Virus record (IMG/VR): IMGVR_UViG_3300045988_183796
DNA length: 64,000 nucleotides
Direction: 5' to 3' (one strand)
DNA from: a virus
Part shown: positions 1 through 64,000 of the stretch, piece after piece
Layout of the letters: the number at the start of each line of letters is the position of its first letter
Position numbering within the stretch: the first letter of the stretch is position 1
Translations under genes and position numbers: made by a program
The notes under the pieces: model-generated
Databases searched by the model: none
Seen by the model: only the letters and a program-made list of their open reading frames with translations
What the model was told of the DNA's origin: nothing

Positions 1-1611
1 GTTGTAGTCACTGACCCGAAAGGCGAAATTCACAACGATATGCGTAAACTTTTGGAGTCCCGTGGCTATAAGGTCAAGGTCTTTAACCTTATCAATCTGG
101 ACCTTTCTAATGCGTGGGATTGTGTTCAGGAAATCTATGACCCGATTACTGGTAACATTGATGACCAGCGTGTGATTACCTTTTGTAAGACCGTTATTGC
201 TAACACGGGAGGCGGTGCAAACAGTAAGGGTGACCCGTTCTGGGAAAGCTCGGAAGAAAACTTGTTCCGCGTTGCTGTTTCCTATTGTGCGTATATCCGT
301 GAAAAGAGCTTGATTGAGATTTATGAGCGCCGTGCAAAAGAGCTTTTGACTCAGCTGCCGTATATCACTCAGGAAGATGAGCAATCTCTGATTGAGATTG
401 TAAAGAATCCGGAATCCGCAATGGTGGATAGACGCCGGGTTGTCGAATACCTTGCTCATTCGTTCTACGGTGATGAGGAAGGTGACAGGAAGCTTTCTGA
501 ATGGGAAGAAGATGCTCCGACCTGTAACATCTCTGATATCTATGACGCTCTGCTTCACAACGACCTGGATAAATGGGAAGCAAACTTCAAGTATGTACCG
601 CTGAGCCATCCGGCCGCATCTGCATGGGCAGTGTTTAAGGGTATGGGTGAGCGCGTACAGCCCAACATTGTTGGCGGTTTGAATACTCGACTCCAGCTGT
701 TCATGACCTACAAGGTTCGCCGCGTTATCAGTAACGATGACATTCGCCTGGCAAATCTTGGCGCGGAAAAAACCGCATTGTTCCTTATCATTTCCGATGA
801 TAACGCTTCTATGCAGCTGCTTTCCTCTCTGCTTTTGAGCTTCCTGTTCAAAGACCTGAAAGAAGCTTTCGATGCAGTTGGTGGTGAAGGACGCATCCCG
901 GTCAACGTTGTTGCGGACGAGTTGGCAAACACTGGCGTCTGGCCGAACTTTGAAAAGACGATTGCTACTGCACGTTCTCGTAAGATTGCAGTTTCCCTCA
1001 TTTTGCAGAGTTTGCCGCAGTTGACTCAGTTGTACGGCGAGGAAAACGCCGAAACTATCATCGGCTGCTGCAATACGATGCTGGTTCTGGGCTGTAATGA
1101 TAAGTATACAGCCGAATACATTTCCGATAAGAGCGGCATTGTTACGATTCGCGCCAAGAGCGTCAGCGATACTCGTGCTTCCTCTGCCGGAAATCGCGGC
1201 GTGATGCAAGGGTATTCGCTCAGTGAAGGCGACGGCAAACGCAATCTTGTGAACCCTGATGAAGTTCAGCATTTGGACAAGGAACAGATTTTGATTATGA
1301 CGAATGGCCAGAACATGTTGGAAGCCAAGCGCTTCGGATTTATTCATCATCCTCTGTTCAATGACCCGCATTTTGTCCCCACCAAATGGGCAGAACTTCC
1401 GAAAACCGCAGACCTTTATCCCAATGCCCGGAAACACGACGCAATTGAATCCCGTGAATCGTCGTTCGGTGATATCCAGCGCCAGAAAGAAATCAATACA
1501 GATATTACGCAGAAGCGTTCCGAAGAGCGCATGAAACCGCGTTTGTCCAAGAAAGATTTGCTGGCTACGGATGAACCTGCTCCCAAAAAGAAAAACGCAT
1601 TCAAAAAATAA
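1..1611 (+). CDS. Type IV secretion coupling protein (TraG/VirD4/TraD family), 5'-partial
   Basis: The frame is open from nt 1 (VVVTDPKGEI... upstream of the first Met). The TraG-D_C-like segment ...VADELANTGVWPNFEKTIATARSRKIAVSLILQSLPQLTQLYGEEN... matches the conserved C-terminal region of T4SS coupling ATPases. Confidence 0.8.
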   Translation, partial: VVVTDPKGEIHNDMRKLLESRGYKVKVFNLINLDLSNAWDCVQEIYDPITGNIDDQRVITFCKTVIANTGGGANSKGDPFWESSEENLFRVAVSYCAYIREKSLIEIYERRAKELLTQLPYITQEDEQSLIEIVKNPESAMVDRRRVVEYLAHSFYGDEEGDRKLSEWEEDAPTCNISDIYDALLHNDLDKWEANFKYVPLSHPAASAWAVFKGMGERVQPNIVGGLNTRLQLFMTYKVRRVISNDDIRLANLGAEKTALFLIISDDNASMQLLSSLLLSFLFKDLKEAFDAVGGEGRIPVNVVADELANTGVWPNFEKTIATARSRKIAVSLILQSLPQLTQLYGEENAETIIGCCNTMLVLGCNDKYTAEYISDKSGIVTIRAKSVSDTRASSAGNRGVMQGYSLSEGDGKRNLVNPDEVQHLDKEQILIMTNGQNMLEAKRFGFIHHPLFNDPHFVPTKWAELPKTADLYPNARKHDAIESRESSFGDIQRQKEINTDITQKRSEERMKPRLSKKDLLATDEPAPKKKNAFKK

Positions 1612-1812
1612 ATAGTTTGTTCCTTAACCCCTGGTTACTGATTGTGTGACCGGAGGTTTTCTTTTTCCCTGATTCGCTCCATGCGGGTCAGGAACCACAC
1701 AAATCGACAGCCTCCGCGCGGCGTGTGGTGGACAGTGCCCGAATCCTGCTACCGGGCAGCGACAAATGTCGATAATCTCATATTTCTTTTTAATACAAAG
1801 GAGACAAATACC

Positions 1813-2949
1813 ATGAACGAAAATGAAATGCTGAATCCCACTGCCGTTGAAACCAATGAAGCTGCTGTCGCTGCTGCGCCTGGAGAAAATGTAAACGCCG
1901 CGCCGGTATCTGAACCGCAGGAACCGAAAGAGGCTACCGAAGCAGCTCCCGCCGATGAGGGCGTTGACGAAGAAGTCAATGAGGTTCCTCGTGCGACTCG
2001 CCGCTTCAATGATGATGACTTGGCGATTGGTGCTTTCATTGATGACGGCAACGATATGCTGCATGTCGATATGCCCGAAGACCGCCGCGCTCGTGACCTG
2101 GCTGAGATGCGCCGCTGCGTTGCTGACAACAAGCACGGTCCTCGACGCTTCCTGCAGGGCAAGGTCTTTGGCGTTCGCCCGGTTCAGAACGGCAGCGCTG
2201 TCGTTGAAGTGAGCCGTGGCACGCTGCGCGTCATGATTCCGGCAGAGGACTTCTTCTACTTCAGTCTGATGAAGGGCATTGAGGAGAACGATGCGACTAC
2301 CCGGCAGCGCCGTTATCTGCGTAAGGCAAAGCTGATGAATGGCGCTATCATCAACTTCTGCCCGTACATGGAAGCCAAGTCTGAGGATGGCGAGGTCGTA
2401 TTCGCTGGCTCTCGTCAGGACGCTATGCAGCTCCAGCGCAACCGTCACTTCTTTGGCCGTAATGCGGATGTTCAGAACGGCTCCCGCGCTATCGCTTCTA
2501 TTCTGTCCAGCGGCCCGGATTACGTCATCGCTGAAGCTCTGGGCGTTGAGACCAGCATTGGTGCTGGTGCTCTGTCTGCTTACGAGTATATCGACGATGT
2601 GTCCAAGAAGTTCCATGTCGGTGAAGGCATTCCCGTGGTTATCGAAGACCTGAACGTGGATAACGAAAATGGCACTGTTAGCCTGCGCATGAACCGCGCT
2701 ATCCTGGAACGCCGCGCTAATCCCGCAATGAACATCCACAGCCTGGCTCGCAACGGCGCTTACGGTGCTACCGTGACTTCCGTTCAGGACAACTACTACC
2801 GCCTGATTGTGGATGTTGGCAACATTCAGGCTCGCGTTGCTCGTACCGCTTCCGATGAACTGCTGACTCGCGGCGACCGCGTGACGCTGCTTGTCTACGG
2901 TTACGACGATAAGCGCAACTACGTTTGGGGCGCTTGCCATAAGGCGTAA
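1813..2949 (+). CDS. Hypothetical protein with an acidic N-terminus (conjugation-module associated)
   Basis: ATG at 1813 preceded by AAGGAGACAAATACC. Long ORF with coding-like composition and no motif I recognise. The antisense ORF 1624..2964 is low-complexity A/S/V-rich and was rejected. Confidence 0.55.
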   Translation: MNENEMLNPTAVETNEAAVAAAPGENVNAAPVSEPQEPKEATEAAPADEGVDEEVNEVPRATRRFNDDDLAIGAFIDDGNDMLHVDMPEDRRARDLAEMRRCVADNKHGPRRFLQGKVFGVRPVQNGSAVVEVSRGTLRVMIPAEDFFYFSLMKGIEENDATTRQRRYLRKAKLMNGAIINFCPYMEAKSEDGEVVFAGSRQDAMQLQRNRHFFGRNADVQNGSRAIASILSSGPDYVIAEALGVETSIGAGALSAYEYIDDVSKKFHVGEGIPVVIEDLNVDNENGTVSLRMNRAILERRANPAMNIHSLARNGAYGATVTSVQDNYYRLIVDVGNIQARVARTASDELLTRGDRVTLLVYGYDDKRNYVWGACHKA

Positions 2950-3123
2950 CTGAAACCCGGCCACTTACTTTTTCTGGCGAGTGGCCGGATACCGCGCATT
3001 GTCATCAGCCTTCTCGCGGCGCGTGGTGAGCAACTGCAAAAATTGCAGGCCAATGATGACTCTTGTTGAAAATGAATTTATTAAGTGGTGACGAGGTGAT
3101 TTTTTGTGAGTAGGTGTGCGAAT

Positions 3124-3447
3124 ATGCGGTCGGGAATGTTTCATACGACAATAAATGACACAGAAATTTTTGTTACGTGCAGTATAAATGGGCCATGCGT
3201 CAAACTGACGGTCTCTGCGTTCTTTGAAAGTGATTTATCTGATATTTGCAGTCAGATGCAGGCAATGAAAAGCAAGCCGGTTTTGCTTTCAATGGATGTC
3301 TATAAAAACGGTGTAGTAGCAAACATCAGCGCTATTGGATTATTGTCCAGAAAAGAAAAGGAAGACCAGAATATGCTGATGCAGCTATATCGTAATTGCT
3401 GCGCCGCAATGCTTGTATTGGCTCGGCAAAAGGGGGAAGAAGCATGA
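3124..3447 (+). CDS. Small hypothetical protein, possibly translationally coupled to the downstream gene
   Basis: Its stop overlaps the next start as ATGA (3444-3447). The start is uncertain (GTG 3106 or ATG 3124). Confidence 0.35.
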   Translation: MRSGMFHTTINDTEIFVTCSINGPCVKLTVSAFFESDLSDICSQMQAMKSKPVLLSMDVYKNGVVANISAIGLLSRKEKEDQNMLMQLYRNCCAAMLVLARQKGEEA

Positions 3448-4781
3448 GTAAAGAAGAGCAGAAGCCAAATATTTATCAAATCCCCAAAAACTCGTTTGAT
3501 ACCGGGTATGTGTTGAACGGACAATTCAAAACTCGAAACTTCGTTGAAGGTATCATCCTGGCACTACCGTTCTTGGGAATTTTCATTTATGGATGGCATG
3601 ATTTGGGATGGGATGTACAAAGTACCGTGGCCTATTGCGCAATACTCTGTGCTGCTGCTTTCCTTGGTGCAGCTCATGGTGTTGGCGGCGATAGCTTGTT
3701 TGAGTTTATTCAACGTGTTATCCGTTTCCGGCAAAGTCGCAGAATCTCAAAATACAATCCTCGTATCAAAACCGAACTTGAACCGGAATATCTGATTCAT
3801 GACGGGCGGATGCTCCCGAAAGACAAGCTCAAGCAAATGCTTGGCACTGTAAAGGGAAAAGTTCTTGGTGAAGAGAACGGTCCTATCAGTTCCGACATTA
3901 CAGATGAAGAGCTCAAGGTCTTCTACGATGATGACTATGGGTTCCTAGAAAAACCGGATGCCCTCAAATCTAAAGCAGAACTCCGTGCTGAAGCAAAACA
4001 GCGTGCGAAAGAAGAGAAGGAATACATTAACTCTTTGCCCCGTTCTGAACGCAAGGCTGCCAGAGAAGAAATCAAGCGTAAGCGTGAACAGGAAGAGGCT
4101 GAGAAGAAGGCAAAAGAAGCAGAGCGCGAACGCATTATTAACGAAGCTATTAAGAAGCGTCTGGATAAAGCCGAGCGTGTTAAGACCGCACAGTATTACG
4201 AGAAGTTCATGGACCCCGACAATGAGCAGGAAAATGACAAGCCGGAAGAGAATAACGCTGAACTGAATCCTCAGGCTGTAGAGTTCAAGCCCGTCACTAT
4301 AGGGCCGAGCAATAATGCGGTTCAGGATGATGTCGATATCTTTGACAGTGAAGAAAGCATCGACACCGATGAAGTAGAAGCGAATGTGGAAGCAGATGCG
4401 GATACAGAGCTGTTTGAGGACGGCACTGATACCGATATCCAAGTCCCGCAGATTGATGATGTAGTCTTTGACGATGAAGCGGAAGTACTTGACGTCGATG
4501 AGGACTTGGATGACTTATCGGTTGATATCCAGGATACTCAGTCTGCACAGCCCGCAAAGCAGGGCAGGGGACAAGTCGTGAACAGCGATGACGATGTCAG
4601 CTTGGATGATGTAGACCTTTTCGATGACAGCACGGTCAGCCGCACAGAGGAAAGACCTCAGAACGTCAAAACCTCTGGAAAGACGATGGGCTCGCAAAAG
4701 CAGCCGCAAACCACACAGAACAACAGCGATATTGATTATATGTCCTTGAATGACATTTCTATCTTTGATAGTGAGGAGTGA
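3444..4781 (+). CDS. PrgI/VirB3-like (TcpE-like) conjugal membrane protein with a long acidic/charged low-complexity C-terminal extension
   Basis: ATG 3444 after AAGGGGGAAGAAGC. Two N-terminal TM helices (ILALPFLGIFIYGW..., AYCAILCAAAFLGAAHG). It sits immediately upstream of VirB4, as in Tn916 orf17/orf16. The tail is rich in E/K/D repeats. Confidence 0.6.
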   Translation: MSKEEQKPNIYQIPKNSFDTGYVLNGQFKTRNFVEGIILALPFLGIFIYGWHDLGWDVQSTVAYCAILCAAAFLGAAHGVGGDSLFEFIQRVIRFRQSRRISKYNPRIKTELEPEYLIHDGRMLPKDKLKQMLGTVKGKVLGEENGPISSDITDEELKVFYDDDYGFLEKPDALKSKAELRAEAKQRAKEEKEYINSLPRSERKAAREEIKRKREQEEAEKKAKEAERERIINEAIKKRLDKAERVKTAQYYEKFMDPDNEQENDKPEENNAELNPQAVEFKPVTIGPSNNAVQDDVDIFDSEESIDTDEVEANVEADADTELFEDGTDTDIQVPQIDDVVFDDEAEVLDVDEDLDDLSVDIQDTQSAQPAKQGRGQVVNSDDDVSLDDVDLFDDSTVSRTEERPQNVKTSGKTMGSQKQPQTTQNNSDIDYMSLNDISIFDSEE

Positions 4782-4786
4782 AGCCT

Positions 4787-7447
4787 ATGTTTCGATTCAA
4801 AAATGGCGGAGAAATCCCCCACGGTGTTGTGGAACAGAGTATCGGTACAATCCCGCTGACGAAAAAGGAACGCGATGAAATCGCCAAAGAAGAGCGGCGG
4901 CGGATGAATCAAAAGCTGGAAGCTCAGAATGAGCGCTATCAAATCATTCGAAGCACACAGCGTATCATCCCTATTGAGGATATTTACGGCGGCATTGTTG
5001 TGACAAAGGACCACCGATATATCAAAATCATGGAATTTCGCCCTATCAACTTTGCCTATATGGACGCGGAAACTCAAAACCGTATTATTTCGCTTTTCTA
5101 TCAAACGTTCAAAGCAACTCCCTGCAATATCCAGTTCAAAACCTTTTCTCGTAAAGCTGATGTCGAGAATTCAATCGCGACCGTGACGGACTATTACAAA
5201 GCAGAAAAGAATCCGAGTCGTAAGCGAATGCTGCAGGCATACATCGGATTGCTTCGTAAGACGGCTTTGTCCGTTGGTATTACTCGTCGCTTCTTTGTGG
5301 TCGTAGAATTCCAGCGCACTATTAGTAACGATGGTTCTAAATTTGAAATGGTTGTGGCCGACTTGAATGCCGTTGCGGCAAACGTCCGCTCTCACATGGA
5401 ACAGTGTGGTAATATCTTTATTCCTGCACTTGGTAACCCTGACGGAAACGAGGACGCAGGTCTACACCAGCTTTTTTACCAGCTCTTGAACCGTAGAAAA
5501 AGCGAGACCATCACGTTCAAGCACCACATGGACCCCATTGTGGACCGTTATTTTGAAGCCGAAAAGAATGGCGTTAAGACGTCTTTGCAGGCAACGGAAC
5601 TGATTGCTCCAGACTGGATTGACTTTACGCATCACGATTACATTGTCATTGATGGCAAGTTTTATACTTTCGCTTACATTCCCTCGAACGGGTTCAGCCA
5701 GCGTGTCTATGCGGGCTGGGTGGCTACGTTCGTAAATGCTGGTGAAGGCATTGACGTCGATATGTTCTTTGAGCACATGTCCCGTGAAGCTGTCTTCAAT
5801 AAAATCAGTACACAGCTTCGTCTGAGCCGTGCAAACGCCATGGACAGTCACGATACTGACTCTGACTATCAGGCGCGTATGGAAAAAATTTCGTCCAGTG
5901 AATATATGCTGCGCGGCCTTTCCAGCGGCGAAGAGTTCTATTACCTGTCAATGCTCATCACTATCGTGGCAGATACAAAGAAGGAACTCGATTATAAGTT
6001 CGATGCTTTGAAAAAGCGTATCGAAGGTCAGAGCATGAAGATTCGCCGTGCGGATTTCATGATGGAAGAATGCTTCGATTCCTGCCTGCTTCCTCTTGCG
6101 AAAATCAATAAGGAGCTGGCAAAGAAATCTCATCGCAATCTTCTGACTTCGGGTGTTGCATCCTGCTATCCGTTCATCTCGTTTGAAATGCAGGACCCGG
6201 GCGGCGTTATGGTCGGTACAAACCATGTCAACAACTCTCTGGTCACCATCGATATGTTTGATACCCGTGCTCATGCAAACGCAAACGCCGTTATCCTGGG
6301 CTCTTCCGGCTACGGCAAGACTTTCACCGCACAACTGTTCGCACTACGCTTGTCTGAGATGGACACGCAAGTGTTTATCATCTCTCCTCTGAAAGGTTTG
6401 GAGGACTACGGCGGCGGTTGTAAGGCAGTCAATGGTCAGTTCGTCTCCATGGACCCCTCTTCGGACAACAACATCAACATCATGGACATTCGCGCTCCTG
6501 ACGATGAGGACGCAAAACTGCTGGATGATTATGAGGCTTCTGGCTCCTTCTTGACCAAAAAGATTCACACGATTCTTTCGTTCCTGCACCTGGTTGTTCG
6601 CAATATGACGCAGGAAGAAGAGCAGCTGATTGACGGCTGCCTGTATGCGACATACGCAAAGTTCGGCATTACCCGTGATAACAACTCTATCTACGATAAA
6701 GATGGCAACTATAAGGTGATGCCGCTGTTGGAAGATTTGCAGGAAGAAATGAGAAAAAAACCTGAACTGCATACCGTCTGCAACATCTTGAATCCGCTAA
6801 TTAACGGTTCTATGGCTTGCTTCAATCACCACACCAACGTGGACCTTGACTCCAAGTACATCGTATTTGACTTCAATGGCATGAAAGGCTCTTTGCTTAC
6901 CATGTCTATGTTCGTGGTTCTGGACTTTGTCTGGACGAAAATCAAAGAGGACCGTACACAGCGCAAAGCCGTATTTATTGACGAATGCTGGAAATTGATT
7001 GGTACTGACTCCAACGAGCAGGCAGCTGAAGACGTTGTTGAAATCTTCCGTACGATTCGTGCTTATGGCGGTTCCGCTTTTGCTATGACTCAGGATATTT
7101 CTCAGTTCTACGAATACAAGGGCGGCAAATACGGCAAGGCAATTATTGGTAACGCCGATACCAAAATCATCATGCACCTGATTCCGTCCGAAGCAAAAGC
7201 CCTTCAGGAAGCCATTCAGCTGACCAGCGTTGAGATGGAAGCGGTATCCAGCCTGCCGCGTGGTCAAGGTCTGGTTTGCTCTGCATCCGCAAAACTGTTC
7301 GTTGATTTTGTGGCCGATGACTATGAAGCCAAGGAAATCACAACCGATGCTAAGTCCTTCTACGAACGCCGCAAGGCTCTGGAAAAGAAAAAGCGGGAAG
7401 AAGAAGAGAAGGCGGCGGAAAATACCGTCATCGATGTTGAAATGTGA
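4787..7447 (+). CDS. VirB4/TrsE/TcpF-like T4SS ATPase
   Basis: Walker A ILGSSGYGKTF and Walker B VFIDECW. About 887 aa. RBS GAGGAG about 8 nt upstream of ATG 4787. Overlaps the stop of the upstream gene. Confidence 0.85.
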   Translation: MFRFKNGGEIPHGVVEQSIGTIPLTKKERDEIAKEERRRMNQKLEAQNERYQIIRSTQRIIPIEDIYGGIVVTKDHRYIKIMEFRPINFAYMDAETQNRIISLFYQTFKATPCNIQFKTFSRKADVENSIATVTDYYKAEKNPSRKRMLQAYIGLLRKTALSVGITRRFFVVVEFQRTISNDGSKFEMVVADLNAVAANVRSHMEQCGNIFIPALGNPDGNEDAGLHQLFYQLLNRRKSETITFKHHMDPIVDRYFEAEKNGVKTSLQATELIAPDWIDFTHHDYIVIDGKFYTFAYIPSNGFSQRVYAGWVATFVNAGEGIDVDMFFEHMSREAVFNKISTQLRLSRANAMDSHDTDSDYQARMEKISSSEYMLRGLSSGEEFYYLSMLITIVADTKKELDYKFDALKKRIEGQSMKIRRADFMMEECFDSCLLPLAKINKELAKKSHRNLLTSGVASCYPFISFEMQDPGGVMVGTNHVNNSLVTIDMFDTRAHANANAVILGSSGYGKTFTAQLFALRLSEMDTQVFIISPLKGLEDYGGGCKAVNGQFVSMDPSSDNNINIMDIRAPDDEDAKLLDDYEASGSFLTKKIHTILSFLHLVVRNMTQEEEQLIDGCLYATYAKFGITRDNNSIYDKDGNYKVMPLLEDLQEEMRKKPELHTVCNILNPLINGSMACFNHHTNVDLDSKYIVFDFNGMKGSLLTMSMFVVLDFVWTKIKEDRTQRKAVFIDECWKLIGTDSNEQAAEDVVEIFRTIRAYGGSAFAMTQDISQFYEYKGGKYGKAIIGNADTKIIMHLIPSEAKALQEAIQLTSVEMEAVSSLPRGQGLVCSASAKLFVDFVADDYEAKEITTDAKSFYERRKALEKKKREEEEKAAENTVIDVEM

Positions 7448-7701
7448 TATTTGAAACGTCAAAATGAGGCGAAGGAGCGCTGATTATTATAAAGAATGAT
7501 ACATTTTGAGTAAAGCTGTGAATGTACACGTTAAAATGTGTTCATTTTGCACTTTCAAAATGTGTCATTCTTTTTCTTTTATCCATAAAAAGGCACAATT
7601 CAATTTCACGTAAGCACAACGCTAATGCGTTTAATTTATGGTTCACAAACGGCAAAAGAACACATTGGTTCATTTTGCTAGAAATGAAAGGAGACATTTG
7701 T

Positions 7702-8292
7702 ATGTCTGAGATTCACAATTCCGATATCCGCGAACTGCTGGATGCCATCCCCGTTATTCCCAATGAACTGATGGCCGAGTATCTCACTCGTCAATATCAG
7801 GTCAGCAAAAATATGGCACAGGAAATCATTTACAACGCCTGCCGTAAAGGCTCCAACCGCCGTCCGGCTTGCTATCCTACCAAAGAAGGGTTGGCGAAAG
7901 CCGATTACATCACGATGACGAGCAGTATCCGCAAGCGCTGCCGTGCTTTCCGCGTTGCATGTGAATTTTTGCCGGAGAGTCGTAATTTTACGATTCCCAG
8001 CGGCACTCCCTGGCTGTTGAGCTTCTGCTTCGATGGCAGTGTCTACTATGTTTGTGAATTTGAACGTGGCAACGAACTTATTTTGGGAGACACGATTCGG
8101 AGCCTTGGCATTCGTGAGGATATGATGCCGGTCACTTCCCGTATCGCAATCCTGGCCCCCGGCGCAAATCGAAAGCTTCTGAGTGAATGCGGGATTCGTT
8201 ATTTCTGCATGGTCAGCGACAACTATGACCTGAATGTGACGGAACAAATTGACGACGAGGATGTTTGGAATGGCGTTCCCATCATTAAATGA
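7702..8292 (+). CDS. Hypothetical protein
   Basis: ATG 7702 after GAAAGGAGACATTTGT. The upstream part of the tracked ORF overlaps inverted repeats and a promoter-like region. Confidence 0.5.
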   Translation: MSEIHNSDIRELLDAIPVIPNELMAEYLTRQYQVSKNMAQEIIYNACRKGSNRRPACYPTKEGLAKADYITMTSSIRKRCRAFRVACEFLPESRNFTIPSGTPWLLSFCFDGSVYYVCEFERGNELILGDTIRSLGIREDMMPVTSRIAILAPGANRKLLSECGIRYFCMVSDNYDLNVTEQIDDEDVWNGVPIIK

Positions 8293-9037
8293 TTATAAAC
8301 GTTGCATCGATAAAAACGATGTCAAACGCAACGCCGGTGATGATGCCCCTGAAGCCGAATATCAAGCCCCGGTTTTGTACAATGCATCGACAAAGTTCGT
8401 AAAAAGCAAGCTCAAAAAGGCAGTGGATGCTTTGAAATCGGTTCCGGATGATGTTCCCTTGAAAAAGCTGCCGGATTCCATTCGCAATGATGTCTCGATT
8501 GAGATTCTTAAAGCCGAGCGGTCAATCCTTGTCTCATTTGAGAGTGATGAAGCCCCTGCACCGTATCAGCGAAAAAACATTGCAACGTCAATTCAAAACG
8601 ATTTCTGTATGGTTTCTATCCCTCAAAATGGCTTTCTCAAGCTCCGGTTTTCTTCCTTTTTGCCGCCTTTTCAGCATGAGTGGTACAGCCGCAAGGCAAA
8701 GGCGAAAGACGCTGTTGGGCAGTATTATCTTGATGCCGAATTCGATTACATCACAGAGGCTGCTATCAAGGCATTTATCGCTCAAAATGGGCCAATTAAC
8801 CTGCCTTCCGAACAGCTTTTTCTCGTGTTTTGTCGCGGCGTTTCACCCACGAAAAAGACCCCGATTGACAGCAACAATGTCTATACGGGAGCCATCACAA
8901 ATGCCATTTGCAGGGTGCTCCAACACGGTGATGGATGGGATATGATGAGCTTCCTTTACACTGCAATTCCGACCGAATATGACCCATATTTGGAAGTGAT
9001 TCTTTGCTCAAAAGCCGACCTCTTCCATTGGCTTTAA
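8249..9037 (+). CDS. Hypothetical protein
   Basis: Long ORF with coding-like composition. The start is ambiguous (8249, 8261 or 8270). Confidence 0.45.
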   Translation: MTTRMFGMAFPSLNDYKRCIDKNDVKRNAGDDAPEAEYQAPVLYNASTKFVKSKLKKAVDALKSVPDDVPLKKLPDSIRNDVSIEILKAERSILVSFESDEAPAPYQRKNIATSIQNDFCMVSIPQNGFLKLRFSSFLPPFQHEWYSRKAKAKDAVGQYYLDAEFDYITEAAIKAFIAQNGPINLPSEQLFLVFCRGVSPTKKTPIDSNNVYTGAITNAICRVLQHGDGWDMMSFLYTAIPTEYDPYLEVILCSKADLFHWL

Positions 9038-9209
9038 CGTAGTCCGGTAGTAACATTTTAAGGGATATAAAAGAGTAACATTTTTAGGTGTCATATTTTC
9101 GTTCCCTAGAAATGTTACTCTTTCTTTTTGATTTTACGCGGTACGATATGAATTTCAGCCCTGCGATTCGTATGAGGTACGGAATCGAACGGACAACTTT
9201 GGTGGTACT

Positions 9210-10487
9210 ATGACGAACGAACAAAAGCTTCTCGTATATCTCTATGGCGTTGATTCTATCCAGCACAAGCAGCTTGCCATTGCTCTCTCTGACATCCCAT
9301 ATCAATGCGTTACCAAAGCTCTGAGAGCGGCCAAAAAGCATGGGTATGTTGAGGTCTTTATGAGAGATGAATCGCGGTATGTGCGTATCTCTCCGGACGG
9401 TCTGAAATACATTCGAAGCACTCAAAAAGACGCTCTGGATGTAGACAAGCGGGCGGCTATGAAGCGGCGAATCAAAGGCGAACAAGGACGGCTCACCAGG
9501 GTGGAAACGACACTCTGCATGTGCCGAGCAGCGGGAATTCAGCCTGCCAAGGAAGCTGGTATCAAGTTAATCGATGTGCTTGACCCCGAGCAGGATGCGA
9601 CCCAAACTTTCATGAATGACTTCTTCTATGACAAAGGACTTCTTTTCCTGTCCGATGAAATCTCTGCAACTATCAAGACGAGCACCACAATGGGCGAGGA
9701 GTACACGCTCGGTCAAAGCCGTCTGGTAGGTATCGTAATCAACCGCACAGGCATTTCTTTTCTCTACTGTACGCTCGATAAACTGATGCGATGGGTTGTG
9801 TCTTACGAACAGCGGCGTGTAAGTGCAGTGATGGAACTCTTGAAATCCAGCTCACTTGCGGCAACTGACGAGGACTTCGCAACAATCTGCAATATGTCTC
9901 CTAAGTGCATCGTTATCGGCAAGACCTGCGCTATAGTTCCAAAAATCATTACTGGCGATAAGTATGGCAAAGCAATCGACAGCACTGATATTATCAAAAC
10001 CCATAACGCAACAAGGCTCTTGACGCTCACGAATCTCGAACAAGTCTACAAGTACAGCTATTTCGTTCCAACAAGTTCTATCGGCGTGGAACTTCTTGCT
10101 CGAACAGCAGCTTTAACACGAAACGAACTCAATGAAATGATTTCCGTGTGGCTGGATGAGATGGCTGAAAGCCATACAACCGTTACTACTGGGCGATATG
10201 TTGAAGCATACATCAATGAACAGAAATGCAAAACCATAACGCTGCCGGTCATTGAGTTTGAAGAACTCGAATATCAAAAAAACGGACGAGTGCCTTATCA
10301 TGTCGTTTGTGAGCGAGGAACGCAAGACGGTATCAGCCGGGCACTAGGAAGCAAAGTTCTCGATTTCAAGGATTTTGACAACATCCCAATGCCAGCACAT
10401 AAATACGACGACGACGGAATTCGCCGCGATGGGATTAACCCATTGACGCATAATGGATACAATGAAGAGGAGATGGATGACCAATGA
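9210..10487 (+). CDS. Hypothetical protein, possibly with an N-terminal wHTH
   Basis: RBS GGTGGTACT upstream. A perfect palindrome AAAGAGTAACATTT/AAATGTTACTCTTT lies upstream at about 9069-9121. Confidence 0.55.
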   Translation: MTNEQKLLVYLYGVDSIQHKQLAIALSDIPYQCVTKALRAAKKHGYVEVFMRDESRYVRISPDGLKYIRSTQKDALDVDKRAAMKRRIKGEQGRLTRVETTLCMCRAAGIQPAKEAGIKLIDVLDPEQDATQTFMNDFFYDKGLLFLSDEISATIKTSTTMGEEYTLGQSRLVGIVINRTGISFLYCTLDKLMRWVVSYEQRRVSAVMELLKSSSLAATDEDFATICNMSPKCIVIGKTCAIVPKIITGDKYGKAIDSTDIIKTHNATRLLTLTNLEQVYKYSYFVPTSSIGVELLARTAALTRNELNEMISVWLDEMAESHTTVTTGRYVEAYINEQKCKTITLPVIEFEELEYQKNGRVPYHVVCERGTQDGISRALGSKVLDFKDFDNIPMPAHKYDDDGIRRDGINPLTHNGYNEEEMDDQ

Positions 10488-10786
10488 TAGCGATTCGAGT
10501 ATGTCCAACCTGCAAGCGCAAGTTTGAAGCTCGTGTGGGAGAACCCCAAACTTATTGTGAAGAGTGTCTTGAACTCAAAACCATGAGTGAATCGTCCGTG
10601 TGCTCTTGGTTCTTTGATGACGATGACTTCGATGACGATTTCGATATCTCGGAAGCCGGAAAAGAAGAAAAGGCGGAGACACAAGAGAGAAAGCAGAGTA
10701 GACAAGTATTTGACTTGATTCCGCCGCACAAGGAAAAGACAAGACGCATGGACAACGCTTTCTTCCAGGAAGCATTGAAAGGCTGA
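10484..10786 (+). CDS. Small zinc-ribbon protein with an acidic tail
   Basis: CPTCKRKF...YCEECL gives a C-x2-C...C-x2-C pattern. Followed by a DDDDFDDDFD acidic stretch. Its start overlaps the stop of the upstream gene. Confidence 0.5.
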   Translation: MIAIRVCPTCKRKFEARVGEPQTYCEECLELKTMSESSVCSWFFDDDDFDDDFDISEAGKEEKAETQERKQSRQVFDLIPPHKEKTRRMDNAFFQEALKG

Positions 10787-11017
10787 CAGAATGGTTGATG
10801 GAGCTACTTCAACCTCTCGTCTGGCAGGCTGGCAACACTTTAACCGCTAATCGTGAACTTTCATTTAACAAACCGGCTTCCAAATTGAGAAAAAGTGCAA
10901 TTTATGGTATAATGCAGATATAGAAAAGAAAAATTGTACATACCTCTGACCACAAATCATTCAGATGCAATCTAATCAAAGTTTGAGGTTATCTAAATCA
11001 AATCGGAAGCATGTCCT

Positions 11018-11686
11018 ATGAAAAGAAAGTTTTTAATTTCATACGCTGCAGCAACACTGGCAATGGCAGCCGCAATCTGCACTGCCAGAATACCTTCCGT
11101 TGCTTTAGCAAGGACCTATGAGGGCTATAATGGAATGAAGCGTAGCTCGACGGCAGAAGAGACATTCCAGGAAATCAAAGTTCCTGCCTTTGCCTCCATC
11201 AAAGAAGTGACGGCGGAGGAAGCACGAAGTGTAGCTGATGGCATTATCGTTTTTGCATTTCCTACCTGCCCTTATTGCCGGAACCTGATGCCGGAACTTA
11301 TCGAGACCGCAAAAGAGGAGGGAAAGACCCTCTACTATTGCCAAATTGATAACTACCGCGACAAGTATGAATTTGATGAGACTCTGAATGGCCCGGTCAT
11401 GACCGTGGCTCCCGGAAAAGGGTATTATGAGCTTCTTGACTGGCTGAGCGATTATCTCATCGACTATACTGTGAAAGACGAGAACGGCGAAAGCATCAGT
11501 ATCGGTGAAAAGAGAATCGGAGCGCCCACCATAATTACAGTCCAGAACGGGGTTCCTGTATCCTCCTGGAAGCTGAGCATGGTAGAGAATGCCGAGTTCC
11601 CTGACAATGCGTATACTCGTTGGAGCCAGGAAACGCAGGAAATCGTATCGGAGTCACTGCATCAATATTTTGCTGAGGAGGCATAA
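11018..11686 (+). CDS. Secreted thioredoxin-like thiol-disulfide oxidoreductase
   Basis: Signal peptide MKRKFLISYAAATLAMAAAICTA. CxxC active-site motif FPTCPYCRNL. Regulon promoter at about 10885-10913. Confidence 0.7.
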   Translation: MKRKFLISYAAATLAMAAAICTARIPSVALARTYEGYNGMKRSSTAEETFQEIKVPAFASIKEVTAEEARSVADGIIVFAFPTCPYCRNLMPELIETAKEEGKTLYYCQIDNYRDKYEFDETLNGPVMTVAPGKGYYELLDWLSDYLIDYTVKDENGESISIGEKRIGAPTIITVQNGVPVSSWKLSMVENAEFPDNAYTRWSQETQEIVSESLHQYFAEEA

Positions 11687-11689
11687 ATC

Positions 11690-11914
11690 ATGTCGAATAT
11701 CACTGTTGGTCGAATCTTGCTTCTGGACCTTGTGTTCCTTGTTAATTCTGCTTTAACTCTTGTTGTTTTCAAGTTCGTTGGTCTTTTGGATGTTATGACT
11801 ACACCGGCCTTGTTCTTTCATTTTGTTGGTTCTTATATTATCCTGGCATATTTCATGTTTTGGATTTATCCGCAGATTCTGGAAGACCGGGAAAACAACG
11901 ACGACGATAAATAA
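11690..11914 (+). CDS. Small two-TM membrane protein
   Basis: Two hydrophobic helices and an acidic C-terminus. Starts 4 nt after the upstream stop. Confidence 0.45.
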   Translation: MSNITVGRILLLDLVFLVNSALTLVVFKFVGLLDVMTTPALFFHFVGSYIILAYFMFWIYPQILEDRENNDDDK

Positions 11915-12043
11915 CCTGGTCGGAACCGTAGGTGCTTGAAACCGTAGGTACTTGCCTAAAGTTGAGCGAAATGTACTTGCGGGAAGCGTAGCCGCAATAG
12001 ACTACTCCGAAAGTACCGTAGGCCCGCATACCGTAGGTCATAC
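11915..12043. repeat. Cluster of CGTAG-core direct repeats (ACCGTAGGTRC x4 and GAAGCGTAGCCGC)
   Basis: aaccgtaggtgcttg, aaccgtaggtacttg, gtaccgtaggcccg, ataccgtaggtcat and gaagcgtagccgc are read directly from the sequence. Related clusters lie at 13890-13990 and 57960-58030. Confidence 0.6.
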
Positions 12044-12411
12044 AGTCAACAACCCCGCCCAAACCGGTTCACCGGTTATAGACGGGGCTTGCGGGGCAAC
12101 CCGTAAGCCCGGTTGATTAGCCTTGGTGAACGGCAACTTCGGTTGCTGCGAACTCCGTTATGCATTTGATGAGCAATCATCTTCATAATATAGGCACCCC
12201 GATATGCTCCACAAGTGTCGGGCTCTGCGGGCAGTGTATGTATCAATGGCGCAAGCCGTTGATATGTATTACGTTAAAAATCTCTAAGGGTAGGAGATGT
12301 GCGGCTGCCATGCCGAAAGGCTGAAACAGTGCATAACATTGGCGAAGTGGACCACAGGGCGCAAGCCCTGACTTATAGTTTCATTACTATTTAACGAAAG
12401 GAGTATCTTGC
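12044..12411 (+). ncRNA. IscB-associated omega-RNA (HEARO-like) scaffold, copy 1
   Basis: About 365 nt of stop-rich non-coding sequence ending exactly at the iscB ATG. Contains GNRA-capped stems (cagggc-gcaa-gccctg; gcttgcgggg-caa-cccgtaagc; accggttcaccggt). Its 5' and 3' blocks are shared with a second copy at 30880-31198, and the two copies show compensatory base changes. Confidence 0.6.
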
Positions 12412-13605
12412 ATGAGCACTTGCGTTTGTGTTCTCAGCAACAGTGGTGAACGCTTAATGCCTACCTTCCGTCTTGGCAAGGTACGCCGACTCTTGAAAGA
12501 CGGAAAAGCAAAAATCGTTAAGCACCATCCATTTACTATCCAGTTACTGTATGACAGTAAAACAAACACGCAGCCCATCGAAATCTGCGAGGATGTGGGC
12601 TACAACTACATCGGCATCAGTGTAAAAAGTCAATCTCACGAGTATGTATCTGCGCAGTATGATACATTACAGGATGAGAAAGCCTGCCACGACAGTTGTC
12701 GTAAGTTGCGCCGAACCCGCAGAAATAGACTGCGCTACCGTAAACCGCGCTTCGATAACCGCAAGCGCGGCGAAGGTTGGCTTGCTCCTTCTTTGAAGCA
12801 TAAGAAAGAACTCAATGTCAACGTTGTCAAGATGTATTGTGCAGTAATGCCCATTACTCATGCAACGGTTGAGGTTGGTTCTTTTGATACGATGCTTGTA
12901 AAAGCAATTCAGGAGGGAAAAGCCATTCCTGAGGGAGCAGACTACCAGAAAGGTCCCCGCTACAACTTGGCAACTTTGCGTGAGGCAGTGTTCTACCGTG
13001 ATAATTACACCTGCCAAGTTTGTGGACGCAAAATCGCGGATGGTGCCATTTTACATATGCACCACATGTTCTACTGGAAAGGAAGACACGGCTACCAGCT
13101 TGATGAGTTGGTTACAGCGTGTGAAAAATGCCACACGCCAGCAAATCATCAAAAAGGCGGCAAGCTCTTCGGTTTTGGCGAAGATAAAGAATTTGCCAAT
13201 CTTTCAGGTGCAGCGTTTATGAACGCTGTTTGCTGGCAGATAGTAGATGCACTGCACGCCACATACGGTAAGGAATTTGTGACCATCACTTATGGTGCGA
13301 TGACAAAGGAAAAGCGAATCATTCTTGGCATAGAGAAAACCCACAACAACGATGCGTATGCAATGGGAGATTATCATCCGGTACATCGTTGCGTGTTTAG
13401 GCATTACCAAAAACGACGCAGAAACAATCGTGTGCTGGAAAAATTCTACGATGCCACTTATATCGACACCCGCACCGGTAACAAAGCAAAAGGTAAAGAA
13501 CTATTTAACGGCAGAATTAGCCGTAATCACAAAAAGAATTCTGAAGACCTGCACAAGTACCGCAGCAAAAAGGTATCGAAGGGCCGTCGCTCTATAAGAA
13601 GGTAG
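12412..13605 (+). CDS. iscB: IscB (IS200/605 OMEGA RNA-guided HNH/RuvC nuclease)
   Basis: N-terminal PLMP-type motif (SGERLMPTFRLGKVRRLLKDGKAKIVKHHPFTIQL). RuvC-I EDVGYNYIGISV. Arg-rich bridge helix RKLRRTRRNRLRYRKPRFDNR. RuvC-II ATVEVGSFD. HNH YTCQVCGRK...HMHH...ACEKCH. RuvC-III THNNDAYAM. No TnpA nearby. Confidence 0.8.
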   Translation: MSTCVCVLSNSGERLMPTFRLGKVRRLLKDGKAKIVKHHPFTIQLLYDSKTNTQPIEICEDVGYNYIGISVKSQSHEYVSAQYDTLQDEKACHDSCRKLRRTRRNRLRYRKPRFDNRKRGEGWLAPSLKHKKELNVNVVKMYCAVMPITHATVEVGSFDTMLVKAIQEGKAIPEGADYQKGPRYNLATLREAVFYRDNYTCQVCGRKIADGAILHMHHMFYWKGRHGYQLDELVTACEKCHTPANHQKGGKLFGFGEDKEFANLSGAAFMNAVCWQIVDALHATYGKEFVTITYGAMTKEKRIILGIEKTHNNDAYAMGDYHPVHRCVFRHYQKRRRNNRVLEKFYDATYIDTRTGNKAKGKELFNGRISRNHKKNSEDLHKYRSKKVSKGRRSIRR

Positions 13606-13889
13606 CGCTATGCAATTCAGCCATACGACACTGTGCGTCTCGAAGGTAAAACATACATTACAAGCGGGTGCCATAATAAAGGCACAAGACTTTTGATTCC
13701 TGCTAATGGGAAAAACAAGTCCGTAGCAATTTCCAAAGTTCAAGTTGTTTGCCATGCGGGAGCATGGATACAAATCATCTAAATATTGAAAGGAGGTAAG
13801 CAGGAAATGCTGTATCTTAGTCTTTTCTAAGAAACGCATTCCTCCCCACCTAAGCCTTACGGCTATAGATGGGGTGTCCTGCTCCATTA

Positions 13890-13990
13890 TCATGAAGCGT
13901 AGCTGCTTGTAAAGAAATGAAAGACGGATGACGGAAGCGTAGCCGCTGCCCGGTAACAGGCTGCCGGTTGCGTAGCTGCCATTCGTCTTT
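13890..13990. repeat. Three GCGTAGC(T/C)GC repeats with about 34-nt spacing
   Basis: gaagcgtagctgc, gaagcgtagccgc and ttgcgtagctgcc are read directly from the sequence. They lie downstream of iscB and upstream of gene 14014. Confidence 0.55.
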
Positions 13991-14013
13991 TTTGGTTTAG
14001 AGGAGAGACGAGA

Positions 14014-14247
14014 ATGGTATATGAGGTAATCAGTCCACGCCCACATGGTTCAGAAACATTCGTGGGATTGCATACAGAATACCCGGAATGCATCGACCCG
14101 TTGAGTGTGCAGGAAGCGATGCTCAGCGGCGGTAACAAAATTACATTCAAGGGCACTGAGAAAGAATATGAGGCGGTCAAGAAAAAGCTGGCAGCCAAAG
14201 TCAAGGTGACCATCATCAAAGAACAGAAAACGGAGAAAGAAAAATAA
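14014..14247 (+). CDS. Small hypothetical protein
   Basis: RBS AGGAGAGACGAGA before the ATG. 77 aa with a Lys-rich C-terminus. Confidence 0.5.
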   Translation: MVYEVISPRPHGSETFVGLHTEYPECIDPLSVQEAMLSGGNKITFKGTEKEYEAVKKKLAAKVKVTIIKEQKTEKEK

Positions 14248-14248
14248 T

Positions 14249-14998
14249 ATGGTAAAGACTGATTTCAAGAACACTTATGAAGCATTTATGCATTGCGATA
14301 AAAACAAGCTGGCGAAAGAATTTGCTGCCATGTATTCCGATAACGAGGAACAGGCGGCAGCAGTTAAGGAAGTCGATAGAGCATTTGCCAGAATGGAGAC
14401 CGTCACGCCAAAAGCAGTAAACCCGGATGAGCAAAGTATCATTGTGGTTTGCAAGGGATTTGGCGATGAAGGCGATGACACTGTCTGTATCGAAGTGAGA
14501 GACCTCCGTAACTGGAAAGAAAAGCACACGAAAAAGTCTGAGCCTATTAGTGACGAGATGCTGACCTTTATGAGCACGGACGAAATCGAAAACGCGGTGA
14601 TGAATCAGGACCTTCCCACGAAATATGCTTTTGAACTCAGCGCTTGGGACGAAATTCTTAGCTGGAAACTTGCACCATCTAGTATCTACATCTACGGCCT
14701 TGAGTTTTGCCTGTCCCGTGTGTTGTGGGAAATGACATTCTTCGGAGTGGATGAATCCGGTGTGGAGTTGGAAAAGGAAAAGCTCGATACGAGATTTGAG
14801 GAAGCGCAGAGGTCTTTTGATGAAAACAAAGAACCTCAAATCGGATTCTCGATTGAAGACATTGCTAAGAAACTTCTCGGCGATGATTATACAGAAGACT
14901 GGTATCCCGAAAAGGAGCAGGAACGCGACCGCCGAAATATGGTTATTTCCTCCTATAAGGACAACAATGAAATGGAACGGCTGCTCATGATGCTTTAA
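14249..14998 (+). CDS. Hypothetical protein
   Basis: Follows the upstream gene immediately. Coding-like acidic protein. No motif I recognise. Confidence 0.55.
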   Translation: MVKTDFKNTYEAFMHCDKNKLAKEFAAMYSDNEEQAAAVKEVDRAFARMETVTPKAVNPDEQSIIVVCKGFGDEGDDTVCIEVRDLRNWKEKHTKKSEPISDEMLTFMSTDEIENAVMNQDLPTKYAFELSAWDEILSWKLAPSSIYIYGLEFCLSRVLWEMTFFGVDESGVELEKEKLDTRFEEAQRSFDENKEPQIGFSIEDIAKKLLGDDYTEDWYPEKEQERDRRNMVISSYKDNNEMERLLMML

Positions 14999-15023
14999 GA
15001 GAAAACGAGAAGGGGAGATGAGG

Positions 15024-15863
15024 ATGAGCGAAATCTTCGTGGCGGGAGATATCCATGGAAACTATCAAGGATTGATGGAATCTCTCAATGCAGCAGGCTG
15101 GCAGGAAGGCGATACCATCATCTGCGTGGGAGATATCACCGACCGTGGAAAAGATAATGCCAGAACGGTGTCCTTTCTGCAGGAGCATGAATGTAATGTG
15201 AGATTGGTTCAGGGCAACCATGAGCTTCAACACAGGAAGATGCTTCAATACTATCATGTGTTAATCAAAGTCCCCCAAATTCGATTGTTTGCGGCAGGAA
15301 TATTCAGAACATACAAGGAAGGATATACTTATCCCAAAACAAAAGAAGAACTCAAAGAGTATGAGTGCAGTGCCGATAAACGAATCGAAATCATTCAGGG
15401 AAAGCCTAAGACCTTTCATGCTTTTGTTCGAGCCTTTATCGCTTATACATTAGCATGGGAAGACGATAGCCTTTGGAAGATTATTCTGTACTTGCTGGAA
15501 GTGATGTGCGGCAATCCCTATGATGCCGAAAGAACTATATACGAGTATCTCTCCTGTACAAGGAAACAAAGAGCAGCGTTTGAATGGCTTTGGAATCAGA
15601 CGGCTACTGAGGTTAATATCGATTATACGGAACCATATAAGTATCAGCATATAGTGATTACGCATAATAATCCTTTTGGAAGATATTATGGCTATGACCC
15701 GGATGAGGTACGGTCTGGACACGATAAGACGCTCTATATCTTTGGACACATCCCGCATTCCGAAATCGTCAGGTTTGACAGGGCTTGTTCTGGATGCACT
15801 TATCTGGACATTGACACATCTCCGACCTCGGTCGGCGTCATTAAGCTGAGTGATTATCTCTAA
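15024..15863 (+). CDS. Calcineurin-like metallophosphoesterase (Ser/Thr phosphatase / ApaH-like)
   Basis: GDIHGN, GDITDRG and GNHE motifs. RBS GAAGGGGAG. Intrinsic terminator downstream. Confidence 0.75.
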   Translation: MSEIFVAGDIHGNYQGLMESLNAAGWQEGDTIICVGDITDRGKDNARTVSFLQEHECNVRLVQGNHELQHRKMLQYYHVLIKVPQIRLFAAGIFRTYKEGYTYPKTKEELKEYECSADKRIEIIQGKPKTFHAFVRAFIAYTLAWEDDSLWKIILYLLEVMCGNPYDAERTIYEYLSCTRKQRAAFEWLWNQTATEVNIDYTEPYKYQHIVITHNNPFGRYYGYDPDEVRSGHDKTLYIFGHIPHSEIVRFDRACSGCTYLDIDTSPTSVGVIKLSDYL

Positions 15864-15873
15864 GAAAGCATAA

Positions 15874-15916
15874 GCACCATGGGGGCAGAGAGCCTCTGTG
15901 GTGCTTTTTCTTTTTG
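15874..15916 (+). terminator. Rho-independent terminator
   Basis: Stem gcaccatgggggcagagagcctctgtggtgc followed by a T-run. Confidence 0.7.
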
Positions 15917-16519
15917 TGCGGGTTCCCTTGCTCATACGAAAACGATGCGCAGGTAAGGGCTCTCTGGCGGATGTGAGGCGGTAAGGCAGCTAATCTAAAG
16001 CCTTGCTATACAATGCTCTGATGAACTCTCTACTAAGCCCAGATGTGGGCTCAGTGATTTTTGCGATATCATGGGCATCTGCAAAGATTCCATACTTGTC
16101 TTTCGGTGTTGGCTCTTTCCTATCAGAACAGACAGCCCGACTGGAACGAATCCAAGGCCGAGCATTCAGCTTTCGGCAGAGGACGACCGCCCTATATGAT
16201 AGGTCCAGAACGTCTGCAGCAGTTTGCGACAACTACCAGCTTGTCTTTTTGGCTGCCCGGTTGTCTCAGCAAACTCTCCTGTAACCAAAACCAGAGACTT
16301 GGCTATTCGGCTTTGATAAAAGCAGTTCACAAAGCGGACTTCCCATTGTATAATAGTGACATACATTTGAGTTTCGCAGGACTGATATCAGGTGGAGCAG
16401 ATGGGCAAGAATCGGATGAACCGCAGGGAAGCGTGAGCAAGGAAAATCACAAAGACCACAAATATAATCTTGGCAGAACGGGAAAATACCGATATCATTC
16501 AAGGAGGGAGGAATGTGAT

Positions 16520-17917
16520 ATGGAACGAATGATTGACGCAGAGACGGAGGAGCTCTCAAAGCGGGAAAAGTATCGTGAACGGCGCGGTGAGGAGTATGAT
16601 GTTGTCTCAAAAGTTGCTTTCCTTATTGGCGTGCCAGACTCTCACTGGAAAAGCCAGTATACGGGTTTGGATTCAGATATTTATGAGCAACTCAGCGATA
16701 ACCGAGACGCTCGCATCATCCGAAACCTCTGTGGCCTGCGGACCGAGATAGAGCGGAACTTCAAGCGCTTCTCAATGCTGATTCTGATGGAGTTAAAGAA
16801 CCTGCATACGATTCCGCAGACACAGGGAATGGTCAATCAACTCCGCAAGGATGGAATCGATATCATAAAAGCAAATCCAAAGCTGGAAGAATACCTTCCA
16901 AAAATCAATGCTCTCTTGCTGCAGCACATCGATGCCTGTAAATCTCTGTTTCCAATCTGGGTCAACTGGGAGTTCGTGCGGCAGCTGTTTATCATCCCTG
17001 GCGGCAACAGCACAAAGAAGTCCAAGGAAGTCTTCGAGTATTATATGGAGAACCTCGAACGCTATCCGTATCGCATGTTCATTAACTGGCGGTGGAGCAA
17101 AGACGAAGAGGGGAATCTTCTCTATAATGACGAAAAGTTCCTGAGCCGACTCTATCAGCAGAATGGTGAGGTGTTCACCGGTTATTCCAATGTCAGAGGA
17201 GAAGGAAGAGAAACCAAGAGAAACATTTATGGATTTGTGGATGCCAGCGAACAGACGGTTGCTCTCGTTGACTGCGAAAACTGTGACCCGCTGAAACTGT
17301 GTGCGGCTCTTCAAAGTATGCAGCCGGAAACACTTGCTAAAATCACAAAAATCATTTTGTACAATGATGTTAATGCTTCTTCTGCCTGGAATCTGCTTCA
17401 GAAACACACAAAGGCGGTTATTGAACATCAGATGTCGGAACGGGTCCTTACAGGGAAAAGCCTTGTGGATGTGATGCTAGTGGCAGGATGCTGTAAGGAG
17501 CACTATGTCAACAAGGTGGACAGTTTCTTACTGTTTTCATCGGATTCTGATTATTGGGGGCTTATCAGCTCGGTGTCCACTGCCAAATTTCTCGTGATGG
17601 TTGAGCAAAATAAAGTCAGCAGCGAAATTGTACAGAAAATGATTGACAGTGATATTCCCTTTTGCTATCTGGACCAGTTTTGCCAAGGTGGGCAATCTCA
17701 CAAAATGAAGGTCGATGCACTGCTCAGTGAATGCCAGCGCTTTGTCGGCAGGCACTTTGAAAGCTTTAATGTCAAGGAAATGATGAATGTAGCTCATCTA
17801 CAGACCCGCATCGAGCTTTCGAAGGCTGAGGAAAAACAGTTTTATGAACGATATATCAAAACCATGCGCATCAAGATTTCAGCGGATGGTTCCGTAAATA
17901 TTGAGTTCGGAAGCTGA
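16520..17917 (+). CDS. NYN/PIN-like (LabA/YacP-type) nuclease-domain protein
   Basis: Strong RBS AAGGAGGGAGG 8 nt before ATG 16520. C-terminal VDCENCDP ... FLLFSSDSDYWGLIS motifs are typical of NYN domains. An extended -10 (TTGTATAAT) lies about 170 nt upstream, giving a long leader. Confidence 0.55.
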   Translation: MERMIDAETEELSKREKYRERRGEEYDVVSKVAFLIGVPDSHWKSQYTGLDSDIYEQLSDNRDARIIRNLCGLRTEIERNFKRFSMLILMELKNLHTIPQTQGMVNQLRKDGIDIIKANPKLEEYLPKINALLLQHIDACKSLFPIWVNWEFVRQLFIIPGGNSTKKSKEVFEYYMENLERYPYRMFINWRWSKDEEGNLLYNDEKFLSRLYQQNGEVFTGYSNVRGEGRETKRNIYGFVDASEQTVALVDCENCDPLKLCAALQSMQPETLAKITKIILYNDVNASSAWNLLQKHTKAVIEHQMSERVLTGKSLVDVMLVAGCCKEHYVNKVDSFLLFSSDSDYWGLISSVSTAKFLVMVEQNKVSSEIVQKMIDSDIPFCYLDQFCQGGQSHKMKVDALLSECQRFVGRHFESFNVKEMMNVAHLQTRIELSKAEEKQFYERYIKTMRIKISADGSVNIEFGS

Positions 17918-18291
17918 AGACGATGCACAATGATAGCAAGGAGGGTAAATACCAAGTGATACCGATTGTATGTGTCGATGACCGATTCGGCATGGCGTTC
18001 ACCAAGCGGCGCTGCAGCTCGGATATGGCCGTCCTCAAAGATATTCTTGGCAGAACGGAAAATGCCAAGCTAAGGCGGCTGTGATAAGGGCCTTCCATCA
18101 CGCCAGGCGACTGCAAAAAGAAAAGGGTAGTGTTAGTTGTCCAGAAGAACTGGGAGGTTCAGTCGGGTACTATCTTTATCCCGTGTTTCTTCGAATCGGT
18201 GTATGCACGAAAAAGTAGAGGGTCACGAAGCCGTGGCTCTCTTTTGCTTTATCTGATATAATATAGCCAAAAATATTGCGGAGGAAGTCGC

Positions 18292-19437
18292 ATGGGAACA
18301 TACATCACGCACGAGGGTTTGCCATTCCATGGAAACCTCAAGAAAATCAGAATCAGGTCCTACCGAGCAACCGACCCATCTATGCCAGGATTTGATGAAG
18401 AGCAGCTTCTCGAAATCACACGGGACGGAACAGTGAAGCTCACGCAAAAGACTCCGTCAGGAACAGAAAAGGTGAAAACCCGTATTTCACAAGCTGATGC
18501 TGCTTATATCTTTGCTGCATTCTCCGAAGTATTCGCGAGCTATCGAAGGGAACACATCCCATCACTTAGTGGTCATTGGCGAGTTCGGCTTCTAACGGAT
18601 AATAATGAGGTATACTTCTACCACGGCGCAAATGGGCAGGATTACCGCTACCATGACGAGTCTCTTACGGATATTCTTCGACAAAGAACCGGAATGCAGA
18701 AACTATTTGGTCTGAGCGTTAAGGCTGAGACAAAGAGTAAGGTGGAATCCATAGAAATCAGTCTGGAACAGACTGCAACAGATGAGGTAAAAGACAAATA
18801 TGCCAGCGAGTATGGAATTTGTATACATGATATAAATGAGTGGCTGCTTGTCAGTTCAGAAGGTACGCTGACCTATAACCGCCGTATCGCAAAGATAGGA
18901 AGAGTCTCCTTGCAGTATGAGCTAAAAGACAAGGTGGCGGAATTCCTCAAACTATATGAGGACCGAGATGTGTTTTCTCGTCCAAAAGGGAACTCGCCAG
19001 ATACTGTACAAAATGAGATTCGAAAGACATACAAGATAGTTGTGACCCGTGATGACGGAGAAAGTTCCGTTCTGGAAGGCTCATTCGACAAGGACGGTCT
19101 GCCCGATAACTGGGCGGACTTTGTTGGCAGGCTGACAGACTTCTTCCAAGGTCAAAGCCTCGGGATGCTTTTCGATTCTCGCTCGTACAACAAGGTGCTG
19201 AGGAAGAACAATGAAGTGGCTTTTTGCGGCGTTGATATTGATGGCGCAGTAGGAACGCGCTATTACCGCTGCGGAGATGAAATCTGCGAGGGAGATACGG
19301 TCGTGGTCCCGACACCGATGAAGCACACATTGGCTATAGGACGGGCTGTCGAAATTCGGTATTGTCCCAAAGACCAGATTCCGAAAGAGATGGCGCAGGC
19401 ACAAGAGATTCTGGGCCTTGCCAAAGAAACAGAATAG
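18292..19437 (+). CDS. Hypothetical protein
   Basis: -10 GATATAATAT and RBS GGAGGAAG upstream. A hairpin with a T-run lies just upstream at about 18215-18250. Confidence 0.55.
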   Translation: MGTYITHEGLPFHGNLKKIRIRSYRATDPSMPGFDEEQLLEITRDGTVKLTQKTPSGTEKVKTRISQADAAYIFAAFSEVFASYRREHIPSLSGHWRVRLLTDNNEVYFYHGANGQDYRYHDESLTDILRQRTGMQKLFGLSVKAETKSKVESIEISLEQTATDEVKDKYASEYGICIHDINEWLLVSSEGTLTYNRRIAKIGRVSLQYELKDKVAEFLKLYEDRDVFSRPKGNSPDTVQNEIRKTYKIVVTRDDGESSVLEGSFDKDGLPDNWADFVGRLTDFFQGQSLGMLFDSRSYNKVLRKNNEVAFCGVDIDGAVGTRYYRCGDEICEGDTVVVPTPMKHTLAIGRAVEIRYCPKDQIPKEMAQAQEILGLAKETE

Positions 19438-19446
19438 GGAAAAGAA

Positions 19447-19478
19447 AAAAGAGGGGCTTAGAACAGCTCCTCTTTTCT
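19447..19478. terminator. Bidirectional intrinsic terminator
   Basis: agaggggcttagaacagctcctct is flanked by an A-run and a T-run, between convergent genes. Confidence 0.65.
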
Positions 19479-19485
19479 TGTTGCT

Positions 19486-19875
19486 TTATTCGCCCAGAGC
19501 CTCTCCGAGCGAAAGGACCGCATTGCGGACACATTCAGGGCAGGGACACAGAACTTTGCCGGTTCCAATGCCTTTCAGGTCCTTGCAGATGGTAGCACCG
19601 CATTTACGCTCGAAATTCTGTACAAGCTCTTTGGAAATACGGGGCGTGCCTTTGCCATCTGTGAGAATGCCTGCCACCATGACAGCGCCAATCAGGGCCC
19701 CGCAAGTGCTTTCCATACACCCCATCCCGGCAGCGTATCCCGCCGTCAGCTTCATCAGCGTTTCATCATCGATAGGTAGTTTATCCTCAAACACCTTGAC
19801 CACAGACTGTGTGCAGTTGCATTTCCCGGTCGCCTTCAGTTCAGCAGCCACCGCTGCGCGTTCCTCAATACTCAT
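19486..19875 (-). CDS. C_GCAxxG_C_C family redox protein
   Basis: ESTCGALIGAVM (C-GCAxxG) motif plus CxC...CPCPEC cysteine clusters. RBS AAGGAG on the minus strand. Confidence 0.7.
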   Translation of the reverse strand: MSIEERAAVAAELKATGKCNCTQSVVKVFEDKLPIDDETLMKLTAGYAAGMGCMESTCGALIGAVMVAGILTDGKGTPRISKELVQNFERKCGATICKDLKGIGTGKVLCPCPECVRNAVLSLGEALGE

Positions 19876-19994
19876 ATTTTACACTCCTTTTTCTTTCCAG
19901 TATACCACAAAAAGACGGGCACAGGCAAAAAAAGAAAGGAGCCACCCGAAGGTGACTCCAATAGTTTAGGTTCCTGTTTTAGCCGTAAAAAGCA

Positions 19995-21032
19995 TCAGGC
20001 GACAGATGGGGTATCCGTTGCTGCGTCAAAGAGCAGTGTGCCTTCGCCGTTATAGCTTGCGTCGTTCAGAGCGGCGTAGATGTAGTCAATGAAATAGCCA
20101 TCATCACCATTGTAGGTGGACTTCATGGAGACAAGATTGCCGTTGTCATCATAGGTGTTCTCGAAGGTCTGTTCGAAGTTGCCCATCGTAGCATCTTTGC
20201 CCTGCTGTTTGGTCATATTACCATGCTCATCGTATTCGGTCGAGACCTCACTGCCCTGACCAAAATAATAAGTGGTCTTGTTGTCGCTCACGCGCTTGTG
20301 ATACACAATGTCATCTGCACCATCTTCGCTGACAGTCTCGATATACAGACTATCGACGTCCATCGTATCAAAGTCACGAGTCGTGGTCTGAACGCCACTG
20401 TCATTCGTGATAACCTCCGTAACAGGCAGCTCGTGGGTGTCATCATAGGTGTAGGCGGTGGAGTAGTTCAGATACTGCTCACCATCACTTACGGTGTAGG
20501 ACTCTTCGCTCAGTTTCCGGCCGTTGTCATCATAGGTATACTGGCACACGATGGAAGGATTGCCATCCTCATCATCGCGTTCAATCAGGTCCCCGTGGTC
20601 GTTAAAAACCTGAGTGTACAGATAGTTTTGCTCGCCATTGAGGTAGGAGGTCATTTTCAGGACATTGCCGTTCTCGTCCAGCTCTTTGATGGTAACGGGG
20701 TCCATATCACTTGCTTTGTCGATTTCACGCATGAAAACCTCATTGCCGTTCTCATCGTACTTATGGACGGTAACAACGCCATCTTCATCATCAGCGCTGT
20801 AGTGCATCGTTTCGGTGCTCAACAGCAGGTCCTCTGCAGCAGCTTCGTCTACATCAGTGACCTCGGAAGGCACTTCCTCCGGCGTAGTCTCCTCAACCAC
20901 AGAACTTTCAGCCGGGGCGGTAGAAGCTGCTTCGGACGAGGAAGCGGCAGGCTTCTGGGTAGCACATCCGGCAAGCATCAGGGCTGTGGCGGTTGCCATG
21001 GCAGCGGCAGCGGTCAAGTTTTTGTTTCTCAT
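19995..21032 (-). CDS. YD-repeat lipoprotein
   Basis: Lipobox LMLAGCAT after a signal peptide. Repeated YDENGN/YTYDDNGR/TYDDNGNL YD-type repeats. ATG at 21032 with RBS GAAGGAGAACG. Confidence 0.65.
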   Translation of the reverse strand: MRNKNLTAAAAMATATALMLAGCATQKPAASSSEAASTAPAESSVVEETTPEEVPSEVTDVDEAAAEDLLLSTETMHYSADDEDGVVTVHKYDENGNEVFMREIDKASDMDPVTIKELDENGNVLKMTSYLNGEQNYLYTQVFNDHGDLIERDDEDGNPSIVCQYTYDDNGRKLSEESYTVSDGEQYLNYSTAYTYDDTHELPVTEVITNDSGVQTTTRDFDTMDVDSLYIETVSEDGADDIVYHKRVSDNKTTYYFGQGSEVSTEYDEHGNMTKQQGKDATMGNFEQTFENTYDDNGNLVSMKSTYNGDDGYFIDYIYAALNDASYNGEGTLLFDAATDTPSVA

Positions 21033-21359
21033 GTTCTTTCGTTCTCCTTCGTTTGGATAGTTTTTGCACAAATACTTCAATGTAGTATTTGTTGTACATC
21101 TCCTATTGTATCTGGCTCGCATATCCCGGCAAGCAAACAAGCATTACAAATTGGTAACCATTCGTGCAGCTACTGAAAAAATCGCGAAATTTCTTCGATG
21201 ACTTCCGGTTGTAGTGTATTTGATTGGACTTCCAAATTCTATTTTATCCGCACATATTGCAACTTACGGTTGTATTTGCTATACTATTAACAACCAATTA
21301 CAACCAGCAGAACATAAATAACAACCAACAGGTGTTGCAGCGGACGGAGGAGGCCAATC

Positions 21360-22661
21360 GTGGCGAGTGAACGAATCATTCTTCATTGTGACATGAATTG
21401 CTTTTATGCAAGCGTGGAGATGGCCTATAACCCAAAGCTGCAGGGGAAGCCGATTGCAGTATGTGGTGACCCGGAAAGGCGAAACGGCATTGTGTTGACT
21501 GCCTCGTATCCGGCCAAACGGATGGGCGTGAAAACCGGGATGGCACTCTGGGAAGCGCAGCAGCATTGCCGTGACATCATCTTTGTTCCGGCTCATTATG
21601 ACCTTTATACTAGGTACAGTAAATACACCAGAGAAATCTTCTTGCGTTTCACAGACCAGGTCGAATCGTTTGGCTTAGATGAAGCATGGCTTGATTGTAC
21701 CGCAAGCCAGTCTCTTTTTGGCAGCGGGCAAAAGATAGCCAAGCAAATCTCCGACGCCGTGAAGGATGAACTCGGCATCACCTGTTCTATCGGCGTGAGC
21801 TGGAATAAAGTCTTTGCAAAGCTGGGGTCCGACTATAAGAAACCGGATGCCACCACCATCATATCAAGGTCAAACTGGAAAGATATCGTATTCCCGCTGC
21901 CTGCCACAGACCTTTTGTATGTTGGGTCCAGAACGGGAAAAAAGTTATCAAGCTACTGTATCCATACAATCGGTGATTTGGCGACTGCCAATCCAAACTT
22001 TCTGAAAGAAAAACTCGGGAAAATCGGCCCGATGCTTTGGGGATTCGCCAATGGCCTTGACACGGGAGCAGTGGCGAAATACGAGGGAAGGGAAGCTCAG
22101 GCACCTATCAAGAGCATCGGAAACAGCTGGACAACGCCACGGGACTTGAAGACTGACCGGGATGTCTGGATTGTTATTTATCTGCTCGCGGAAAGTGTCG
22201 CTGCGCGGCTCAGAGAGAATCATTTCCGTTGCCGAGGCGTGGAAGTGAGCCTCCGGGATTCCAGCCTTTTCAGTTTCGAGCGGCAAGTGAAGCTGTCTCA
22301 GCCAACGATGCAGGAAAAGGATATTGCGGAGGCAGCTTACCAGCTGTATAAGAAGAACTACCGGTGGAGTGAGCACCTACGCTCAGTTGGCGTGCGTGCC
22401 ATTGACCTGCGGCCAGATACGGAACCAAACCAGATATCTTTTGAGTACAGCGCCGAAAAGCAGGAAGAGACCGAGCGGCTTGAATCCGCGATTGACGGGA
22501 TACGGAACCGATTCGGGTATTACTCTGTGCAGCGAGCCGTCATGTACAAAGACCGGTTTCTCTCTCATTGTGATGCAAAGGGAGACCATACGATTCACCC
22601 ACATGGGTATTTACAGGGAAACACAGGGGAGCATCTAATCTATGTCAGAACCAAGAATTAA
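21360..22661 (+). CDS. Y-family DNA polymerase (DinB/UmuC-like)
   Basis: N-terminus ILHCDMNCFYASVE...GKPIAVCG and FGLDEAWLD catalytic motifs. GTG start after GGAGGAGGCCAATC. Confidence 0.85.
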   Translation: MASERIILHCDMNCFYASVEMAYNPKLQGKPIAVCGDPERRNGIVLTASYPAKRMGVKTGMALWEAQQHCRDIIFVPAHYDLYTRYSKYTREIFLRFTDQVESFGLDEAWLDCTASQSLFGSGQKIAKQISDAVKDELGITCSIGVSWNKVFAKLGSDYKKPDATTIISRSNWKDIVFPLPATDLLYVGSRTGKKLSSYCIHTIGDLATANPNFLKEKLGKIGPMLWGFANGLDTGAVAKYEGREAQAPIKSIGNSWTTPRDLKTDRDVWIVIYLLAESVAARLRENHFRCRGVEVSLRDSSLFSFERQVKLSQPTMQEKDIAEAAYQLYKKNYRWSEHLRSVGVRAIDLRPDTEPNQISFEYSAEKQEETERLESAIDGIRNRFGYYSVQRAVMYKDRFLSHCDAKGDHTIHPHGYLQGNTGEHLIYVRTKN

Positions 22662-22902
22662 GAAATATGTCGAGGTCATTGCCGATTTCTCTCCTGAAGG
22701 CATTTTGACACCGCAGACAGTCATCTGGGACACAGGCCAGAAATTTGACATCACCTGCATCTCAGAAGTATTGCCGCGTAAATACTCAAAGACCGGCGGC
22801 ATTGGGGTGCGCTATACCTGCCAGATAGGCAGAGCAAAAACATACCTATACTACGAAGTGGATAAATGGTTCGTCGAAGCAAAGGAGGGACAATGTGAAT
22901 AA
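22642..22902 (+). CDS. Small hypothetical protein (possibly a YolD-like accessory to the polymerase)
   Basis: Overlaps the end of the polymerase gene. 86 aa. Functional call is weak. Confidence 0.4.
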   Translation: MSEPRIKKYVEVIADFSPEGILTPQTVIWDTGQKFDITCISEVLPRKYSKTGGIGVRYTCQIGRAKTYLYYEVDKWFVEAKEGQCE

Positions 22903-23449
22903 TAAATACCGAGAGCAAACCTGCTGCTTTGTCGGGCACAAAGATATTCCGCCAGGAGAACAGCTTAAAATATTAGTCAGGGTAGAGCATCGGCTCATTC
23001 CACTCATTCAGCAGGGGGCCACCTATTTTGGCATCGGCGGTTCCTTAGGCTTCGATACCCTCATGGCAGACATGTTAATTTCCTTAAAAGCTGCGCATCC
23101 ACGGATTCGGATTATTGAGGTTTTGCCATTTGAGGGATACCGTTCTAAATGGAGCTTGGAACAGCAGCGGCACGCAGAGAAGATAGACAAACAGGTGGAT
23201 AAGATTGTCTATGCGGTGAAAGAGCCAAGCAGGGGAGTATATCTTTTAAGAGACCGGCATTTAGTGGATTGTTCTGCCTATTGCATCTCCTATTGTACTA
23301 GAAATACTGGAGGCACAGCATATACGGTAAAATACGCTCTGGAACATGGCGTAACGGTGTATAACGCTTCCAGTTTCGATGTGAGCGCCTTGCTTCAGGC
23401 TCAGCCGCTTGGGAAGAACGAACAGGTAGTGTCTTCGCACAAAATATGA
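22895..23449 (+). CDS. DUF1273/SLOG (YpsA-like) protein
   Basis: TCCFVGHKDIP signature of the YpsA/DUF1273 family. Overlaps the upstream stop. Confidence 0.7.
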   Translation: MNNKYREQTCCFVGHKDIPPGEQLKILVRVEHRLIPLIQQGATYFGIGGSLGFDTLMADMLISLKAAHPRIRIIEVLPFEGYRSKWSLEQQRHAEKIDKQVDKIVYAVKEPSRGVYLLRDRHLVDCSAYCISYCTRNTGGTAYTVKYALEHGVTVYNASSFDVSALLQAQPLGKNEQVVSSHKI

Positions 23450-23790
23450 GGGAGATTTCCTGGCGTTTGGAGAAATACCCATAGGACTTTGAGCTTTGCT
23501 GCACAAAAACAAGCCTCCGCTCTTTGGCGGGGGCTCTTCTTGTATTCTCAAAAACGTTGAATTTAATTTCACTGAATTCCGATTCAGCATTATTTGGCGT
23601 GGCTCAGCTTGGCCCGGCAGCACGATACCATGGCGGCCGAACACAATGATTCTCCAGAACGGAATTCTCGACATTCGGTGCGAATCGTATATAATCTAAA
23701 TAATAAAACAGTATAGGAATATAGCTAAGCCGCCAAGCGAGTGAAATCGTTTGGTGGCTTTTCTTTTTGCTACGGAAAAGTAGATATTGT

Positions 23791-23875
23791 ACTTGTCATG
23801 AGCTTGTTGCATACTTGCTACGAACTTGCTAAAAACTTGCTAAGCACTTGCTACGCTTTACCTCGAAGCAAGTTC
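23791..23875. repeat. Iteron-like array: about five direct repeats of ACTTGCTA at 11-bp spacing plus one inverted copy
   Basis: atacttgctacg / aacttgctaaa / aacttgctaag / cacttgctacg, then gaagcaagtt. Read directly from the sequence. Confidence 0.65.
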
Positions 23876-24373
23876 ATTTTTTTGCGCGAAAGAATATCGG
23901 ATAAGTGACGCTTCCTACTCGTATGACCGAGAGAAAACATGCAAAGACTCTACCATTCTGGTAGGGCTTTTTTGCTGCCCAAAAAGTTGGAAAAATGTCG
24001 CAAGCGAGCCGCTGAAACCTCAGAATTTTGTCGCAGCCTTTCCGAATATGAGATGTATCTCACAAAAGCGAAATGCGCTGCTTCGTATCTGTGGTGAGAC
24101 AATCGGAACAGGCGAATAGCAAAATCTCAGCTGCCGCAAATGCTGTCAAGTTCAAATCACAACTCCCAAAAGTCTCGTTTGGGAAAGCCTGCATTAAAAG
24201 TTTCGTTCTGGGAAATGCAGAGGGGAAAGGAAAATGTCGAAGCATATATGCACTGATTTTCTTCTTGCTATTTGTGCAATCCGCTCAAATTGGCGATAAA
24301 TATTCCCAAAATAAATAAGTCAAAGTGCTTTTGGTGTATAATGGCTCTGACAAACAGAAAAAAGGAGAACACT

Positions 24374-25456
24374 ATGAAAAAGGTTGTATCATTAGCACTT
24401 TCGACTTTGCTCGTCCTCTCGTTGGCTGCCTGCGGCAAGGCGAATAGTTCCGCTGCAACAGCCGCAAGTGAATCCAAGTCAAGTGCTTCGTCAAATAGCA
24501 CTTCCAATAGCACGCAAGATTACAGCCCTGACGGGATTAAAGTAGGAGAGACATATACTACAGAAGACGGCAAAACATATGAAAGGGTGTGGAACGGCAC
24601 AGGCAGCGATTTACCTACGCCGTCCCCCGAACCCAAAATTACATACGATAATGATTTCCAGGCACAGACACTTGTTGATAATGAAGAATGCACCATTATC
24701 TTGCAGAGCGTCGGTTACGATGATGATTACGGCTATTATTGGAAGCTTTATTTCAAGAATAAGACATCAGATAAAAAACTCGGTTACTCGTTTGATGACT
24801 GCACATTGAATGGCGTGGGTGCGAGCCTTTGGCTTACGAGTGTTGAACCTGGTCAAGAGGAAACGGAGATTCATCATTGGGAAAGTTCCGGGCTTAAAAT
24901 TTATAACATCAATCCGCAGGATATCAATACGGTAAGTTTTTATCTCGATGTCTATAACGAATTAGATTATGATGTTATCCCACGGCATGACTTTGTTGAT
25001 GACGATTTCGTGGTTTATCCAAAAGGGGAAGAAAACGCAACCGAGCCAAAGCATGAAACCCAACCCACAGACCTCGTACTGGCCGACAATGACGCTTGCA
25101 CTCTGATGATTTGTGGATTTGACCCCGATGGCCTGCACGGTTATACGACCAAAGCTTACATAGAAAACAAAACAGATAAAGAAATCATGCTTGCCTTTAG
25201 AAGTGGAGGTTCCATAAATGGCTTTGAGTGCTTCCCTGAAACAGATACAATGGGAATTGATGCGCACACTAATGCCTATGTAGACATCTACTATTACGAT
25301 TATTTAGATACTTATGAGGCCAACGGTAAAGACCCCACCTCTATCACCGAAATGGTGATGCCAATCGTTATAAACAATTTCAATACTCGGGACATCTATG
25401 TAGATGAGACTTTCACTATTAACCCTCAGACAAATTCCGTGACAACATCGAAATAA
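24374..25456 (+). CDS. Lipoprotein, paralog 1 of a tandem pair
   Basis: MKKVVSLALSTLLVLSLAACG lipobox. Extended -10 TGTATAAT upstream. About 45% identity to the next gene. Confidence 0.7.
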   Translation: MKKVVSLALSTLLVLSLAACGKANSSAATAASESKSSASSNSTSNSTQDYSPDGIKVGETYTTEDGKTYERVWNGTGSDLPTPSPEPKITYDNDFQAQTLVDNEECTIILQSVGYDDDYGYYWKLYFKNKTSDKKLGYSFDDCTLNGVGASLWLTSVEPGQEETEIHHWESSGLKIYNINPQDINTVSFYLDVYNELDYDVIPRHDFVDDDFVVYPKGEENATEPKHETQPTDLVLADNDACTLMICGFDPDGLHGYTTKAYIENKTDKEIMLAFRSGGSINGFECFPETDTMGIDAHTNAYVDIYYYDYLDTYEANGKDPTSITEMVMPIVINNFNTRDIYVDETFTINPQTNSVTTSK

Positions 25457-25613
25457 TTTGACGCCCTCCTGCGATTAAAATTATTAACTTTCCCGGGCAT
25501 CGTTTGCGACTTTGTAAGTAAAGGTTTCGTTCTGGGAAAACACGGTGGAAAAGTAAAATGTCGAAGCGCTTTTGATGTATAATAGCCTTATACAAAGAAA
25601 AAAGGAGAAAATC

Positions 25614-26636
25614 ATGAAAAAGGTTGTATCATTAGCACTTTCGGCTTTGCTTGTACTTTCCCTGGCCGCCTGTAGCAGCTCTAACACTACCAGTACTGCT
25701 GCCAGCAGTGCAGCTACATCTGATGCTGCATCCTCCGAGGAAAGCACCAGCGACTCTTCAACGAGTACTGCAAGTAGTGCTGCCGATAATGCAACGGCTG
25801 AACCCGACATCCAGTTCGATGAGAGCTTCCAGCCACAGACGATTGCCGACAACGATACCTGTACCATCATCTTGCAGAACGTGGGTTATGATGACAGCTA
25901 TGGCTACTACTGGACCGTTGATTTCCAAAATAAAACGGATGACAAAACTCTTTGCGCTATCACAAGCAGCTCGTCCTTGAATGGAATCCCGGCAGATACC
26001 AGTTGGTTCCCGGAAATTGGACCAGGAGTGAAAACCACCGAGGTCGTTTCGTGGGATAAAGCAGGACTGGAAATCTATGGAGTGAAACCGCAAGACATCG
26101 ATACCGTCAAACTTCACATCGATGTCTATGATGAAGCAGAATGGGATGTGTCGAATCGTGATGACCCTGTCGATGATGACTTTGTGATTTATCCGAAAGG
26201 TGAAGAGAAAGCGACAGAACCAAAACACGAGATTCAGCCCACGGATATTGTGCTGTTCGACAATAATGCCTGCAGCATGGTCGTTTGCGGATTTTATTCT
26301 GATAGTTTCATGGGCTACACGGCAAAAGCCTACTATCAGAATAAGACAGATGACCGTATCGACATTATTCTGGATAAAGGCTCCATCAATGGCTTTGAGT
26401 GTACCCCGGGAGGAACAACATTGCTGGAACCACATTCTAATGCCTACGTGGATATCCGTTGGCAGGAATATGCCGAAACCTACGCAGAAAATGGCAATGA
26501 CCCAACATCCATCACAGAAATTGTAATGCCAGTTTTTGTGAGAAAAGACACAGGGAGCAATACGGTATACATTGACGCCACTTATTCCATTGACTCACAA
26601 GCAAGAACAGCAACGCCGATAGTGAATCCCCAATGA
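25614..26636 (+). CDS. Lipoprotein, paralog 2 of a tandem pair
   Basis: MKKVVSLALSALLVLSLAACS lipobox. Duplicated leader (tttcgttctgggaaa...aaaatgtcgaagc...tgtataat) as in paralog 1. Confidence 0.7.
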   Translation: MKKVVSLALSALLVLSLAACSSSNTTSTAASSAATSDAASSEESTSDSSTSTASSAADNATAEPDIQFDESFQPQTIADNDTCTIILQNVGYDDSYGYYWTVDFQNKTDDKTLCAITSSSSLNGIPADTSWFPEIGPGVKTTEVVSWDKAGLEIYGVKPQDIDTVKLHIDVYDEAEWDVSNRDDPVDDDFVIYPKGEEKATEPKHEIQPTDIVLFDNNACSMVVCGFYSDSFMGYTAKAYYQNKTDDRIDIILDKGSINGFECTPGGTTLLEPHSNAYVDIRWQEYAETYAENGNDPTSITEIVMPVFVRKDTGSNTVYIDATYSIDSQARTATPIVNPQ

Positions 26637-26746
26637 TAGCCGCATAATTTTCCAAAGCCAAATAAATTCTTTGGAAAACAGCAAAACTTTTCTGAGTTCA
26701 AAAAACTTTTAGTATTTTTGGGAAAAGTTTTCTGGAACGGAAAAAA

Positions 26747-26780
26747 TTAAAGCGCTCACCATCTTCGGTGGGCGCTTTCG
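26747..26780. terminator. Bidirectional terminator between convergent genes
   Basis: agcgctcaccatcttcggtgggcgct with T-runs on both strands. Confidence 0.55.
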
Positions 26781-26783
26781 TGT

Positions 26784-28313
26784 TTATTCTTCAGTTTTCT
26801 TTTTCAGCCACTGCCTTCTAACGAACGGTGTTACATAGGTTTCATCACTCTTCAGCTCATAGCCATAGCTTTCAGCTATCATGGTAGCACGTTCACTCGC
26901 TTTCTGCCCGGCAGGCAGGCGACGAATAAAACCATTGATGTTCTTGGACGAAGCATCATACTTGGACTTGTCGAACACCCGCAGCGGCTCGTCGTCATCA
27001 TTGCCTTTCTTGCGATAATCGCGGGGCTTTCCGCCAATCATCAGACAACGAATCCTGAATGGAGCATCCGCGTGTGTCACAAACGAAGACCGGAACGACG
27101 CATCAGTGGGCAGGACATCCGGCAAATCACAGGCGAGAGAAGTGTACAGCCAGAGAATCAGATTCGTGACGCTGTCAACCAGCTCTGGAAATTGAGCTCG
27201 GTCAGTCAAAATATAAAACCACTCGGTGCTTGTGTTATAGTATCCGGCCAGGTCACCGAACTTGGTTACGATTTTATACAGACACACAATCTCGTTGTCG
27301 CGGCAAGTCTCTTTCAGCTTAATTTCCTGTATCAGCTGGCAGGCATCAAACTGAAACAATGCACCGTTGGCGGGAAGAGTTCTGCGGCGATGGTGCAGCG
27401 TATCTTTCAAAAACTCTGTCGTATATTTGGGTGAGATGGGCTTTGGCCACCAGGACCACATGTTCGGAGTATTCTCAATCAGCGGCTTGTCCGGCAGCAT
27501 GTCCACGGTATACTCGTTCACATAGGTAGCCATCGAAAGGACTGTGTTCGTATACAGATGTGAGAGCAAAGCGAGGTTGTTGATGCTGTCGAAGTCGGCA
27601 ACGTCCTCATAACCATAACGCTTGTAGTACGAAAAGACCATATCCAGACGTCTATCTTCAGAAATCTGAGAATCGCATTTGTCGTATGGCCGATTGTTGA
27701 AAAGAGCATCACTATAATAGACAGGAACATCGGCGAGGGGATAGGGGTCCCGAATAATGATTGGCTCGTTCTCAGTTGAGATACCGACAATGTTGTTCAC
27801 AATATCGAATTCCTGAGGCTTGAGGTATTCGCTCCCCTGCATCAGCATATCGATTACCGCGTACAAGACAGAATCATTACGTTCCACAATTCCGTCAATG
27901 GTCAAACCTAAATGAACGCATTCCTGCGCATAAGCAATAGCCTTAAAATACAGAGCATAGTCCTTATTCTTCTTGATGGGCTTTGTGAGCTCCTGCAAGA
28001 ACCGATGATATCCCTTGATGAATTTATCAGAGTTCGCCATGGCGAGCTCTATCTGAGAGTTAACGGCCTCAATAAGAGGTTTGCACTCCTCAGCTCCACG
28101 GGCCAGGTGAAAGAGGAAAGTAGATGCTTTCCCAAAATCCATGTCATGCAATGTCGTCGCAACCTGGCAAGCGCTGGACAGGGTTCTTCTCTGAAATACC
28201 CAGATAGACTCGCCTTTGCTCCGATACTTCTTATCCCATACCGGTACGTATTTATCGACTAGGGCATTACCGAAATCTTCCTGCACTGCCAAAACACCAT
28301 TTTCGTTCTGCAC
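26784..28313 (-). CDS. Large hypothetical protein (509 aa), downstream partner of the HD-domain gene
   Basis: Long ORF with coding-like composition and no motif I recognise. Lies 73 nt downstream of the HD gene on the same strand. Confidence 0.6.
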   Translation of the reverse strand: MQNENGVLAVQEDFGNALVDKYVPVWDKKYRSKGESIWVFQRRTLSSACQVATTLHDMDFGKASTFLFHLARGAEECKPLIEAVNSQIELAMANSDKFIKGYHRFLQELTKPIKKNKDYALYFKAIAYAQECVHLGLTIDGIVERNDSVLYAVIDMLMQGSEYLKPQEFDIVNNIVGISTENEPIIIRDPYPLADVPVYYSDALFNNRPYDKCDSQISEDRRLDMVFSYYKRYGYEDVADFDSINNLALLSHLYTNTVLSMATYVNEYTVDMLPDKPLIENTPNMWSWWPKPISPKYTTEFLKDTLHHRRRTLPANGALFQFDACQLIQEIKLKETCRDNEIVCLYKIVTKFGDLAGYYNTSTEWFYILTDRAQFPELVDSVTNLILWLYTSLACDLPDVLPTDASFRSSFVTHADAPFRIRCLMIGGKPRDYRKKGNDDDEPLRVFDKSKYDASSKNINGFIRRLPAGQKASERATMIAESYGYELKSDETYVTPFVRRQWLKKKTEE

Positions 28314-28386
28314 AGTATCCTCCTCATAGTTTCAGCTGCCCTACACAGCTCTGCGCAGTGGGCAGTAGTTTGTGGGCCATCTCGTT

Positions 28387-29721
28387 TCAAAAATACTTGG
28401 GGTCCACGGCCCGCATCCCGAACCGCACACGGTCCAGGGCATCTGCGTCTTTCAGAATCGTATACAGCAGCCACACCCGTTCTTTGTCCCGGATATTGGA
28501 TGCTTTGAGGTCTGCAAGAGCCTTGCGGTCATCCAAGCAATGATACTCGATGAGGAAAGCAGTTGCCGGATTGCAGTCGGAGTCTGCGTCATAATAAATG
28601 TCCCTGGACTTTGCTCCGTGACTGTCATCGACATCATCATTCGTCCGCCCAATATCATGATAAAGAATCGCATCACATAGCTGGTGGGATTCTTTTTTTG
28701 TTAAGGCAATGCCCTGAACCTGAACCAAAAGCAGCGCATCAAAGAGAACTCGCAGCGTATGCTCGGCGTCGTGCTCCTCGTCATCAATCCGGCCATAATC
28801 ATCGTACAGTGCGGAGATACGGCTCCGGTAGCACTGATAGAGCGAATAAAACGCTGGGATTTTGTCTGCCAGAGCGTCGATACCGTAAAGTGTATCAATC
28901 TTGACTTCATTTATAGCAGCTGGTGAAATGAGAACTTCTTTTTCTTCATCACGCGAAAAGTATTCGATGATATCACTTTTGTTGACGTGAGCAGTTATGA
29001 TTCTGCTGTTATCAACACTTGGAATACGACAGGCAAAGAAACAGGCTGCCTTGTAGCTTGTGGTCCAGGAGAAAGATTTCTCGTATGGAGTTGACTTACT
29101 CCCTTCCCCACGATAGATGGTCACAATATCCGGCAGGCTGGATAGCTTCTTTTCAGTGTCCTGCTTTTGCTTCTGAGACTTTCCAGAAAAGACTTTCTGA
29201 AGGTTATCCTCTTTGAGAGCCGAGAACCCAAAATCACTGGTACGATAGAAGTCCAGAAAAAGCGCGTATAGATTCTCACCCGGACTGGACAACTCAATGT
29301 ATTTAGAAAGAACCGATACACGCAGGCTGTCTTCCAGGGAAAAGAGGTAGCTGCGAATGAAGGGGGCGTTTCCCGATGAGATTTTCTCGGCCCTATCCAG
29401 AACTCTCTGCTGAAACTTTTCGTCCGATTCGCCGTTCACAGCCAAGCGTTTGTCTCCATAAATGTTCAGAGAAAGAACAATAGGAATTATCGGATTGTTA
29501 AGCTCACAATAATATAGCGATGCCAGCATATTGTGCGTAGCATAGATTCTGGCGACAGGAAGCCTCGGATACTTCTTAGCAAATTCGTTGGCCGTTATGC
29601 CGACACTGTAGCCTTCTTTGTAGTACCGTTCGATATCTGCGCTTGTTTTCACTGCTGTAAGGGGAAGCATCGTGTCGAGATTTGCTTGATTTATTTGTAT
29701 CAGGATATCTCCGATTGTCAT
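28387..29721 (-). CDS. HD-domain phosphohydrolase-like protein with an N-terminal domain of unknown function
   Basis: C-terminal H...HD...D motifs (EHTLRVLF, YHDIGR, LKDADALDRV). Start chosen at MTIGDI because the extended -10 TGGTATAAT lies inside the longer ORF. Confidence 0.65.
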   Translation of the reverse strand: MTIGDILIQINQANLDTMLPLTAVKTSADIERYYKEGYSVGITANEFAKKYPRLPVARIYATHNMLASLYYCELNNPIIPIVLSLNIYGDKRLAVNGESDEKFQQRVLDRAEKISSGNAPFIRSYLFSLEDSLRVSVLSKYIELSSPGENLYALFLDFYRTSDFGFSALKEDNLQKVFSGKSQKQKQDTEKKLSSLPDIVTIYRGEGSKSTPYEKSFSWTTSYKAACFFACRIPSVDNSRIITAHVNKSDIIEYFSRDEEKEVLISPAAINEVKIDTLYGIDALADKIPAFYSLYQCYRSRISALYDDYGRIDDEEHDAEHTLRVLFDALLLVQVQGIALTKKESHQLCDAILYHDIGRTNDDVDDSHGAKSRDIYYDADSDCNPATAFLIEYHCLDDRKALADLKASNIRDKERVWLLYTILKDADALDRVRFGMRAVDPKYF

Positions 29722-29892
29722 AATTCTTTTCTTTCTACATTTCTTTACAAATGCATTATACCATATTTTGGTGATTACAGGGCTAAATCGCAAAATCGTT
29801 CATGAATGCTTTACTTTTGCAATGTGTTGGCGTTAACGACCTGCGCGTCCAGATACGCAACACTTTCTAAGGGGTCGCGTGAGGCTCGAACG

Positions 29893-30300
29893 TCAGATTC
29901 TCATTAGAAGTTCTGTCGGAGTAAATGCGACTACTTTGCTTCTTGTGAAATCACGAACGTTTCTCGTAATAATATAATCGGCATGAATTTGTTCTGCAGT
30001 AGCACTTTGAACTGCATCTTCAAAATCCTTCCAGTTCATTTCAACAGCTTTTGAAAGAATAGAAGAACTGAAATCAGCAAATTCAAAAATCAAACACAGT
30101 TTGTGATATACTTCTTCGATTTTATCGGAAGTGAGTTCTTTTCGGAGAATATACATAATATTTGCGAAGGATAGCGTGGAAATATAGCCTTTTGCTTGCT
30201 CTGTTTCGCATAGCTTCCATATCATCGCGGATTCCTTCACAAAGTTTTCTCGGTTTTGCAATACATCCAATACGATGTTAGCGTCAATCAGTAAGGTCAT
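29893..30300 (-). CDS. PIN-domain toxin (VapC-like)
   Basis: MTLLIDANIVLD..., with acidic residues in PIN positions. Overlaps the antitoxin gene by 17 nt. Confidence 0.8.
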   Translation of the reverse strand: MTLLIDANIVLDVLQNRENFVKESAMIWKLCETEQAKGYISTLSFANIMYILRKELTSDKIEEVYHKLCLIFEFADFSSSILSKAVEMNWKDFEDAVQSATAEQIHADYIITRNVRDFTRSKVVAFTPTELLMRI

Positions 30301-30535
30301 ACTTTTCTCTCAGCCTTTCCTCTTTCACTTCGTCAAGGTTGTAATTTCCTTTAAGGATGCCGGTGAGGGAATCTGTGAGATAGGAAACGGCAGCATCTTT
30401 GGGAATGAAACGACCAACTTCACGGCCGTTTTTTGTTACGATTATTTCCTGACCAGACATAACGAGATTCAAGTATCTTCCAAAATTATTCTGCATTTCA
30501 GTTGCGGTTGCAGTAGCAGTAATCATAACTGACAC
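30284..30535 (-). CDS. Phd/YefM-family antitoxin
   Basis: About 83 aa with the typical Phd fold sequence (QNNFGRYLNLVMSGQEIIVTKNGREV). Confidence 0.8.
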   Translation of the reverse strand: MSVMITATATATEMQNNFGRYLNLVMSGQEIIVTKNGREVGRFIPKDAAVSYLTDSLTGILKGNYNLDEVKEERLREKYDLTD

Positions 30536-30539
30536 CTCC

Positions 30540-30585
30540 TTTTAGCTAATTATATTATACACAAAGTTAGCTAATTTTGCAACTT
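30540..30585 (-). promoter_or_regulatory. Toxin-antitoxin promoter with twin TTAGCTAA palindromic operators flanking the -10
   Basis: Reverse complement reads TTGCAA-N17-TATAAT. The palindromes TTAGCTAA lie at about 30542-30549 and 30567-30574. Confidence 0.6.
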
Positions 30586-30615
30586 GAAAATATTTGGAAC
30601 CAAGCAAATTTGCTC

Positions 30616-30643
30616 TTGCGCTGCTGTGCGAACTTCGTACAAT
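30616..30643 (+). promoter_or_regulatory. Regulon promoter (TTGCGC-tgctGTGCGAACttcg-TACAAT) driving a short terminated transcript
   Basis: Member of the conserved-spacer promoter family. Followed by an intrinsic terminator at 30747-30785. Confidence 0.55.
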
Positions 30644-30746
30644 AAGAATTGTACAAGAGAAACGGCAAGAGACATTTGTAGTGATTGTAGTTGGTCGCCA
30701 CGAATCGATACCGTGTCTGCTTGCGCATAATTACCTCTTTTCGAAG

Positions 30747-30785
30747 CCCACAGGTCATTCTCTCACCTGTGGGTTTTGTTTATTG
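30747..30785 (+). terminator. Intrinsic terminator (perfect 9-bp stem plus T-run)
   Basis: cccacaggtcattctctcacctgtggg ttttgtttatt. Confidence 0.7.
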
Positions 30786-30810
30786 CGGAATCGTGCGAAT
30801 TGCAGATAAT
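30783..30810 (+). promoter_or_regulatory. Regulon promoter upstream of omega-RNA-like copy 2
   Basis: TTGCGG-aatcGTGCGAATtgca-GATAAT. Confidence 0.55.
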
Positions 30811-30879
30811 TAAAGACAAAGCGATTGTGAGATGGGGCGATACCGATGCAGTAGGGATGAGAATCTTAGCAGCTAAAAG

Positions 30880-31198
30880 AGTCAACAACCCCGCCTAAAC
30901 CGGTTCGCCGGTTATAGACGGGGCTTGCGGGGCAACCTGTAAGCCCAGTTGATTAGCCTAAGCCCATTGCTCCGGCAGTGGGGAAAACTACGTTGTGTAC
31001 TAATAATATAGGCACCTTATCCATGCTCCACAAGTGGTGAGCTCTGCAGGCGTTTCGTTAAACATCTCCGAGGGGAGGAGAAGTGCGAGCGTCATGTCGA
31101 AAGGCTAAAACAGTGCATAACATTGGCGAAGTGGACCACAGGACGCAAGTCCTGACTTATAGTTTTATTACTATTTTACGAATGGAGAAACAAAAATT
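30880..31198 (+). ncRNA. Omega-RNA/HEARO-like scaffold copy 2 (no iscB), abutting the flotillin start codon
   Basis: Shares the 5' ~75-nt and 3' ~95-nt blocks with copy 1. The middle is divergent. Shows compensatory base changes (caggac-gcaa-gtcctg versus cagggc-gcaa-gccctg). Confidence 0.5.
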
Positions 31199-32842
31199 AT
31201 GGTATATGTGATTGGAATTGTAGCAGCCCTGATTATTCTCTTTGGATTTCTCTGCTACAAGAAAGCTCCGCCCACGGAGGCTATCGTTGTAACTGGCTTT
31301 GGCCTGTCTAAGCCTAAAGTGGTTTGCGGAAAGGGTACATTTGTTCTGCCCGTTCTTCAACGGGCTGACCGACTGAATATGCGCCTTTTGAAAATCGATG
31401 TCAAGACTCCTGAAACAGGTGTTAAGACGAAGAACGGCGTAAGTCTCTGGATTGACTCTGTTGTCACGATTCAAGTCTACAGCGAAAACTCTACCGTTCT
31501 GGATGAAGAAGTGAAGGCATCCGGTCTGAAAGACGCCAAGGCGTACATCATGTCCCGCCAGCAGGCAGCCATCTCGAACTTTCTCGGCATGAACGAGCAG
31601 GGCATCAATGAGAAAGTTAATGACGTTCTGCAGGGCAATTTGCGTGAGATTGTCTCTGACATGACCGTTGACCAAATTCTGACGAACCGCAAGCAGATGG
31701 CTGTGAGCGTTATCGAGAATGCTCGCCCCGACCTTGCTAAGATGGGACTTGAGGTCGTGACTTTTAATGTCCAGGACATCAGGGATGCAGTGGATGTTCA
31801 AGGCCACAATCACGGCGTTATCGAAGCTATCGGCATCGAACAGGAAGAGCTCGTAAAGAAACAGGCTGAAATTGCCCGTGCTCAGGCTGCCCGTGATGTA
31901 GCCTGCGCGAAGGCCGATGCTGAGATGGCTGCAAATGCCAAAGAAGTTGAAGCGCAGACTGCGATTGCAAAACGCAACAATGAATTGCAGCTCGCCAAGG
32001 CAAAGCTGAAAGCTGAAGCTGATAAAGCTGCGGCTGACGCAGATGCTGCCGGTCAGATTCAGATGAATCTCCGCGCCAAAGAAATCAAAGAAGCGGAAGC
32101 GGATGCTGAAATTGCCAAGCAGAAGAAAATGGTAGACCTTGCCGCACAGGAAGCCGAGGTCCAACAACGCAAACTGGATGCGGAAGTCCGCAAACAGGCA
32201 GATGCTGACCTGTACCGCCGCCAGAAAGAGGCAGAAGCCAAGAAATATGAGGCGGAACGTGCAGCTGAGGCACAGAAGTTCTCCAAGCAGCAGGAAGCAG
32301 AAGGCATCGAGCTTGTCGGTAAGGCAGAAGCTGAAGCGATTCGTCAGAAAGGCTTGGCTGAAGCGGAAGCTATGAAACAGAAAGCAGAGGCATATAAGCA
32401 GTATAACGATGCGGCTGTGGCTGAAATGCTCATCAAGGTTCTTCCGGACATTGCCAAGAGCGTGGCTCAGCCTTTGTCCAGCATTGATAAGGTTTCTATC
32501 ATTGGCGGTGATGCCTCCGGCGTATCCGGCGTTTCCGGGAACGTTCCTATCCTGATGGCTCAAACCATGCAGACGGTGAAAGAAGCGACCGGCATTGACA
32601 TGGGCGAAATTGTCCGTGCCAACAGCATCCAGGCAAAGACAGACCGCAACATCAACATTATGACTCAATGTGAACAGCCTGAGAATAACAAAGAGAAAGG
32701 AGGTGCCAAGGCAATGGAACGCGTAGAAGGCGGCTATCTGATTCATGAGAAGAGTCTCAACGGTGAGGAAGTCACTCATTTTCGACCGGATGTGACCGAA
32801 GAAGAGAAGGCTATCATGAAAGACAAAAAAGCCAAAGATTAA
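31199..32842 (+). CDS. Flotillin-like SPFH/Band-7 protein
   Basis: N-terminal TM helix, then an SPFH domain (VVTGFGLSKPKVVCGKGTFVLPVLQRADRLNMR...) and a long EA/K-rich coiled-coil. The antisense 581-aa ORF was rejected. Confidence 0.8.
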   Translation: MVYVIGIVAALIILFGFLCYKKAPPTEAIVVTGFGLSKPKVVCGKGTFVLPVLQRADRLNMRLLKIDVKTPETGVKTKNGVSLWIDSVVTIQVYSENSTVLDEEVKASGLKDAKAYIMSRQQAAISNFLGMNEQGINEKVNDVLQGNLREIVSDMTVDQILTNRKQMAVSVIENARPDLAKMGLEVVTFNVQDIRDAVDVQGHNHGVIEAIGIEQEELVKKQAEIARAQAARDVACAKADAEMAANAKEVEAQTAIAKRNNELQLAKAKLKAEADKAAADADAAGQIQMNLRAKEIKEAEADAEIAKQKKMVDLAAQEAEVQQRKLDAEVRKQADADLYRRQKEAEAKKYEAERAAEAQKFSKQQEAEGIELVGKAEAEAIRQKGLAEAEAMKQKAEAYKQYNDAAVAEMLIKVLPDIAKSVAQPLSSIDKVSIIGGDASGVSGVSGNVPILMAQTMQTVKEATGIDMGEIVRANSIQAKTDRNINIMTQCEQPENNKEKGGAKAMERVEGGYLIHEKSLNGEEVTHFRPDVTEEEKAIMKDKKAKD

Positions 32843-32964
32843 AGACAACGAATAAAAAGAGGGTGACTCGAAAGAGCCATCCTTTTTTCTGTTGTGACGC
32901 AAACGAAAAGCTCATGGTAGCCATCCAATTAGGGTGACTGTCTTTTTTGCATGTTAAGGCTTTG

Positions 32965-32992
32965 TTGCTGAATTGTGCGAATTGAAGATAAT
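32965..32992 (+). promoter_or_regulatory. Regulon promoter
   Basis: TTGCTG-aattGTGCGAATtgaa-GATAAT. Upstream of gene 33047. Confidence 0.55.
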
Positions 32993-33046
32993 TAAAAACA
33001 AAAGATGCTTTGTATCAAATCGATTGAAACCGAAGAGGTGAAGTTA

Positions 33047-33850
33047 ATGCTCGGCGTGAGTTTGATTATCATAGCAGCGGCTATAGTCTACATGGTCGAA
33101 ACCTATATCAGCACCTATTACACTATCGAATACATGCACGGAACATCGCTGTTCCTTATCCTCCTTGCGAAATATGGCACGCCGGTCCTGTTCCTGCTGC
33201 TCTGCGCATACATTGCATATCGCAATTTTCTCAAAAAGCAGAAAGCTGCGGCTTCTGCTGCATCTGAACGGCCTGCAAGCAAAGAAGAGCTGTATACCAA
33301 CAAAATTCAAACGGCAGTAAAGACAAAAAGCGTCTTCTCAGAGCAGGCTGACCAAATGCTGTATCAGGTACGGCGCTTCGGGCAAAAAATGGCCGTTGCC
33401 TACAGCATGACCCAGGATAGCAAGACATCCGGGGAACAAGCCAAGTGCCTAACGTTATTGGAATCCGCAGAACGTATCTTCTATGACCGACTGGATGACG
33501 CGATTCGCTCGGCTTCAATGTTTGATGAAACGGAATACAAGGCTTTCTGTCAAGGCTCTATCTCGTTTGGAAACAAAGAAGAAGCGCAGAAAAAGAAAGA
33601 AATCTACAATGGTATCGTAAGTACCGTGGATAAGGTAGTTCATGACAATGAGCGCTTAATCCTCCGATTAGATTCTTTAGCATACGCTCTGAACCAACGT
33701 TCTGCCCAGAATCCATGGGATGCAGAGGTTGTCCTCGCAATGTCTAAGCTCGACGCTGTCATCAACAAGACGACGCAGGACATCGAGCAGGATGAAGTAA
33801 TCAGCCGCGAGGCTATGAAGCAATATGATATTTTGAAAGGAGAGTCTTAA
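33047..33850 (+). CDS. Membrane protein (two N-terminal TM helices plus a helical domain; TelA/XpaC-like guess)
   Basis: RBS GAAGAGGTGAAG. Two TM helices, then a coiled region. Confidence 0.5.
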   Translation: MLGVSLIIIAAAIVYMVETYISTYYTIEYMHGTSLFLILLAKYGTPVLFLLLCAYIAYRNFLKKQKAAASAASERPASKEELYTNKIQTAVKTKSVFSEQADQMLYQVRRFGQKMAVAYSMTQDSKTSGEQAKCLTLLESAERIFYDRLDDAIRSASMFDETEYKAFCQGSISFGNKEEAQKKKEIYNGIVSTVDKVVHDNERLILRLDSLAYALNQRSAQNPWDAEVVLAMSKLDAVINKTTQDIEQDEVISREAMKQYDILKGES

Positions 33851-33851
33851 C

Positions 33852-35546
33852 GTGACGAAGAAAAATATTTTCCCTGTAGTTGCAACCATCGCCGTGGTGG
33901 GTGTTGTTCTCGGCGTGTTTTCGACGACTGTGCTGCGCGACTCGAATGTCAGCATCAGCACGATGACTTCCGAGCAGGCGTATGCGGATTTAAGCGGAAA
34001 GATGAAACGTATCGGGGTGCAGGAAGTATCCGTCAATCCGCAACAGCTTGATGTATCGGAGTTTCTGGACGCAAAAGATGAGTTGCCGGATATCGACTCC
34101 TCCTACCCGTTTGTGGTGGAGGGAAACGGTGATGTCAACATTGAAATTTTCTCTTCCGGCGAGAAAGCAGCAGAATCCGGCTCCGATTCTTTCCTGACAA
34201 GCATGGCAAAGAAGTTCAACGCCCAGCACAACAAGACTTCCGGAGACAAGACTATGAGTGTCTCCCTGCGCTCCATTCCGTCCGGTACGGCGGCTGAGTA
34301 CATCTCGACGGGAAAGTATCAGCCCGAGTGCTATACCCCTTCAAATACGCTCTTTGGCGAGCTGGTGAAGAACGAGGGCGTAGAATTGACCGTTGAGGCT
34401 GACCGTCTGGTCGGCAATGTGGCGGGTATTCTCGTATCAAAGAAGACAGGGGATATGCTTCGCTCTGAATACGGTGAAGCGTCTGTTTCTTCCGTTCTGA
34501 ACGCAACCATCGATGGCAAACTCATGATGGGGTATTCCAACCCATATACCAGCGCAACTGGTCTTAACTTCCTGCTTGCTGCATTGGCAAGCAGCGGCAG
34601 CGATACGATTGTCGATACGGCTGCTGTTGAGAATTTCCAGAAATTTCAAGCGAACGTCCCTCTCGTATCCTTCACGACCCAGCAGATGGTCCAGTCGGCA
34701 GACAAGGGCATCGTGGACGGCGTTGTCATGGAGTATCAGTCTTATCAGAATGACCCGACCTTACAGCGCAACTACGAGTTCATCCCGTTCGGTGTGCGGC
34801 ATGATAACCCCCTGTATTCTATTGGAAGCATCTCGGCCGAAAAGAAGGAAGTTATTGCTGCGTTCGTTTCCCTCTGCGCCCAGAATCAGGCAGAAGCGAC
34901 GAAGGACGGGTTCAATGGTCTTGACGACTATGCTTATACAGGCAAGGCATACGACGGCAACACCATCGCACAGGCTCAGAGTGTCTGGAAAGAAGAGAAG
35001 GATTCCGGTATTCCTATTGTGGCAGAGTTCGTTGTCGATACTTCCGGCTCGATGCGCGGCGAACCCCTGAATGCCCTGAAAACCGCGATGATAAACACCA
35101 TCCAGTATATCAATGACGACAACTATATCGGCATCATTGGCTTTGATTCAGATGTCAGGGAATACCTGCCCATTGACCAGTTCTCTCTGACCCAGAAAAC
35201 TCTGTATAAGGGTGCCGTGAACTCCCTCGATGCGAACGGCAGCACCGCAATGTACAACGGTCTTTGCGTTGCTATGGACCGCATCTACCAGAAATCTCAG
35301 GAACTGGGTGGGAATTGCACGCCCATCATCTTTGTGCTCACGGACGGTGACAACAATACCGGATATGGCTTCTCCGATACGAAGAACATCATTGCCGGTA
35401 TGGATATCCCCATTTACACCATCAGCTACAACTACGCAGCGGATAGTCTTTCGGAGCTCGCTTCCATCAACGAAGCGGCAGCTATCGTTGGTAACAGCGA
35501 GGATATCACCTACAAGCTCCGCAACCTGTTTAACGCAGAGATGTAA
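33852..35546 (+). CDS. von Willebrand factor A domain protein with an N-terminal TM anchor
   Basis: C-terminal vWA/MIDAS motif VVDTSGSMRGEP ... TDGDNNTG. N-terminal TM helix. Starts 2 nt after the upstream stop. Confidence 0.7.
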   Translation: MTKKNIFPVVATIAVVGVVLGVFSTTVLRDSNVSISTMTSEQAYADLSGKMKRIGVQEVSVNPQQLDVSEFLDAKDELPDIDSSYPFVVEGNGDVNIEIFSSGEKAAESGSDSFLTSMAKKFNAQHNKTSGDKTMSVSLRSIPSGTAAEYISTGKYQPECYTPSNTLFGELVKNEGVELTVEADRLVGNVAGILVSKKTGDMLRSEYGEASVSSVLNATIDGKLMMGYSNPYTSATGLNFLLAALASSGSDTIVDTAAVENFQKFQANVPLVSFTTQQMVQSADKGIVDGVVMEYQSYQNDPTLQRNYEFIPFGVRHDNPLYSIGSISAEKKEVIAAFVSLCAQNQAEATKDGFNGLDDYAYTGKAYDGNTIAQAQSVWKEEKDSGIPIVAEFVVDTSGSMRGEPLNALKTAMINTIQYINDDNYIGIIGFDSDVREYLPIDQFSLTQKTLYKGAVNSLDANGSTAMYNGLCVAMDRIYQKSQELGGNCTPIIFVLTDGDNNTGYGFSDTKNIIAGMDIPIYTISYNYAADSLSELASINEAAAIVGNSEDITYKLRNLFNAEM

Positions 35547-35665
35547 CTCAAAAGCGCGGTTTTGTCCGCGCAGCTGCTCCAAAAGACAGCCTCCACGCGG
35601 CGAGCAGCGGGCAACGGGAGACAGTCCCGGCAAATTGTCTTTGAGACGGAAGGAAGAAGTGCCCT

Positions 35666-36055
35666 ATGCGAGTACAACAGGTTCCGAACTCACCCTATTT
35701 CATCCATTACGACGATGAGGGCTTTTGCTGTATATCCAAAAGCAGAGAAAGCCAAGAACCTATCCCGGAATCTGAGATGCAAGCGTTCCTTGATGCAGTA
35801 GCCAACGGGTTACTCTACATCGAGAAAGAGCGAAAGAGCAGATACCAGCGCATCGAAGAAGCCGAAAAAGCAGCTTTTGCCAAGGGTGAAGCGGAAGGTC
35901 GAGAAGATAAGCTGCTCGCCACAGTCAAGGAGCTGAAGGAAGAACAAGCGTCAAGAGCAGAGTATGAGCGCAAGCTGCAATATGAAGTATATGCTCATCA
36001 TACTTCGCACACCACGAAAACCGAGTGGGTTCGCCTTGGTCGTGGAGGATGGTAA
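35666..36055 (+). CDS. Hypothetical protein
   Basis: RBS GGAAGGAAGAAG upstream. Coiled-coil C-terminus. Confidence 0.45.
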   Translation: MRVQQVPNSPYFIHYDDEGFCCISKSRESQEPIPESEMQAFLDAVANGLLYIEKERKSRYQRIEEAEKAAFAKGEAEGREDKLLATVKELKEEQASRAEYERKLQYEVYAHHTSHTTKTEWVRLGRGGW

Positions 36056-36060
36056 TTGAC

Positions 36061-36321
36061 ATGATGGGAAGCATTCTGATTCCGAATACCAGATTTTATC
36101 TGACCAGCATCGACGGCAAGAAATGGTCAGTGACAGAATATTATAGAACAGCACCGTTTAATCCCAACAAGGAGACCTACGACTTGTACAAGGCGTTTGC
36201 GGAAGCATTCCGAAAAAACGAAATAGAAGAACAGGAGTTTCCGGAAGAACTCAAAAAGGCCGTGAACAAGGCTTACGGAAACGGCTTATATGCCGGGCGG
36301 CATAGTGTTGATTTTGGCTGA
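36061..36321 (+). CDS. Small hypothetical protein
   Basis: RBS GGAGGATGG before the ATG. Confidence 0.45.
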   Translation: MMGSILIPNTRFYLTSIDGKKWSVTEYYRTAPFNPNKETYDLYKAFAEAFRKNEIEEQEFPEELKKAVNKAYGNGLYAGRHSVDFG

Positions 36322-36367
36322 GCCGAACAAGAAAAGAAGAACGGCACAGGAAAGCGGCAGAACGAAT

Positions 36368-36613
36368 ATGAGCATAGCAAAAATCGAAACGGCATCCGGC
36401 GTAACGCTGGTTCTCAACGGCAAAACAGTTTTCGCCTCAGATGATACCTCATACCGGATGCAGGGGTCTAAAATCATCGACGAAAACGGTCGGATTTGTG
36501 GGAACGCCGAGACTATCCGAGATGCCCTGTGCATAGTCTTGGCAAAGCACGGCGGGCTAAAAGGCAAAAATATAAAACATACAAAACCGAAAAAGGTGGT
36601 GAAAACATGGTAG
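36368..36613 (+). CDS. Small protein, family B paralog 1
   Basis: Shares the pattern ...NG...Y..G..L.G.G.VISY.C.S.DEA...V..LYGG with 36607-36789, 36809-37018 and 56159-56368. Confidence 0.5.
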   Translation: MSIAKIETASGVTLVLNGKTVFASDDTSYRMQGSKIIDENGRICGNAETIRDALCIVLAKHGGLKGKNIKHTKPKKVVKTW

Positions 36614-36789
36614 TATACACAAAATCCAGTGTGACGGTGAATTGCTACGGCAATATTATGACGGCATCGGACGGCAAGACCTACAACCTCTGCGGCAGGA
36701 TGTTGACCTGCAGCGGCAAGGTCATTAGCTACAACTGTCAGTCGAAAGACGAAGCACTGGGTACGGTCGTGGGACTGTACGGCGGTTGA
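36607..36789 (+). CDS. Small protein, family B paralog 2
   Basis: ATG overlaps the upstream stop. RBS AAAAGGTGGTG. Ends in ...VGLYGG. Confidence 0.5.
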   Translation: MVVYTKSSVTVNCYGNIMTASDGKTYNLCGRMLTCSGKVISYNCQSKDEALGTVVGLYGG

Positions 36790-36808
36790 AGGTTCTAGGA
36801 GGTACAAT

Positions 36809-37018
36809 ATGCAAACGGTCACGACAAACAACGGTGTAGAACTGCATGTTAAGGGCAGCATCATTTACACAACCGATGCCAAGGCGTTTTGGCGCAGCGG
36901 GAATATGCTGGTCGGAAACGGTACGGTCATCAGCTACCAGTGCCGGTCGATGGATGAGGCGGTCGATATGGTCGCCGCCTTGTACAATGGCAGAAAAATA
37001 GAAGCAGCGCAAGCATAA
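36809..37018 (+). CDS. Small protein, family B paralog 3
   Basis: RBS AGGAGGTACAAT. Contains ...VISYQCRSMDEAVDMVAALYNG. Confidence 0.5.
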   Translation: MQTVTTNNGVELHVKGSIIYTTDAKAFWRSGNMLVGNGTVISYQCRSMDEAVDMVAALYNGRKIEAAQA

Positions 37019-37037
37019 CCATCCTGCAAAAATATAT

Positions 37038-37075
37038 GCCGTTCATCTTTTTGGGTGGACGGCTTTTTGTTTTGT
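37038..37075 (+). terminator. Intrinsic terminator
   Basis: gccgttcatctttttgggtggacggc followed by a T-run. Confidence 0.5.
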
Positions 37076-37106
37076 GAATACAGCGATTCAGTGGCGAAGC
37101 GAGCCG

Positions 37107-37165
37107 ATTTTACCAGCAGTTTGATATTCTGCGGCATGATTTCCAGCAGTTTGATACTCTGTGGG
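37107..37165. repeat. Two tandem copies of a 27-bp element TTT(T/C)ACCAGCAGTTTGATA(T/C)TCTG(C/T)GG
   Basis: A third copy lies at 43312-43339 (ATTTTACCAGCACTTTGATATTTTGTGG). All three are immediately upstream of promoters. Confidence 0.6.
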
Positions 37166-37168
37166 CAG

Positions 37169-37196
37169 TTGCACAGCCGTGCAAATTGCATACAAT
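37169..37196 (+). promoter_or_regulatory. Regulon promoter (variant GTGCAAAT)
   Basis: TTGCAC-agccGTGCAAATtgca-TACAAT. Followed by a 340-nt leader before gene 37538. Confidence 0.5.
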
Positions 37197-37537
37197 GGGA
37201 ATTGGAGAACAAAAAAGCGATGCAAGGATGTATTTGCAATAAATATGGCGGCTGTTTTTGGTATTCACGAAACAACACGAAATTAAACGAAACGCGAAGA
37301 GGATACAAGAAAAGACGAATGAAATCCGGCTGAGGTGGATAATACTTGTGCCGAGTAGTTTAAAGTCCGGACAATGGGACAGCTAAAGTGGTAAAATGAA
37401 ACTAGGAATACCTAAAATCAGATTTAACCGAAAAAACAAAAACCATGAATGAATAATTGGTTGCTAAAAAGTAACCGCTCGCTTTTATACCCAAACCAAC
37501 AAATGACCCAAATCTGTTTAGGAAGGATAGGTACAAA

Positions 37538-39571
37538 ATGGTAAGAAGAAAAGCAAACGACTTGGAAAATCAGATGTCGCTGATGGACATGATGGCATCG
37601 AAAAGCCCCGAATATACCGAAGAAGGCCCGGAAGAACTCTTGGACCCCGGCGAGGACATGGAGGACAGTGAAGGGCAGACGGATAAGCCCTTCAAACTCG
37701 TGGCGAACAAGACCACGAAGGCAAAGGCGAGCATCTCCACGCAGGCGTTGAGTGTTGTGAAGGCGGTATATGCTGATACGGTAGAAACGAATTGGGAAGA
37801 GTTGTTTGACGGGTTCGACAGACTCTATGCTATCACTTTTTCGTCCGGTATCGAGTTCGTGAATAAGGTCATCAACAAGTTCTCGTATGCGGAAGTCGTG
37901 TTCGGATGCGAGAAAATCATCGCCAACGACATTGCTGCCATCATGTCGGTGCAAATCGACAGCGTGCAGCGGCTCGCTAAGTCTAAGTCGGCAGGGAACC
38001 TTGCGAACCGCCTCGATGACGGGTCCTTGCAGCTGTATGTATCGCGAGACACGAAATCGCACGAGAAAATCTTTATCTTGGAGAGCGCTGACCATAAGCG
38101 TGTCCGAGTCATCACCGGCAGTGCGAATATGTCGGCATCGGCGTTTTGCGGCATTCAGCGAGAGAATATCGTCTGCTTCGATGACGAGGCGGCATTTTCG
38201 CATTACAAGGTTCTGTTCGAGACCTTCAAGGAGACCTGCTCCGACAATGTCTCCTATAAGGCAGTCGTGAACACCATGAACCAGGAAGATTATCTGAAAG
38301 AGAACATCAAAGAAGTGCCCGTCTTTCAGTCTATTGAAAAGCAGAAGCTTGTCTTTCTGGAACAGGCACAGCCTGAGGATGAGGTCGAATACGAGATAGC
38401 TGCCGATGTCAAGAAAATGCAGGAACTCGTCAAGCCAATCATGCCTAAGATGCCGGTACAGGCGAATCGTATTGTAGTGGCAGCGGAACCGATGCGCGTT
38501 TTCGGGAAACGATATACCGAGGTGCGGCGTGTGGCAGCTGAGGCAGTTAAGCAGCTCCCAAAATTACATATCGACTATGATGCCGGGACCATGACCTTCA
38601 ACGACGAAAATATCGACCTCAATCCGAATCTCAGCGAGGTGGCAAAGAACATCAAGAGCATCCAGAAGTTCTTCTCAGGCATGGACTACTTTTACGGCGA
38701 TGTCGAACAGGCCAAGAAGGACTACTTCAAGTACATGACCTGGTATCTGGCTACTCCGTTCATGGCGTATCTGCGGTATTTCGCATCGAGGAACAACTAC
38801 GATACGAAGCTGTTCCCGATGTACGGCGTTATATACGGCGACTCAAACGGCGGCAAGACGACCTTTATAAAATTTCTTGTCAAACTCATGTGCGGTGAGA
38901 CCGTTAAGATGAACACGACGGAGGATTTCACAGCCACAAGAATCGACGGCCTCAAACGAGTTTGTGAGGGACTGCCGCTGAACATCGACGACCTCGCCAA
39001 GACCCAGTTTCAGAACCATTCAGAACGGGTAATCAAGAACGATGAATGGGGTATCTCGGACAGGCTCGTGAACTATCCTGCTGTATCTATCACATCGAAT
39101 AAAATTACCTCGCTGACAAAAGACCTCTCGAAACGTGCTATCATCTGTCGAATTGGTGCTAAAATCGACAACGAGCGCGGTGCCAAGAACTCAAAGCGTG
39201 TGAATGAGAGTATGTCGGAGCTGACAACCGCGTTCTATGGCGAATATGTCCGCCGAATGCTTGTTTGCATCGATGAGATGACGACGGAAATGCGTGAAAA
39301 TGCGAATGGCAAGGAATACTTCCCGGATATCTTCCACGCTTCGTCTAGTGTCATTGCAGATATCTTCGAGGCATGCGGAATCGATTTGCCGGACTATGTG
39401 CGTATCCTGTACTATAACGACTATATGGGTGATGAGAGCATTGGTCGTGCTGCAATTGAGAAAATCGAACTGGCATGGCATGGCAGGCTGACCCGAGCAA
39501 GTTCCGGGTTGATAAGAAGCAGAACAGGCTCATTTACTCCTATCCGCCGGATGGACCGTGGTACGAACTGA
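37538..39571 (+). CDS. Fusion protein: N-terminal PLD-like (HxK...GSxN) domain plus C-terminal SF3/D5-type P-loop NTPase
   Basis: HEKIFILESADHKRVRVITGSANMS resembles the PLD HKD motif. Walker A YGDSNGGKTTF, with a downstream SITSN motif-C-like element. RBS GGAAGGATAGG. Confidence 0.65.
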   Translation: MVRRKANDLENQMSLMDMMASKSPEYTEEGPEELLDPGEDMEDSEGQTDKPFKLVANKTTKAKASISTQALSVVKAVYADTVETNWEELFDGFDRLYAITFSSGIEFVNKVINKFSYAEVVFGCEKIIANDIAAIMSVQIDSVQRLAKSKSAGNLANRLDDGSLQLYVSRDTKSHEKIFILESADHKRVRVITGSANMSASAFCGIQRENIVCFDDEAAFSHYKVLFETFKETCSDNVSYKAVVNTMNQEDYLKENIKEVPVFQSIEKQKLVFLEQAQPEDEVEYEIAADVKKMQELVKPIMPKMPVQANRIVVAAEPMRVFGKRYTEVRRVAAEAVKQLPKLHIDYDAGTMTFNDENIDLNPNLSEVAKNIKSIQKFFSGMDYFYGDVEQAKKDYFKYMTWYLATPFMAYLRYFASRNNYDTKLFPMYGVIYGDSNGGKTTFIKFLVKLMCGETVKMNTTEDFTATRIDGLKRVCEGLPLNIDDLAKTQFQNHSERVIKNDEWGISDRLVNYPAVSITSNKITSLTKDLSKRAIICRIGAKIDNERGAKNSKRVNESMSELTTAFYGEYVRRMLVCIDEMTTEMRENANGKEYFPDIFHASSSVIADIFEACGIDLPDYVRILYYNDYMGDESIGRAAIEKIELAWHGRLTRASSGLIRSRTGSFTPIRRMDRGTN

Positions 39572-39759
39572 AATACATTGCAGATGAGCTGCCGAACTCC
39601 CTCGAAGCAGAGATTTCTGGCGGCAACCAGCTTATCATGAACTACGAGCAGGCACAGAAATTGTTCGGCATCAAGTTTCGGCGCTGGCTGGGCATCTTTA
39701 ACCTCTAATATGCATGGCAGGTTCTTTTCGGAGCCTGCCTTCTTATTTCGCAAAAATAG

Positions 39760-39787
39760 TTGCCCATTTGTGCGAATTGCAGACAAT
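39760..39787 (+). promoter_or_regulatory. Regulon promoter
   Basis: TTGCCC-atttGTGCGAATtgca-GACAAT. Confidence 0.55.
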
Positions 39788-39870
39788 CAGAAATAAAGCG
39801 TAAAGCAAAGGAGCTGAGTACCATCTCAAAATTTGCAAGCAAAAAGTTGATTGAGCGAAATTGCAATATC

Positions 39871-40359
39871 ATGAAAGACTACGGCAACGGCTATTCCATT
39901 GAGGAGCTTGCCGCAAAATACAGGTTGAGCGTCCGTACATGCTATCGAGCGTTAGACGACGCGAAACAGGAGGCCAGAATTCAGCTGGCACAGGTTGAGG
40001 ATGCCAGAAAAGCTGAAATCCTTGCGGCATACAAGAACAGTGTCCCTCTCAAGGAAATGATTGCGAAATTCAACGTGACAGAAGGATATTGCGGCATGGT
40101 TGCCAACGATGCGGGCCTGACTGAAAACCGCAGAAACGAGCGCATCAAAATTAGACAAAGACCGCGCAACGAGAATATCTTTCGAGAATACGAGAGTGGC
40201 GTGCCGGTGCAGAAACTATCCGAAAAGTATCAGCTCTCGGTTCCTGGTATTTACAAGGTTATCCAGCGAGTGAGAAGGCAAAAGGAGGCGATGGAGTTTT
40301 GCAATGGATTGTTAAGCAAACCAAATCGAAAGGATATGAGTTCACCTTCGATATCGTGA
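39871..40359 (+). CDS. HTH-domain protein (repeated resolvase/sigma-region-4-like HTH units)
   Basis: Repeated motifs YSIEELAAKYRLSVRTCYRAL, PLKEMIAKFNVTEGYC and VQKLSEKYQLSVPGIYKVI. The start is uncertain; a non-ATG start further upstream near RBS AAAGGAG is possible. Confidence 0.45.
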   Translation: MKDYGNGYSIEELAAKYRLSVRTCYRALDDAKQEARIQLAQVEDARKAEILAAYKNSVPLKEMIAKFNVTEGYCGMVANDAGLTENRRNERIKIRQRPRNENIFREYESGVPVQKLSEKYQLSVPGIYKVIQRVRRQKEAMEFCNGLLSKPNRKDMSSPSIS

Positions 40360-40937
40360 AAGGCAAGGCCGTTATCGGGCAGGCACACTATATTCCGAAA
40401 GTGCTGCGGCAAGGTTATGGCATCCGGCTGAATGATTCCAAGTTCCTGCTGCAATACATGCCAGCTGGTGACGCAAGGGCGTACATGCGCGGCATCAACA
40501 CGAAAGATATTCTGAGACACCCTTTTGCTATCTGTGAGAACAACCGCACGGTAGGCGAGATTTCCGTCATCCATACAAAAACCGGATTCCTCCAAGGATA
40601 CAATTCTATCACCATGCAGCTGTATGGCGAGGAATACCAGAGCTACAAAATTGGTTTTGGAAAAGAAGGAGTATGCTGCCCTGTATTCCTTTGCGGACAG
40701 CAAATCGCCCAAATCAATAAGAGCGCGGTGGTCAAGGATAATCTGGATGAATACCTGATTTACGCAGTGAATGAAAAGGCACTGATGCCGTCCGTCGTGT
40801 TCGCCATTTATATCGATGGGATATACTACGCAAACCGCGGCGTGTATACGAATGACGCGACAACTATTAAGTGCGAGTACTGCCTGAATGAGGATGTCCT
40901 GTCTCACTATGACCCGAACTTCATCAAGGGGTTGTAA
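40299..40937 (+). CDS. Hypothetical protein
   Basis: Probable TTG start after AAGGAGG. Overlaps the end of the upstream gene. Confidence 0.45.
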   Translation: MQWIVKQTKSKGYEFTFDIVKGKAVIGQAHYIPKVLRQGYGIRLNDSKFLLQYMPAGDARAYMRGINTKDILRHPFAICENNRTVGEISVIHTKTGFLQGYNSITMQLYGEEYQSYKIGFGKEGVCCPVFLCGQQIAQINKSAVVKDNLDEYLIYAVNEKALMPSVVFAIYIDGIYYANRGVYTNDATTIKCEYCLNEDVLSHYDPNFIKGL

Positions 40938-40970
40938 TTCCAACGCCTGGCATTCACAGACAATATCATG

Positions 40971-40998
40971 TTGCGAAACTGTGCGAATCGCAGACAAT
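40971..40998 (+). promoter_or_regulatory. Regulon promoter
   Basis: TTGCGA-aactGTGCGAATcgca-GACAAT. Confidence 0.55.
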
Positions 40999-41034
40999 TA
41001 AGAACAGATGAAGTACAAAAGCTGAGGTTACACA

Positions 41035-41631
41035 ATGAGCTACGAACCTATCATAACACCTGGTAATAACTTTTTTCTTGTCTCAACAGAATACAAAGAG
41101 AGCTGCTTCGCCTGGTGCCGCAAGCAAATTAGAGCGACACTGAGGACCTGTCAGGGACGAGTCATCATCATTGATGCAACGGGCGAGTACGCGGACTTGG
41201 CGCTTGAGCATGACAGATTGATTCGAGAGAAAATTCCGTCCATTATTTATCGGTATAAGCTGGTGGACGGGAAACCGTATATTGCTCATGTCATTGAAGT
41301 TGATACGGAAGCAAATGAAGCACCGCACCTGATTGTATACGATATCAGCCGGACCATAATCACCAGCTGGAAGGTCGGCGTAGAGGCAATTGATAAAATC
41401 CTGCAATCCTATGCCGTGATGCAAGACAGTGAAATCGCGTGGTTGTATGTTCCGCTGGACTTATATACCAATGTCAAGCCCGAAAGCGAATCCTGGAACA
41501 TTCTGGAACGAACCATCAAGGGCAATGAAGGAAAGCTCATGACAGTGCTAACGACTCGAAAATTCACCATCGGCATGGTTCAGCGCTGTTTGCATATGAC
41601 AAAAAATAAACTTTTGGAGGATAGCAAATGA
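41035..41631 (+). CDS. Hypothetical protein
   Basis: RBS GCTGAGGTTACACA. Coding-like composition. Confidence 0.55.
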   Translation: MSYEPIITPGNNFFLVSTEYKESCFAWCRKQIRATLRTCQGRVIIIDATGEYADLALEHDRLIREKIPSIIYRYKLVDGKPYIAHVIEVDTEANEAPHLIVYDISRTIITSWKVGVEAIDKILQSYAVMQDSEIAWLYVPLDLYTNVKPESESWNILERTIKGNEGKLMTVLTTRKFTIGMVQRCLHMTKNKLLEDSK

Positions 41632-42515
41632 CCAAGGAACAGCTGAGAATCGCATTGACGGCGAATGCCGTTACCAAACAGACCCGTAACCATTTTGGGT
41701 TCAGTGACCCGTGTGGGAAGACTCTGGAAGAGTACAACAAATCTTCAATGCTTTGCTGTGTGACGGCAGCGCAGAAAATGAACACGCCGGGTTTCGAGCG
41801 TGTCCTTGCTGCACAGATTTTCCCCTGCTTCACCATCGGCTGCTGGAACCAGACGAAGACGGTCTGTGATTTTGACTACGAGTTCCAGAAAATTCTTATG
41901 GATACGGATGACATGGCGATTCATCAGGATATCCTGCAGCGGCTTCCGATTCGTGATTTCTTTATCCCGGTGTATGACAGCTACGACTACAACGGTATGT
42001 TCGTGCATGTGGAATTCGAAGAGAAAGAGAAGACCACTGCTTTCGGCATCGTTCTTGTCGGCCCGGCCAAAGGCAGCCATGATGATTTCACGTTCCTGAC
42101 TCTGCCTGCCTGGGCCAAAGAAAACCAGAGTTTGACGGAAGCAACTCGGAGCACGAAAGAATACCTGGAAAAGGCAGCCGGGCAGCGGCAGGTAAATGGT
42201 ATCAGCGTACCGGCTGTGATGGAAGCAGTTCCTTCGGTCTTTGACGGCGGCACACCTTATGTTCGCCTGGCAATCCTGTGTGCCTACTATCTTGCCAGTA
42301 AGAACCCTGATGTCCGCTTGGAAACTTCCAAAAAGCGTGACCGCCCGGTATTCGTGTTTCAGGGAAAGGCACAGCGAATCAACGTCAAGACATATACCGT
42401 TGGTGAGAATGCGGCCAAAGAATACAAAAAGAATGGGGAAGGCAAAACTCCCCGCTGGCAGCATTACTGGTGCGGCAATGGCCGGGAACGCCGGGAATGC
42501 AAGTTTATTTACTGA
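41628..42515 (+). CDS. Hypothetical protein
   Basis: ATGA overlap with the upstream gene. RBS TGGAGGATAGCAA. Confidence 0.55.
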   Translation: MTKEQLRIALTANAVTKQTRNHFGFSDPCGKTLEEYNKSSMLCCVTAAQKMNTPGFERVLAAQIFPCFTIGCWNQTKTVCDFDYEFQKILMDTDDMAIHQDILQRLPIRDFFIPVYDSYDYNGMFVHVEFEEKEKTTAFGIVLVGPAKGSHDDFTFLTLPAWAKENQSLTEATRSTKEYLEKAAGQRQVNGISVPAVMEAVPSVFDGGTPYVRLAILCAYYLASKNPDVRLETSKKRDRPVFVFQGKAQRINVKTYTVGENAAKEYKKNGEGKTPRWQHYWCGNGRERRECKFIY

Positions 42516-42533
42516 TGGCGGTGAGGGTGAATC

Positions 42534-43241
42534 ATGGCTCCCCATACTTATCAGGACCCGATTGGGTTCTATGAATGGTTCGATGACCTTCCTTATGCTA
42601 TCCAGGATAGTATTCTGAAACACCTGCCGCATATGGAAGGCGAGGAATGGCTCATTGTCATTATCCTTGCAGCTCTTCTTCTGATGATTCTGGTTTCAGC
42701 GTATCTGTGCTATGCAAGGCATAATGTCAGAAAGACGAGTGAACGACTCAACGCTCTGAAAGAACTGAATGCTGCAACAAAGTTTATACCGGTCGAGACG
42801 CAGTACCGATACTACCTACGCTCTGATACGAAACTGGAATACGAGGAGTTTTCACTCCCGAAATTCTTCCGCCGCGAAGTGAGAGAAAACTTTAAGCTGT
42901 TCAACACTCTTCTTGGCAATGCTCGGGCAAACACGATATTTTATGAAACATATGCCCTCGAAATCCAGGAACTCCCGGATTGGACAGAATCGGATGACGA
43001 TTGCGGGCGGCATATCCCGTTCTTCCTCTACCACAACATCGAGAAAGAGTTGTACGATGAAACTGTCCTGGACTGCCCTGTAACGAACCCTGAGTTTGTC
43101 TGTACGAAAAGTTATCTGCCCAAAGATGCCAAAGAGCCGATTGAGACGGAAGAGACCTATACACTGGAGGAACTGGAAGAGTACATACGCCGCTTGAAGG
43201 TTGCAGCCGAGGTTAAGAAAAGCGGCCAGAGTGCAAGCTGA
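42534..43241 (+). CDS. Hypothetical membrane protein (single TM helix)
   Basis: TM helix LIVIILAALLLMILVSAYL. RBS GGTGAGGGTGAA. Confidence 0.5.
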   Translation: MAPHTYQDPIGFYEWFDDLPYAIQDSILKHLPHMEGEEWLIVIILAALLLMILVSAYLCYARHNVRKTSERLNALKELNAATKFIPVETQYRYYLRSDTKLEYEEFSLPKFFRREVRENFKLFNTLLGNARANTIFYETYALEIQELPDWTESDDDCGRHIPFFLYHNIEKELYDETVLDCPVTNPEFVCTKSYLPKDAKEPIETEETYTLEELEEYIRRLKVAAEVKKSGQSAS

Positions 43242-43339
43242 AAAAAGTCAGCAGCCATAAGCAAGAGGCAGGGCCCTGTGTTTCATGGTTCCAGAACGTC
43301 TTCCCACCTTAATTTTACCAGCACTTTGATATTTTGTGG

Positions 43340-43405
43340 TTATTGACAAACGGCGCAAAAGGTGCTTGGGTTAAAAGCCCTTGCAAAAAGTGCGATATCC
43401 ATATA
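43340..43405 (+). promoter_or_regulatory. sigma70-like promoter (TTGCAA ... TATAAT) preceded by a copy of the 27-bp element
   Basis: ttgcaaaaagtgcgatatccatataataaa, with ATTTTACCAGCACTTTGATATTTTGTGG just upstream. Confidence 0.45.
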
Positions 43406-43437
43406 ATAAATTGAAATTCAAAAGGGAGATACACATT

Positions 43438-44046
43438 ATGAGTGAACAGAAAGAAAATGCTCAGCTCGAAGCTTATCGGAAGCTCGTTGAAGATTTCAAG
43501 CGCTTTGTCAGCTCTGAGATTCGAACGGAGGAAAACAGTTACCGAATTGTGGACATGACTTCCGAAGATGCCGAAATCGATGACCCGAGCGTTCCGGTGA
43601 CTCAACTGGAGGACGAAAAAGCAGAGAAGCTTGCCGGTATTTGCATGGACCTGTCCAATGCCACGCTGTGGCTCTACTACAACCGTGACAAATTTGCAAA
43701 CGTCGAGTTCATGCCCCTGACTGATGAAACTCTGAAAGAATACCAGAAGCAGGCTCAGAATGCTCTGAATGAACCGAAGAGCCCTCTGTATCTGAAATCC
43801 TGGTATCAGCTCATTGAAATGTTGAGTCAGGAATGTATCCCGCAGCGCTACGAGGACGACGGTCAGCGATATACAGACGTCTATGTGAACACCTATATGC
43901 TCATGTACCTGACCATGACCCGACTCAAGAACGGCGGAACCTTTACACGCCTTGCAAACGGGCAGGGAAGCGATGCTGTGAAAATCACGACCATCGCAAT
44001 GTACTACTTCTCCAGCCTTTTGACGGTTCTCTGCACTGAATATTAA
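43438..44046 (+). CDS. Hypothetical protein
   Basis: RBS AAAAGGGAGATACACATT. Confidence 0.55.
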   Translation: MSEQKENAQLEAYRKLVEDFKRFVSSEIRTEENSYRIVDMTSEDAEIDDPSVPVTQLEDEKAEKLAGICMDLSNATLWLYYNRDKFANVEFMPLTDETLKEYQKQAQNALNEPKSPLYLKSWYQLIEMLSQECIPQRYEDDGQRYTDVYVNTYMLMYLTMTRLKNGGTFTRLANGQGSDAVKITTIAMYYFSSLLTVLCTEY

Positions 44047-44056
44047 GAAATTTTTT

Positions 44057-44094
44057 CCCGTGTGAGCAGCGACGCTCATGCGGGAATTTTTTTG
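44057..44094. terminator. Intrinsic terminator
   Basis: cccgtgtgagcagcgacgctcatgcggg followed by a T-run. Confidence 0.7.
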
Positions 44095-44104
44095 TGATTT
44101 TCTA

Positions 44105-44132
44105 TTGTCAATCTGTGCGAATTACGTACAAT
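44105..44132 (+). promoter_or_regulatory. Regulon promoter
   Basis: TTGTCA-atctGTGCGAATtacg-TACAAT. Confidence 0.6.
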
Positions 44133-44165
44133 GAAAAATATAAACCAAAAATATATCTTATCGTT

Positions 44166-44200
44166 GTCCCGCATGAGTTGTTTGTGCGGGACTTTTTTGT
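44166..44200 (+). terminator. Leader-embedded intrinsic terminator/attenuator between the promoter and gene 44221
   Basis: Perfect 8-bp stem gtcccgca...tgcgggac followed by TTTTTTG. Confidence 0.6.
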
Positions 44201-44220
44201 TTGCGGAAAGGAAATGCACT

Positions 44221-44418
44221 ATGTACGGTTTATCAGAAGAAAGCTTAACGATTGTTGGTGTTATTTTGATTGTGGTTGGTGTCGCTATGATTGGTTGGGG
44301 ATTTGAATGGAATCAGGACATTACCAATGATAAACGGGTCGGAACCGTTGTCAGAGACATTGGCGTTATGGTTTTGGCAACCGGCATTATATTTGTGATG
44401 CAGCGGGCAATGAACTAA
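44221..44418 (+). CDS. Small two-TM membrane protein
   Basis: RBS GGAAAGGAAATG. Two hydrophobic helices. Confidence 0.45.
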   Translation: MYGLSEESLTIVGVILIVVGVAMIGWGFEWNQDITNDKRVGTVVRDIGVMVLATGIIFVMQRAMN

Positions 44419-44434
44419 ATTGAGAAAAAGTAAG

Positions 44435-44465
44435 GCAGGCTCATTTCGGGCCTGCTTGTTTTTTG
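44435..44465 (+). terminator. Intrinsic terminator
   Basis: gcaggctcatttcgggcctgc followed by a T-run. Confidence 0.7.
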
Positions 44466-44473
44466 GGTGAAAT

Positions 44474-46669
44474 ATGATTACAACAAAGAAGATTGACCCA
44501 CGGCCATATCAGCAGAAAGCTGCTGCGGCGATTCATAGAGAGTGGGATGCCGGGAATAAGAAAACGCTGGTTGTGATGCCGACCGGAACCGGCAAAACTA
44601 TTGTGTTTGCAAGCATCGTGAACGACCAGGTGGAAAAGGGCGAACACGTTTTGATTCTTGCGCACCGGGAAGAGCTTTTACAGCAGGCAAGCGACAAGCT
44701 CAAGATGGTGACGGGGCTAGAGACCGCATTGGAGAAAGCTCAGAACTCGGCACTTGATTCCGATAAAATGGTCGTTGTCGCCAGTGTTCAGACTCTCTCT
44801 AAGCAGAATCGGTTAATGAAGTATCCGCGTGATTATTTCGGGGCTATCATCATTGATGAAGCGCATCACACGGCAGCCAAAACTTACAAGGGAATTCTCG
44901 AGCATTTCATTGATGCCAAAGTGTTGGGCGTGACTGCAACACCCGACCGAAGCGACATGAAATCCCTATCTGATATCTTTGATAGTCTTGCATTTGAATA
45001 TAAGCTCCCGGATGCAATTCGGGAAGGATATCTCTGCAAAATTAACACGAAGACAATTCCGGTCGAGGTAGACATCAGCAAGGTTCATATCAATGCCGGT
45101 GATTTCAGTGCTCAGGACCTCGGCAATGTTCTTGACCTGTATCTGGACACGATTGCGGATGCCATTGTGCGAGAATGCCTGAACCGAAAGACTGTCATCT
45201 TTACGCCTCTGGTACGAATCAGCAAAAGACTGTGCAATATCCTCAATAAGCGAAACTTCAAGACCGCAGAAGTCAATGGCGCGTCTGCGGACCGGGAGGA
45301 CGTTCTGAAAGGGTTTGACAATGGCGAGTACAAGGCGCTGACGAACGCGATGCTCCTGACGGAAGGCTGGGATTGCCCGACCGTTGACTGTATCATCTGC
45401 TTGCGTCCTACCAAGAGCCGTAGCCTGTATGCGCAGATTGTGGGACGCGGAACACGCCTATGTGAAGGGAAAAAGAATCTTCTCGTGCTGGATTTCCTGT
45501 GGCTGACAAAGAAACATAGTCTTTGCCATCCTGCTGATATTTTCTGTGAAGACCCGGAAGTGGCACAAAAGACCACCGATATGCTGGCGGATGCGGCACT
45601 CACCGGTTCGAATAGCCAGGAAAATTTCGGGAGTCCCGAATTGGGGCTGATTGAGGCAATCGAGGAAGCACAGACTGAGCTGGACGAGGAAAAGCGGAAA
45701 GCACTGTGTGAACTCGAAAAGCAGGATACGATTCAGCGCAAGCTCAAGGCACAGCGTCAAAAGCCGAGAGGATTGGTTGACCCGCTGCAGTACATTTTCA
45801 GCATCGAAGCGCCGGAACTCAACGATTATCAGCCGATGTTTGAGAGTGAGAGGCAGGAGCCTTCCGATGACATCATCGATAGTATTTCGTGCTACGGCGT
45901 AAAAGGGGATGCCATCAAATCTCAGGGCCTTGCCGCTGCAATTCTCAAACGACTCATTGCTCGCAGAGCCAGCGGAATGGCTACCCCGAAACAAATTCGG
46001 TGTCTTGAAAGTTTTGGGTTCGTCCATGTTGGGCGCTGGACATTGCGGTATGCAAGCGGCTTTTTGGACATCATCAGTTCTCATGACTGGAAACTTCCGA
46101 ATGGGTTCGACGCATCCACGCTGGACCCGGAAAAGAATACGGCAGAAGACCTCGCCAAGCTGTATCCAGACTACAAGGAAGATGAGACGAAGAAAGCACC
46201 GCGTGGGGATGCTTTCATCTGCTGCTACTACGATGCAAGCTACAATTTGGCTCGCAAGAAGGTCTGCAACAGTGAAAAAGAAATGTTGAATCTGTATTAT
46301 TCACTGTTCAATACTTGCGAAGCAAAGTACTTCTATTATACGAAGGAAGCTGATGCCTGGATGGCAGAAAAGCAGAATCTAATTGCCAGAAAGACTGGAA
46401 CACCGATTCCTGCCGCACAGCCGACTCAGGCAACACCCGCAGTACCTCCTCCCTTTGTCCCGACAGCTCCCGCTAAGAGCCACGAATATTATTGCTGCCT
46501 TGCCCGATGGGATGGGTCCTACATTGGCTATGAAACTTACAAGAGTGAGCAGGCAGCTCAGAATGCCCGAAAGCAGATTGCCCGGCGCGGTGAGACGGCA
46601 GTGTATGCCACAGTAGAGGAAGCCGAAGCGTGGGTCGAACAACAGAAGGCGGCAAGAACCAGGAGGTAA
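44474..46669 (+). CDS. SF2 DEAD/DEAH-box helicase (type III restriction-res-like helicase core) with a C-terminal extension
   Basis: Walker A VVMPTGTGKT. DEAH box IIIDEAHH. Helicase C motifs LTEGWDCP, QIVGRGTR. Confidence 0.8.
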   Translation: MITTKKIDPRPYQQKAAAAIHREWDAGNKKTLVVMPTGTGKTIVFASIVNDQVEKGEHVLILAHREELLQQASDKLKMVTGLETALEKAQNSALDSDKMVVVASVQTLSKQNRLMKYPRDYFGAIIIDEAHHTAAKTYKGILEHFIDAKVLGVTATPDRSDMKSLSDIFDSLAFEYKLPDAIREGYLCKINTKTIPVEVDISKVHINAGDFSAQDLGNVLDLYLDTIADAIVRECLNRKTVIFTPLVRISKRLCNILNKRNFKTAEVNGASADREDVLKGFDNGEYKALTNAMLLTEGWDCPTVDCIICLRPTKSRSLYAQIVGRGTRLCEGKKNLLVLDFLWLTKKHSLCHPADIFCEDPEVAQKTTDMLADAALTGSNSQENFGSPELGLIEAIEEAQTELDEEKRKALCELEKQDTIQRKLKAQRQKPRGLVDPLQYIFSIEAPELNDYQPMFESERQEPSDDIIDSISCYGVKGDAIKSQGLAAAILKRLIARRASGMATPKQIRCLESFGFVHVGRWTLRYASGFLDIISSHDWKLPNGFDASTLDPEKNTAEDLAKLYPDYKEDETKKAPRGDAFICCYYDASYNLARKKVCNSEKEMLNLYYSLFNTCEAKYFYYTKEADAWMAEKQNLIARKTGTPIPAAQPTQATPAVPPPFVPTAPAKSHEYYCCLARWDGSYIGYETYKSEQAAQNARKQIARRGETAVYATVEEAEAWVEQQKAARTRR

Positions 46670-46673
46670 CAAG

Positions 46674-47216
46674 ATGCGTACAAACAAGACGGCAAGCCAT
46701 ATTTACTATGAGCTTGACCACGATGTGCAGGAATATGCGAAACGGCTTTTAGCCAAAAAAATTCTGCACGCGGCACAGCAGAATAATGCCGCTCCGTTAT
46801 CTGATAAAACGGCAAAGAAGACTGCTGAGACGGCAGTATTTCTGACCGAACGCCTCGCGCTTTTGTATGAGCTGAATTCTGGATTCCGAGGCATCCGATT
46901 CAGCACTTTCGGAGAACAACCTGCTGTTTACACTACCATGGTCCAGCACAATGCTCCGCTGTACGATGAGCTGATGCTTGGACGGGCCTATAACCTTGCC
47001 AACTACCTTACTGCTGATAATGAGGATATCAAAGAATCTGCTTTGATGAAGCACAAGGTTTTGGCAGCAATTTATAGTGCCGCTGCATACATGAAAGGGC
47101 AGACTCCGGAGCAGGGAAAAATCTCGATTCAGAACCAGCTGTTTGTGTCTACGGCTGTTGAGCTGTTTGATGGTCTTTTGAGTGCAGCGGAAGAGAAAAA
47201 AGAACGGCAGCGATAA
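46674..47216 (+). CDS. Hypothetical protein
   Basis: Starts 5 nt after the helicase stop. Confidence 0.5.
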   Translation: MRTNKTASHIYYELDHDVQEYAKRLLAKKILHAAQQNNAAPLSDKTAKKTAETAVFLTERLALLYELNSGFRGIRFSTFGEQPAVYTTMVQHNAPLYDELMLGRAYNLANYLTADNEDIKESALMKHKVLAAIYSAAAYMKGQTPEQGKISIQNQLFVSTAVELFDGLLSAAEEKKERQR

Positions 47217-47251
47217 AAGTGTCGCCTGAGTTAGAAATTAGGAGAATTTGC

Positions 47252-47704
47252 ATGATTCGAGTTAAGAAAGAGAACCACCGTAGTTGGTTCATGAGCAACT
47301 ATTATCCTTGCGAATTTGTGATGAATGGGATTCGCTACAAGAACGCTGAAGCAGCGTTTCAGAGTCACAAGGTCCCACTGGAAGAGCGCAGACAGTTTGC
47401 GGACATGCCACCGGCTTCTGCCAAGCGCTTTGGCCGCAATGTAGCTATCCCCGCAAACTGGGGTGAGGCTCGGGACGACGTGATGCGCCGCGTGGTGATG
47501 GCCAAGTTCGAGCAGAATGAGGACCTCAAACAGCGCCTCCTCGAAACGGGTACGCAGCCTATTGAGGAAGACACGACCAGCTGGCATGACAATTACTGGG
47601 GCAACTGCCACTGCCCGAAATGCCAGAACATCCCAGGTCAAAACCGGCTTGGGATTATTCTGATGGAAACGAGGGACAAGCTAAAAAAACAAACGAGTAA
47701 ATAA
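47252..47704 (+). CDS. NADAR (YbiA/DUF1768) family ADP-ribosyl N-glycosidase
   Basis: SNYYPCEF, YKNAEAAFQSHK, WHDNYWGNC and GQNRLGIILMETR match NADAR signatures. Confidence 0.75.
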   Translation: MIRVKKENHRSWFMSNYYPCEFVMNGIRYKNAEAAFQSHKVPLEERRQFADMPPASAKRFGRNVAIPANWGEARDDVMRRVVMAKFEQNEDLKQRLLETGTQPIEEDTTSWHDNYWGNCHCPKCQNIPGQNRLGIILMETRDKLKKQTSK

Positions 47705-47735
47705 TATTTGCGAGTCATTTCCTTTTTTAAGACAA

Positions 47736-47776
47736 AAGGCTGCCGCCCATCACGGGTAGCAGCCTTCTTTTTTTGT
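47736..47776. terminator. Bidirectional intrinsic terminator
   Basis: aaggctgccgcccatcacgggtagcagcctt with flanking A- and T-runs. Confidence 0.7.
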
Positions 47777-48229
47777 TTAGTGGGTGTCGTGGCACACATG
47801 CTCGAAATCGACGAGCAGCTCATTTGCTGCCTTTTGCACACATGCTATGGCCGGTTCATCCTTGACTTTTTCAGGTAAAAGGATAAGGCACGGACGGTTA
47901 ATATCAGTTGAGCTGCTATAGTGGCAGGAGAGCAACTCTTCTCCAAATTCGTGATTAAGGGCGGAGGCAAGACATTTACCGAGCAAAGCACAATCCTCAT
48001 CTTTCGCCAAAAGCCTATCCGCCTCATCGTAGTTAATGCGGCCGTTATCGAGACATATACGGTCAAGAAATGCACGAACAGAAGCAGATGCGCTCATGGC
48101 ATCTATAGTCTGACGATGATTCTCAAGAAAAATGCAAAATATCGGCTTTTCGATTTCATCCAAGTAAAAGCCAAGGCCGGTAATACGGGTATTGGTATCG
48201 GTTTGTGTCATAGGAAACACCTCATCCAT
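47777..48229 (-). CDS. Hypothetical protein
   Basis: Coding-like. No motif I recognise. Confidence 0.45.
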   Translation of the reverse strand: MDEVFPMTQTDTNTRITGLGFYLDEIEKPIFCIFLENHRQTIDAMSASASVRAFLDRICLDNGRINYDEADRLLAKDEDCALLGKCLASALNHEFGEELLSCHYSSSTDINRPCLILLPEKVKDEPAIACVQKAANELLVDFEHVCHDTH

Positions 48230-48265
48230 TATGGCAGCGAATCACCTTGCCGCATTCAGAACAAC

Positions 48266-50152
48266 TCACTGAACAACTTCGCCAAGGTCATTTGCGTATT
48301 TCGGGTCACACATCATGAAATAGTTGACGGGGCCGTACTCCAGACCGAGCTCCTGCGCGTATGCCTTGATGACTTCCAGAACGTCCTCTTTCTTGAGATT
48401 ATACTTGGAATGCAGACGGGCAAACTCTTTGTCAGAGACAGAAACGCAAGAGCAATTTTCTGCATCGGTTTCTTTGCTGCCCAGCATCCCGTCAAAGATG
48501 TCCTGCCCTGCACAGAGAATCGTCTCATTGTTCATCGCATAGGCGATAACGGAAGCCTTACAGTCAAAGTCGCTGTTTTCCACAAGGAAATCCTCAGGGC
48601 GGCCGTGACGTTCAACAACGTTTTCATAGATGTCCCGGAGTTCGATAGGAGCAGAAGGAGCGGTCAGAGCTGCTTTATGAAGGCGCATGAATTCCACAAA
48701 CTTTTCATTCGAGAGGGTATCGGTATAAAAGCCGATGCCGGAAACGCGAACCTTCACTTCGCTGGCAAAGTAATCGTCAATTTTGGAGACGATTTTCTGC
48801 TGAACCCGCTTGTACGCTTCCTGAACATTGGAAGCCGTGTAAAATACCGGGAACTTCATGATGTCGATTCCCTCCGGCAGACTCGCGTCATAGGCCGCAT
48901 CAATGCCGCCTCGCAGCGCCGGAACCGCGTCATGAAGCTCTTTCACAGAAGAAATGTATCCGGTAATGTACAGCTCATCGTTTTTGCTGTAATGCCCGAT
49001 AAGTCCCACATAGAGGGTCTGCATCAGCATCCGCTTGAAGCTGAACCAACATAGACGAATGGGTAGAATGACATTAGCAGCCGTACCTTCCGCACGATAG
49101 GTGCCGGGGGCAGAGACCTTTTCCAGCAGAATCTGGTCGTTCTTGTCACCGTATTTTTCCTTGAAAAGAGCTTGAAGAATTTCAGTGGACGAAAGAGGAG
49201 TGGACATTGGAATCGTTTCATTCAGAAAAGAGAGGAATGCATCCACATTGTCTTTCTGCCATGCGTCATTAGACATGCTTGCACGCTGCATAGAGAGCTT
49301 GTCTTTCCTATCATCGGGCAGGGGCTCATACCCACAGGCGATACGAAGTTCGTTCTCCGTGACAGCATCCGTTGCACTTGCAATTTTTTTGATGGTGTTC
49401 TCGGTCGGCTGAGCTTTTGCGTTGCCATTCACGAGGCTGCTGATATACCCACGAGTCAGCCCCGCTTGAAACGCAAACTTACCCTGTGTGCGGGTTCCGA
49501 TGGCTTTTTTGACCAGCGATGCCAGCCTTTGAAAGTCGGGCTCTTTGGGAAAGGTGGCCTCCGCATCCTTATTGCTGTTCTTTTCAAGTACCGACTTGTC
49601 CCAACCGGTGACAAGAGAATACCCAATATCCTTCAAGGATTGATAGGCAACCCCGTTCTGGTCAAGAGCCGGGGAGTATGTACCGCTGTTATCTTCCAGC
49701 TGCTCTACTGCCTCACGCACCATCCTTGCTTCGTTCATCAGGATGACGTCCGGGGCTTCAAGCCGGGCAAGACTCTTGTACCGATTATTGAGGCGCTCGA
49801 CTCGTGCGGCCAATGCAGTGATGTTGGCAACTTGGTCTTCCGTTGCATGGGCAGAGATATCTGCACCAAGTTCAAAATGGTTTAGTGCAGGAATATCCAC
49901 GCCTTTGCTCTTGGCGAATTCCACAATGGCTTCCGCGCCATAGAAACGCTTCTCATGGGCTGCGACAACTTTCGTTATCGTGTCGGCCGAGTTGTCCAGC
50001 TCAAGCACTTCACCTTTTCCGGCATCCTCGACATAACACCTGGTGTTGGTGAGAAAGCCTTTCAAAAAATCAGCATCCACATCCAGCTTCTTAGCGATGC
50101 CGGGCAGCTGCTTATAGAAAATCACGCGCGTGGCGAGGTTAACAGAAATCAT
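48266..50152 (-). CDS. Large hypothetical protein with an internal XRE-like HTH
   Basis: GLTRGYISSLVNG resembles a Cro/C1 HTH. 628 aa. Confidence 0.5.
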   Translation of the reverse strand: MISVNLATRVIFYKQLPGIAKKLDVDADFLKGFLTNTRCYVEDAGKGEVLELDNSADTITKVVAAHEKRFYGAEAIVEFAKSKGVDIPALNHFELGADISAHATEDQVANITALAARVERLNNRYKSLARLEAPDVILMNEARMVREAVEQLEDNSGTYSPALDQNGVAYQSLKDIGYSLVTGWDKSVLEKNSNKDAEATFPKEPDFQRLASLVKKAIGTRTQGKFAFQAGLTRGYISSLVNGNAKAQPTENTIKKIASATDAVTENELRIACGYEPLPDDRKDKLSMQRASMSNDAWQKDNVDAFLSFLNETIPMSTPLSSTEILQALFKEKYGDKNDQILLEKVSAPGTYRAEGTAANVILPIRLCWFSFKRMLMQTLYVGLIGHYSKNDELYITGYISSVKELHDAVPALRGGIDAAYDASLPEGIDIMKFPVFYTASNVQEAYKRVQQKIVSKIDDYFASEVKVRVSGIGFYTDTLSNEKFVEFMRLHKAALTAPSAPIELRDIYENVVERHGRPEDFLVENSDFDCKASVIAYAMNNETILCAGQDIFDGMLGSKETDAENCSCVSVSDKEFARLHSKYNLKKEDVLEVIKAYAQELGLEYGPVNYFMMCDPKYANDLGEVVQ

Positions 50153-50389
50153 GGTGTACTCCTTTCAAATATGTCATTAGCTGTACAATGCTGTCATCTT
50201 CTGTAATTATAATAGCACATCCCGCACCAAAAAGCAAGCATGAATTTACAAAAAATGACAAGAAAATACACAAGATGACATATTTGGGCAAAGCAGTTGA
50301 TTTCCGAGTCTTTGCTACCCCGTGATGGAACATGCCCTGTGCGTCTTGTCTATGCCACAGTTTTGCCACGATTTTGCCATGATTTTGCC

Positions 50390-50418
50390 TTGTGCATCCG
50401 TGCGAATTGGATATGATA
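50390..50418 (+). promoter_or_regulatory. Regulon promoter preceded by three GATTTTGCC direct repeats
   Basis: TTGTGC-atccGTGCGAATtgga-TATGAT. Repeats at about 50360-50390. Confidence 0.5.
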
Positions 50419-50441
50419 GGAAATATAAGATAAATAAGTGT

Positions 50442-50523
50442 AGCCGCAGAGATTTCGATTTCTGCGGCTCATTTCTTTTGTGGTCCCCATGCGGATGAAA
50501 ATGTCTGCGTGGGGATTTTTTAT
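50442..50523 (+). terminator. Two tandem leader hairpins with T-runs between the promoter and the methyltransferase gene
   Basis: agccgcagagatttcgatttctgcggct followed by catttctttt, then tccccatgcggatgaaaatgtctgcgtgggga followed by tttttt. Confidence 0.5.
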
Positions 50524-50537
50524 TTGGAGATATAGAC

Positions 50538-51632
50538 ATGGCAAAGAATGAGAATCTGCACAAGGCAAAGGATGCCAAGAACGACGAGTTCTATACGCTG
50601 TTGAGCAGTATATCCGAAGAACTCAGACACTACAAGCAGCATTTCGCTGCAAAAATTGTATTCTGCAACTGCGATGACCCGACATGGTCTGCTTTCTGGC
50701 GGTATTTCCACCTGAACTTTGCAGAACTTGGCTTAAAGAAGCTGATTTCCACGCACTATGACCGTACAGAACCCACCTACAAGATGGAGTATGAGGGCGG
50801 AGACGACAATGATGTGGAGGTCGGTGTGAAGACCCCGCTGGAAGGCAATGGTGATTTCCGCAGTCAAGAATGCCTTAATTTGCTGGATGAGTGCGATATC
50901 GTGGTAACCAACCCGCCCTTCAGCCTTTTTAGAGAATTCGTCGGGACGTTGATGGAACACGATAAGAAGTTCATTATTTGGGGCAACAACAATGCCATTA
51001 CATACAAAGAGTTCTTTCCACTTTTGAAAGAAAACAAGGTGTGGCTTGGTTATACAGCGAATAAGACGTGTACATTTAGAGTTGCCGAAGGCTATCGCTT
51101 CGACGAAAAACTTACTGCACAATTCAATGACGGGCACAAGTATGGGAAAGTGCCCGCCATTTCTATTTTTACCAACCTCGACATCCAGAAGCGCCACGAA
51201 AAGCTGATTCTTTGGCAGAGATACTATGACGATAACGGGAATCCGTTGCCGGATGCGGAGGAGAGATACCCCCACTACGATAATTACGATGCCATCAATG
51301 TAGACAGGGTTGCTGATATTCCGGTGGATTATCGAGACGTAATGGGTGTGCCGATTACGTTCTTGGATAAGTATAATCCGAAAGAATTTGAAATTTTAGG
51401 CTACACGGGCGGTTTGGGGTGGAATAACCAAAACAATATAAAAACCACCAAAGAGTATTTGGAATGCAAACAGCACAACCCAGACGGGAGTATTACAAGT
51501 GGGGGCAAGGTAAATACTGGCGCGGCATTGTGCTTTAGTGAAATTCCTGCACAAAGATACTATTCGGCATCAAATTGCGACGGATATCTACTCAGAACAT
51601 ACGGACGAATTCTTATTTGCAAGACGAAATGA
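50538..51632 (+). CDS. N6-adenine DNA methyltransferase (orphan; NPPF motif IV)
   Basis: VVTNPPFSLF catalytic motif. N-terminal DEFYT element, as in EcoRI-methylase-like phage/plasmid methyltransferases. Confidence 0.75.
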   Translation: MAKNENLHKAKDAKNDEFYTLLSSISEELRHYKQHFAAKIVFCNCDDPTWSAFWRYFHLNFAELGLKKLISTHYDRTEPTYKMEYEGGDDNDVEVGVKTPLEGNGDFRSQECLNLLDECDIVVTNPPFSLFREFVGTLMEHDKKFIIWGNNNAITYKEFFPLLKENKVWLGYTANKTCTFRVAEGYRFDEKLTAQFNDGHKYGKVPAISIFTNLDIQKRHEKLILWQRYYDDNGNPLPDAEERYPHYDNYDAINVDRVADIPVDYRDVMGVPITFLDKYNPKEFEILGYTGGLGWNNQNNIKTTKEYLECKQHNPDGSITSGGKVNTGAALCFSEIPAQRYYSASNCDGYLLRTYGRILICKTK

Positions 51633-51646
51633 ATGGTGGAATTGGA

Positions 51647-52456
51647 ATGGATATAAAATGGGAAATCGCCTATTATTTAATTGAAGCGAAAAAAGCTGTC
51701 GATTCTTTATGGTATATATCAAACCATGTCGGCGAATTATATGATGTCAGGCAATTATGCAACGATAGACGAAGTCAGTATTACATTAACACCTGTGCCG
51801 TCTTGGATAAAACTGTGTGTAATGGTAAAGGAAAGAAAAAGGAATTAACGCAAAGCGACAATGTTATTGCACACATCTATTACGAAAGAGATAAGCACTA
51901 TGCTCACAAAGATAGTGATTATAGACAAAACTATCCGTGGACAAATTTGGAGCAAGAAGCGTTTGCATTACAAGAGGAATTGCGCCACATTTCAAAAAAA
52001 TGTAAGGATTATCTTCCACAAGTGCTTACACTCGACTTTGTATGTTATGACAGCGTCCAATATCGATATATCAATAAAATTGGCAAAAGTGATGAAGAAA
52101 AAATAAAGAATGAAAAGTATCCTTTTTACAATAAGCCGTTTATAGTAAATGGAAAGACAATTAAAAAGAAACCTATATACGATATTGAAACCATAAAAAG
52201 CATCCCTACTGATAAGCATAATGAATATTGCGTTATTATAGAAAGTGGCTTGACATTTGAAGAAGATTTGCAAAATAGGCAAGATGCCTTAATTAAATTA
52301 AACGTCCTATGTGGTGGAAGTCTTTGGTATGCAAGAAACGAAACCATGTGGAATGAATGTCTCAGGTTACGAGAATTGGGAATATTTGATGCTTTTGGGA
52401 AAATAAATCGTGAAAGAATTAAAGAGGAGATAAAGAAAGGAAATAAAATCCTATGA
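51647..52456 (+). CDS. Hypothetical protein encoded on an AT-rich insert
   Basis: GC drops visibly (about 32-35%) between about 51650 and 52450. Start is 51629 or 51647. Confidence 0.45.
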   Translation: MDIKWEIAYYLIEAKKAVDSLWYISNHVGELYDVRQLCNDRRSQYYINTCAVLDKTVCNGKGKKKELTQSDNVIAHIYYERDKHYAHKDSDYRQNYPWTNLEQEAFALQEELRHISKKCKDYLPQVLTLDFVCYDSVQYRYINKIGKSDEEKIKNEKYPFYNKPFIVNGKTIKKKPIYDIETIKSIPTDKHNEYCVIIESGLTFEEDLQNRQDALIKLNVLCGGSLWYARNETMWNECLRLRELGIFDAFGKINRERIKEEIKKGNKIL

Positions 52457-53589
52457 AAATTACAGAAACGAAAATCAAGGTATTCGACCTTGTCGAGAAT
52501 TACAAGGACAACGGTGATGGCGGTGTCTTTGGCTACAATGACCGTCTTACGATTCGCCCGTCCTTCCAGCGTGAATTTATATATGGGGAGAAGCAGCGTA
52601 CCGCTGTTATTGATTCCGTAATGAACGGATTCCCTTTGAACGTTATGTACTGGTCCAAGACAGGAGATGACACCTACGAGGTTCTTGATGGACAACAACG
52701 TACTATCTCTATTGCTCAGTACATCAACAAGGATTTTCCTGTCAAAGTCAACGGCAATGATAAGTTCTTCCAGAACCTGACCAACGAAGAAAAGCAGGCA
52801 ATTCTGGACTACGAGCTGACGGTTTATGTCTGCGAAGGCACCGAGGCTGAGAAGCTTGAATGGTTTAAGCGCATCAATATCGCTGGTGAGGTTTTGACTC
52901 CGCAGGAACTTCTGAACGCTACATACACAGGACCGTGGCTGGCCGATGCAAAGAACTACTTCTCAAAGCGCAACTGCGTGGCTGTTAAGATGGCAGATGG
53001 CTATTTGAAAGGCAACCCGATTCGACAGGAACTGCTGGAAAAGGCACTGATTTGGATTGCGGACCGGGATGGTCTGGAATCCGGGCAGATGTACATGGCG
53101 ATTCACCAGCATGACGAGGACGCCAATGACCTCTGGCTTTACTTCCAGTCGGTAATCAACTGGGCCAAAATGCTGTTCCCGTCTAAGCGGAAGGGGATTA
53201 CGGATGCACAGGCATGGGGACTGCTCTACAACAAGTACCATTCGAAGCAGTACAACAGCAACGCTCTGGAAGCAGACATCAAGAAGCTCGTGATGGACGA
53301 TGATGTGACGAAGAAAGCAGGCATCGTTCCGTACATCCTGTCTGACCGTACATGGCGTGACGAAAAGCATCTGTCTCTGCGTGCGTTTACTGAGTCTCAG
53401 AAGCTCCGTGCCTATGAGCGGCAGGGACATAAGTGTCCGCTGTGCGTTGCGAACGGTATCAACACCGAGTATGCCTATGAGGATATGGAAGGTGACCACA
53501 TCATTCCTTGGAGCAAGGGTGGGCATACCACGGATGACAATTTGCAGATGCTGTGCAAGAAGTGTAATTCGGCAAAGTCGGATATGTGA
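52453..53589 (+). CDS. DUF262 (ParB/Srx-like, DGQQR) plus C-terminal HNH endonuclease: type IV restriction / defence-like nuclease
   Basis: VLDGQQRT motif. C-terminal HKCPLC...GDHIIPWSKGG...NLQMLCKKCN HNH motif. Confidence 0.75.
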   Translation: MKITETKIKVFDLVENYKDNGDGGVFGYNDRLTIRPSFQREFIYGEKQRTAVIDSVMNGFPLNVMYWSKTGDDTYEVLDGQQRTISIAQYINKDFPVKVNGNDKFFQNLTNEEKQAILDYELTVYVCEGTEAEKLEWFKRINIAGEVLTPQELLNATYTGPWLADAKNYFSKRNCVAVKMADGYLKGNPIRQELLEKALIWIADRDGLESGQMYMAIHQHDEDANDLWLYFQSVINWAKMLFPSKRKGITDAQAWGLLYNKYHSKQYNSNALEADIKKLVMDDDVTKKAGIVPYILSDRTWRDEKHLSLRAFTESQKLRAYERQGHKCPLCVANGINTEYAYEDMEGDHIIPWSKGGHTTDDNLQMLCKKCNSAKSDM

Positions 53590-53604
53590 TGGTGGGAGCA
53601 TATC

Positions 53605-54063
53605 ATGAAAAAATATTGCTATTTCATGTTCGGTATGTTCACCGGCACAGACGGAAACAAATACAACATCTGCATCCCGTCGCCGTTTGTCCGAGACTCA
53701 AAAGCTGAAGCTATGAAGGATGAAAATTTTGCTTACCGCTTTTTGACAATCGACTCGGCCGGACCTATGCTGGTCGCTTTTGCAAACGAGCACTTCAAAC
53801 CCATGAACAACGGCAAAATGCAGTTGAAATGCTGGGTGGATAAGGATGTTGCCGGGAACTATACCTTTGAAGAATTCAAGAAAAATGGCGGGTATATTCG
53901 ACAACTGAAGCCGAGTAGCAAGGGAAAATATGTAACTGATGAGTCGGACTTTATTGATGCTGATAAGGCATTTGCCGATGTATTCCCCAATGTGGAGCAA
54001 GGGAAGCTCTACTATGTGGATGATGAGGCTTATTTCATCGGGAATGTGACGAAAATCAAATAA
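53605..54063 (+). CDS. Hypothetical protein
   Basis: RBS GGTGGGAGCATATC. Confidence 0.5.
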   Translation: MKKYCYFMFGMFTGTDGNKYNICIPSPFVRDSKAEAMKDENFAYRFLTIDSAGPMLVAFANEHFKPMNNGKMQLKCWVDKDVAGNYTFEEFKKNGGYIRQLKPSSKGKYVTDESDFIDADKAFADVFPNVEQGKLYYVDDEAYFIGNVTKIK

Positions 54064-54085
54064 TATAAAGCTGGAGGGACCCTTT

Positions 54086-54442
54086 ATGGTAGTTAAAGGA
54101 GAAGCTTGTTTTGTTTCTATGCAGTTGAGCATGAAATCTACTGACACCACGAGCAAAGGAATTATCATGCCAGATTTTCTTTGCTCTAGTGCAGATTTTT
54201 CGCTTCCTTACAATCCAGAGATTATCGACAAATTTGTCTATGACGACAAAATGATTTCTCACATGGTCCACGAATTGTACAGTCTCGTGAAGTGCCTACG
54301 CCCTGATAAATTGGATGACAAAGAAAAATGCCTGGTACTGGATATTGACGTGGATGATGAATTCTATGATTTCTACGATGTATATGTAACTATGAGCAAA
54401 GATACTTGTACCTACAGGGTCGAAGAAGATGATGACTACTGA
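54086..54442 (+). CDS. Acidic small protein, family A paralog 1
   Basis: VHELYSLVKCLRPDKLDDKEKCLVLDIDVDD aligns with paralogs at 54707 and 56697. Start is 54086 or 54122. Confidence 0.5.
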   Translation: MVVKGEACFVSMQLSMKSTDTTSKGIIMPDFLCSSADFSLPYNPEIIDKFVYDDKMISHMVHELYSLVKCLRPDKLDDKEKCLVLDIDVDDEFYDFYDVYVTMSKDTCTYRVEEDDDY

Positions 54443-54630
54443 TATACTGTGCTCTCTCATCGAACGATGTAACGTTCTGAACAGCGCTCATGGCGCTGCT
54501 TGGGCTGACAGGCACCGGAGCTTATCACTAAAACCTTGAAAAAAGAAGTGGAACGCAACAATATAGAAAATTATTAAAAAATATTTTTTTGAGAAATCCG
54601 ACCTAGCCGGATTCCACGCTACTGGACCGA

Positions 54631-54658
54631 TTGACCGTCCTTGCGAACTGCGTAGAAT
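54631..54658 (+). promoter_or_regulatory. Regulon promoter (variant TGCGAAC)
   Basis: TTGACC-gtccTTGCGAACtgcg-TAGAAT. Confidence 0.5.
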
Positions 54659-54706
54659 TAAAGGTGTAAGAAGAAACCCGTAACACACACAAAGGGGAAT
54701 ACCAAC

Positions 54707-55027
54707 ATGTATACTTGCACCTTAAAATTCGAAGCTACCGCGTTCCGCGAGGATGATGACAACGAGCTCGAAAGCATCTCTGCTTCCATCAGCGTCCCCG
54801 TAAAAGGTGATGATGAAACGGTTGAAGAAACGCTGAGTAATGAGAAGCTGATTGTCCGCACTGTTGTAGCGTTGTACGAAATCGTTAGCTACCTGCGCCC
54901 CAACTGGCTGGACAACGAGGCTACCAGCCTGACGCTGGATATTTCCATCGATGGCAGTGAAGTTCAGTCGCGTGGCGGCCTTGTTACCATGAAACCGGAA
55001 GGCTTTATCTTTAACCTGGATGATTAA
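54707..55027 (+). CDS. Acidic small protein, family A paralog 2
   Basis: RBS AAAGGGGAATACCAAC. About 40% identity to 56697-57017. Confidence 0.55.
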   Translation: MYTCTLKFEATAFREDDDNELESISASISVPVKGDDETVEETLSNEKLIVRTVVALYEIVSYLRPNWLDNEATSLTLDISIDGSEVQSRGGLVTMKPEGFIFNLDD

Positions 55028-55040
55028 GTAAAGTTGATTG

Positions 55041-55078
55041 GGAGTCTTACCTGCAAAAGCGGGCAAGACTCCTTTTTT
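55041..55078 (+). terminator. Intrinsic terminator
   Basis: ggagtcttacctgcaaaagcgggcaagactcc followed by a T-run. Confidence 0.65.
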
Positions 55079-55094
55079 ATAAGCAGGTGAACAT

Positions 55095-55982
55095 ATGAAC
55101 ATTGCGTTTTATGACGGTATACTTTTGCAAGTGAACTTGCATAACAGCAAAGCCACCGTTCTTTCGAAACACAAAATTGGAACCGACACCATAGATTTCT
55201 ACAACTACTTCACAAAACACCGCCCGTCTCCTGAAGAGCCGCTTTTGGAGTTGTCGAACTTTCCGGCAAATGAAGCCATCAAAATCATTTCCGGGCAGCC
55301 CCTTGTCAATCAATTCTTTTCGGATTACATCGATACTAGCCAGGAAAACAATCAGGCCACTGCAAAAGAAGCTTTGGCCTATACTCACAATCTTGTCCAG
55401 AATGTTTTTTCTGATATAGATGCTGCTTTGGCGATGCATTCTGGTGTTAATGCTAAGGGATTCGAAGGTAACCAGATGCTTTTCGGAGCTGACCAGTTCA
55501 CGATGGTCTTTGCTCTGTTGGGCAATCGAATTGTTCAGGTCTACACGGTAAAAGACCTGCGTGAATATCTCCTGCTTGATTTATACTACGCCAATTTTGT
55601 GCCGGATTTCTCAAAAAAGATTGCTATTTGCCCTTGCTGCGGAAAGACTTTCCGTTTGAGTCAGCGGAACAAGGTATACTGCAGCAAGGCTTGCAAAGAT
55701 AAAAGCATTCGGGCAAACAACAAGAAAGACCCATACTATTCAAAATACCGATACCTGCAGCAATACAACAACCGGCAACTCAACAAGCAGCGCAGGCGTA
55801 TGGCAGATTCATCGCTACAAGCGCAGAAGCTGCGAGATGCCTATACCACCTGGAACAAATGGGCACGCTCTGAATACAAGCAGGTGAGTGGCATCTCAGA
55901 CCACACGCAGCGGGTGAATGTTGAAGAGTTCGATGGGCGCTTGAAAGAGCGGTGGAAGGCTCTAACATGGGACCTGAATTAA
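55095..55982 (+). CDS. Hypothetical protein with a C-terminal zinc ribbon and a basic tail
   Basis: CPCCGKTF...YCSKACKDK motif. RBS AAGCAGGTGAAC. Confidence 0.55.
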   Translation: MNIAFYDGILLQVNLHNSKATVLSKHKIGTDTIDFYNYFTKHRPSPEEPLLELSNFPANEAIKIISGQPLVNQFFSDYIDTSQENNQATAKEALAYTHNLVQNVFSDIDAALAMHSGVNAKGFEGNQMLFGADQFTMVFALLGNRIVQVYTVKDLREYLLLDLYYANFVPDFSKKIAICPCCGKTFRLSQRNKVYCSKACKDKSIRANNKKDPYYSKYRYLQQYNNRQLNKQRRRMADSSLQAQKLRDAYTTWNKWARSEYKQVSGISDHTQRVNVEEFDGRLKERWKALTWDLN

Positions 55983-56003
55983 AGTGCTCAGCATGAAGAA
56001 CGA

Positions 56004-56040
56004 CCTACCTGCCATAAACAGGTGGGGCTTTTTCTTTTTG
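56004..56040 (+). terminator. Intrinsic terminator
   Basis: acctgccataaacaggtgggg followed by cttttt. Confidence 0.55.
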
Positions 56041-56105
56041 TGTTGACAGCAGGCTAAAGAGGAGAAAACCGCCCCAATGGAATGCTCATTCCAGAACGTC
56101 AGAAA

Positions 56106-56133
56106 TTGACTCATTATGCGATTTGCCTAGAAT
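56106..56133 (+). promoter_or_regulatory. Regulon promoter (variant ATGCGATT)
   Basis: TTGACT-cattATGCGATTtgcc-TAGAAT. Confidence 0.45.
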
Positions 56134-56158
56134 GAAAAGAAATGAGGCAGAAAGTGAG

Positions 56159-56368
56159 ATGCGTAATATGTTTGCAATGTGCCGAGACGGTTCAGCCGTT
56201 CATGTCTTCGGAAATACCATCAGCGTCAGTGGCCGGGGCATGAGCGAAACCTACGTCCTCTGCGGGAACATGCTGACCGGTCCGCACGGGTTCCGGTCGA
56301 TGAACTGCAGAAGTATCGATGAGGCATTTTGCCTGGTGTGCGGCGTACATGGCGGTAAGAGCTGGTGA
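56159..56368 (+). CDS. Small protein, family B paralog 4
   Basis: ...YVLCGNMLTGPHGFRSMNCRSIDEAFCLVCGVHGG matches family B. Start is uncertain (56159, 56168 or 56177). Confidence 0.4.
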   Translation: MRNMFAMCRDGSAVHVFGNTISVSGRGMSETYVLCGNMLTGPHGFRSMNCRSIDEAFCLVCGVHGGKSW

Positions 56369-56384
56369 AGCAAAATTCTTGATT

Positions 56385-56460
56385 TGTGTTGTTTTCGGCC
56401 CCTCTAAAGGTCTTGACTTGTGAGGCTTTTGACCTTCCAAAAGTCTTGATTTGTGTTGAA
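56385..56460. repeat. Three direct repeats (G)TCTTGAYTTGTG upstream of a promoter
   Basis: ttcttgatttgtgtt, ggtcttgacttgtgagg and agtcttgatttgtgttg. Confidence 0.5.
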
Positions 56461-56482
56461 CGCCAAGGCAAATACAAGAAGT

Positions 56483-56510
56483 TTGACACCTTATGCGACT
56501 TGCATACAAT
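56483..56510 (+). promoter_or_regulatory. Regulon promoter with a consensus -35
   Basis: TTGACA-ccttATGCGACTtgca-TACAAT. Confidence 0.55.
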
Positions 56511-56696
56511 AATACTTATGCAGTACACCAGAGCAAACAAACGGATATATACGCTTGCACAGTATAGCAAGTACGGCAAAATAAAAGCTCGAAACAGATT
56601 GAAAAGTATAAGACCGTATAATAGAGTCAAGCAGGTTGAAAGGTAAAAGATGGTTTCTAGGACTGCATAAATATAATCTAAAAGGAGATATTCCCA

Positions 56697-57017
56697 ATGA
56701 ACACCAGTATCTTGAAACTTGAAGCCAGCGTGATTCGCCCCAAAGATTTTGACGAACTCGACGGTCTTGCTGCTTCCATCAGCTTCCCCGTCGAATACGA
56801 TGATGAGGCAATCGGTGAGGCTCTGGCCGACCAGGACCTGATGGCCTATGTCGTCGGTGAGCTGCATGACCTCGTTGTCCGTATGCGCCCCGAATGGCAG
56901 GATAACGAAGATACCAGCCTGACTATCAAGGCATTCCTGGACGAAGCCGAGTGCCAGACGCTCAAGGGCCTTGTCGCAATGAAAGAGGACAGCTACACCT
57001 TCGTCATTGAGGGCTAA
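56697..57017 (+). CDS. Acidic small protein, family A paralog 3
   Basis: RBS AAAAGGAGATATTCCCA. Aligns with 54707-55027. Confidence 0.55.
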   Translation: MNTSILKLEASVIRPKDFDELDGLAASISFPVEYDDEAIGEALADQDLMAYVVGELHDLVVRMRPEWQDNEDTSLTIKAFLDEAECQTLKGLVAMKEDSYTFVIEG

Positions 57018-57350
57018 TAGCTAAAAGAACAAGTGAAAACCCTGCTCGCAGTAAAATGCGGGCGGGGTCTTTTTTTGTTTGACAAGGTGTGCGAGATGGC
57101 TATGATGATTATTGTATCAAAGATACCACTTACCTTCATTTTTAACATTCCGCTTTTGCAAGGACAGCCTCATTCCGAGGTTGTCCTTTTTCTTTTGCGT
57201 AACTCTCCACGGAAACACTTGTCCCCGTGTTTAACATAAATCCGCAAGCTGCTCTAAATTTTGGAACAGCTTAGTCAATTCAAATCGTACGAAAGTACGA
57301 AAACACTACGCAAACATTCTGCGTAGACTGTAAAAAAAGGAGTAATAATT

Positions 57351-57848
57351 ATGAAGTTCGAAAATCTTTACATCCGTGCCACCCGTCATGGCAGCCAGGA
57401 ACCCACCGAAATCAACCTTGCGGATGCCCTGAAGCTTCTCGGCATCCTTGACGCAGCCAACATAGCTCACTTTGACCTTGTGGTCAAGGACGAGAACGGC
57501 TGCGAAATCGCCGCCCAGGTCGATGGCGAAGGCGTCCTTTCGGACGGAATCAACATCGAAGGCGTGAACGAAGCTGGTGAACCTACCGGTTTTGCCCACG
57601 TCGCTCTCCCCAGTGAGGATTGCCCTCACATTGTCACCGAAATCCTGTGAGGCGACGGTGACACCGAAGACCTTGACCATCCGGTTCTCGTGCGCGTCCC
57701 TGACTGCGTGCGTGCCGAAGGGGACAAGAGTCTCCGCAAGGTGTACTTCGACAAGGAAGTTGCGAGTGCAACTGGCTTCAACACGGAGGAAGACCAGTCC
57801 AAGCTCAACGCATCCACCGTGGATGAGTACGCCCTCATGAAGAAGTGA
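57351..57848 (+). pseudogene. Acidic protein ORF interrupted by an in-frame TGA at 57648-57650 (recoding/readthrough candidate or nonsense pseudogene)
   Basis: RBS AAAAAAGGAGTAATAATT before ATG 57351. After the TGA the same frame stays open for 65 more codons (GDGDTEDLDHPVLVRVPDCVRAEGDKSLRKVYFDKEVASATGFNTEEDQSKLNASTVDEYALMKK), with similar acidic composition and codon usage. Confidence 0.45.
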
Positions 57849-57959
57849 TTCTTCATTTTTTCCAAACGTTGCCTTTAAGCTTTGTTTCTAGCTGCAGTAT
57901 GAATCAAGGTTAAAATGGCCTGGCTTGAAAGTCGTTCACCTTTTGGTGAGCGGCTTTTT

Positions 57960-58030
57960 CTTTTTGCTCATTTGCGTAGCTGCGCTTCTTTGTTGTTGGA
58001 ACCGTAGGTGCCAGGATGCGTAGCTGCCAG
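57960..58030. repeat. CGTAG-core repeat cluster (GCGTAGCTGC x2 and ACCGTAGGTGCC)
   Basis: ttgcgtagctgcg, aaccgtaggtgcc and atgcgtagctgcc. Same motif family as the clusters flanking the IscB locus. Confidence 0.55.
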
Positions 58031-58036
58031 TATGAC

Positions 58037-58064
58037 TTGACCTGATGTGCGAATCTTATACAAT
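58037..58064 (+). promoter_or_regulatory. Regulon promoter driving a short transcript
   Basis: TTGACC-tgatGTGCGAATctta-TACAAT. A second regulon promoter lies 90 nt downstream. Confidence 0.5.
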
Positions 58065-58142
58065 CAGATTTGTACGAGAGATACTATTCACACAATAGGA
58101 TTCACACGAAGCTGCTCGGGAGCCGTATGGCTGCTGGGTGGC

Positions 58143-58170
58143 TTTTTCTTTTGTGCGAGTTGCGTACAAT
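58143..58170 (+). promoter_or_regulatory. Regulon promoter (weak -35) for the lipoprotein / macro / MazG operon
   Basis: ttttGTGCGAGTtgcg-TACAAT. Confidence 0.45.
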
Positions 58171-58194
58171 ATAAATCAAACGGAGGAAATTACC

Positions 58195-58602
58195 ATGAAA
58201 AAATTTATTGAAACTGCTTTGGCATTATGCTGCCTGGCTATGCCTTTGGCTGGCTGTGAGGACGCAATCAGCACTGTGACAAGTACTACGATGTCTGAAC
58301 TCGAAGATATCCCGGGTCAGATATTGTCTACACCAGAAAGTGCTGAGACAGTACCGGAATACAATTACATTCATTTTCGCTACGACAACATTTGGACCGT
58401 ATCCGCTCTCGTAAGCTACGAAATCGTGGACAACGGGCAAAACATCAAATTTGAAATCAGTGATAGCCGTTACCGAGACAAGGTTTTCTATACCAGCATG
58501 TCGAATGTAGAGCTCGTATACCGAGACAATAACGTTGATTATGGCACAGACTATGCTATTTATCCAGGGAATGCTTCGAAATTTGGAAAGGGGAGTAAGT
58601 GA
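58195..58602 (+). CDS. Lipoprotein
   Basis: Signal peptide plus lipobox LAMPLAGCE. RBS AACGGAGGAAATTACC. Confidence 0.55.
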   Translation: MKKFIETALALCCLAMPLAGCEDAISTVTSTTMSELEDIPGQILSTPESAETVPEYNYIHFRYDNIWTVSALVSYEIVDNGQNIKFEISDSRYRDKVFYTSMSNVELVYRDNNVDYGTDYAIYPGNASKFGKGSK

Positions 58603-58603
58603 G

Positions 58604-59080
58604 ATGAGCGTGAAATTCATTGACGGCGATATCCTTTCCAAACGTTCTGAAGACGAACTGACCTACATCTGCCAGCAGGTAAATTGCCGTGGCGTGATGG
58701 GAGCCGGGCTCGCTCTGCAAATCCGAAACAAGTGGCCGGTCGTGTATCGGCGTTATCTGGGGCTCTGCTACGGCAGCGACGGAAACAAGCTCGGAATGTA
58801 TCAGGAGGTTTTGGTTGGACCGAAGCTGTATATTGTGAATTTGTTCGGTCAGGATGGCTATGGTCGGAGCGAAAGACAGACGAATTACGCTGCACTCGCA
58901 GCTGCGCTGTTCTCGTTTTTTAAGGACTGTGCCCAAAAGAATCGGGACGCAACCATCCGGCTGCCATATGGTTTAGGCTGCGGCCTTGCTGGGGGTGACT
59001 GGAACATGGTTCTCACCATCATCAGCGATGCGGCTAAAGCCTCAAACCTGAATGTCGAGATTTGGAAACTTCAGAAATAA
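58604..59080 (+). CDS. Macro-domain protein (ADP-ribose binding/hydrolase)
   Basis: ICQQVNCRGVMGAGLALQI, NLFGQDGYG and LPYGLGCGLAGGDW are macro-domain signatures. RBS AAAGGGGAGTAAGTGAG. Confidence 0.75.
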   Translation: MSVKFIDGDILSKRSEDELTYICQQVNCRGVMGAGLALQIRNKWPVVYRRYLGLCYGSDGNKLGMYQEVLVGPKLYIVNLFGQDGYGRSERQTNYAALAAALFSFFKDCAQKNRDATIRLPYGLGCGLAGGDWNMVLTIISDAAKASNLNVEIWKLQK

Positions 59081-59090
59081 TAGCAAAAAA

Positions 59091-59126
59091 GCCCTTACCG
59101 AAAACGGTAGGGGTCTTTCTTTTTTG
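59091..59126 (+). terminator. Intrinsic terminator
   Basis: gcccttaccgaaaacggtaggggtc followed by a T-run. Confidence 0.7.
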
Positions 59127-59220
59127 TAGGGACATAAATATGTACAGATTGCAAACAAATAGCACCTGCTGTTGCGGGAAAAGCACGATAGTGAGATAAT
59201 ATTCTTTGAAGGAGCCGAGA

Positions 59221-59640
59221 ATGAACGAGAAACCGCAAACACCTGTCGTGAGCTGCGCATGCCGCTGCGGCGCTGTAAACTGGGAGGAGCATAAGCCTAT
59301 GATGTACCAGAAATTAGTTCGGGACAACATCCCGGCAATTATCGAAAAGAGCGGTGAGACCTGTGTAACCCGTAAGCTGTCCGACAAGGAGTATGAAGAC
59401 GCTCTGGTAGAAAAATTACAGGAAGAAGTAAAGGAGCTGTTGGAAGCGTACACCTCCAAGGAACGGAGCGTTCTGGACTGTGCTGAGGAAATGGCAGATG
59501 TGATGGAGGTCCTGTACGCTATGGGTAAGACCTGCGCTGTTTCCAAGCGGGAAATAGAACAGGTTCGAAGCCAGAAGGCAGCAGAGAAGGGAACTTTTTC
59601 CAAAAAAGTCTTCTTGGTATCAACGGAAAAGCACACCTAA
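59221..59640 (+). CDS. MazG-like nucleoside triphosphate pyrophosphohydrolase
   Basis: KLVRDNIPAII, EELLEA and EEMADVMEVL are MazG/PRA-PH-like signatures. RBS GAAGGAGCCGAGA. Confidence 0.7.
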   Translation: MNEKPQTPVVSCACRCGAVNWEEHKPMMYQKLVRDNIPAIIEKSGETCVTRKLSDKEYEDALVEKLQEEVKELLEAYTSKERSVLDCAEEMADVMEVLYAMGKTCAVSKREIEQVRSQKAAEKGTFSKKVFLVSTEKHT

Positions 59641-59653
59641 GAGGAGGCACACA

Positions 59654-60073
59654 GTGAATCAAGATGAAGCGTTGCTGATTCGGAAACTGATTTTCGCAAA
59701 AAACAGCCAAGACATTACGCACTTTTCTCGCCTCATGGACGAAATTGCACAAGCATTTGAACAGCAAGGTGATAGAGAAAGCGCTCGTGCTATTCTTCAG
59801 ACTCTTCATAACGGTTACGTCCAGTCGTACTTTGAACTAGGTAGGCAGGTACAACCAGAAGGATGCCCGTATGTAACCTACGAGCCTGCATATACAATCG
59901 AATACAGAGATATGGCGCTACGAATGGCACGGGAATCCACGCGACCCATGCGTGTGCGACATATTTTAGAGTATGTAGAGTGCGGCAATGTTGTAGCCAA
60001 AGATGTTCTGGAATATGACAGAAACACGGAAAAGTGGGTTCGGATTGAAAATGAATGTGTCGCGTTGACATAA
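59654..60073 (+). CDS. Hypothetical protein
   Basis: GTG start after GAGGAGGCACACA. Confidence 0.5.
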   Translation: MNQDEALLIRKLIFAKNSQDITHFSRLMDEIAQAFEQQGDRESARAILQTLHNGYVQSYFELGRQVQPEGCPYVTYEPAYTIEYRDMALRMARESTRPMRVRHILEYVECGNVVAKDVLEYDRNTEKWVRIENECVALT

Positions 60074-60093
60074 AATAGCAAGGAAGTGATATA

Positions 60094-61101
60094 GTGACCA
60101 ATGTAGAATTGAAAGCAATTTTCCAACGCGAAGAATACGATTTTTTACGTACCAACAAACATCTGGGAGATAACATCCTGTTTTTGACCGTCGGCGGCAG
60201 CCATGCTTACGGAACCAACGTTGAAGGCTCTGACATCGATATCCGTGGCGTGGCAGGCTCGCCTGAAATTTTGGGATTCAATCATTTTGAGCAGGCAATC
60301 GATAACCAAACGGATACCGTCATCTACGCGGTCAACAAATTCGTCAGTTTGCTTGTGCAGGGCAACCCCAACATTATCGAACTTCTTGGCAATGACCCGG
60401 AGTTGTACGTTAATATGACACCGGAAGGCCAAATGCTGCTTGACAATCGGACACTGTTCTTGACGCGGCGTATTGCCTACAGCTACGGCGGCTTTGCAAA
60501 CGACCAGCTCAGACGCCTGCAGATGGGCCTTCTTCGGAATGGGACCTCGCCGGAAGCATTTAAGAACAAATTTGAGAAGAGGAGCCTGGAACGGTCGATT
60601 GCCGGTTGGGGTAAGGATGACATTTTTGAAATCTCCATCAGCGAAGATGCGGATGAAGAAGGCAAACATCCGCTCCTGATTTCCGGCAATTTGAACGATT
60701 ATCCGGTCATCTCTCTCAAGTCCCTGCTAAAGAGTCTGACTACGACCATCGACCAGTATGAGCAGCCGCAGCATCCGAAAGCACAAAAAGATGCTGCCCA
60801 CATCAACAAACACGCGATGCACATTGTGCGGTTGTACTACACGGCGTTCGATATTCTGGAAAAAGGCGAGATTATCACTCACCGAGACAAGGAACGCGAG
60901 GAATTGTTGGCGATTCGCAACGGCAAGTACCTGCGTGAAGACGGGTCGTACGCACCCGAATTCTTTGAGTTTGTTGATGCGCTTGAAAAGAGATTTCAGG
61001 ATGACGTGAGGAAAACCTCTCTTCCTGCTAAGCCTGACTTTGGAAAAATTGAGGAGCTTCTGGTGGAAATCAACAAGTCATATTTGCGGCGTATCGTGTA
61101 A
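60094..61101 (+). CDS. Nucleotidyltransferase-domain protein (pol-beta superfamily)
   Basis: LFLTVGGSHAYGTNVEGSDIDIRGV matches the GS...D.D nucleotidyltransferase motif. Confidence 0.6.
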   Translation: MTNVELKAIFQREEYDFLRTNKHLGDNILFLTVGGSHAYGTNVEGSDIDIRGVAGSPEILGFNHFEQAIDNQTDTVIYAVNKFVSLLVQGNPNIIELLGNDPELYVNMTPEGQMLLDNRTLFLTRRIAYSYGGFANDQLRRLQMGLLRNGTSPEAFKNKFEKRSLERSIAGWGKDDIFEISISEDADEEGKHPLLISGNLNDYPVISLKSLLKSLTTTIDQYEQPQHPKAQKDAAHINKHAMHIVRLYYTAFDILEKGEIITHRDKEREELLAIRNGKYLREDGSYAPEFFEFVDALEKRFQDDVRKTSLPAKPDFGKIEELLVEINKSYLRRIV

Positions 61102-61217
61102 AGCGGAACACCAACGACAACAACCATCAAGGCTGTACAAGACTATGCGCTCATTCGCAAGTTGCGGGTGGGCGTTCTTTTTTGCCCAAAAAACAAAAAT
61201 AAACATAGTAAAAAGCC

Positions 61218-61245
61218 TTGCACATCTGTGCGAATCAGATATAAT
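61218..61245 (+). promoter_or_regulatory. Regulon promoter
   Basis: TTGCAC-atctGTGCGAATcaga-TATAAT. Confidence 0.55.
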
Positions 61246-61268
61246 AACCCTAATAAGATAAAAATTGT

Positions 61269-61314
61269 GCCCTGACGGCATCTGAATTGGATGCTGCCGG
61301 GGCTTTTTGTTTTT
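61269..61314 (+). terminator. Leader-embedded intrinsic terminator/attenuator between the promoter and the helicase gene
   Basis: gccctgacggcatctgaattggatgctgccggggc followed by TTTTTGTTTTT. Confidence 0.55.
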
Positions 61315-61329
61315 CAAGGAGATATGGCT

Positions 61330-64000
61330 ATGACACTGAACGACTTGTCAAGCGAACAGCAGGAGTTCGTACATTTGGCACTGTCGGGCAAGAACGTATT
61401 GTGTGACGCCTGCATTGGCAGCGGAAAAACATCTACCATCAATGTGCTCTGTGATGCGTACCCGCCAGAACGGCGTATTTTGTACTTGACCTATAACCGA
61501 CTGCTCAAACTGGATGCCAAAGACAAAATCAAGAATGGCAATGTCCTGGTTCAGAACTATCATGGATTTGCAAGCCTGCTACTGAACAAAAAGGGAATCC
61601 GGAATTGCGGACAGGGCGAACAGCTTGCCATGGTATTGGAAAAGAAAATTCCGATTCCGCCGATTGATACTCTTATCATTGACGAGTATCAGGATATCAA
61701 TGACGAGATTGCAGAACTGCTCAAATATATTCGTTCTCAGAATCCGGGCCTTCAAATCGTCGCAGTGGGCGATATGAAGCAGAAAATCTACGATGATACA
61801 GCACTGGATGTCTGGGAGTTTATGCAGGATTTTCTCGGCCGCCATGAACAGGTGGTTTTCACGAAATGCTTCCGTATTTCTCATGACTTGGCAGAACGAC
61901 TCGGCAATATCTGGGGCAAGACCATCAACGGCGTAAATGGTTCCTGCATCGTGGAACAGATGTCGGTCGATGAGGTGACGGAGTTTCTGAATAAACAAAA
62001 CCCGAAAGATGTTTTGTGTCTGGGCGCTCGAATCGGAGCTATGACAAAGGTGCTCAATGACCTGGAAAATCGCCCCGGAAACCTCTATGACAAGCATCAC
62101 GTCTATGCAAGTATCGCGGACAATGACGGGGATAAGGCGGTAGCACCCTCCTCGGATGTTGGTATCTTCACAACATTTGACGGCAGCAAAGGTATGGAGC
62201 GACCTATCTGTGTCGTGTTCGATTTCACTGAAGAATACTGGTCGTCCCGCACAAGCAAGCCGATGTCACGATATGAGATTCTTCGGAATCTGTTTTGTGT
62301 CGCAGCAAGCCGAGGAAAGCAGCGGATTATCTTCGTGAACTATGACCATCCGTTGAGCGATAAATCCCTGATGACTCCGACTGGAATGAATTGCGTGTTC
62401 CGGCATCCGTTTTCGTTCTCCGAGATGTTCGACCACAAATTCATCGAAGATGTGGATGCCTGCTATAAGCTGCTGGAAGTCACACCGATTGAACGCGATG
62501 ACAATACGACCATTGATGTACAAACAGCAGACGCAATGATTGATTTATCCCCCTGTATCAGTATCTACATGCAGGCGGGCTTCTTTAATTCCTATGATAT
62601 CGATGATGCACTCGCTTATTACATGGACCTACACAAGGACATGCAGTATTTGAAAATCAAGAAGGGTGCAACGGTCGAGGATAAGGTTCTGCTGCTCACG
62701 GCGCTTGAAACGAATCAGTGCCGGTATGTAAAACAGGTCAAGCCTCCTTTTGTGAACGCAAAAGCCAAAATGTCGCTCAGTATGCGGCTTGGCACCGTGT
62801 TCACTCCCGATGAGTATGTTCAGGCACGCGGAGATATCGACATCCATACTAATGACCATAAAGTGATTTATACTTCGGGCCTTGCGGATGTCGTAAAGAA
62901 CAACACCGTCTACTGCATCAAGTTCATCAGCAGTCTGGCACACAAGCATTTTCTGCAGTGTGCGTGTTCTATGATTGCGCTGGGTCTTCCATATGGCGTT
63001 GTCTGGAACGTGAAAAGTAACCTGATGTACAGCGTAAAAATCAAGGATAAGGACGCTCTGATTGACGCAATCCTCAAGTGCATCACGAAACGAGCTTACA
63101 ACGGCGCGGATTATTACACCTGCCGAAAAGGCTTTGTACAGGATACGGCATCGATTATCGACCGCTGGACTGACGACGGATATGCGGAAGAACCCACCGC
63201 CATCACTTCAGGCGACGGTATCGCCATCATCAAGCAAGGAACTCGCTATTTTGTGATGGACGGGGCACGCCGAAACACTCTGAACGATAATTTTGGGCTT
63301 GGTTTTGCCGATGTGAAAGACGCTTGTCTTGCTTATGCGAAGAGTTGCGAACTTCAAAAGACTGTGGACCATGATTCTCCTTATTCCGAAGTCGAGTTCT
63401 GGCTCGACCAGAACAAGGCGTTTGAGGAATACATGACTCAGGTAAGCCATGAAATCGAGCAGCACAAAGAAGGACCGTATGCAAAATACAAGTCTTTTGC
63501 TACGCCTGCTGTCCGAAAGATGCTGGCGGAAAAGGGACTTGCCATCACATTCCCGGAAAAAGCCCTCATCAAGGTCTGGAAAATGCGCCGCGCCGAAGAT
63601 GCCATGTATCAGAAAATCGAAGAAGCAAATAAGCAGAACAATTCCAATGTGCCGCTCGATGAGGCGTTCTTTGACTCTGAACTGGTGGATTCTGTTGAGG
63701 GAAATACCGAAAGTGCCAAGGCAAAAGCCAAACCCCAAAAGGAATCCGCATTGCCGTTTTCCAAGTACGGCGCAGATGAAAAGAAGAGTTACCGTGTCGT
63801 GAAGAGTCCTGAACTTTCAAAGCCCAATCAGCCGCGCTATGTTGTGGTCGAGACGGCTACCGATACGGTCCTGGACAACGCCAACGGATACGGATACCTC
63901 TCCTATCAGGCTGCCTGGAAAGGGTATTCGTACAAGAGCAAGCATCATCTGGATGGGGCAAAGAAGCCTATGAGCAAGAGCGCAAAAGAACGGGCTAAGA
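61330..64000 (+). CDS. UvrD/Rep-family SF1 helicase, 3'-partial (runs off the window end)
   Basis: Walker A CIGSGKTSTI. Motif II IDEYQDIN. The frame is open to nt 64000. RBS AAGGAGATATGGCT. Confidence 0.8.
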   Translation, partial: MTLNDLSSEQQEFVHLALSGKNVLCDACIGSGKTSTINVLCDAYPPERRILYLTYNRLLKLDAKDKIKNGNVLVQNYHGFASLLLNKKGIRNCGQGEQLAMVLEKKIPIPPIDTLIIDEYQDINDEIAELLKYIRSQNPGLQIVAVGDMKQKIYDDTALDVWEFMQDFLGRHEQVVFTKCFRISHDLAERLGNIWGKTINGVNGSCIVEQMSVDEVTEFLNKQNPKDVLCLGARIGAMTKVLNDLENRPGNLYDKHHVYASIADNDGDKAVAPSSDVGIFTTFDGSKGMERPICVVFDFTEEYWSSRTSKPMSRYEILRNLFCVAASRGKQRIIFVNYDHPLSDKSLMTPTGMNCVFRHPFSFSEMFDHKFIEDVDACYKLLEVTPIERDDNTTIDVQTADAMIDLSPCISIYMQAGFFNSYDIDDALAYYMDLHKDMQYLKIKKGATVEDKVLLLTALETNQCRYVKQVKPPFVNAKAKMSLSMRLGTVFTPDEYVQARGDIDIHTNDHKVIYTSGLADVVKNNTVYCIKFISSLAHKHFLQCACSMIALGLPYGVVWNVKSNLMYSVKIKDKDALIDAILKCITKRAYNGADYYTCRKGFVQDTASIIDRWTDDGYAEEPTAITSGDGIAIIKQGTRYFVMDGARRNTLNDNFGLGFADVKDACLAYAKSCELQKTVDHDSPYSEVEFWLDQNKAFEEYMTQVSHEIEQHKEGPYAKYKSFATPAVRKMLAEKGLAITFPEKALIKVWKMRRAEDAMYQKIEEANKQNNSNVPLDEAFFDSELVDSVEGNTESAKAKAKPQKESALPFSKYGADEKKSYRVVKSPELSKPNQPRYVVVETATDTVLDNANGYGYLSYQAAWKGYSYKSKHHLDGAKKPMSKSAKERAK

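Follow-up and report, generated by a model that had tools for sequence, protein, structure and literature searches.

Probable mixed defence and counter-defence cargo in a hypervariable segment of a conjugative megaplasmid from human-gut bacteria

Do the genes between 47 and 61 kb of this DNA, catalogued as viral, form a dedicated anti-defence island? A sequence-only reading of positions 47252-61101 in a stretch of 64,000 nucleotides (the window, throughout) had described a concentrated anti-defence repertoire resembling the leading region of conjugative plasmids. Its four domain assignments, its acidic proteins and its promoter family stood up to analysis, whereas the methyltransferase taken for an orphan, the helicases placed within the interval and the leading-region setting did not. 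The window is part of a very large conjugative plasmid of human-gut bacteria, and the segment is probably a hypervariable cargo hotspot, mixing defence with counter-defence, on a conjugative megaplasmid (~240-390 kb) of human-gut Bacillota. Since enzymes that could undo host attack on incoming DNA are accompanied by a complete restriction system of the plasmid's own, the segment does not qualify as a purely anti-defence ‘leading region’.

The plasmid and its variable slot

Human-gut metagenome contigs of 204-293 kb also encode exact copies of window proteins, and the closest PLSDB relatives of the VirB4 protein are encoded by Subdoligranulum and Vescimonas plasmids (38% identity). Together with a Rep_3 gene adjoining a ~2.3-kb gene-free stretch on a related contig, and a GC content of ~47%, these features are consistent with the Hodor G1 element (PMC12934698), the most likely megaplasmid type here, as judged from features in common rather than from direct sequence comparison.

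Across 35 related contigs the 47-61 kb segment is hypervariable: some sister contigs carry the restriction-modification (R-M) operon and many lack it, the MazG and RlaP genes come and go independently of each other, and two contigs lack all cargo. Between copies, methyltransferase identity is just 63-88% and nuclease identity 91-97%. We propose that independent cassettes are exchanged in a slot bounded by conserved flanks (the NADAR operon and an HTH gene on one side, a UvrD-like helicase gene on the other), and that the present copy would hold two opposed kinds: phage-type ‘repair/erase’ enzymes (orphan NADAR, orphan macro, MazG-like NTP pyrophosphohydrolase, RlaP nucleotidyltransferase), and a defence or addiction module (M.EcoRI-family methyltransferase, HEPN-like protein, DUF262-HNH nuclease), with small acidic proteins of a lineage-restricted family placed between them. 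The left side of the slot is as follows.

44105-44132, plus: family promoter, TTGTCA-16-TACAAT with GTGCGAAT box
44166-44192: leader terminator
44474-46669, plus: SF2 helicase, 731 aa
46674-47216, plus: 180-aa protein, directly 5' of NADAR
47252-47704, plus: NADAR-domain protein, 150 aa
47777-48211, minus: acidic 144-aa protein, pI 4.7
48266-50152, minus: 628-aa protein with HTH_3 domain, which forms the conserved flank on the left

The operon from the 44105 promoter encodes a 65-aa membrane protein, the helicase, the 180-aa protein and NADAR. The helicase has ResIII and Helicase_C domains over its N-terminal half, and no profile matches its C-terminal ~380 aa; the 180-aa protein has neither a family match nor a DarT match, and the 144-aa protein has no family match. 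Upstream of the 628-aa gene lies a 41-nt inverted repeat (ATGACA/TGTCAT, 50166-50286). The interval itself contains no helicase gene: the two in question flank it, at 44474-46669 and from 61330 to beyond the window end.

NADAR was recognized by Pfam (PF08719, E 2.7e-25), TIGR02464 (78.7 bits against a cutoff of 73.7) and PHROG 1017 (E 3e-35), with a weak match to Pfam Phage_30_3. DarT models from Pfam and PADLOC matched neither the upstream neighbour of the NADAR gene nor that of the macro gene, and both proteins are orphans here. The orphan NADAR of phage T4, gp30.3 or AdfN, is proven phage counter-defence (PMC11825919), and the homologue described here is a candidate ADP-ribosyl-guanine glycohydrolase of the AdfN type.

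Gene content of the slot

The R-M operon and the genes that follow it occupy the middle of the segment.

50390-50417, plus: family promoter of the R-M operon
50442-50469 and 50482-50517: two leader terminator hairpins
50538-51632, plus: M.EcoRI-family N6-adenine DNA methyltransferase, 364 aa (E 1e-115)
51629-52456, plus: helical protein X, 275 aa, HEPN-type Rx4-6H motif (invariant R87-x5-H93)
52453-53589, plus: DUF262 (GmrSD_N) + HNH nuclease, 378 aa, overlapping gene X
53605-54063, plus: 152-aa protein accompanying the nuclease
54086-54442, plus: acidic 118-aa protein, pI 4.23, distantly paralogous to the 106-aa pair
54707-55027, plus: acidic 106-aa protein, pI 4.08, own family promoter at 54631-54658
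55095-55982, plus: basic 295-aa protein with Cys4 zinc ribbon
56697-57017, plus: acidic 106-aa protein, pI 4.05, own family promoter at 56483-56510
57079-57106 and 57160-57188: promoter-like site and leader terminator, 5' of the next gene
57351-57650, plus: acidic 99-aa protein, pI 4.30

The methyltransferase is no orphan, as it heads an operon with protein X (the two genes overlap by 4 bp) and a nuclease that matches PADLOC REase_II PDLC03418 end to end (E 1.9e-131). Homologues of this nuclease (46-52% identity) adjoin EcoRI-family methyltransferases on plasmids of many phyla, including those of Aeromonas, Mammaliicoccus, Ligilactobacillus, Sulfitobacter, Ruania and Variovorax, which marks the operon as a defence module; with its embedded HEPN-like gene it serves defence or addiction, not anti-defence. 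As predicted from homology, the methylase would mark plasmid and host and the nuclease would cut unmarked DNA, although the DUF262-HNH protein could alternatively be modification-dependent (type IV) rather than the cognate nuclease. Homologues of X are embedded in type I R-M operons (between hsdM and hsdS) and BREX operons (between pglX and pglZ), suggesting a candidate back-up effector; in sister plasmids unrelated 266-aa and 338-aa genes take its place. The 152-aa protein, with no family match, is 78-79% identical in two other contigs.

GATC is absent from the whole 64 kb, against ~250 expected, and many 6-bp palindromes are almost wholly avoided. Protection against restriction on entry would thus be largely passive.

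The four small acidic proteins between 54086 and 57650 (pI 4.05-4.30) carry net charges of -13 to -16. The 106-aa family of 56697-57017 has only 51 representatives among 1.84 billion proteins; the AF2 model of the 56697-57017 protein (pLDDT 88) found no fold match in the PDB. The intervening 295-aa protein matches HNH-type PHROG families weakly, over residues 174-238 only. The right side of the slot holds a further operon.

58037-58064 and 58143-58170, plus: tandem family promoters, with a terminator-like hairpin between them (58108-58145)
58195-58602, plus: predicted lipoprotein, 135 aa, signal peptide with LAGC lipobox
58604-59080, plus: stand-alone macro domain, 158 aa, SCO6735/BT1257 type
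59221-59640, plus: MazG/PRA-PH-type all-alpha NTP pyrophosphohydrolase, 139 aa
59654-60073, plus: 139-aa protein
60094-61101, plus: RlaP-family pol-beta nucleotidyltransferase, 335 aa
61218-61245, plus: family promoter, with a leader terminator hairpin (61269-61303) followed by a T-tract
61330 to beyond the window end, plus: UvrD-like helicase, 906 aa, the conserved right flank

From the tandem promoters run the genes for the lipoprotein (which has no likeness to DarT), macro, MazG, the 139-aa protein (no family match) and RlaP. The macro domain, sub-threshold by Pfam alone (E 0.007), matches PDB 5e3b (6e-12), DarG macro models (5e-15 and 1.3e-14) and PHROG 335 (2e-37). The MazG-like call, the weakest of the four, rests on a PRA-PH match (24.2 bits against a cutoff of 21.3) and on EExxE...ExxD motifs, and the nucleotidyltransferase matches RlaP (E 1.7e-19) and, over its full length, PHROG 388 (E 1.2e-50). 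Profile searches thus upheld all four domain calls, and their coordinates agree with the gene calls of the source contig.

The macro domain groups by sequence with the SCO6735/BT1257 subfamily and is related to that of DarG, but the catalytic Lys of DarG/TARG1 is absent (FPTKKHW in DarG aligns with FGQDGYG here), which makes reversal of thymine-ADP-ribose doubtful. The earlier anti-defence reading is supported by the orphan status of NADAR and macro and by the AdfN precedent; the missing Lys speaks against it for macro. Judging by homology, the repair/erase enzymes most plausibly strip ADP-ribose marks, or mend the harm that DarT-type and related host toxins do to nucleic acids and nucleotides. 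No basis was found for MazG as an anti-signalling factor, and a MazG-like gene occurs elsewhere in a defence-island-like locus.

We consider it unlikely that the segment is instead a defence island, in which NADAR and macro would be antitoxin or immunity parts, or belong to multi-gene anti-phage systems (helicase-180aa-NADAR and lipoprotein-macro-MazG-NTase), and would join the R-M/HEPN genes in shielding host and plasmid from phages and rival plasmids. The R-M/HEPN operon is itself a defence module; NADAR matches candidate defence models (PADLOC PDC-M42C, 4e-14; NCBIfam DS32_2 ‘NADAR family anti-phage protein’, sub-threshold); the 44474-46669 helicase is akin to motor domains found in restriction enzymes of types I and IV; and MazG-like, macro and ARH genes lie beside X homologues in the defence-island-like locus. 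However, no toxin partner (DarT or other ART) was detected beside NADAR or macro, phages often carry members of the NADAR, macro and RlaP families (PHROG 1017, 335 and 388), and only this lineage links the helicase to NADAR, with no adjoining helicase in any of 28 viral loci carrying a distant NADAR. At one locus the NADAR gene has a macro homologue ~0.5 kb upstream.

Promoters and position relative to transfer genes

The promoters preceding these genes conform to the consensus TTGnnn-N4-GTGCGAAttGCA-TAcAAT; the GTGCGAAT box occurs 11 times, against 2.9 expected, exclusively on the plus strand, and a PWM scan of the window (threshold of at least 18 bits) returned 14 matches, likewise all plus. 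Members of the family precede the NADAR operon (44105), the methyltransferase operon (50390), acidic genes (54631, 56483), the macro-MazG-NTase operon (58037, 58143) and the UvrD-like helicase (61218), with weaker look-alikes at 56106 and 57079. The shared family is real but not special to the region: it serves this plasmid lineage as its general promoter, also driving pilin, helicase and T4SS genes, and it is of the ordinary double-stranded sigma-A type, not a Frpo-like hairpin. Each cassette would accordingly be transcribed from the plasmid's standard promoter, with the GTGCGAAttGCA box conserved in its spacer, rather than from single-stranded leading-region promoters. As about half of the copies run into an intrinsic leader terminator, expression is probably gated plasmid-wide, by a factor at the box and/or by antitermination.

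T4SS and transfer genes extend from ~10 kb upstream of the window to ~12 kb into it, with replication genes farther upstream; the segment lies ~35-50 kb beyond the T4SS core, its start being ~35 kb and no fewer than 35 genes away, on the side of the transfer genes. In the Hodor preprint a MOBH-like relaxase and oriT lie within the T4SS core (PMC12934698), and the leading region has been defined operationally as the first ~30 ORFs that follow oriT in the direction opposite to the relaxase (PMC11541004), a definition that would exclude this segment. Neither oriT nor relaxase was found with the tools used, and the argument from position is accordingly inferential.

It is quite unlikely, in our judgement, that these genes form a leading-region island expressed first in the recipient against DarTG, CBASS/Pycsar-type signalling and restriction. 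Such an island would suit the orphan NADAR and macro genes, an AcrVA2-like gene just upstream (41628-42515, precomputed Pfam), a faint MBL/Apyc1-like gene downstream and a UmuC-like gene at 21360-22661, such genes being found near anti-defence islands (PMC11541004), and the missing oriT leaves room for it. Co-orientation of nearly all genes with the transfer genes is compatible with the T-strand as template, but does not discriminate because ~90% of window genes lie on the plus strand. Against it stand the position at least 35 kb past the downstream T4SS end (PMC12934698), the absence of long Frpo-like hairpins, of ssb, psiB and ardA in the Pfam lists, and the promoters common to T4SS genes, which leave leading-region status unsupported, together with the paired methyltransferase, its nuclease and the HEPN-like gene in mid-region.

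It is very unlikely that the macro-MazG-139aa-RlaP operon merely serves RNA or nucleotide repair or housekeeping with no specific DarT link (macro hydrolysing ADP-ribose-1''-phosphate or O-acetyl-ADP-ribose, RlaP as RNA-repair nucleotidyltransferase, MazG clearing non-canonical NTPs): Pfam describes RlaP as an ‘RNA repair pathway’ family, macro matches ADP-ribose 1''-phosphate phosphatases (6lft, E 6e-6; PHROG 335 is annotated ‘phosphatase’) and lacks the DarG Lys, but sister plasmids gain and lose MazG and RlaP irrespective of macro, so that the four genes are no obligate unit, no RNA ligase (RtcB) or kinase/phosphatase partner was found nearby, and a swap-prone hotspot beside conflict genes points to a conflict role.

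Relation to known systems

Restriction-linked back-up effectors embedded in R-M operons include PrrC, in the prr locus, and RloC. Protein X resembles them in lying between modification and restriction genes, in its HEPN-type motif and in the location of its homologues within type I R-M and BREX operons; it differs in lacking an ATPase domain and sequence similarity, in its putative nuclease role and in its type II-like M.EcoRI-family/DUF262-HNH setting.

In lambda Q-type late promoters, the Q-binding element is a DNA box between -35 and -10, as is the conserved box here. Antitermination also controls operons of Gram-positive conjugative elements, namely conAn of pLS20 (PMC8191782) and Tn916 (PMC11658703), which share terminators just 3' of promoters and within operons. 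The present promoters form many dispersed units rather than one long operon, and with no conAn-like or Q-like gene identified here the likeness is one of analogy.

The orphan NADAR AdfN neutralizes DarTG1 (PMC11825919), and NADAR proteins also act as antitoxins of DarT1 (PMC11543638). Like AdfN, the plasmid protein consists of a single domain (~150 aa), is encoded by a mobile element and lacks a DarT partner, and it has a weak Phage_30_3 match; unlike that of AdfN, its gene belongs to a conjugative plasmid, not a phage, and closes a helicase operon, and its function is predicted from sequence. The macro protein shares its fold with DarG/TARG1 (PDB 5m3i, 5m31, 4j5r), and its best profile matches are DarG N-terminal macro models, but it lacks the C-terminal DarT-binding domain, its catalytic Lys is replaced, and it is closer to the SCO6735/BT1257 group (5e3b, 2fg1, 2afc; E 6e-12 versus 1.5e-6 for DarG), with which it has the GCGLAGG loop in common.

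Leading-region islands (Samuel et al., Nature 2024, PMC11541004) likewise reside on conjugative elements and combine co-oriented small genes, plausible anti-defence genes (here orphan NADAR, macro and AcrVA2-like), a methyltransferase and a nearby umuC-like gene. The present segment differs in lying on the transfer-gene side, away from any plausible oriT, in lacking Frpo/ssi hairpins, ssb, psiB and ardA, in pairing its methyltransferase with a nuclease and in interleaving defence genes with anti-defence candidates.

In the preprint on Hodor conjugative megaplasmids of the human gut (bioRxiv 2026, PMC12934698), the terms defence, restriction, promoters and GATC each occur zero times. Points in common with Hodor are the size class, a GC content of ~47% (G1), a Rep_3 gene beside a large non-coding tract, divergent VirB4/VirD4 proteins, a separate helicase, occurrence in viral databases and a very high prevalence among human-gut metagenomes.

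Identity of the element and its variable segment

Exact-protein look-ups place the window at ~34.3-98.3 kb of ERZ1744822 NODE_16, a 242,713-bp human-gut metagenome contig, and recover the same proteins on many further contigs of 204-293 kb; in the assembly collection, single window proteins occupy from 417 (nucleotidyltransferase) to 1,245 (flotillin-like) index blocks. IMG/VR also holds relatives, including one contig of 389,222 bp. A megablast comparison of the window region with INPHARED phages and PLSDB plasmids returned no match, and a scan of 185,579 GTDB species-representative genomes with the RlaP-family nucleotidyltransferase found no relative. A type IV coupling protein and a VirB4-like ATPase are encoded within the window's first 12 kb, and the genes 5' of the window encode a pilin, a ~1,900-aa surface protein, an M23 hydrolase, a 720-aa RecD-like helicase, SecY/SecE homologues, RecG and RecD2. 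On one related contig a Rep_3 initiator adjoins a ~2.3-kb gene-free stretch. The nearest VirB4 proteins in PLSDB, at 38% identity, belong to Subdoligranulum and Vescimonas plasmids, and the GC content of the window is ~47%.

The Hodor elements, conjugative megaplasmids of the human gut that are misfiled as viruses in databases, span 211-389 kb, carry a Rep_3 gene with a non-coding oriV of >2 kb and diverged VirB4, VirD4 and VirB6 proteins, hold a short MOBH-like HD relaxase and a separate helicase in their replication/type IV secretion (T4SS) core, and have a GC content of 44.6-47.1% (47.1% in group G1) (PMC12934698). Size (>200 kb), Rep_3 with a non-coding stretch, diverged VirB4/VirD4, a separate helicase and GC content are common to Hodor and the window element, and we infer from these shared features, as opposed to direct sequence comparison, that the element is Hodor-like. 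Few large mobile elements are as prevalent in human-gut metagenomes as these megaplasmids; their sole prior description, a 2026 preprint, is silent on how they cope with host immunity, the terms ‘defense’, ‘restriction’, ‘methyltransferase’, ‘promoter’ and ‘GATC’ each having 0 occurrences in it (PMC12934698).

The segment at 47252-61101 was compared across IMG/VR loci, four found with its macro-domain protein and 31 with its NADAR protein. A conserved left flank (AcrVA2-like operon, helicase-NADAR operon, HTH gene) and a UvrD-like helicase on the right enclose variable contents; the helicases that the sequence-only reading had counted among the segment's genes are two, and they flank it. The restriction-modification (R-M) operon is carried by L052, L057, L058, L067, L072 and L073. 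In many copies the HTH gene is followed directly by an acidic 106-aa gene, a lipoprotein gene, the macro gene, RlaP and the helicase, with RlaP missing from L077 and L078; the MazG-like gene and a 139-aa gene are missing from L022, L024 and L025 and present in L023, the diverged 389-kb relative, and L060 and L075 are empty between HTH gene and helicase. The segment behaves as a diversity hotspot for conflict genes, and is best described as a mixed defence/counter-defence cargo hotspot of a Hodor-like gut megaplasmid. From the original view of a concentrated anti-defence repertoire there survive plausible counter-defence enzymes, above all NADAR; an orphan methyltransferase and a promoter specific to anti-defence genes do not, and a leading-region position is not supported.

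Some 6-8 kb past the window end, 3' of the UvrD-like helicase, related contigs (L009-L011, 16934-19173) encode a 386-aa metallo-beta-lactamase-fold protein, with a faint match to the anti-Pycsar protein Apyc1, and a radical-SAM-like protein; a Mor-like regulator and an AAA ATPase take the place of this pair in L012. This region looks like another variable slot.

Predicted ADP-ribose erasers and a restriction operon

Principal genes of the segment
47252-47704: NADAR protein
50538-51632: M.EcoRI-family methyltransferase (Pfam 1e-115), 4-bp overlap with the X gene
51629-52456 (+): X, 275-aa helical protein
3' of X, 4-bp overlap with its gene: 378-aa nuclease, GmrSD_N (DUF262) + HNH
58604-59080: macro-domain protein

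The four main domain assignments of the sequence-only reading hold under profile searches, and its gene boundaries are those of gene calls on the source contig. NADAR is assigned by PF08719 (E 2.7e-25), TIGR02464 (78.7 bits against a cutoff of 73.7) and PHROG 1017 (E 3e-35), with a weak match to Phage_30_3. The macro domain falls below threshold with Pfam alone (E 0.007); what secures it are matches to solved structures (PDB 5e3b, 6e-12; 2afc and 2fg1, ~3e-10; also 5m3i and 5m31, the macro domains of DarG), two DarG profile matches (5e-15, 1.3e-14) and PHROG 335 (2e-37). For the MazG-like protein only the PRA-PH model passed (24.2 against a cutoff of 21.3 bits), the MazG-like model itself being sub-threshold; LQEEVKE and EEMADV in its sequence represent the acidic metal-binding motifs (EExxE...ExxD). 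The nucleotidyltransferase matches RlaP (PF10127, 1.7e-19) and, over its full length, PHROG 388 (1.2e-50). The small acidic proteins are likewise real: there are four, of pI 4.05-4.30, and three of them are paralogues.

A DarT-like toxin 5' of either the NADAR or the macro gene is rejected: the 180-aa protein preceding NADAR matches no DarT model in Pfam (DUF4433 included) or PADLOC, and the gene preceding macro encodes a 135-aa predicted lipoprotein with an LAGC lipobox that also leaves DarT models unmatched. Since these upstream neighbours match no DarT model, NADAR and macro are orphans. T4 gp30.3, or AdfN, is an orphan NADAR validated as a phage counter-defence protein against DarTG1 (PMC11825919), and the present gene resembles it in that the domain is present, an adjacent DarT1 is absent and the gene is borne on a plasmid. 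NADAR relatives at 35-48% identity occur in 28 unrelated IMG/VR viral contigs, where the helicase and 180-aa neighbours are lacking. Because of T4 AdfN and of these viral NADARs without the neighbours, we favour the view that the NADAR protein is a counter-defence enzyme, a predicted ADP-ribose eraser. A defence role is a possible, less favoured reading because the protein matches the candidate defence models PDC-M42C and DS32_2, both below threshold; the related proposal of helicase, 180-aa protein and NADAR as one conserved defence system is weakened by the distant relatives that stand without those partners.

On one of these 28 unrelated viral contigs, of 238 kb (L085, 3191-4066), a macro homologue lies ~0.5 kb 5' of a NADAR homologue, so the two erasers co-occur beyond these plasmids.

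The macro protein differs from DarG on two counts. The DarG models are 329-338 residues long, and its 158 residues match them at positions 2-147 alone; both the DarG-type C-terminal DarT-binding domain and an adjacent darT are absent at this gene. The catalytic lysine of this class is K80 in DarG and K84 in TARG1; in an alignment to 5m3i, the M. tuberculosis DarG macrodomain, the FPTKKHW segment, which we take to hold that lysine in DarG, pairs with FGQDGYG, and the lysine is absent from the macro protein. The GQ(H/D)G and GCGLAGG motifs are common to this protein and the SCO6735/BT1257 group. It is predicted to be a macro-domain hydrolase that cannot be filed as DarG-like, and its substrate may equally be protein-linked ADP-ribose, RNA-linked ADP-ribose or ADP-ribose-1''-phosphate; because the lysine is missing, it is predicted to be inactive on thymine-ADPr.

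The methyltransferase is not the orphan it had been taken for, its gene being translationally coupled to those of X and of the DUF262-HNH nuclease. That nuclease matches the whole of the PADLOC type II restriction endonuclease model PDLC03418 (E 1.9e-131), and full-length homologues at 46-52% identity adjoin genes for ‘adenine-specific methyltransferase EcoRI family protein’ on plasmids of Aeromonas, Mammaliicoccus, Ligilactobacillus, Sulfitobacter, Ruania and Variovorax. Because homologues abut on plasmids of these six genera, which represent many phyla, the two genes form a conserved pair; a methyltransferase and a nuclease that stay neighbours in unrelated replicons are what a type II R-M system would show. 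The methyltransferase gene is accordingly read as the head of a restriction operon. Between the HTH gene, which is divergent on the minus strand, and the R-M promoter lies an imperfect inverted repeat of 41 nt (50166-50286), rich in ATGACA/TGTCAT, which is a likely operator of the HTH protein.

X found no match in Pfam, PDB sequences or PHROG, and a BFVD fold search was also blank. An alignment and AlphaFold model built from 63 homologues depict a nearly all-helical protein (pLDDT 91) in which R87-D88-K89-x-x-A92-H93 is invariant or nearly so; Rx4-6H is the signature of HEPN RNases. In a Clostridia MAG, distant homologues separate hsdM from hsdS of a type I system; further ones lie between pglX and pglZ in a BREX locus, and others have genes for macro and ADP-ribosylglycohydrolase proteins as neighbours in a locus that resembles a defence island. 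Since its homologues sit in type I R-M, BREX and defence-island-like loci, X is an accessory gene embedded in defence systems, and by analogy with PrrC or RloC we infer a candidate back-up effector. That X might be an EcoRI-like nuclease is rejected on the blank PDB, Pfam and BFVD searches; that it might be the cognate endonuclease of the methyltransferase is rejected on account of its homologues inside type I R-M and BREX loci, its all-helical model and its Rx5H motif.

In L111 (JGI 3300029305, 939-9296), X homologues are translationally coupled 3' of macro and ADP-ribosylglycohydrolase genes, with a MazG-like gene and a Schlafen-like helicase close by. X-family proteins may be general partners of enzymes that erase or write modifications.

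Among sister plasmids the nuclease is 91-97% identical and the methyltransferase only 63-88%, and X is swapped for unrelated 266-aa and 338-aa genes. This contrast and these swaps suggest that parts of the restriction operon are exchanged as cassettes. A single cargo hotspot carries apparently swappable restriction cassettes together with a HEPN-like gene, of a kind also present inside type I R-M and BREX loci, and orphan enzymes predicted to remove ADP-ribose; such orphan removers have so far been validated in phages only, and the idea of orphan-antitoxin counter-defence would be extended to conjugative plasmids.

Restriction-site avoidance and distance from the transfer genes

The clearest anti-restriction signal found lies in the total avoidance of GATC and of many palindromes. 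GATC occurs 0 times in the 64-kb window (~250 expected) and CTAG 20 times, where 246 are expected from base composition or 64 under a Markov model; 18 of 64 six-base palindromes have no copy at all (10-22 expected for each). GAATTC is not avoided (21 copies, 17 expected). GATC is likewise at zero in 31 of 31 same-lineage NADAR loci and in 12 other related loci (together L005, L009, L012, L013, L015-L017, L021-L025 and L049-L079), the sole exception being L020, whose eight copies are confined to a 2-kb insert of evidently foreign origin; in unrelated phage loci of ~20 kb (L026, L039, L040, L044) the count is 17-45. Site avoidance is accordingly predicted to be a major, previously unreported route of restriction evasion for the plasmid.

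The sequence-only reading had likened the segment to the leading region of conjugative plasmids. Operationally, a leading region lies across oriT from the relaxase; anti-defence genes are enriched there in approximately the first 30 ORFs, can be transcribed from the T-strand and in many cases have Frpo/ssi hairpins upstream (PMC11541004). Neither relaxase nor oriT was found with Pfam and NCBIfam, in a search that included the ORFs 5' of the T4SS genes (413, 160, 318 and 121 aa; no match), and visual inspection of the 160- and 318-aa products revealed no HD motif; the Hodor relaxase was found only through HHsearch and structure comparison, and lies with oriT in the replication/partition/T4SS core (PMC12934698). 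Here the core transfer genes extend from ~10 kb 5' of the window to ~12 kb inside it, with the replication genes further upstream, and the segment begins ~35 kb and at least 35 genes past the core's downstream end. An oriT is usually upstream of the transfer genes; if so here, the segment would enter late.

Other traits also speak against the analogy. An inverted-repeat scan of 40-64 kb yielded no Frpo-like long hairpin, the structures seen being short terminator stems and a single repeat of operator type, and the segment's promoters are of the double-stranded sigma-A type. The window's Pfam lists contain no ssb, psiB-type SOS inhibitor, ardA/klcA or anti-CRISPR, except an AcrVA2-like gene at 41628-42515, outside the segment, and the methyltransferase belongs to a restriction operon. 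The co-orientation of the segment with the transfer genes fits T-strand transcription; it does not discriminate, as the minus strand carries just 6 of ~70 genes. On these grounds leading-region status is not supported and is judged unlikely, a caution that a cluster of such domains need not be a leading region.

The AcrVA2-like product (295 aa; precomputed Pfam PF26125, PHROG 6160 5e-7), encoded just 5' of the segment, is kept in all sister contigs. A UmuC/ImpB-type Y-family polymerase gene lies at 21360-22661.

A shared promoter with leader terminators

The promoter-box and leader-terminator architecture and the total avoidance of GATC are the more unusual aspects of the element. The consensus of 29 promoter instances, TTGnnn-a..tGTGCGAattGca-TAcAAT, is of sigma-A type, with a conserved ~12-bp box in a 16-nt spacer; GTGCGAAT, already noticed as a recurrent sequence, is present in 11 copies against 2.9 expected, always on the + strand. 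A PWM scan of the window returned 14 matches of at least 18 bits, every one + strand and intergenic. Six copies (23668, 44105, 50390, 57079, 58037 and 61218; five of the 14 PWM matches plus the look-alike at 57079) are followed, 30-90 nt 3' of the promoter and before the first gene, by leader terminators, strong hairpins with a U-tract.

Family promoters (PWM) and leader hairpins
44105 (+): promoter, helicase-NADAR operon
44166-44192: leader hairpin
50390 (+): promoter, R-M operon
50442-50517: leader hairpin
54631, 56483 (+): promoters, acidic genes
56106, 57079: weaker look-alikes
57160-57188: leader hairpin
58037, 58143 (+): promoters, macro-MazG-RlaP operon
58108-58145: leader hairpin
61218 (+): promoter, UvrD-like helicase
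61269-61303: leader hairpin

Many genes of the segment do use this promoter, as had been proposed, but it is not specific to anti-defence genes, standing also 5' of bactofilin, helicase and pilin genes of the transfer region. It is kept in the diverged 389-kb relative and is missing from unrelated phage loci. Because transfer-region genes use it and the relative keeps it, we regard it as the lineage's general promoter and no mark of anti-defence function. The leader hairpins are likewise retained in the relative (L023), with differing stem sequences (single-sequence folds were used for the 61218 leader), and in the T4SS region (L021, 8734); the leaders matched no Rfam family.

Several further elements of the window were noted. 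A HEARO/omega-RNA at 12045-12357 (59 bits, E 2.7e-11) is directly followed by an IscB-like RRXRR+HNH protein (12412-13605), an insertion missing from the sister contig L014; a second, better-scoring HEARO (30881-31141, 91 bits), without an adjoining IscB, lies 3' of a family promoter at 30783 and 5' of a flotillin/SPFH gene (31199-32842). An HDV-like ribozyme occupies 35573-35642, just past a VWA-domain gene (Rfam HDV-F-prausnitzii at 60 bits, gathering score 44); compared with L015, the surrounding stretch appears to be inserted. Tandem paralogues of ~340-390 aa (24272-25456 and 25572-26636), whose upstream regions are duplicated too (repeats D4 and D10), matched no family, and a Mor-family regulator (39760-40359; precomputed Pfam, sister contigs) lies behind a family promoter.

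The layout of promoter and leader hairpin suggests control by attenuation or antitermination. A bolder and rather unlikely proposal is that the GTGCGAAttGCA box, at 14 or more dispersed promoters, and the leader terminators that follow about half of them make up a plasmid-wide read-through switch run by a plasmid-encoded factor; no Q-like or conAn-like protein was identified. Such a factor would load onto RNA polymerase at the promoter, in the manner of lambda Q, or would be released, in the manner of a global repressor, and the switch would allow read-through of the leader terminators, so that transfer, restriction and counter-defence genes would be switched on jointly, for instance right after the plasmid enters a new cell. 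If true, it would offer a very large Gram-positive plasmid a position-independent alternative to the single-strand promoters of leading regions for early expression.

A lambda Q-type unit combines a factor-binding element between -35 and -10, a promoter-proximal pause, a downstream terminator and a Q-like protein; the family promoters recall such units in the box between -35 and -10 and in the terminators that follow. The arrangement is also like that of the antitermination-controlled conjugation operons of Gram-positive elements (PMC8191782, PMC11658703).

Follow-up and report, generated by a model that had tools for sequence, protein, structure and literature searches.

A predicted restriction-modification operon pairing an EcoRI-family methyltransferase with a DUF262-HNH nuclease around an AT-rich, probably HEPN-like accessory gene

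The window, by which we mean the whole 64,000-nucleotide stretch of DNA analysed here, contains a compact operon of three genes (Table 1). The first encodes an EcoRI-family adenine methyltransferase (M), the second an AT-rich accessory ORF (X), and the third a nuclease in which a DUF262 domain precedes a zinc-ribbon HNH domain (R). An earlier note on this DNA had recorded overlapping stop and start codons at the X/R junction; the overlap is an ATGA, and the M/X junction has the same form. M, X, and R are three translationally coupled genes in a single operon. The ORF list offers three start positions for X, at 51575, 51629, or 51647, all ending at 52456. The 51629 ATG overlaps the stop codon of M and gives a 275-residue product; the ATG at 51647 gives one of 269. 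The element that carries these genes is conjugative, and the defence setting proposed earlier for the locus is borne out. Megablast comparison of the 48-56 kb region with phage and plasmid collections gave no match.

Table 1 Features of the M-X-R operon and its leader, in window coordinates.
Feature	Position	Strand	Description
HTH_3 gene	48266-50152	-	divergent from M; the repeats lie in the intergenic region between the two
Direct repeats	50359-50389	+	11-bp period, AGTTTTGCC / GATTTTGCC / GATTTTGCC; read from the sequence
Terminator-like hairpin 1	50442-50469	+	operon leader; 12-pair stem, tail CATTTCTTTT
Terminator-like hairpin 2	50482 to about 50517-50527	+	16-pair stem and T-run
M, N6-adenine DNA methyltransferase, EcoRI family	50538-51632	+	364 aa; TNPPF; predicted modification subunit
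X, AT-rich accessory ORF	51629-52456	+	275 aa; predicted HEPN-like effector; ERDKxxAHKD block (R87-x5-H93)
R, DUF262 (ParB/Srx-fold, DGQQR) and zinc-ribbon HNH	52453-53589	+	378 aa; predicted restriction subunit

The leader upstream of M contains direct repeats and two stem-loops. Exact copies of GATTTTGCC begin at 50370 and 50381 and occur nowhere else in the 64-kb window, while an imperfect copy, AGTTTTGCC, begins at 50359 with the same 11-bp spacing. The earlier description of three GATTTTGCC repeats was therefore a slight overstatement, because two copies are exact and the third is imperfect. The repeat region is approximately 86% conserved in a related locus (L001), and the repeats may be a protein-binding site. 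The two leader terminators described previously are real stem-loops with U-tails; taken jointly, they fold with a z-score of -5.6, and none of 200 shuffled sequences folds as well. Hairpin 1 is kept in L001. The segment corresponding to hairpin 2, which ends just 5′ of the GGAG ribosome-binding site of M, is replaced there by a 2.3-kb insertion bearing a DUF4379 gene. An Rfam search of the leader returned no family, the best hit being a sub-threshold trpB-motif (E = 0.24), and we rejected a known riboswitch or attenuator on this basis. A promoter had also been implied between the repeats and the hairpins. None scored above the scan threshold in that interval, and the nearest listed plus-strand site (50255-50284) lies upstream of the repeats.

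M aligns with the EcoRI_methylase family (PF13651) over residues 6-313 (E = 1.1e-115) and carries TNPPF as its (D/N)PP(Y/F) motif, which upholds its assignment as an NPPF-type adenine methyltransferase with a full catalytic domain. An internal variable segment (approximately residues 173-210) differs from the L001 sequence. R matches GmrSD_N (PF03235, E = 2.1e-20) and HNH (PF01844, E = 8.8e-14), as well as HNH_5, in agreement with the proposed fusion of a ParB/Srx-like DGQQR domain to an HNH nuclease. No variation is seen in DGQQR, in the DH...N...N residues, or in either CxxC pair. The PADLOC search suggested in the earlier note places both genes in Type II models. M matches MTase_II (E = 5.7e-113), and R matches a recognised restriction-enzyme family, REase_II (PDLC03418), from end to end (E = 1.9e-131). 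R is accordingly not assigned to a non-defence family, and its proposed role in defence survives. Neither NCBIfam nor PGAP gives R a restriction-enzyme name, and cluster names, plasmid and phage annotation, and the literature searched yielded no named or characterised R-like enzyme. The structure model of R, built from a shallow alignment, is confident in the two terminal domains only.

The survey covered 80 species-level loci. An EcoRI-family methyltransferase gene lies directly upstream of the nuclease gene, on the same strand, in 76 of the 77 informative loci. Three of the four exceptions had less than 250 bp of upstream sequence and were excluded as uninformative; in the fourth, L068, the sequence upstream holds RhuM and then reaches the end of the contig. 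The linkage extends across Firmicutes, Bacteroidota, Proteobacteria, CPR bacteria, Spirochaetes, Fibrobacter, and Archaea at 50-55% identity. An EcoRI_methylase gene likewise precedes the nuclease on the same strand in all five metagenomic contexts, and the two genes adjoin on plasmids of four phyla, overlapping in several records. The pair is also found on conjugative plasmids and ICEs, on a 7.5-kb plasmid that contains little else (L016), and on the chromosome in many genomes. At one locus (L005), the nuclease gene sits directly 3′ of five tandem N6_N4 methyltransferase genes. Judged by domain content and gene order, M and R look like a cognate restriction-modification pair, in which a separate endonuclease gene is co-inherited with M and mostly abuts or overlaps it.

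The earlier note had instead described M as an orphan methyltransferase with no cognate enzyme nearby, typical of plasmid anti-restriction, and R as type IV or defence-like. Linkage in 76 of 77 loci and the full-length PADLOC Type II match mean that M is no orphan and R no solitary type IV enzyme. M has a conserved nuclease partner within its own operon, 824 bp further downstream, and the anti-restriction reading falls together with the orphan claim; for R, the assignment to defence stands, whereas a solitary, modification-dependent type IV role fits poorly with its obligate link to a methyltransferase. A fuller form of this view, in which M pre-methylates a transferring element, R is an independent type IV nuclease, and X is an unrelated recent insertion, strikes us as highly improbable. 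It is compatible with the conjugative element, with the GmrSD-like architecture and best folds of R, with a GC discontinuity that is real, and with the five tandem genes in L005, which resemble an anti-restriction array. However, it does not account for same-strand linkage across the domains of life or for the frequent overlap of the two genes, and a modification-dependent nuclease tied to M would be self-destructive unless the mark made by M were not its target. R shares the N-terminal DUF262 domain and DGQQR sequence with GmrSD, but its C-terminus is a classic HNH in place of the DUF1524 His-Me domain, and its gene is linked to a predicted cognate methyltransferase, which GmrSD lacks. The “Type II” label may nonetheless be a misnomer for an NTP-dependent mechanism, since DGQQR characterises the nucleotide-binding DUF262 domain of BrxU and SspE and the solved folds nearest to the R model belong to modification- or PT-sensing enzymes.

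X stands apart from its neighbours in base composition. It has 33.5% GC (GC3 31%), compared with 45% for M (GC3 54%) and 49% for R (GC3 62%). Windows of the size of X average 47% GC with a standard deviation of 3%, placing X at z = -4.5; it is both the lowest-GC stretch and the only one below 38% in the 64 kb. Recomputation thus confirms the AT-rich segment noticed previously and shows that GC content is not uniform. X is compositionally foreign and has been inserted into an operon that usually lacks it. Its product is 87% identical in amino acid sequence to its counterpart in L001, and comparison with that locus gives dN/dS ratios of 0.13 for X and 0.088 for M. X is under purifying selection. 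The further suggestion that the insertion is recent is weakly supported: X is also present in L001, is coupled to its neighbours on both sides, and is selectively maintained, yet its dS is half that of the flanking genes.

Comparison across loci clarifies what the insertion interrupts. Most M-R pairs are directly adjacent, and approximately 10% carry cargo between the two genes that differs from one locus to another. The cargo is X in L001, a 191-residue ORF containing RNQMFCH in L002, a 303-residue ORF containing RNQVTH in L018, a trypsin-like protease (Trypsin_2) in L027, a Phd and ParE toxin-antitoxin pair in L072, and a DUF6261 gene in L090. The M-R junction is therefore a recurrent slot for accessory cargo. 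We considered the middle ORF of L002 as a relative of X and rejected it; BLASTP detected no similarity, Pfam returned no match, and the two have only an R-x5-H pattern in common. These observations bear on the idea that X is integral to restriction-modification, acting as a controller of M and R timing, an adaptor, or a specificity factor. Such a role could explain the ATGA overlaps with both neighbours, the M-X-R order kept in L001 and the closest X homologues, and an operon in which no C-protein is recognisable. We regard it as very unlikely, because the slot is empty in approximately 90% of M-R pairs and filled with unrelated cargo in the rest, X homologues occur apart from M-R in BREX and Macro/ARH islands, and X has no match to an HTH or other DNA-binding domain.

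X itself has no match at E ≤ 0.01 in Pfam, PADLOC, PHROGs, or NCBIfam, and its small family of 233 clusters is absent from all four. Distant homologues are found within type 1 BREX, flanked by PglX and PglZ, after a type I HsdS domain (P0260), in a defence island where they overlap the end of a gene for ADP-ribosylglycohydrolase (L011-L013), and near Macro and DUF6508 genes (L014-L015). X is a horizontally mobile gene of an undescribed family. A second ORF of 271 residues in L011 was examined as a paralogue and rejected as VWA-like. Across 49 sequences of the family, the motif R87-D88-K-x-x-A92-H93 is strongly conserved, with D88, A92, H93, and D95 invariant and R87 present in at least 90%; divergent members have RNxxxAH. 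X thus displays the R-x4-6-H arrangement of HEPN proteins with a polar residue after the arginine, and in the structure model this motif falls where a helix (residues 78-92) reaches its C-terminal end. HEPN_AbiU2 is the Pfam family that matches most members, always over the motif, with a best E-value of 0.0034 that lies below the 26.8-bit cutoff. PADLOC AbiU matches one member (E = 0.035), and no described HEPN family matches the X family at its curated threshold. Weak as they are, these HEPN signals converge, and X is probably a HEPN-like accessory defence gene, and its product is most likely a metal-independent HEPN-type RNase with an R-x5-H active site.

Fold comparisons leave room for another protein class. 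Foldseek searches of the X model against the PDB returned nothing significant, profile and sequence searches against PDB sequences gave chance matches only, and no fold was matched by the C-terminal half (residues ~140-275). Weak fold matches to FliS, CheA-P1, and other helical bundles score about as well as those to HEPN proteins in the modelled structure. X could accordingly be a non-HEPN helical protein with a part in ADP-ribose signalling or removal, perhaps as sensor, inhibitor, or anti-defence factor, and the gene overlaps and neighbourhoods in L011-L015 would suit such a role. We consider this improbable given that the conserved R[DN]xxxAH resembles HEPN active sites and is where the AbiU2 model aligns, and that neither the window nor the BREX loci contain a Macro or ARH gene alongside X. 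A documented HEPN family, pEK499_p136-like, moreover occurs in R-M, Macro/ART, and Pgl contexts. Despite these matching contexts, direct membership of X in that family was rejected at an hhalign probability of 0.6%, a value from a single-sequence comparison of low sensitivity.

The reading we favour, and hold to be reasonably probable as a whole, is that M and R form a cognate pair, that their junction is a recurrent cargo slot, and that X is a second-line effector of the Abi type. M would methylate adenine in its target, and R, presumed to be methylation-sensitive, would cut DNA that lacks the mark. The pair would thereby protect both the host and the element from incoming DNA and would probably also serve the element as an addiction module. 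X, seated in the landing site between the two genes, would be co-expressed through translational coupling. By analogy with PrrC in EcoprrI, it might be unleashed once the first line has been evaded or blocked, leading to abortive infection.

Addiction could also be the main function, with M-R maintaining the element by post-segregational killing and X, the ParE system, and RhuM acting as extra addiction toxins. R-M systems are established examples of selfish addiction modules (Kobayashi 2001, cited in PMC4619093), the pair resides on conjugative plasmids, ICEs, and very small plasmids with little else, and a genuine Phd/ParE addiction pair is among the cargo. Addiction is compatible with defence and does not exclude it, but as the principal role it seems unlikely to us: the window holds no obvious cognate antitoxin for X, the homologues in BREX and defence islands suggest a function against phage, and the pair is chromosomal in many genomes. 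A more ambitious extension of the favoured reading, to which we give limited credence, takes the DUF262-HNH partners as a distinct and very widespread class of restriction enzyme, at present concealed by the “Type II” label, in which a GmrSD-like, NTP-gated ParB/Srx domain would read the absence of m6A, the mechanistic mirror image of type IV GmrSD. The M-R junction would then be a dedicated slot, translationally coupled, that captures toxin-type guards firing upon inhibition of restriction-modification, and X would represent a new effector family. The DUF262-HNH partner of EcoRI-family methyltransferases is found in more than 398 species, CPR bacteria and archaea among them, and homologues of the nuclease number more than 8000. 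If this extension is true, the X family would be common to R-M, BREX, and ADP-ribose-linked defence islands, and the other guards would be two further R-x-H proteins, ParE, RhuM, and the protease.

M-R behaves as one of the most widely spread R-M modules encountered in this analysis, and the literature searched contains no characterised representative. RefSeq treats EcoRI-family methyltransferases and the adjoining “DUF262 domain-containing proteins” as unrelated, which creates a trap for annotation. The operon also illustrates cleanly how a natural defence operon can hold a slot for variable cargo in its interior, and X merits consideration as a new abortive-infection effector because its unannotated family recurs in R-M, BREX, and Macro/ARH islands.

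Among characterised systems, EcoRI R-M is the obvious reference for M, which belongs to the same Pfam family over its full length; both are two-gene systems often carried on plasmids. The partners differ, R.EcoRI being a PD-(D/E)XK enzyme and R a DUF262-HNH protein, as does the arrangement, here M followed by R with overlapping reading frames. BrxU and SspE share the DUF262 domain and DGQQR sequence with R, but they are larger (~560-580 residues) and end in a DUF1524 nuclease rather than a zinc-ribbon HNH, and R has no significant sequence match to either. BrxU acts on modified DNA and SspE on PT-marked DNA; neither is paired with an adenine methyltransferase, whereas R almost always is.

For X, the closest parallel in genomic logic is PrrC in the type Ic system EcoprrI (hsdM-hsdS-prrC-hsdR), where a predicted HEPN-type effector is likewise placed between, and co-expressed with, modification and restriction genes; the X homologue behind a type I HsdS domain (P0260) adds to the likeness. 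The resemblance is confined to that logic. PrrC joins an N-terminal ABC-ATPase to its C-terminal HEPN domain, while searches of every library found neither an ATPase domain nor a P-loop in X, and its sequence shows no detectable similarity to PrrC. PrrC resides in a type I system, X in a two-gene Type II-like pair. HEPN families inside R-M operons, or next to ParB and HNH proteins or methylases, have been catalogued, and the embedded effectors have been described as following a “second line of defence” logic (PMC3710099). The Abi-type families (AbiU2, Abi2/AbiD/AbiF, MAE_28990, ApeA, and pEK499_p136-like; Anantharaman et al. 2013) share this embedded theme, including “ParB and HNH” and methylase neighbours, and the pEK499_p136-like family has the same mix of contexts as X (R-M, Macro/ART, and Pgl/BREX). 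They also have in common with X the R-x4-6-H motif and its polar residue, and HEPN_AbiU2 supplies the best Pfam signal for X, albeit below threshold; X, at ~270 residues, has an additional C-terminal domain. Since HEPN and Abi genes embedded in R-M operons have been known since 2013, the present operon extends a known theme and does not open a new one, and X is best read as a new addition to the effectors embedded in R-M operons.

The methyltransferase gene (M) and the nuclease gene (R) probably form a restriction-modification (R-M) pair, of a kind already covered by PADLOC models. M is an EcoRI-family enzyme (Pfam PF13651, E = 1.1e-115; PADLOC MTase_II, E = 5.7e-113) containing a TNPPF motif. 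R combines GmrSD_N/DUF262 (PF03235, E = 2.1e-20) and HNH (PF01844, E = 8.8e-14) domains and matches the PADLOC Type II restriction-enzyme model PDLC03418 (E = 1.9e-131; residues 1-377 on model positions 1-371 of 372). D79-G-Q-Q-R83, the HNH residues D348, H349, N363 and N372, and both CxxC pairs are invariant across 50 homologues. The nuclease family is very large (at least 7998 clusters at E <= 1e-20; 8000 candidates scored), and no characterised member was found in the searchable literature.

An EcoRI_methylase gene precedes the nuclease gene on the same strand in all five independent metagenomic contexts (72-89% identity). A survey with one genome per species placed relatives in at least 398 species, and a methyltransferase lies upstream on the same strand in 76 of the best 80 loci, which were those examined. 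In three of the four exceptions the available upstream sequence is shorter than 250 bp; the last (L068, a CPR bacterium) carries a RhuM-family gene (189-836; PF13310, E = 1.1e-64) directly upstream, followed by the contig end. This gene occupies the position usual for the methyltransferase or for cargo between the two genes, and the contig stops short of any possible methyltransferase. With identities of only 50-55%, the 80 loci come from Firmicutes, Bacteroidota, Proteobacteria, CPR bacteria, Spirochaetes, Fibrobacter and Archaea, which fits a horizontally mobile R-M module. Nuclease homologues occur in at least 50 plasmid records, and on many of the plasmids listed a "DUF262 domain-containing protein" gene is contiguous with, or overlaps, one for an "adenine-specific methyltransferase EcoRI family protein". 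A 7.5-kb Ligilactobacillus plasmid consists of a regulator, M, R and rep, and an IncP plasmid of Aeromonas supplies another example. At one locus (L005, 351-5971), five tandem N6_N4_Mtase genes stand directly upstream of the pair, resembling a methyltransferase array carried by a mobile element.

The earlier note had taken M for an orphan, anti-restriction methyltransferase accompanied by a type IV-like nuclease, a model that this linkage contradicts. Obligate pairing is the expected outcome of a toxic nuclease and a protective methyltransferase, and would not be tolerable for a modification-dependent type IV enzyme. R also departs from known DUF262 enzymes: it ends in a classic zinc-ribbon HNH domain rather than the DUF1524 of GmrSD enzymes, falls ~200 residues short of BrxU and SspE in length, and matches no solved DUF262 enzyme significantly in sequence. 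R would presumably be blocked by methylation at M's target. The invariant DGQQR suggests a possible NTP requirement, and its retention hints at a non-classical mechanism. Within M, one internal segment cannot be aligned with its counterpart in the closest relative (L001, 4651-4715), where the operons are otherwise 83-86% identical; the segment is hypervariable family-wide, while R is 89% identical between the two elements. This segment could be a candidate target-recognition loop, in which case it would have to be explained how nuclease specificity keeps pace.

Features of the M-R locus and other elements in the window
Feature	Coordinates	Strand	GC (%)	GC3 (%)	Description
IscB-like ORF	12412-13605				RRXRR + HNH
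HEARO RNA	30881-31141	+			IscB omega-RNA; RF02033, 91 bits
SPFH/flotillin gene	31199-32842
VWA-domain gene	33852-35546
HDV-like ribozyme	35573-35642	+			F. prausnitzii type; RF02682, 60 bits
Neighbouring cargo	37538-39571 and 44474-47704				677-aa NgoFVII-like PLD nuclease-domain protein, ResIII/SNF2-type helicase, NADAR-domain protein
Divergent gene	48266-50152	-			628 aa; HTH_3 domain
Exact repeats	50370 and 50381				two copies
Hairpin 1	50442-50469				U-tailed
Hairpin 2	50482-50517				U-tailed
M	50538-51632	+	45	54	364 aa; EcoRI-family N6-adenine methyltransferase, full-length
M variable segment	51055-51168				aa ~173-210
X	51575-52456 as listed; plausible ATG starts 51629 and 51647	+	33.5	31	middle ORF
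R	52453-53589	+	49	62	378 aa; GmrSD_N/DUF262 + HNH

In most pairs M and R are directly adjacent; tblastn gaps of ~100-160 nt reflect the unaligned, variable methyltransferase C terminus, and annotated examples overlap by 1 bp. The gap is enlarged in about one in ten loci, with contents that vary by locus: X itself in L001, a 191-aa ORF with RNQMFCH (L002), a 303-aa ORF with RNQVTH and a weak HEPN_Apea hit (E = 0.099) alongside a small ORF with a C-terminal hydrophobic, possibly membrane-spanning stretch (L018), a Trypsin_2 protease (L027; E = 1.6e-15), a Phd/YefM and ParE toxin-antitoxin pair (L072; E = 1.8e-9 and 2.2e-11), and a DUF6261 protein (L090; E = 2.5e-19). Overlapping or abutting ends are seen for several of these genes too. 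The M-R junction is a recurrent cargo slot. The proposed insertion between M and the nuclease is right, but it lies at a recurrent site inside an operon and does not separate unrelated genes. M and X, and likewise X and R, overlap by an ATGA stop/start, which makes the three genes a translationally coupled, tightly packed operon.

The GC discontinuity reported for X is real: X falls well below the 64-kb mean for windows of its size (47%, sd 3%; z = -4.5) and is the sole stretch under 38%. X homologues are likewise AT-richer than the sequence around them in five other genomic contexts, so the low GC moves with the gene. X evolves under purifying selection: between the window and L001 its dN/dS is 0.13, against 0.09 for M and 0.06 for R. 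At 0.55, the dS of X is roughly half the value for its flanks (1.03), which could reflect a younger common ancestor, giving some support to a more recent arrival, or could be a composition artefact.

Searches of Pfam, PADLOC, PHROGs and NCBIfam gave no hit for X. A word-seeded search returned a small family of 63 clusters, and an exhaustive profile search of 1.84 billion representatives gave 233 clusters at 50% identity. Among the close relatives (72-100% identity) is the M-X-R copy of L001 (87% amino acid identity). More distant homologues belong to other defence settings: they lie between PglX and PglZ in type 1 BREX (40% identity), near a Macro + DUF6508 gene, and, at 37% identity, in a 4-bp overlap with the stop of an ADP-ribosylglycohydrolase gene (L011 4042-5816; also L012 and L013), in an island that also holds Macro, DUF3800, MazG-like, SLFN-like helicase and AAA_15/21 genes. 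The L011 homologue is followed by an ORF of 421 aa that gives a weak hit to the ApeA N-terminal domain (E = 0.008). In a 429-aa library protein (P0260), an HsdS type I specificity domain (Methylase_S, E = 2.3e-11) is followed in frame by X-family residues ~27-159; the protein stops at an apparent contig end, and may be a genuine fusion or reflect an X gene placed directly behind hsdS of a type I locus. An X that served as a core regulatory subunit of the R-M system is contradicted both by its occurrence in these unrelated systems and by its absence from ~90% of M-R pairs.

In the X alignment the block ERDKxxAHKD stands out, with D88, A92, H93 and D95 invariant and R87 present in at least 90% of sequences; divergent members carry RNxxxAH. 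Active sites of HEPN RNases are marked by the same pattern, R-x4-6-H in which a polar residue follows the arginine (PMC3710099). Of all Pfam families, HEPN_AbiU2 is matched by the largest number of X members, 4 of 49 (best E = 0.0034); it recurs in 3 of 10 divergent members, each time over the motif, with all matches below the Pfam threshold. The AF2 model is confident (pLDDT 92, pTM 0.90); unrelated helical bundles score about as well against it as HEPN folds do, and Foldseek returned no significant match. The pEK499_p136 HEPN family, which shares the same mix of contexts, was negative in a direct hhalign comparison. X is probably a HEPN-like effector of an undescribed family, but it may instead be a non-HEPN protein tied to ADP-ribose biology.

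Upstream of M, GATTTTGCC occurs as two exact copies and nowhere else in the window; of the three repeats claimed, the third is an imperfect copy, AGTTTTGCC, 11 bp upstream of the pair. Two leader terminators had also been proposed, and two strong U-tailed hairpins do lie immediately 5' of M's GGAG ribosome-binding site, folding far better than shuffled controls (z = -5.6). The leader matches no Rfam family at threshold. The promoter implied between repeats and hairpins fell short of the scan threshold. L001 keeps the repeats and first hairpin but has, in place of the second and directly upstream of M, a 2.3-kb insertion (1790-4109) with a 622-aa DUF4379 gene, making the leader a second variable site of the locus. 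The leader may attenuate or insulate the operon. The divergent HTH_3 protein, conserved at 95% at the DNA level in L001, might be a candidate regulator binding the 11-bp repeats; its residues 110-175 resemble part of RNA polymerase beta' (TIGR02386, E = 5e-8, far below cutoff).

The window is a conjugative element carrying a type IV coupling protein, a VirB4/TraG-like ATPase and a Y-family polymerase. Cargo around the locus comprises a PLD nuclease, Mor-like regulator, ResIII helicase, NADAR and RlaP; the PLD nuclease, helicase and NADAR genes may be further defence or anti-defence genes. Elsewhere, a HEARO RNA lies directly upstream of the SPFH/flotillin gene and not of an IscB gene: the sole IscB-like ORF is ~17 kb away, with no at-threshold HEARO hit beside it. 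The HDV-like ribozyme sits just 3' of the VWA-domain gene.

Taken together, the observations of the earlier note stand and its interpretation survives in part, without its headline orphan methyltransferase. Although the M.EcoRI-family and DUF262-HNH module occurs extremely widely, it is apparently uncharacterised as well as mis-annotated, and X represents an unannotated family common to R-M, BREX and Macro/ARH islands, here in a variable cargo slot. We propose that M would methylate adenine within its target and R would attack DNA lacking this methylation. On a conjugative element, the M-X-R module would also favour element retention; a mainly addictive role is compatible with the evidence and does not exclude defence. 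Expressed from the same transcript, X might act as a second-line, abortive-infection type effector, a step suggested by analogy and by published observations that HEPN and Abi genes tend to occupy R-M operons, including positions beside ParB + HNH proteins and methylases (PMC3710099). In this role X would resemble PrrC, which is embedded in the R-M system EcoprrI.

Follow-up and report, generated by a model that had tools for sequence, protein, structure and literature searches.

Three related genes for small acidic proteins

Three small acidic proteins are encoded between positions 54086 and 57017 of a 64,000-nt sequence from IMG/VR (IMGVR_UViG_3300045988_183796; hereafter the window). The ORFs, termed A1 (54086..54442, + strand; 118 aa), A2 (54707..55027, + strand; 106 aa) and A3 (56697..57017, + strand; 106 aa), have exactly the coordinates, strand and peptides quoted in a preliminary description of the locus. 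A1, recognized as an ORF with BLASTP matches to the other two, is the most divergent copy, and A2 and A3 are of the cluster 6 and cluster 4 types, respectively. The homology that had been proposed for the three was borne out by BLASTP, in which A2 and A3 were 43% identical over 102 aa (E = 7e-29), A1 and A2 34% identical over 71 aa (E = 6e-11) and A1 and A3 27% identical over 84 aa (E = 2e-10). It also survived shuffling, with Smith-Waterman z-scores of 33.9 (A2/A3), 13.5 (A1/A2) and 13.5 (A1/A3) and observed scores that were reached by none of 1000 shuffles in each comparison. A family HMM matched A1 with E = 6e-44. A hidden fourth paralogue was rejected, as the family HMM found three members in the window at E ≤ 10 and no more; orf57351 and w36290 were likewise rejected as members (hhalign probability 0.2%).

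Each of the three genes is preceded by a Shine-Dalgarno sequence, that of A1 being GGAGGG, 7 nt upstream. Inside orthologue clusters, dN/dS was 0.08-0.16, indicative of purifying selection, and nowhere along the alignments did it exceed 0.41; there is thus no arms-race signature at the within-cluster scale. A1, A2 and A3 are real, constrained protein-coding genes. Their products are acidic, as had been described, with pI values of 4.23 (A1), 4.08 (A2) and 4.05 (A3), net charges of -14, -14 and -16, respectively, and 22-26 Asp and Glu residues per protein. Net charge was -12 to -17 in seven of the nine family subclusters, and clusters 8 and 2 were weakly acidic (-4 and -8, respectively). Judging from their sequences, A1-A3 possess neither a signal peptide nor a hydrophobic segment.

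Predicted fold and database searches

The structure of A2 was modeled with AF2 (pLDDT 94.3, pTM 0.85) and consisted of secondary-structure elements in the order beta-beta-alpha-alpha-beta-beta-beta. The same order was obtained for A1 (pLDDT 84.9), and on the basis of these models we are confident that A1 and A2 share one compact alpha/beta fold. No significant structural match for the AlphaFold model was found in PDB or BFVD, and a profile search against PDB sequences gave nothing below E = 0.98. Scans of A1, A2 and A3 against Pfam, PHROG, NCBIfam and PADLOC returned no match, with none in Pfam-A even at E ≤ 0.1, and source records read 'hypothetical protein'; the family is indeed unannotated, as first supposed.

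The acidity of the family invites comparison with proteins that mimic DNA. ArdA (Tn916 Orf18 type) and Ocr (phage T7) are, like family A, small acidic cytosolic proteins of mobile elements with their own promoter, and by sequence counts A1-A3 (106-118 aa, 22-26 Asp and Glu) fall within a published screen for DNA mimics, which selects proteins of <200 aa with ≥10 Asp/Glu (PMC3902945). However, no likeness in sequence or fold to known anti-defence proteins was found. A1-A3 did not match the ArdA model of Pfam, ArdA was likewise absent from the NCBIfam and PHROGs results, and the predicted fold lacks the elongated, three-domain form by which ArdA resembles bent B-DNA. Ocr gave no Pfam or PDB sequence match with A1-A3, and its fold is all-alpha, whereas five beta-strands form most of the family model.

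Distribution and carrier element

Among 1.84 billion representative proteins, a profile search returned 56 matches, all of them in one lineage of human-gut elements. Family members were absent from 185,579 GTDB species genomes, and PLSDB and INPHARED contained neither a tblastn match for A2 nor a DNA match to the 50-60 kb part of the window. Exact copies of window proteins occurred on 320-340 contigs, with A2 on 340. The sole NCBI record found (MCF7631478.1; 'hypothetical protein', Oscillospiraceae bacterium SCCA1) falls into A2's 90%-identity cluster.

The window contains genes for a VirB4-like protein and a T4SS coupling protein (T4CP), in agreement with carriage of the family on a conjugative element. 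The closest VirB4 relatives sit on plasmids of Subdoligranulum and Vescimonas, and GTDB species genomes held no close relative. Pfam searches detected no relaxase domain among 46 window ORFs and one helicase of the related locus L001, and no oriT was found in the window; the location in a plasmid entry (leading) region that the preliminary description had assumed is therefore conjectural. Phage origin, considered because relatives are deposited in IMG/VR, was discarded as the main interpretation, since no structural PHROG was matched by any of 10 large unexplained ORFs, whereas T4CP and VirB4 genes are present. Taken as a whole, the family is lineage-restricted, its carriers being large conjugative elements of human-gut Oscillospiraceae.

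A promoter shared by the accessory operons

Nearly all genes in the accessory half of the window lie on one strand. A position weight matrix (PWM) search located 17 promoter sites on the + strand between 23.6 and 61.2 kb, with scores of 22-44 bits against a shuffle maximum of 11.8, and none in the part of the window that holds the T4SS. The promoters are of the sigma-70 type and have a conserved block, GTGCGAAtTG, in the spacer, which is common to at least 17 of them in the accessory half. This shared element, together with the gene order, places the family genes within a cluster of co-regulated accessory operons.

It had further been noted that two of the three copies possess a regulon promoter and a terminator of their own, and these are A2 and A3. 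The A2 promoter (54631..54658, + strand) reads TTGACC-N16-TAGAAT with the spacer block TTGCGAAC and scored 32.6 bits against the same shuffle maximum; on other contigs the element is kept ~66 nt upstream of cluster-6 genes. A2 is followed by an intrinsic terminator (55040..55079, + strand) with a 14-bp stem (55040-55073) and six T residues (dG -22.4 kcal/mol, z -4.2, 0/200 shuffles as good). The A3 promoter (56483..56510, + strand) reads TTGACA-N16-TACAAT with the spacer block ATGCGAC, scored 34.1 bits and leaves a 186-nt leader, for which unusual RNA structure was not supported (z -1.2) and no Rfam family was found. A terminator scan and RNA folding placed the A3 terminator at 57039..57075 (+ strand; hairpin 57039-57068, dG -29.5, z -7.4). 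A1 has no regulon promoter of its own and no clear terminator, and is the last gene of a tightly packed, co-directional string. Cluster-5 family genes elsewhere use a different promoter.

A 6.3-kb insertion and the origin of the three copies

A1 and A2 arrived on a 6.3-kb insertion that also brought an intact type II restriction-modification (R-M) system. BLASTN colinearity with relatives stops at 50367-50408 and restarts at 56680. The left junction lies inside a displaced regulon promoter (50378..50425, + strand; 40.3 bits by PWM) of a type that directly drives the A3-type gene in close relatives and here faces the R-M cassette. The cassette (50538..53589) comprises an EcoRI-type methylase identified by Pfam (50538..51632, + strand; PADLOC MTase_II, E = 6e-113), a 275-aa ORF in the middle (51629..52456, + strand) and a restriction enzyme with Pfam GmrSD_N and HNH domains (52453..53589, + strand), which matched PADLOC REase_II PDLC03418 over its full length (E = 2e-131). 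R-M cassette gene calls were also made in two other loci (L121, L122). Since the insertion holds an intact type II R-M system with a full-length cognate restriction enzyme, a reading of the methylase at 50538-51632 as an orphan was discarded. The restriction enzyme is followed in the same direction by orf53605 (53605..54063, + strand; 152 aa) and, directly after it, A1. A homologue of orf53605 with 65% identity occurs in locus L006; the family member there, which is the most divergent, is the second gene downstream of it.

The A3 locus is colinear with loci L116, L083 and L109, and A3 is the resident backbone copy in this plasmid sublineage; in other sublineages the backbone position is filled by the A2 type (cluster 6). 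In many related loci one family copy is a backbone gene at the same position and stands alone as a unit, promoter and terminator included; 99 of 118 loci have a single copy, at this fixed position. The number of copies per locus ranged from one to three, in tandem arrays of diverged alleles, with up to three alleles of 27-65% identity coexisting in one element. Mosaic alleles were also seen (P0033, P0035, P0040), as were a recombinant A2/A3 hybrid (L097) and differences in cassettes between close relatives. The three genes had been described as paralogues. They are a real homologous family, but import of cassettes between related plasmids, which would have brought separate alleles together, accounts for the three copies better than duplication in situ.

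A possible role in establishment or anti-defence

As a tentative best guess, the family may be a transiently expressed inhibitor that serves establishment or anti-defence. The GTGCGAAtTG block would be the operator of a plasmid-encoded repressor, in which case the regulon would fire upon entry into a repressor-free cell and then be switched off. The family protein would inhibit, by stoichiometric binding, a host enzyme able to attack or block incoming DNA, and different alleles would match different variants of the target. Allele-specific targets would account for the mosaic alleles, and also for the fact that related plasmids accumulate two or even three divergent copies, every one with a promoter and a terminator to itself. 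DNA charge mimicry is one conceivable mode of binding; the weak acidity of clusters 8 and 2 argues against it as a universal property of the family. As the family gene is single and fixed in its backbone position in most loci, a role internal to the plasmid would fit equally.

The neighborhood includes genes of the counter-defence or establishment type, namely NADAR, Macro-like, PRA-PH/MazG-like and SNF2 helicase genes, and a UmuC-type polymerase gene is present elsewhere in the window. The intact R-M system is defence cargo, so the neighborhood is mixed rather than purely counter-defence. By analogy, the accessory operon cluster resembles plasmid establishment and anti-defence islands (PMC8708921; PMC11541004). 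In pLS20-family plasmids, establishment regulons and anti-defence islands consist of EGeRS-controlled operons (Val-Calvo et al. 2021, PMC8708921). As there, a conjugative plasmid of Gram-positive bacteria bears a cluster of small operons with one regulatory sequence before each, gene content is variable and shuffled between related plasmids, and many of the small proteins are of unknown function; the 17 sites with the spacer block and the gene content that varies between related plasmids follow the same organization. However, the regulatory sequence is unrelated to EGeRS, no known ard gene serves as an anchor, and the host belongs to the Oscillospiraceae and not to Bacillus. The anti-defence islands of leading regions (Samuel et al. 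2024, PMC11541004) likewise consist of clustered, co-oriented genes on conjugative elements and include methylases, umuC-like genes and many uncharacterized small families, although the methylase described here is one component of a complete R-M system.

A more specific version of the proposal is possible, if on the doubtful side: that these proteins are new inhibitors, directed against an immune system of gut Clostridia (perhaps a restriction enzyme or another DNA-targeting system) and built on a fold for which no relative is detectable among solved structures or predicted viral ones, subject to zygotic induction through a plasmid-wide promoter/operator regulon and diversified by exchange of promoter-gene-terminator cassettes, with conserved promoter and gene as recombination anchors. 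Family members are candidates for a new counter-defence or regulatory mechanism, being constrained, apparently strongly expressed and without a recognizable relative, and the element is common in human-gut metagenomes, where its exact proteins occur on >300 assembled contigs. Oscillospiraceae hosts are hard to manipulate genetically, and each family member is one gene of ~320 bp that is easy to test. As for pLS20, the shared promoter/operator (at least 17 units) could flag establishment genes on plasmids of uncultured Clostridia. If the protein is instead an internal regulator, its interest would be local.

Neighboring genes and alternative roles

The backbone copy lies between a divergent gene for a 628-aa HTH protein and genes for a lipoprotein, a Macro-like protein, RlaP and a helicase. 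The HTH_3 (Xre-type) protein (48266..50152, - strand; Pfam HTH_3, E = 1.8e-6), at whose gene the composition skew reverses and which in the ancestral layout is encoded divergently from the family gene, is a candidate regulator. In 23 close relatives its gene directly adjoins the A3-type gene, which is the first divergent gene at a distance of 291-302 nt, a classic layout for a regulator and its target. Family members might accordingly be anti-repressors, which would bind the DNA-binding surface of a plasmid regulator (the 628-aa HTH_3 protein or the protein that recognizes GTGCGAAtTG) and control the regulon switch; the small size and acidity of the protein are compatible with such a role, and the regulon-wide type of promoter before its gene would give feedback. 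We regard this as rather unlikely, as in other sublineages the adjacency is not kept (2.7-3.6 kb, with two to four genes between), as up to three alleles of 27-65% identity in one element would be odd for a specific regulator-partner pair, and as cluster-5 genes are transcribed from a different promoter.

The proteins could also, though improbably, be cis-protective, in the manner of an immunity protein or antitoxin, and neutralize a potentially harmful enzyme of the element itself. During establishment this might be the GmrSD_N-HNH restriction enzyme; a module related to ADP-ribosylation, beside the NADAR or Macro genes, is another candidate. A1 does come after the R-M gene string, and it is alone in this: A2, A3 and the majority of homologues are framed by a promoter and a terminator of their own, and their upstream neighbors differ among loci. 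The layout of polymorphic-toxin immunity or antitoxin genes, immediately downstream of a toxin gene and co-transcribed with it, was not observed.

Lipoprotein homologues were found in 79 loci at a median offset of +603 from the family gene, and Macro-like homologues in 69 loci at +991 (118 loci plus the window). In the window, the 135-aa lipoprotein (58195..58602, + strand; lipobox LAGC) is followed by the 158-aa Macro-like protein (58604..59080, + strand), whose Pfam Macro match was weak (E = 0.007). The lipoprotein gene is the most conserved neighbor and is kept beside the most divergent family members (L006, L009). Secretion chaperones are typically small and acidic, as the family is. A function in transfer or maintenance, as a chaperone or adaptor of T4SS substrates or as partner of a lipoprotein that might act in exclusion, would suit these features and the fixed backbone position, but is very unlikely, given that the family and lipoprotein genes are separate transcription units, that the family protein lacks an export signal and the lipoprotein is exported, that no fold match to known chaperones was found, and that the T4SS genes lie >45 kb from the family genes and are devoid of the regulon promoter.

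Synteny around RlaP relatives in PLSDB was uninformative. In 29 loci, cluster-6 family genes are followed by a gene that in the window encodes a 295-aa zinc-ribbon-like protein (cluster c10; 55095..55982, + strand) with partial matches to PHROGs annotated as HNH endonuclease. The MBL-fold gene downstream of the helicase, which carried a faint Apyc1 flag, was considered as an anti-defence gene and set aside; its N-terminus is a lipoprotein signal sequence.

Three Related Genes and Their Family

The three genes lie on the + strand exactly where the preliminary description had placed them, A1 at 54086-54442 (118 aa), A2 at 54707-55027 (106 aa), and A3 at 56697-57017 (106 aa), and each possesses a Shine-Dalgarno sequence. 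The full-length alignment proposed for their products was confirmed, with BLASTP identities of 43% for A2 and A3 (E = 7e-29), 34% for A1 and A2 (E = 6e-11), and 27% for A1 and A3 (E = 2e-10). None of 1000 shuffles per pair equalled the observed local alignment scores (z = 33.9 for A2/A3 and 13.5 for each of the other pairs), so the kinship withstood the shuffling that had been named as its refutation test. The proteins were also found to be acidic, as claimed, with pI values of 4.05-4.23 and net charges of -14 to -16. No fourth copy was detected in the window with a family HMM, even at E ≤ 10.

Models from Pfam-A, PHROG, NCBIfam, and PADLOC gave no match to A1, A2, or A3. A word-indexed search of 5.8 billion protein clusters returned 49 relatives, nearly all of 106 aa and all from metagenome sources, none of which had a name other than "hypothetical protein"; the impression that the family is unannotated was therefore correct. 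When 1.84 billion representatives were searched exhaustively with an HMMER profile, only 56 matches resulted, most of them fragments or frame-shifted chimeras. The exact A1, A2, and A3 proteins were encoded on 326, 340, and 320 contigs, respectively (longest contig, 296 kb), and the 90%-identity cluster of A2 included MCF7631478.1, an NCBI hypothetical protein of Oscillospiraceae bacterium SCCA1. The family was absent from 185,579 GTDB species genomes and from PLSDB and INPHARED, and was found on at least 80 contigs from human-gut metagenomes and on 31 IMG/VR contigs of 40-390 kb. It is new in being unannotated and in that no sequence relatives could be detected beyond a single plasmid lineage.

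The 143 gene copies (76 distinct proteins) formed nine clusters at ~65% identity. Pairwise dN/dS within clusters was 0.08-0.16, with all 15-codon windows at or below 0.41, which shows the family members to be real genes under purifying selection. In one contig that is otherwise 99.9% identical (L121), a single-base indel breaks the counterpart of A3 (L121 6132-6924); this copy may be a natural pseudogene, or the indel an error of sequencing. Four ORFs of other assemblies (P0050, P0060, P0071, and P0094) are chimeric, an N-terminal piece continuing in frame into a C-terminal family part; judged by eye, these pieces resemble C5 or N4/N6 DNA methylase motifs. The chimeras probably mark junctions left by a deletion or by assembly, and they suggest that family genes often have a methylase gene immediately upstream.

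The structure of A2 was predicted with confidence using AlphaFold2 with a 20-sequence alignment (pLDDT 94.3, pTM 0.85) and consisted of beta(2-15), beta(21-34), alpha(36-43), alpha(46-63), beta(72-81), beta(84-96), and beta(99-104); the elements of the A1 model (pLDDT 84.9) followed one another in the same order. Judged from the sequence, the way residues alternate along the strands suggests a sheet with a hydrophobic face under the two helices and a polar face of Ser, Thr, and acidic residues. The most conserved positions were L56, L59, R64-P65-x-W67-L68-D69, S27, and M95. Foldseek identified no structural relative in the PDB (best E = 0.02, TM < 0.4) or BFVD (best E = 0.0066), and the predicted fold thus appears to be new as well with respect to these two databases.

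Carrier Element

The window encodes a T4SS coupling protein (40-1611) and a VirB4-like ATPase (4778-7447), the latter's closest PLSDB relatives, at 38% identity, belonging to Subdoligranulum variabile and Vescimonas fastidiosa plasmids. None of ten large unexplained ORFs scanned hit a structurally annotated PHROG family, and Pfam revealed no relaxase domain among 46 window ORFs and one helicase from a related locus. An HDV-like ribozyme of the Faecalibacterium prausnitzii type between two ORFs at 35573-35642 (+; Rfam RF02682, 60 bits) hints at an Oscillospirales host. In our reading, the DNA belongs to a large conjugative plasmid, or a plasmid-like element, from gut Oscillospiraceae. Related IMG/VR contigs (L090-L120; 40-390 kb) are filed as viral, yet the window carries the coupling protein and VirB4 genes, and the ten ORFs scanned showed no match to phage structural families. 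These contigs may be misclassified or represent a phage-plasmid.

Other features of the window included a HEARO/omega-RNA at 30881-31141 (+; Rfam RF02033, 91 bits), an IscB-like RRXRR+HNH ORF at 12412-13605 (+) that is not adjacent to it but 17 kb away, and an ORF with an RHS-repeat match at 19995-21137 (-; E = 1e-9) that overlaps a 317-aa ORF on the + strand, either of which may be the real gene.

Shared Regulon and Gene Neighborhood

Two of the three genes had been described as having their own regulon promoter and terminator, and this holds for A2 and A3. Upstream of A2 is TTGACC-N16-TAGAAT (54631-54658), and the gene is followed by a strong hairpin with a T-run (55040-55079; dG -22.4, z -4.2). 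The A3 promoter, TTGACA-N16-TACAAT (56483-56510), lies 186 nt upstream of its gene, and the terminator is at 57039-57068 (dG -29.5, z -7.4). A1 has neither; it sits 22 nt behind orf53605, closing a tightly packed gene string. Both promoters contain a conserved spacer block (consensus TTG-N6-7-GTGCGAAtTGc-TAcAAT). A position weight matrix trained on 11 copies located 17 sites on the + strand of the window between 23.6 and 61.2 kb (six of them outside the training set) and one on the - strand; the first 23 kb, which contain the transfer genes, had no site. Site scores were 22-44 bits, against a shuffled-sequence maximum of 11.8. In other contigs, family genes belonging to clusters 6, 4, 3, 8, and 7 had the promoter ~66 nt upstream; cluster 5 genes have a different one. 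Given the shared spacer block, the 17 scored sites, and the conservation in other contigs, the regulon promoter is real.

The regulon thus has at least 17 sigma-70-type promoters (23656-61253, +; for example at 39748, 40959, 44093, 50378, 58025, 58131, and 61206), with the GTGCGAAtTG block just upstream of the -10. Some copies of the block form a dyad, TATGCG-N3-CGCATA. Candidate regulators are a 628-aa HTH_3 protein (48266-50152, -) and a Mor/HTH protein (39760-40359).

When all + strand ORFs of 118 loci were clustered, a recurrent backbone emerged, consisting, in this order, of a SNF2 helicase, the neighbor-gene group c2, NADAR, the 628-aa HTH_3 gene (-), the family gene, a 135-aa lipoprotein, a Macro-like gene, PRA-PH and c12 (each in some loci), RlaP, a UvrD-like helicase, and a Mor-like regulator. 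Lipoprotein homologs were found in 79 loci (median offset from the family gene, +603) and Macro-like homologs in 69 (median offset, +991). The family gene thus recurs at one backbone position across many related loci and is not sporadic cargo. Within ±6 kb, 99 loci had one copy, 13 had two, and six had three; in the triple arrays (L001-L005), members of three different clusters follow one another in direct tandem, each copy with a separate intergenic region.

Origin of the Three Copies

In 23 loci, the HTH protein is 97-99% identical to that of the window, and its gene is divergent from an A3-type gene, with only 291-302 nt separating the two. BLASTN comparison with three related loci (L116, L083, and L109) showed 96% colinearity up to W50367-50408 (W, window position) followed by a jump to W56680, which indicates a 6.3-kb insertion in the window relative to these loci. 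Its left junction is inside a regulon promoter, just after CCGTGCGAATT, and its right junction precedes the A3 start codon by 17 nt. Within the insertion are an EcoRI-type methylase (PADLOC, E = 6e-113), a 275-aa ORF, a GmrSD_N+HNH protein, orf53605, A1, A2, a 295-aa zinc-ribbon-like protein (c10), and an 81-aa ORF. The GmrSD_N+HNH protein is a full-length type II restriction enzyme (PADLOC PDLC03418, E = 2e-131); with the methylase and the 275-aa ORF it forms an intact type II R-M cassette (50538-53589) carried as cargo, which rules out an orphan methylase.

The A2 type occupies the backbone position in another sublineage, where it is followed by c10 in 29 loci. Mosaic alleles (P0033, P0035, and P0040) switch between A2 and A3 types at the conserved ASIS-P and LRP-WLDNEDTSLT motifs, and one locus (L097) has an A2/A3 hybrid with the DNA between deleted. 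Taken with the insertion, these observations indicate that the "paralogs" are best regarded as divergent alleles that recombination among related plasmids has stacked, with the shared promoter and the family gene itself serving as homology anchors.

Another insertion relative to close relatives (W57081-57971) contains a second small acidic ORF (57351-57650, +; 99 aa, pI 4.3), which showed no kinship with the family by hhalign.

Possible Function

The family proteins are small, acidic, and cytosolic, and are confined to one group of related gut contigs. Their genes are strongly signalled single-gene units inside a plasmid-wide regulon that leaves out the transfer genes, have counter-defense-type neighbors (NADAR, Macro, and MazG-like), and occur as diverged alleles that are stacked and shuffled. 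Since a pattern of this kind has been described both for establishment/anti-defense genes on plasmids of Gram-positive bacteria (PMC8708921) and for islands in leading regions (PMC11541004), we tentatively favor the view that the protein may be a stoichiometric inhibitor of a host defense enzyme, expressed on entry. DNA mimicry, which the preliminary description had also raised, is possible: in size and acidic content, A1, A2, and A3 fall within the limits of a simple screen for DNA mimics (PMC3902945). No more than a possibility is claimed because the charge density is about half that of Ocr (PMC3439906) and cluster 8 proteins are nearly neutral.

Each of three rival roles appears less probable than host-defense inhibition. 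The family protein is unlikely to be a cis-protective inhibitor of one of the element's own enzymes, a role that the place of A1 behind the R-M genes would fit. Equally unlikely is an anti-repressor that targets the divergently encoded HTH protein. Least likely is an accessory factor for transfer or maintenance. The family fits an already recognized category, that of small acidic orphans encoded in co-regulated accessory islands of plasmids, and provides a clean, abundant, and easily testable candidate.

Among the neighbors, c2 is an unannotated protein of 180-220 aa, with no Pfam or PADLOC match, that is repeatedly encoded directly upstream of an ADP-ribose-processing gene (window 46674-47704; L001 3947-5033 and 12158-13241). 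Within one element its partner was NADAR once and the Macro-like gene once; the latter is also present without c2. The order is reminiscent of DarT/DarG-type pairs.
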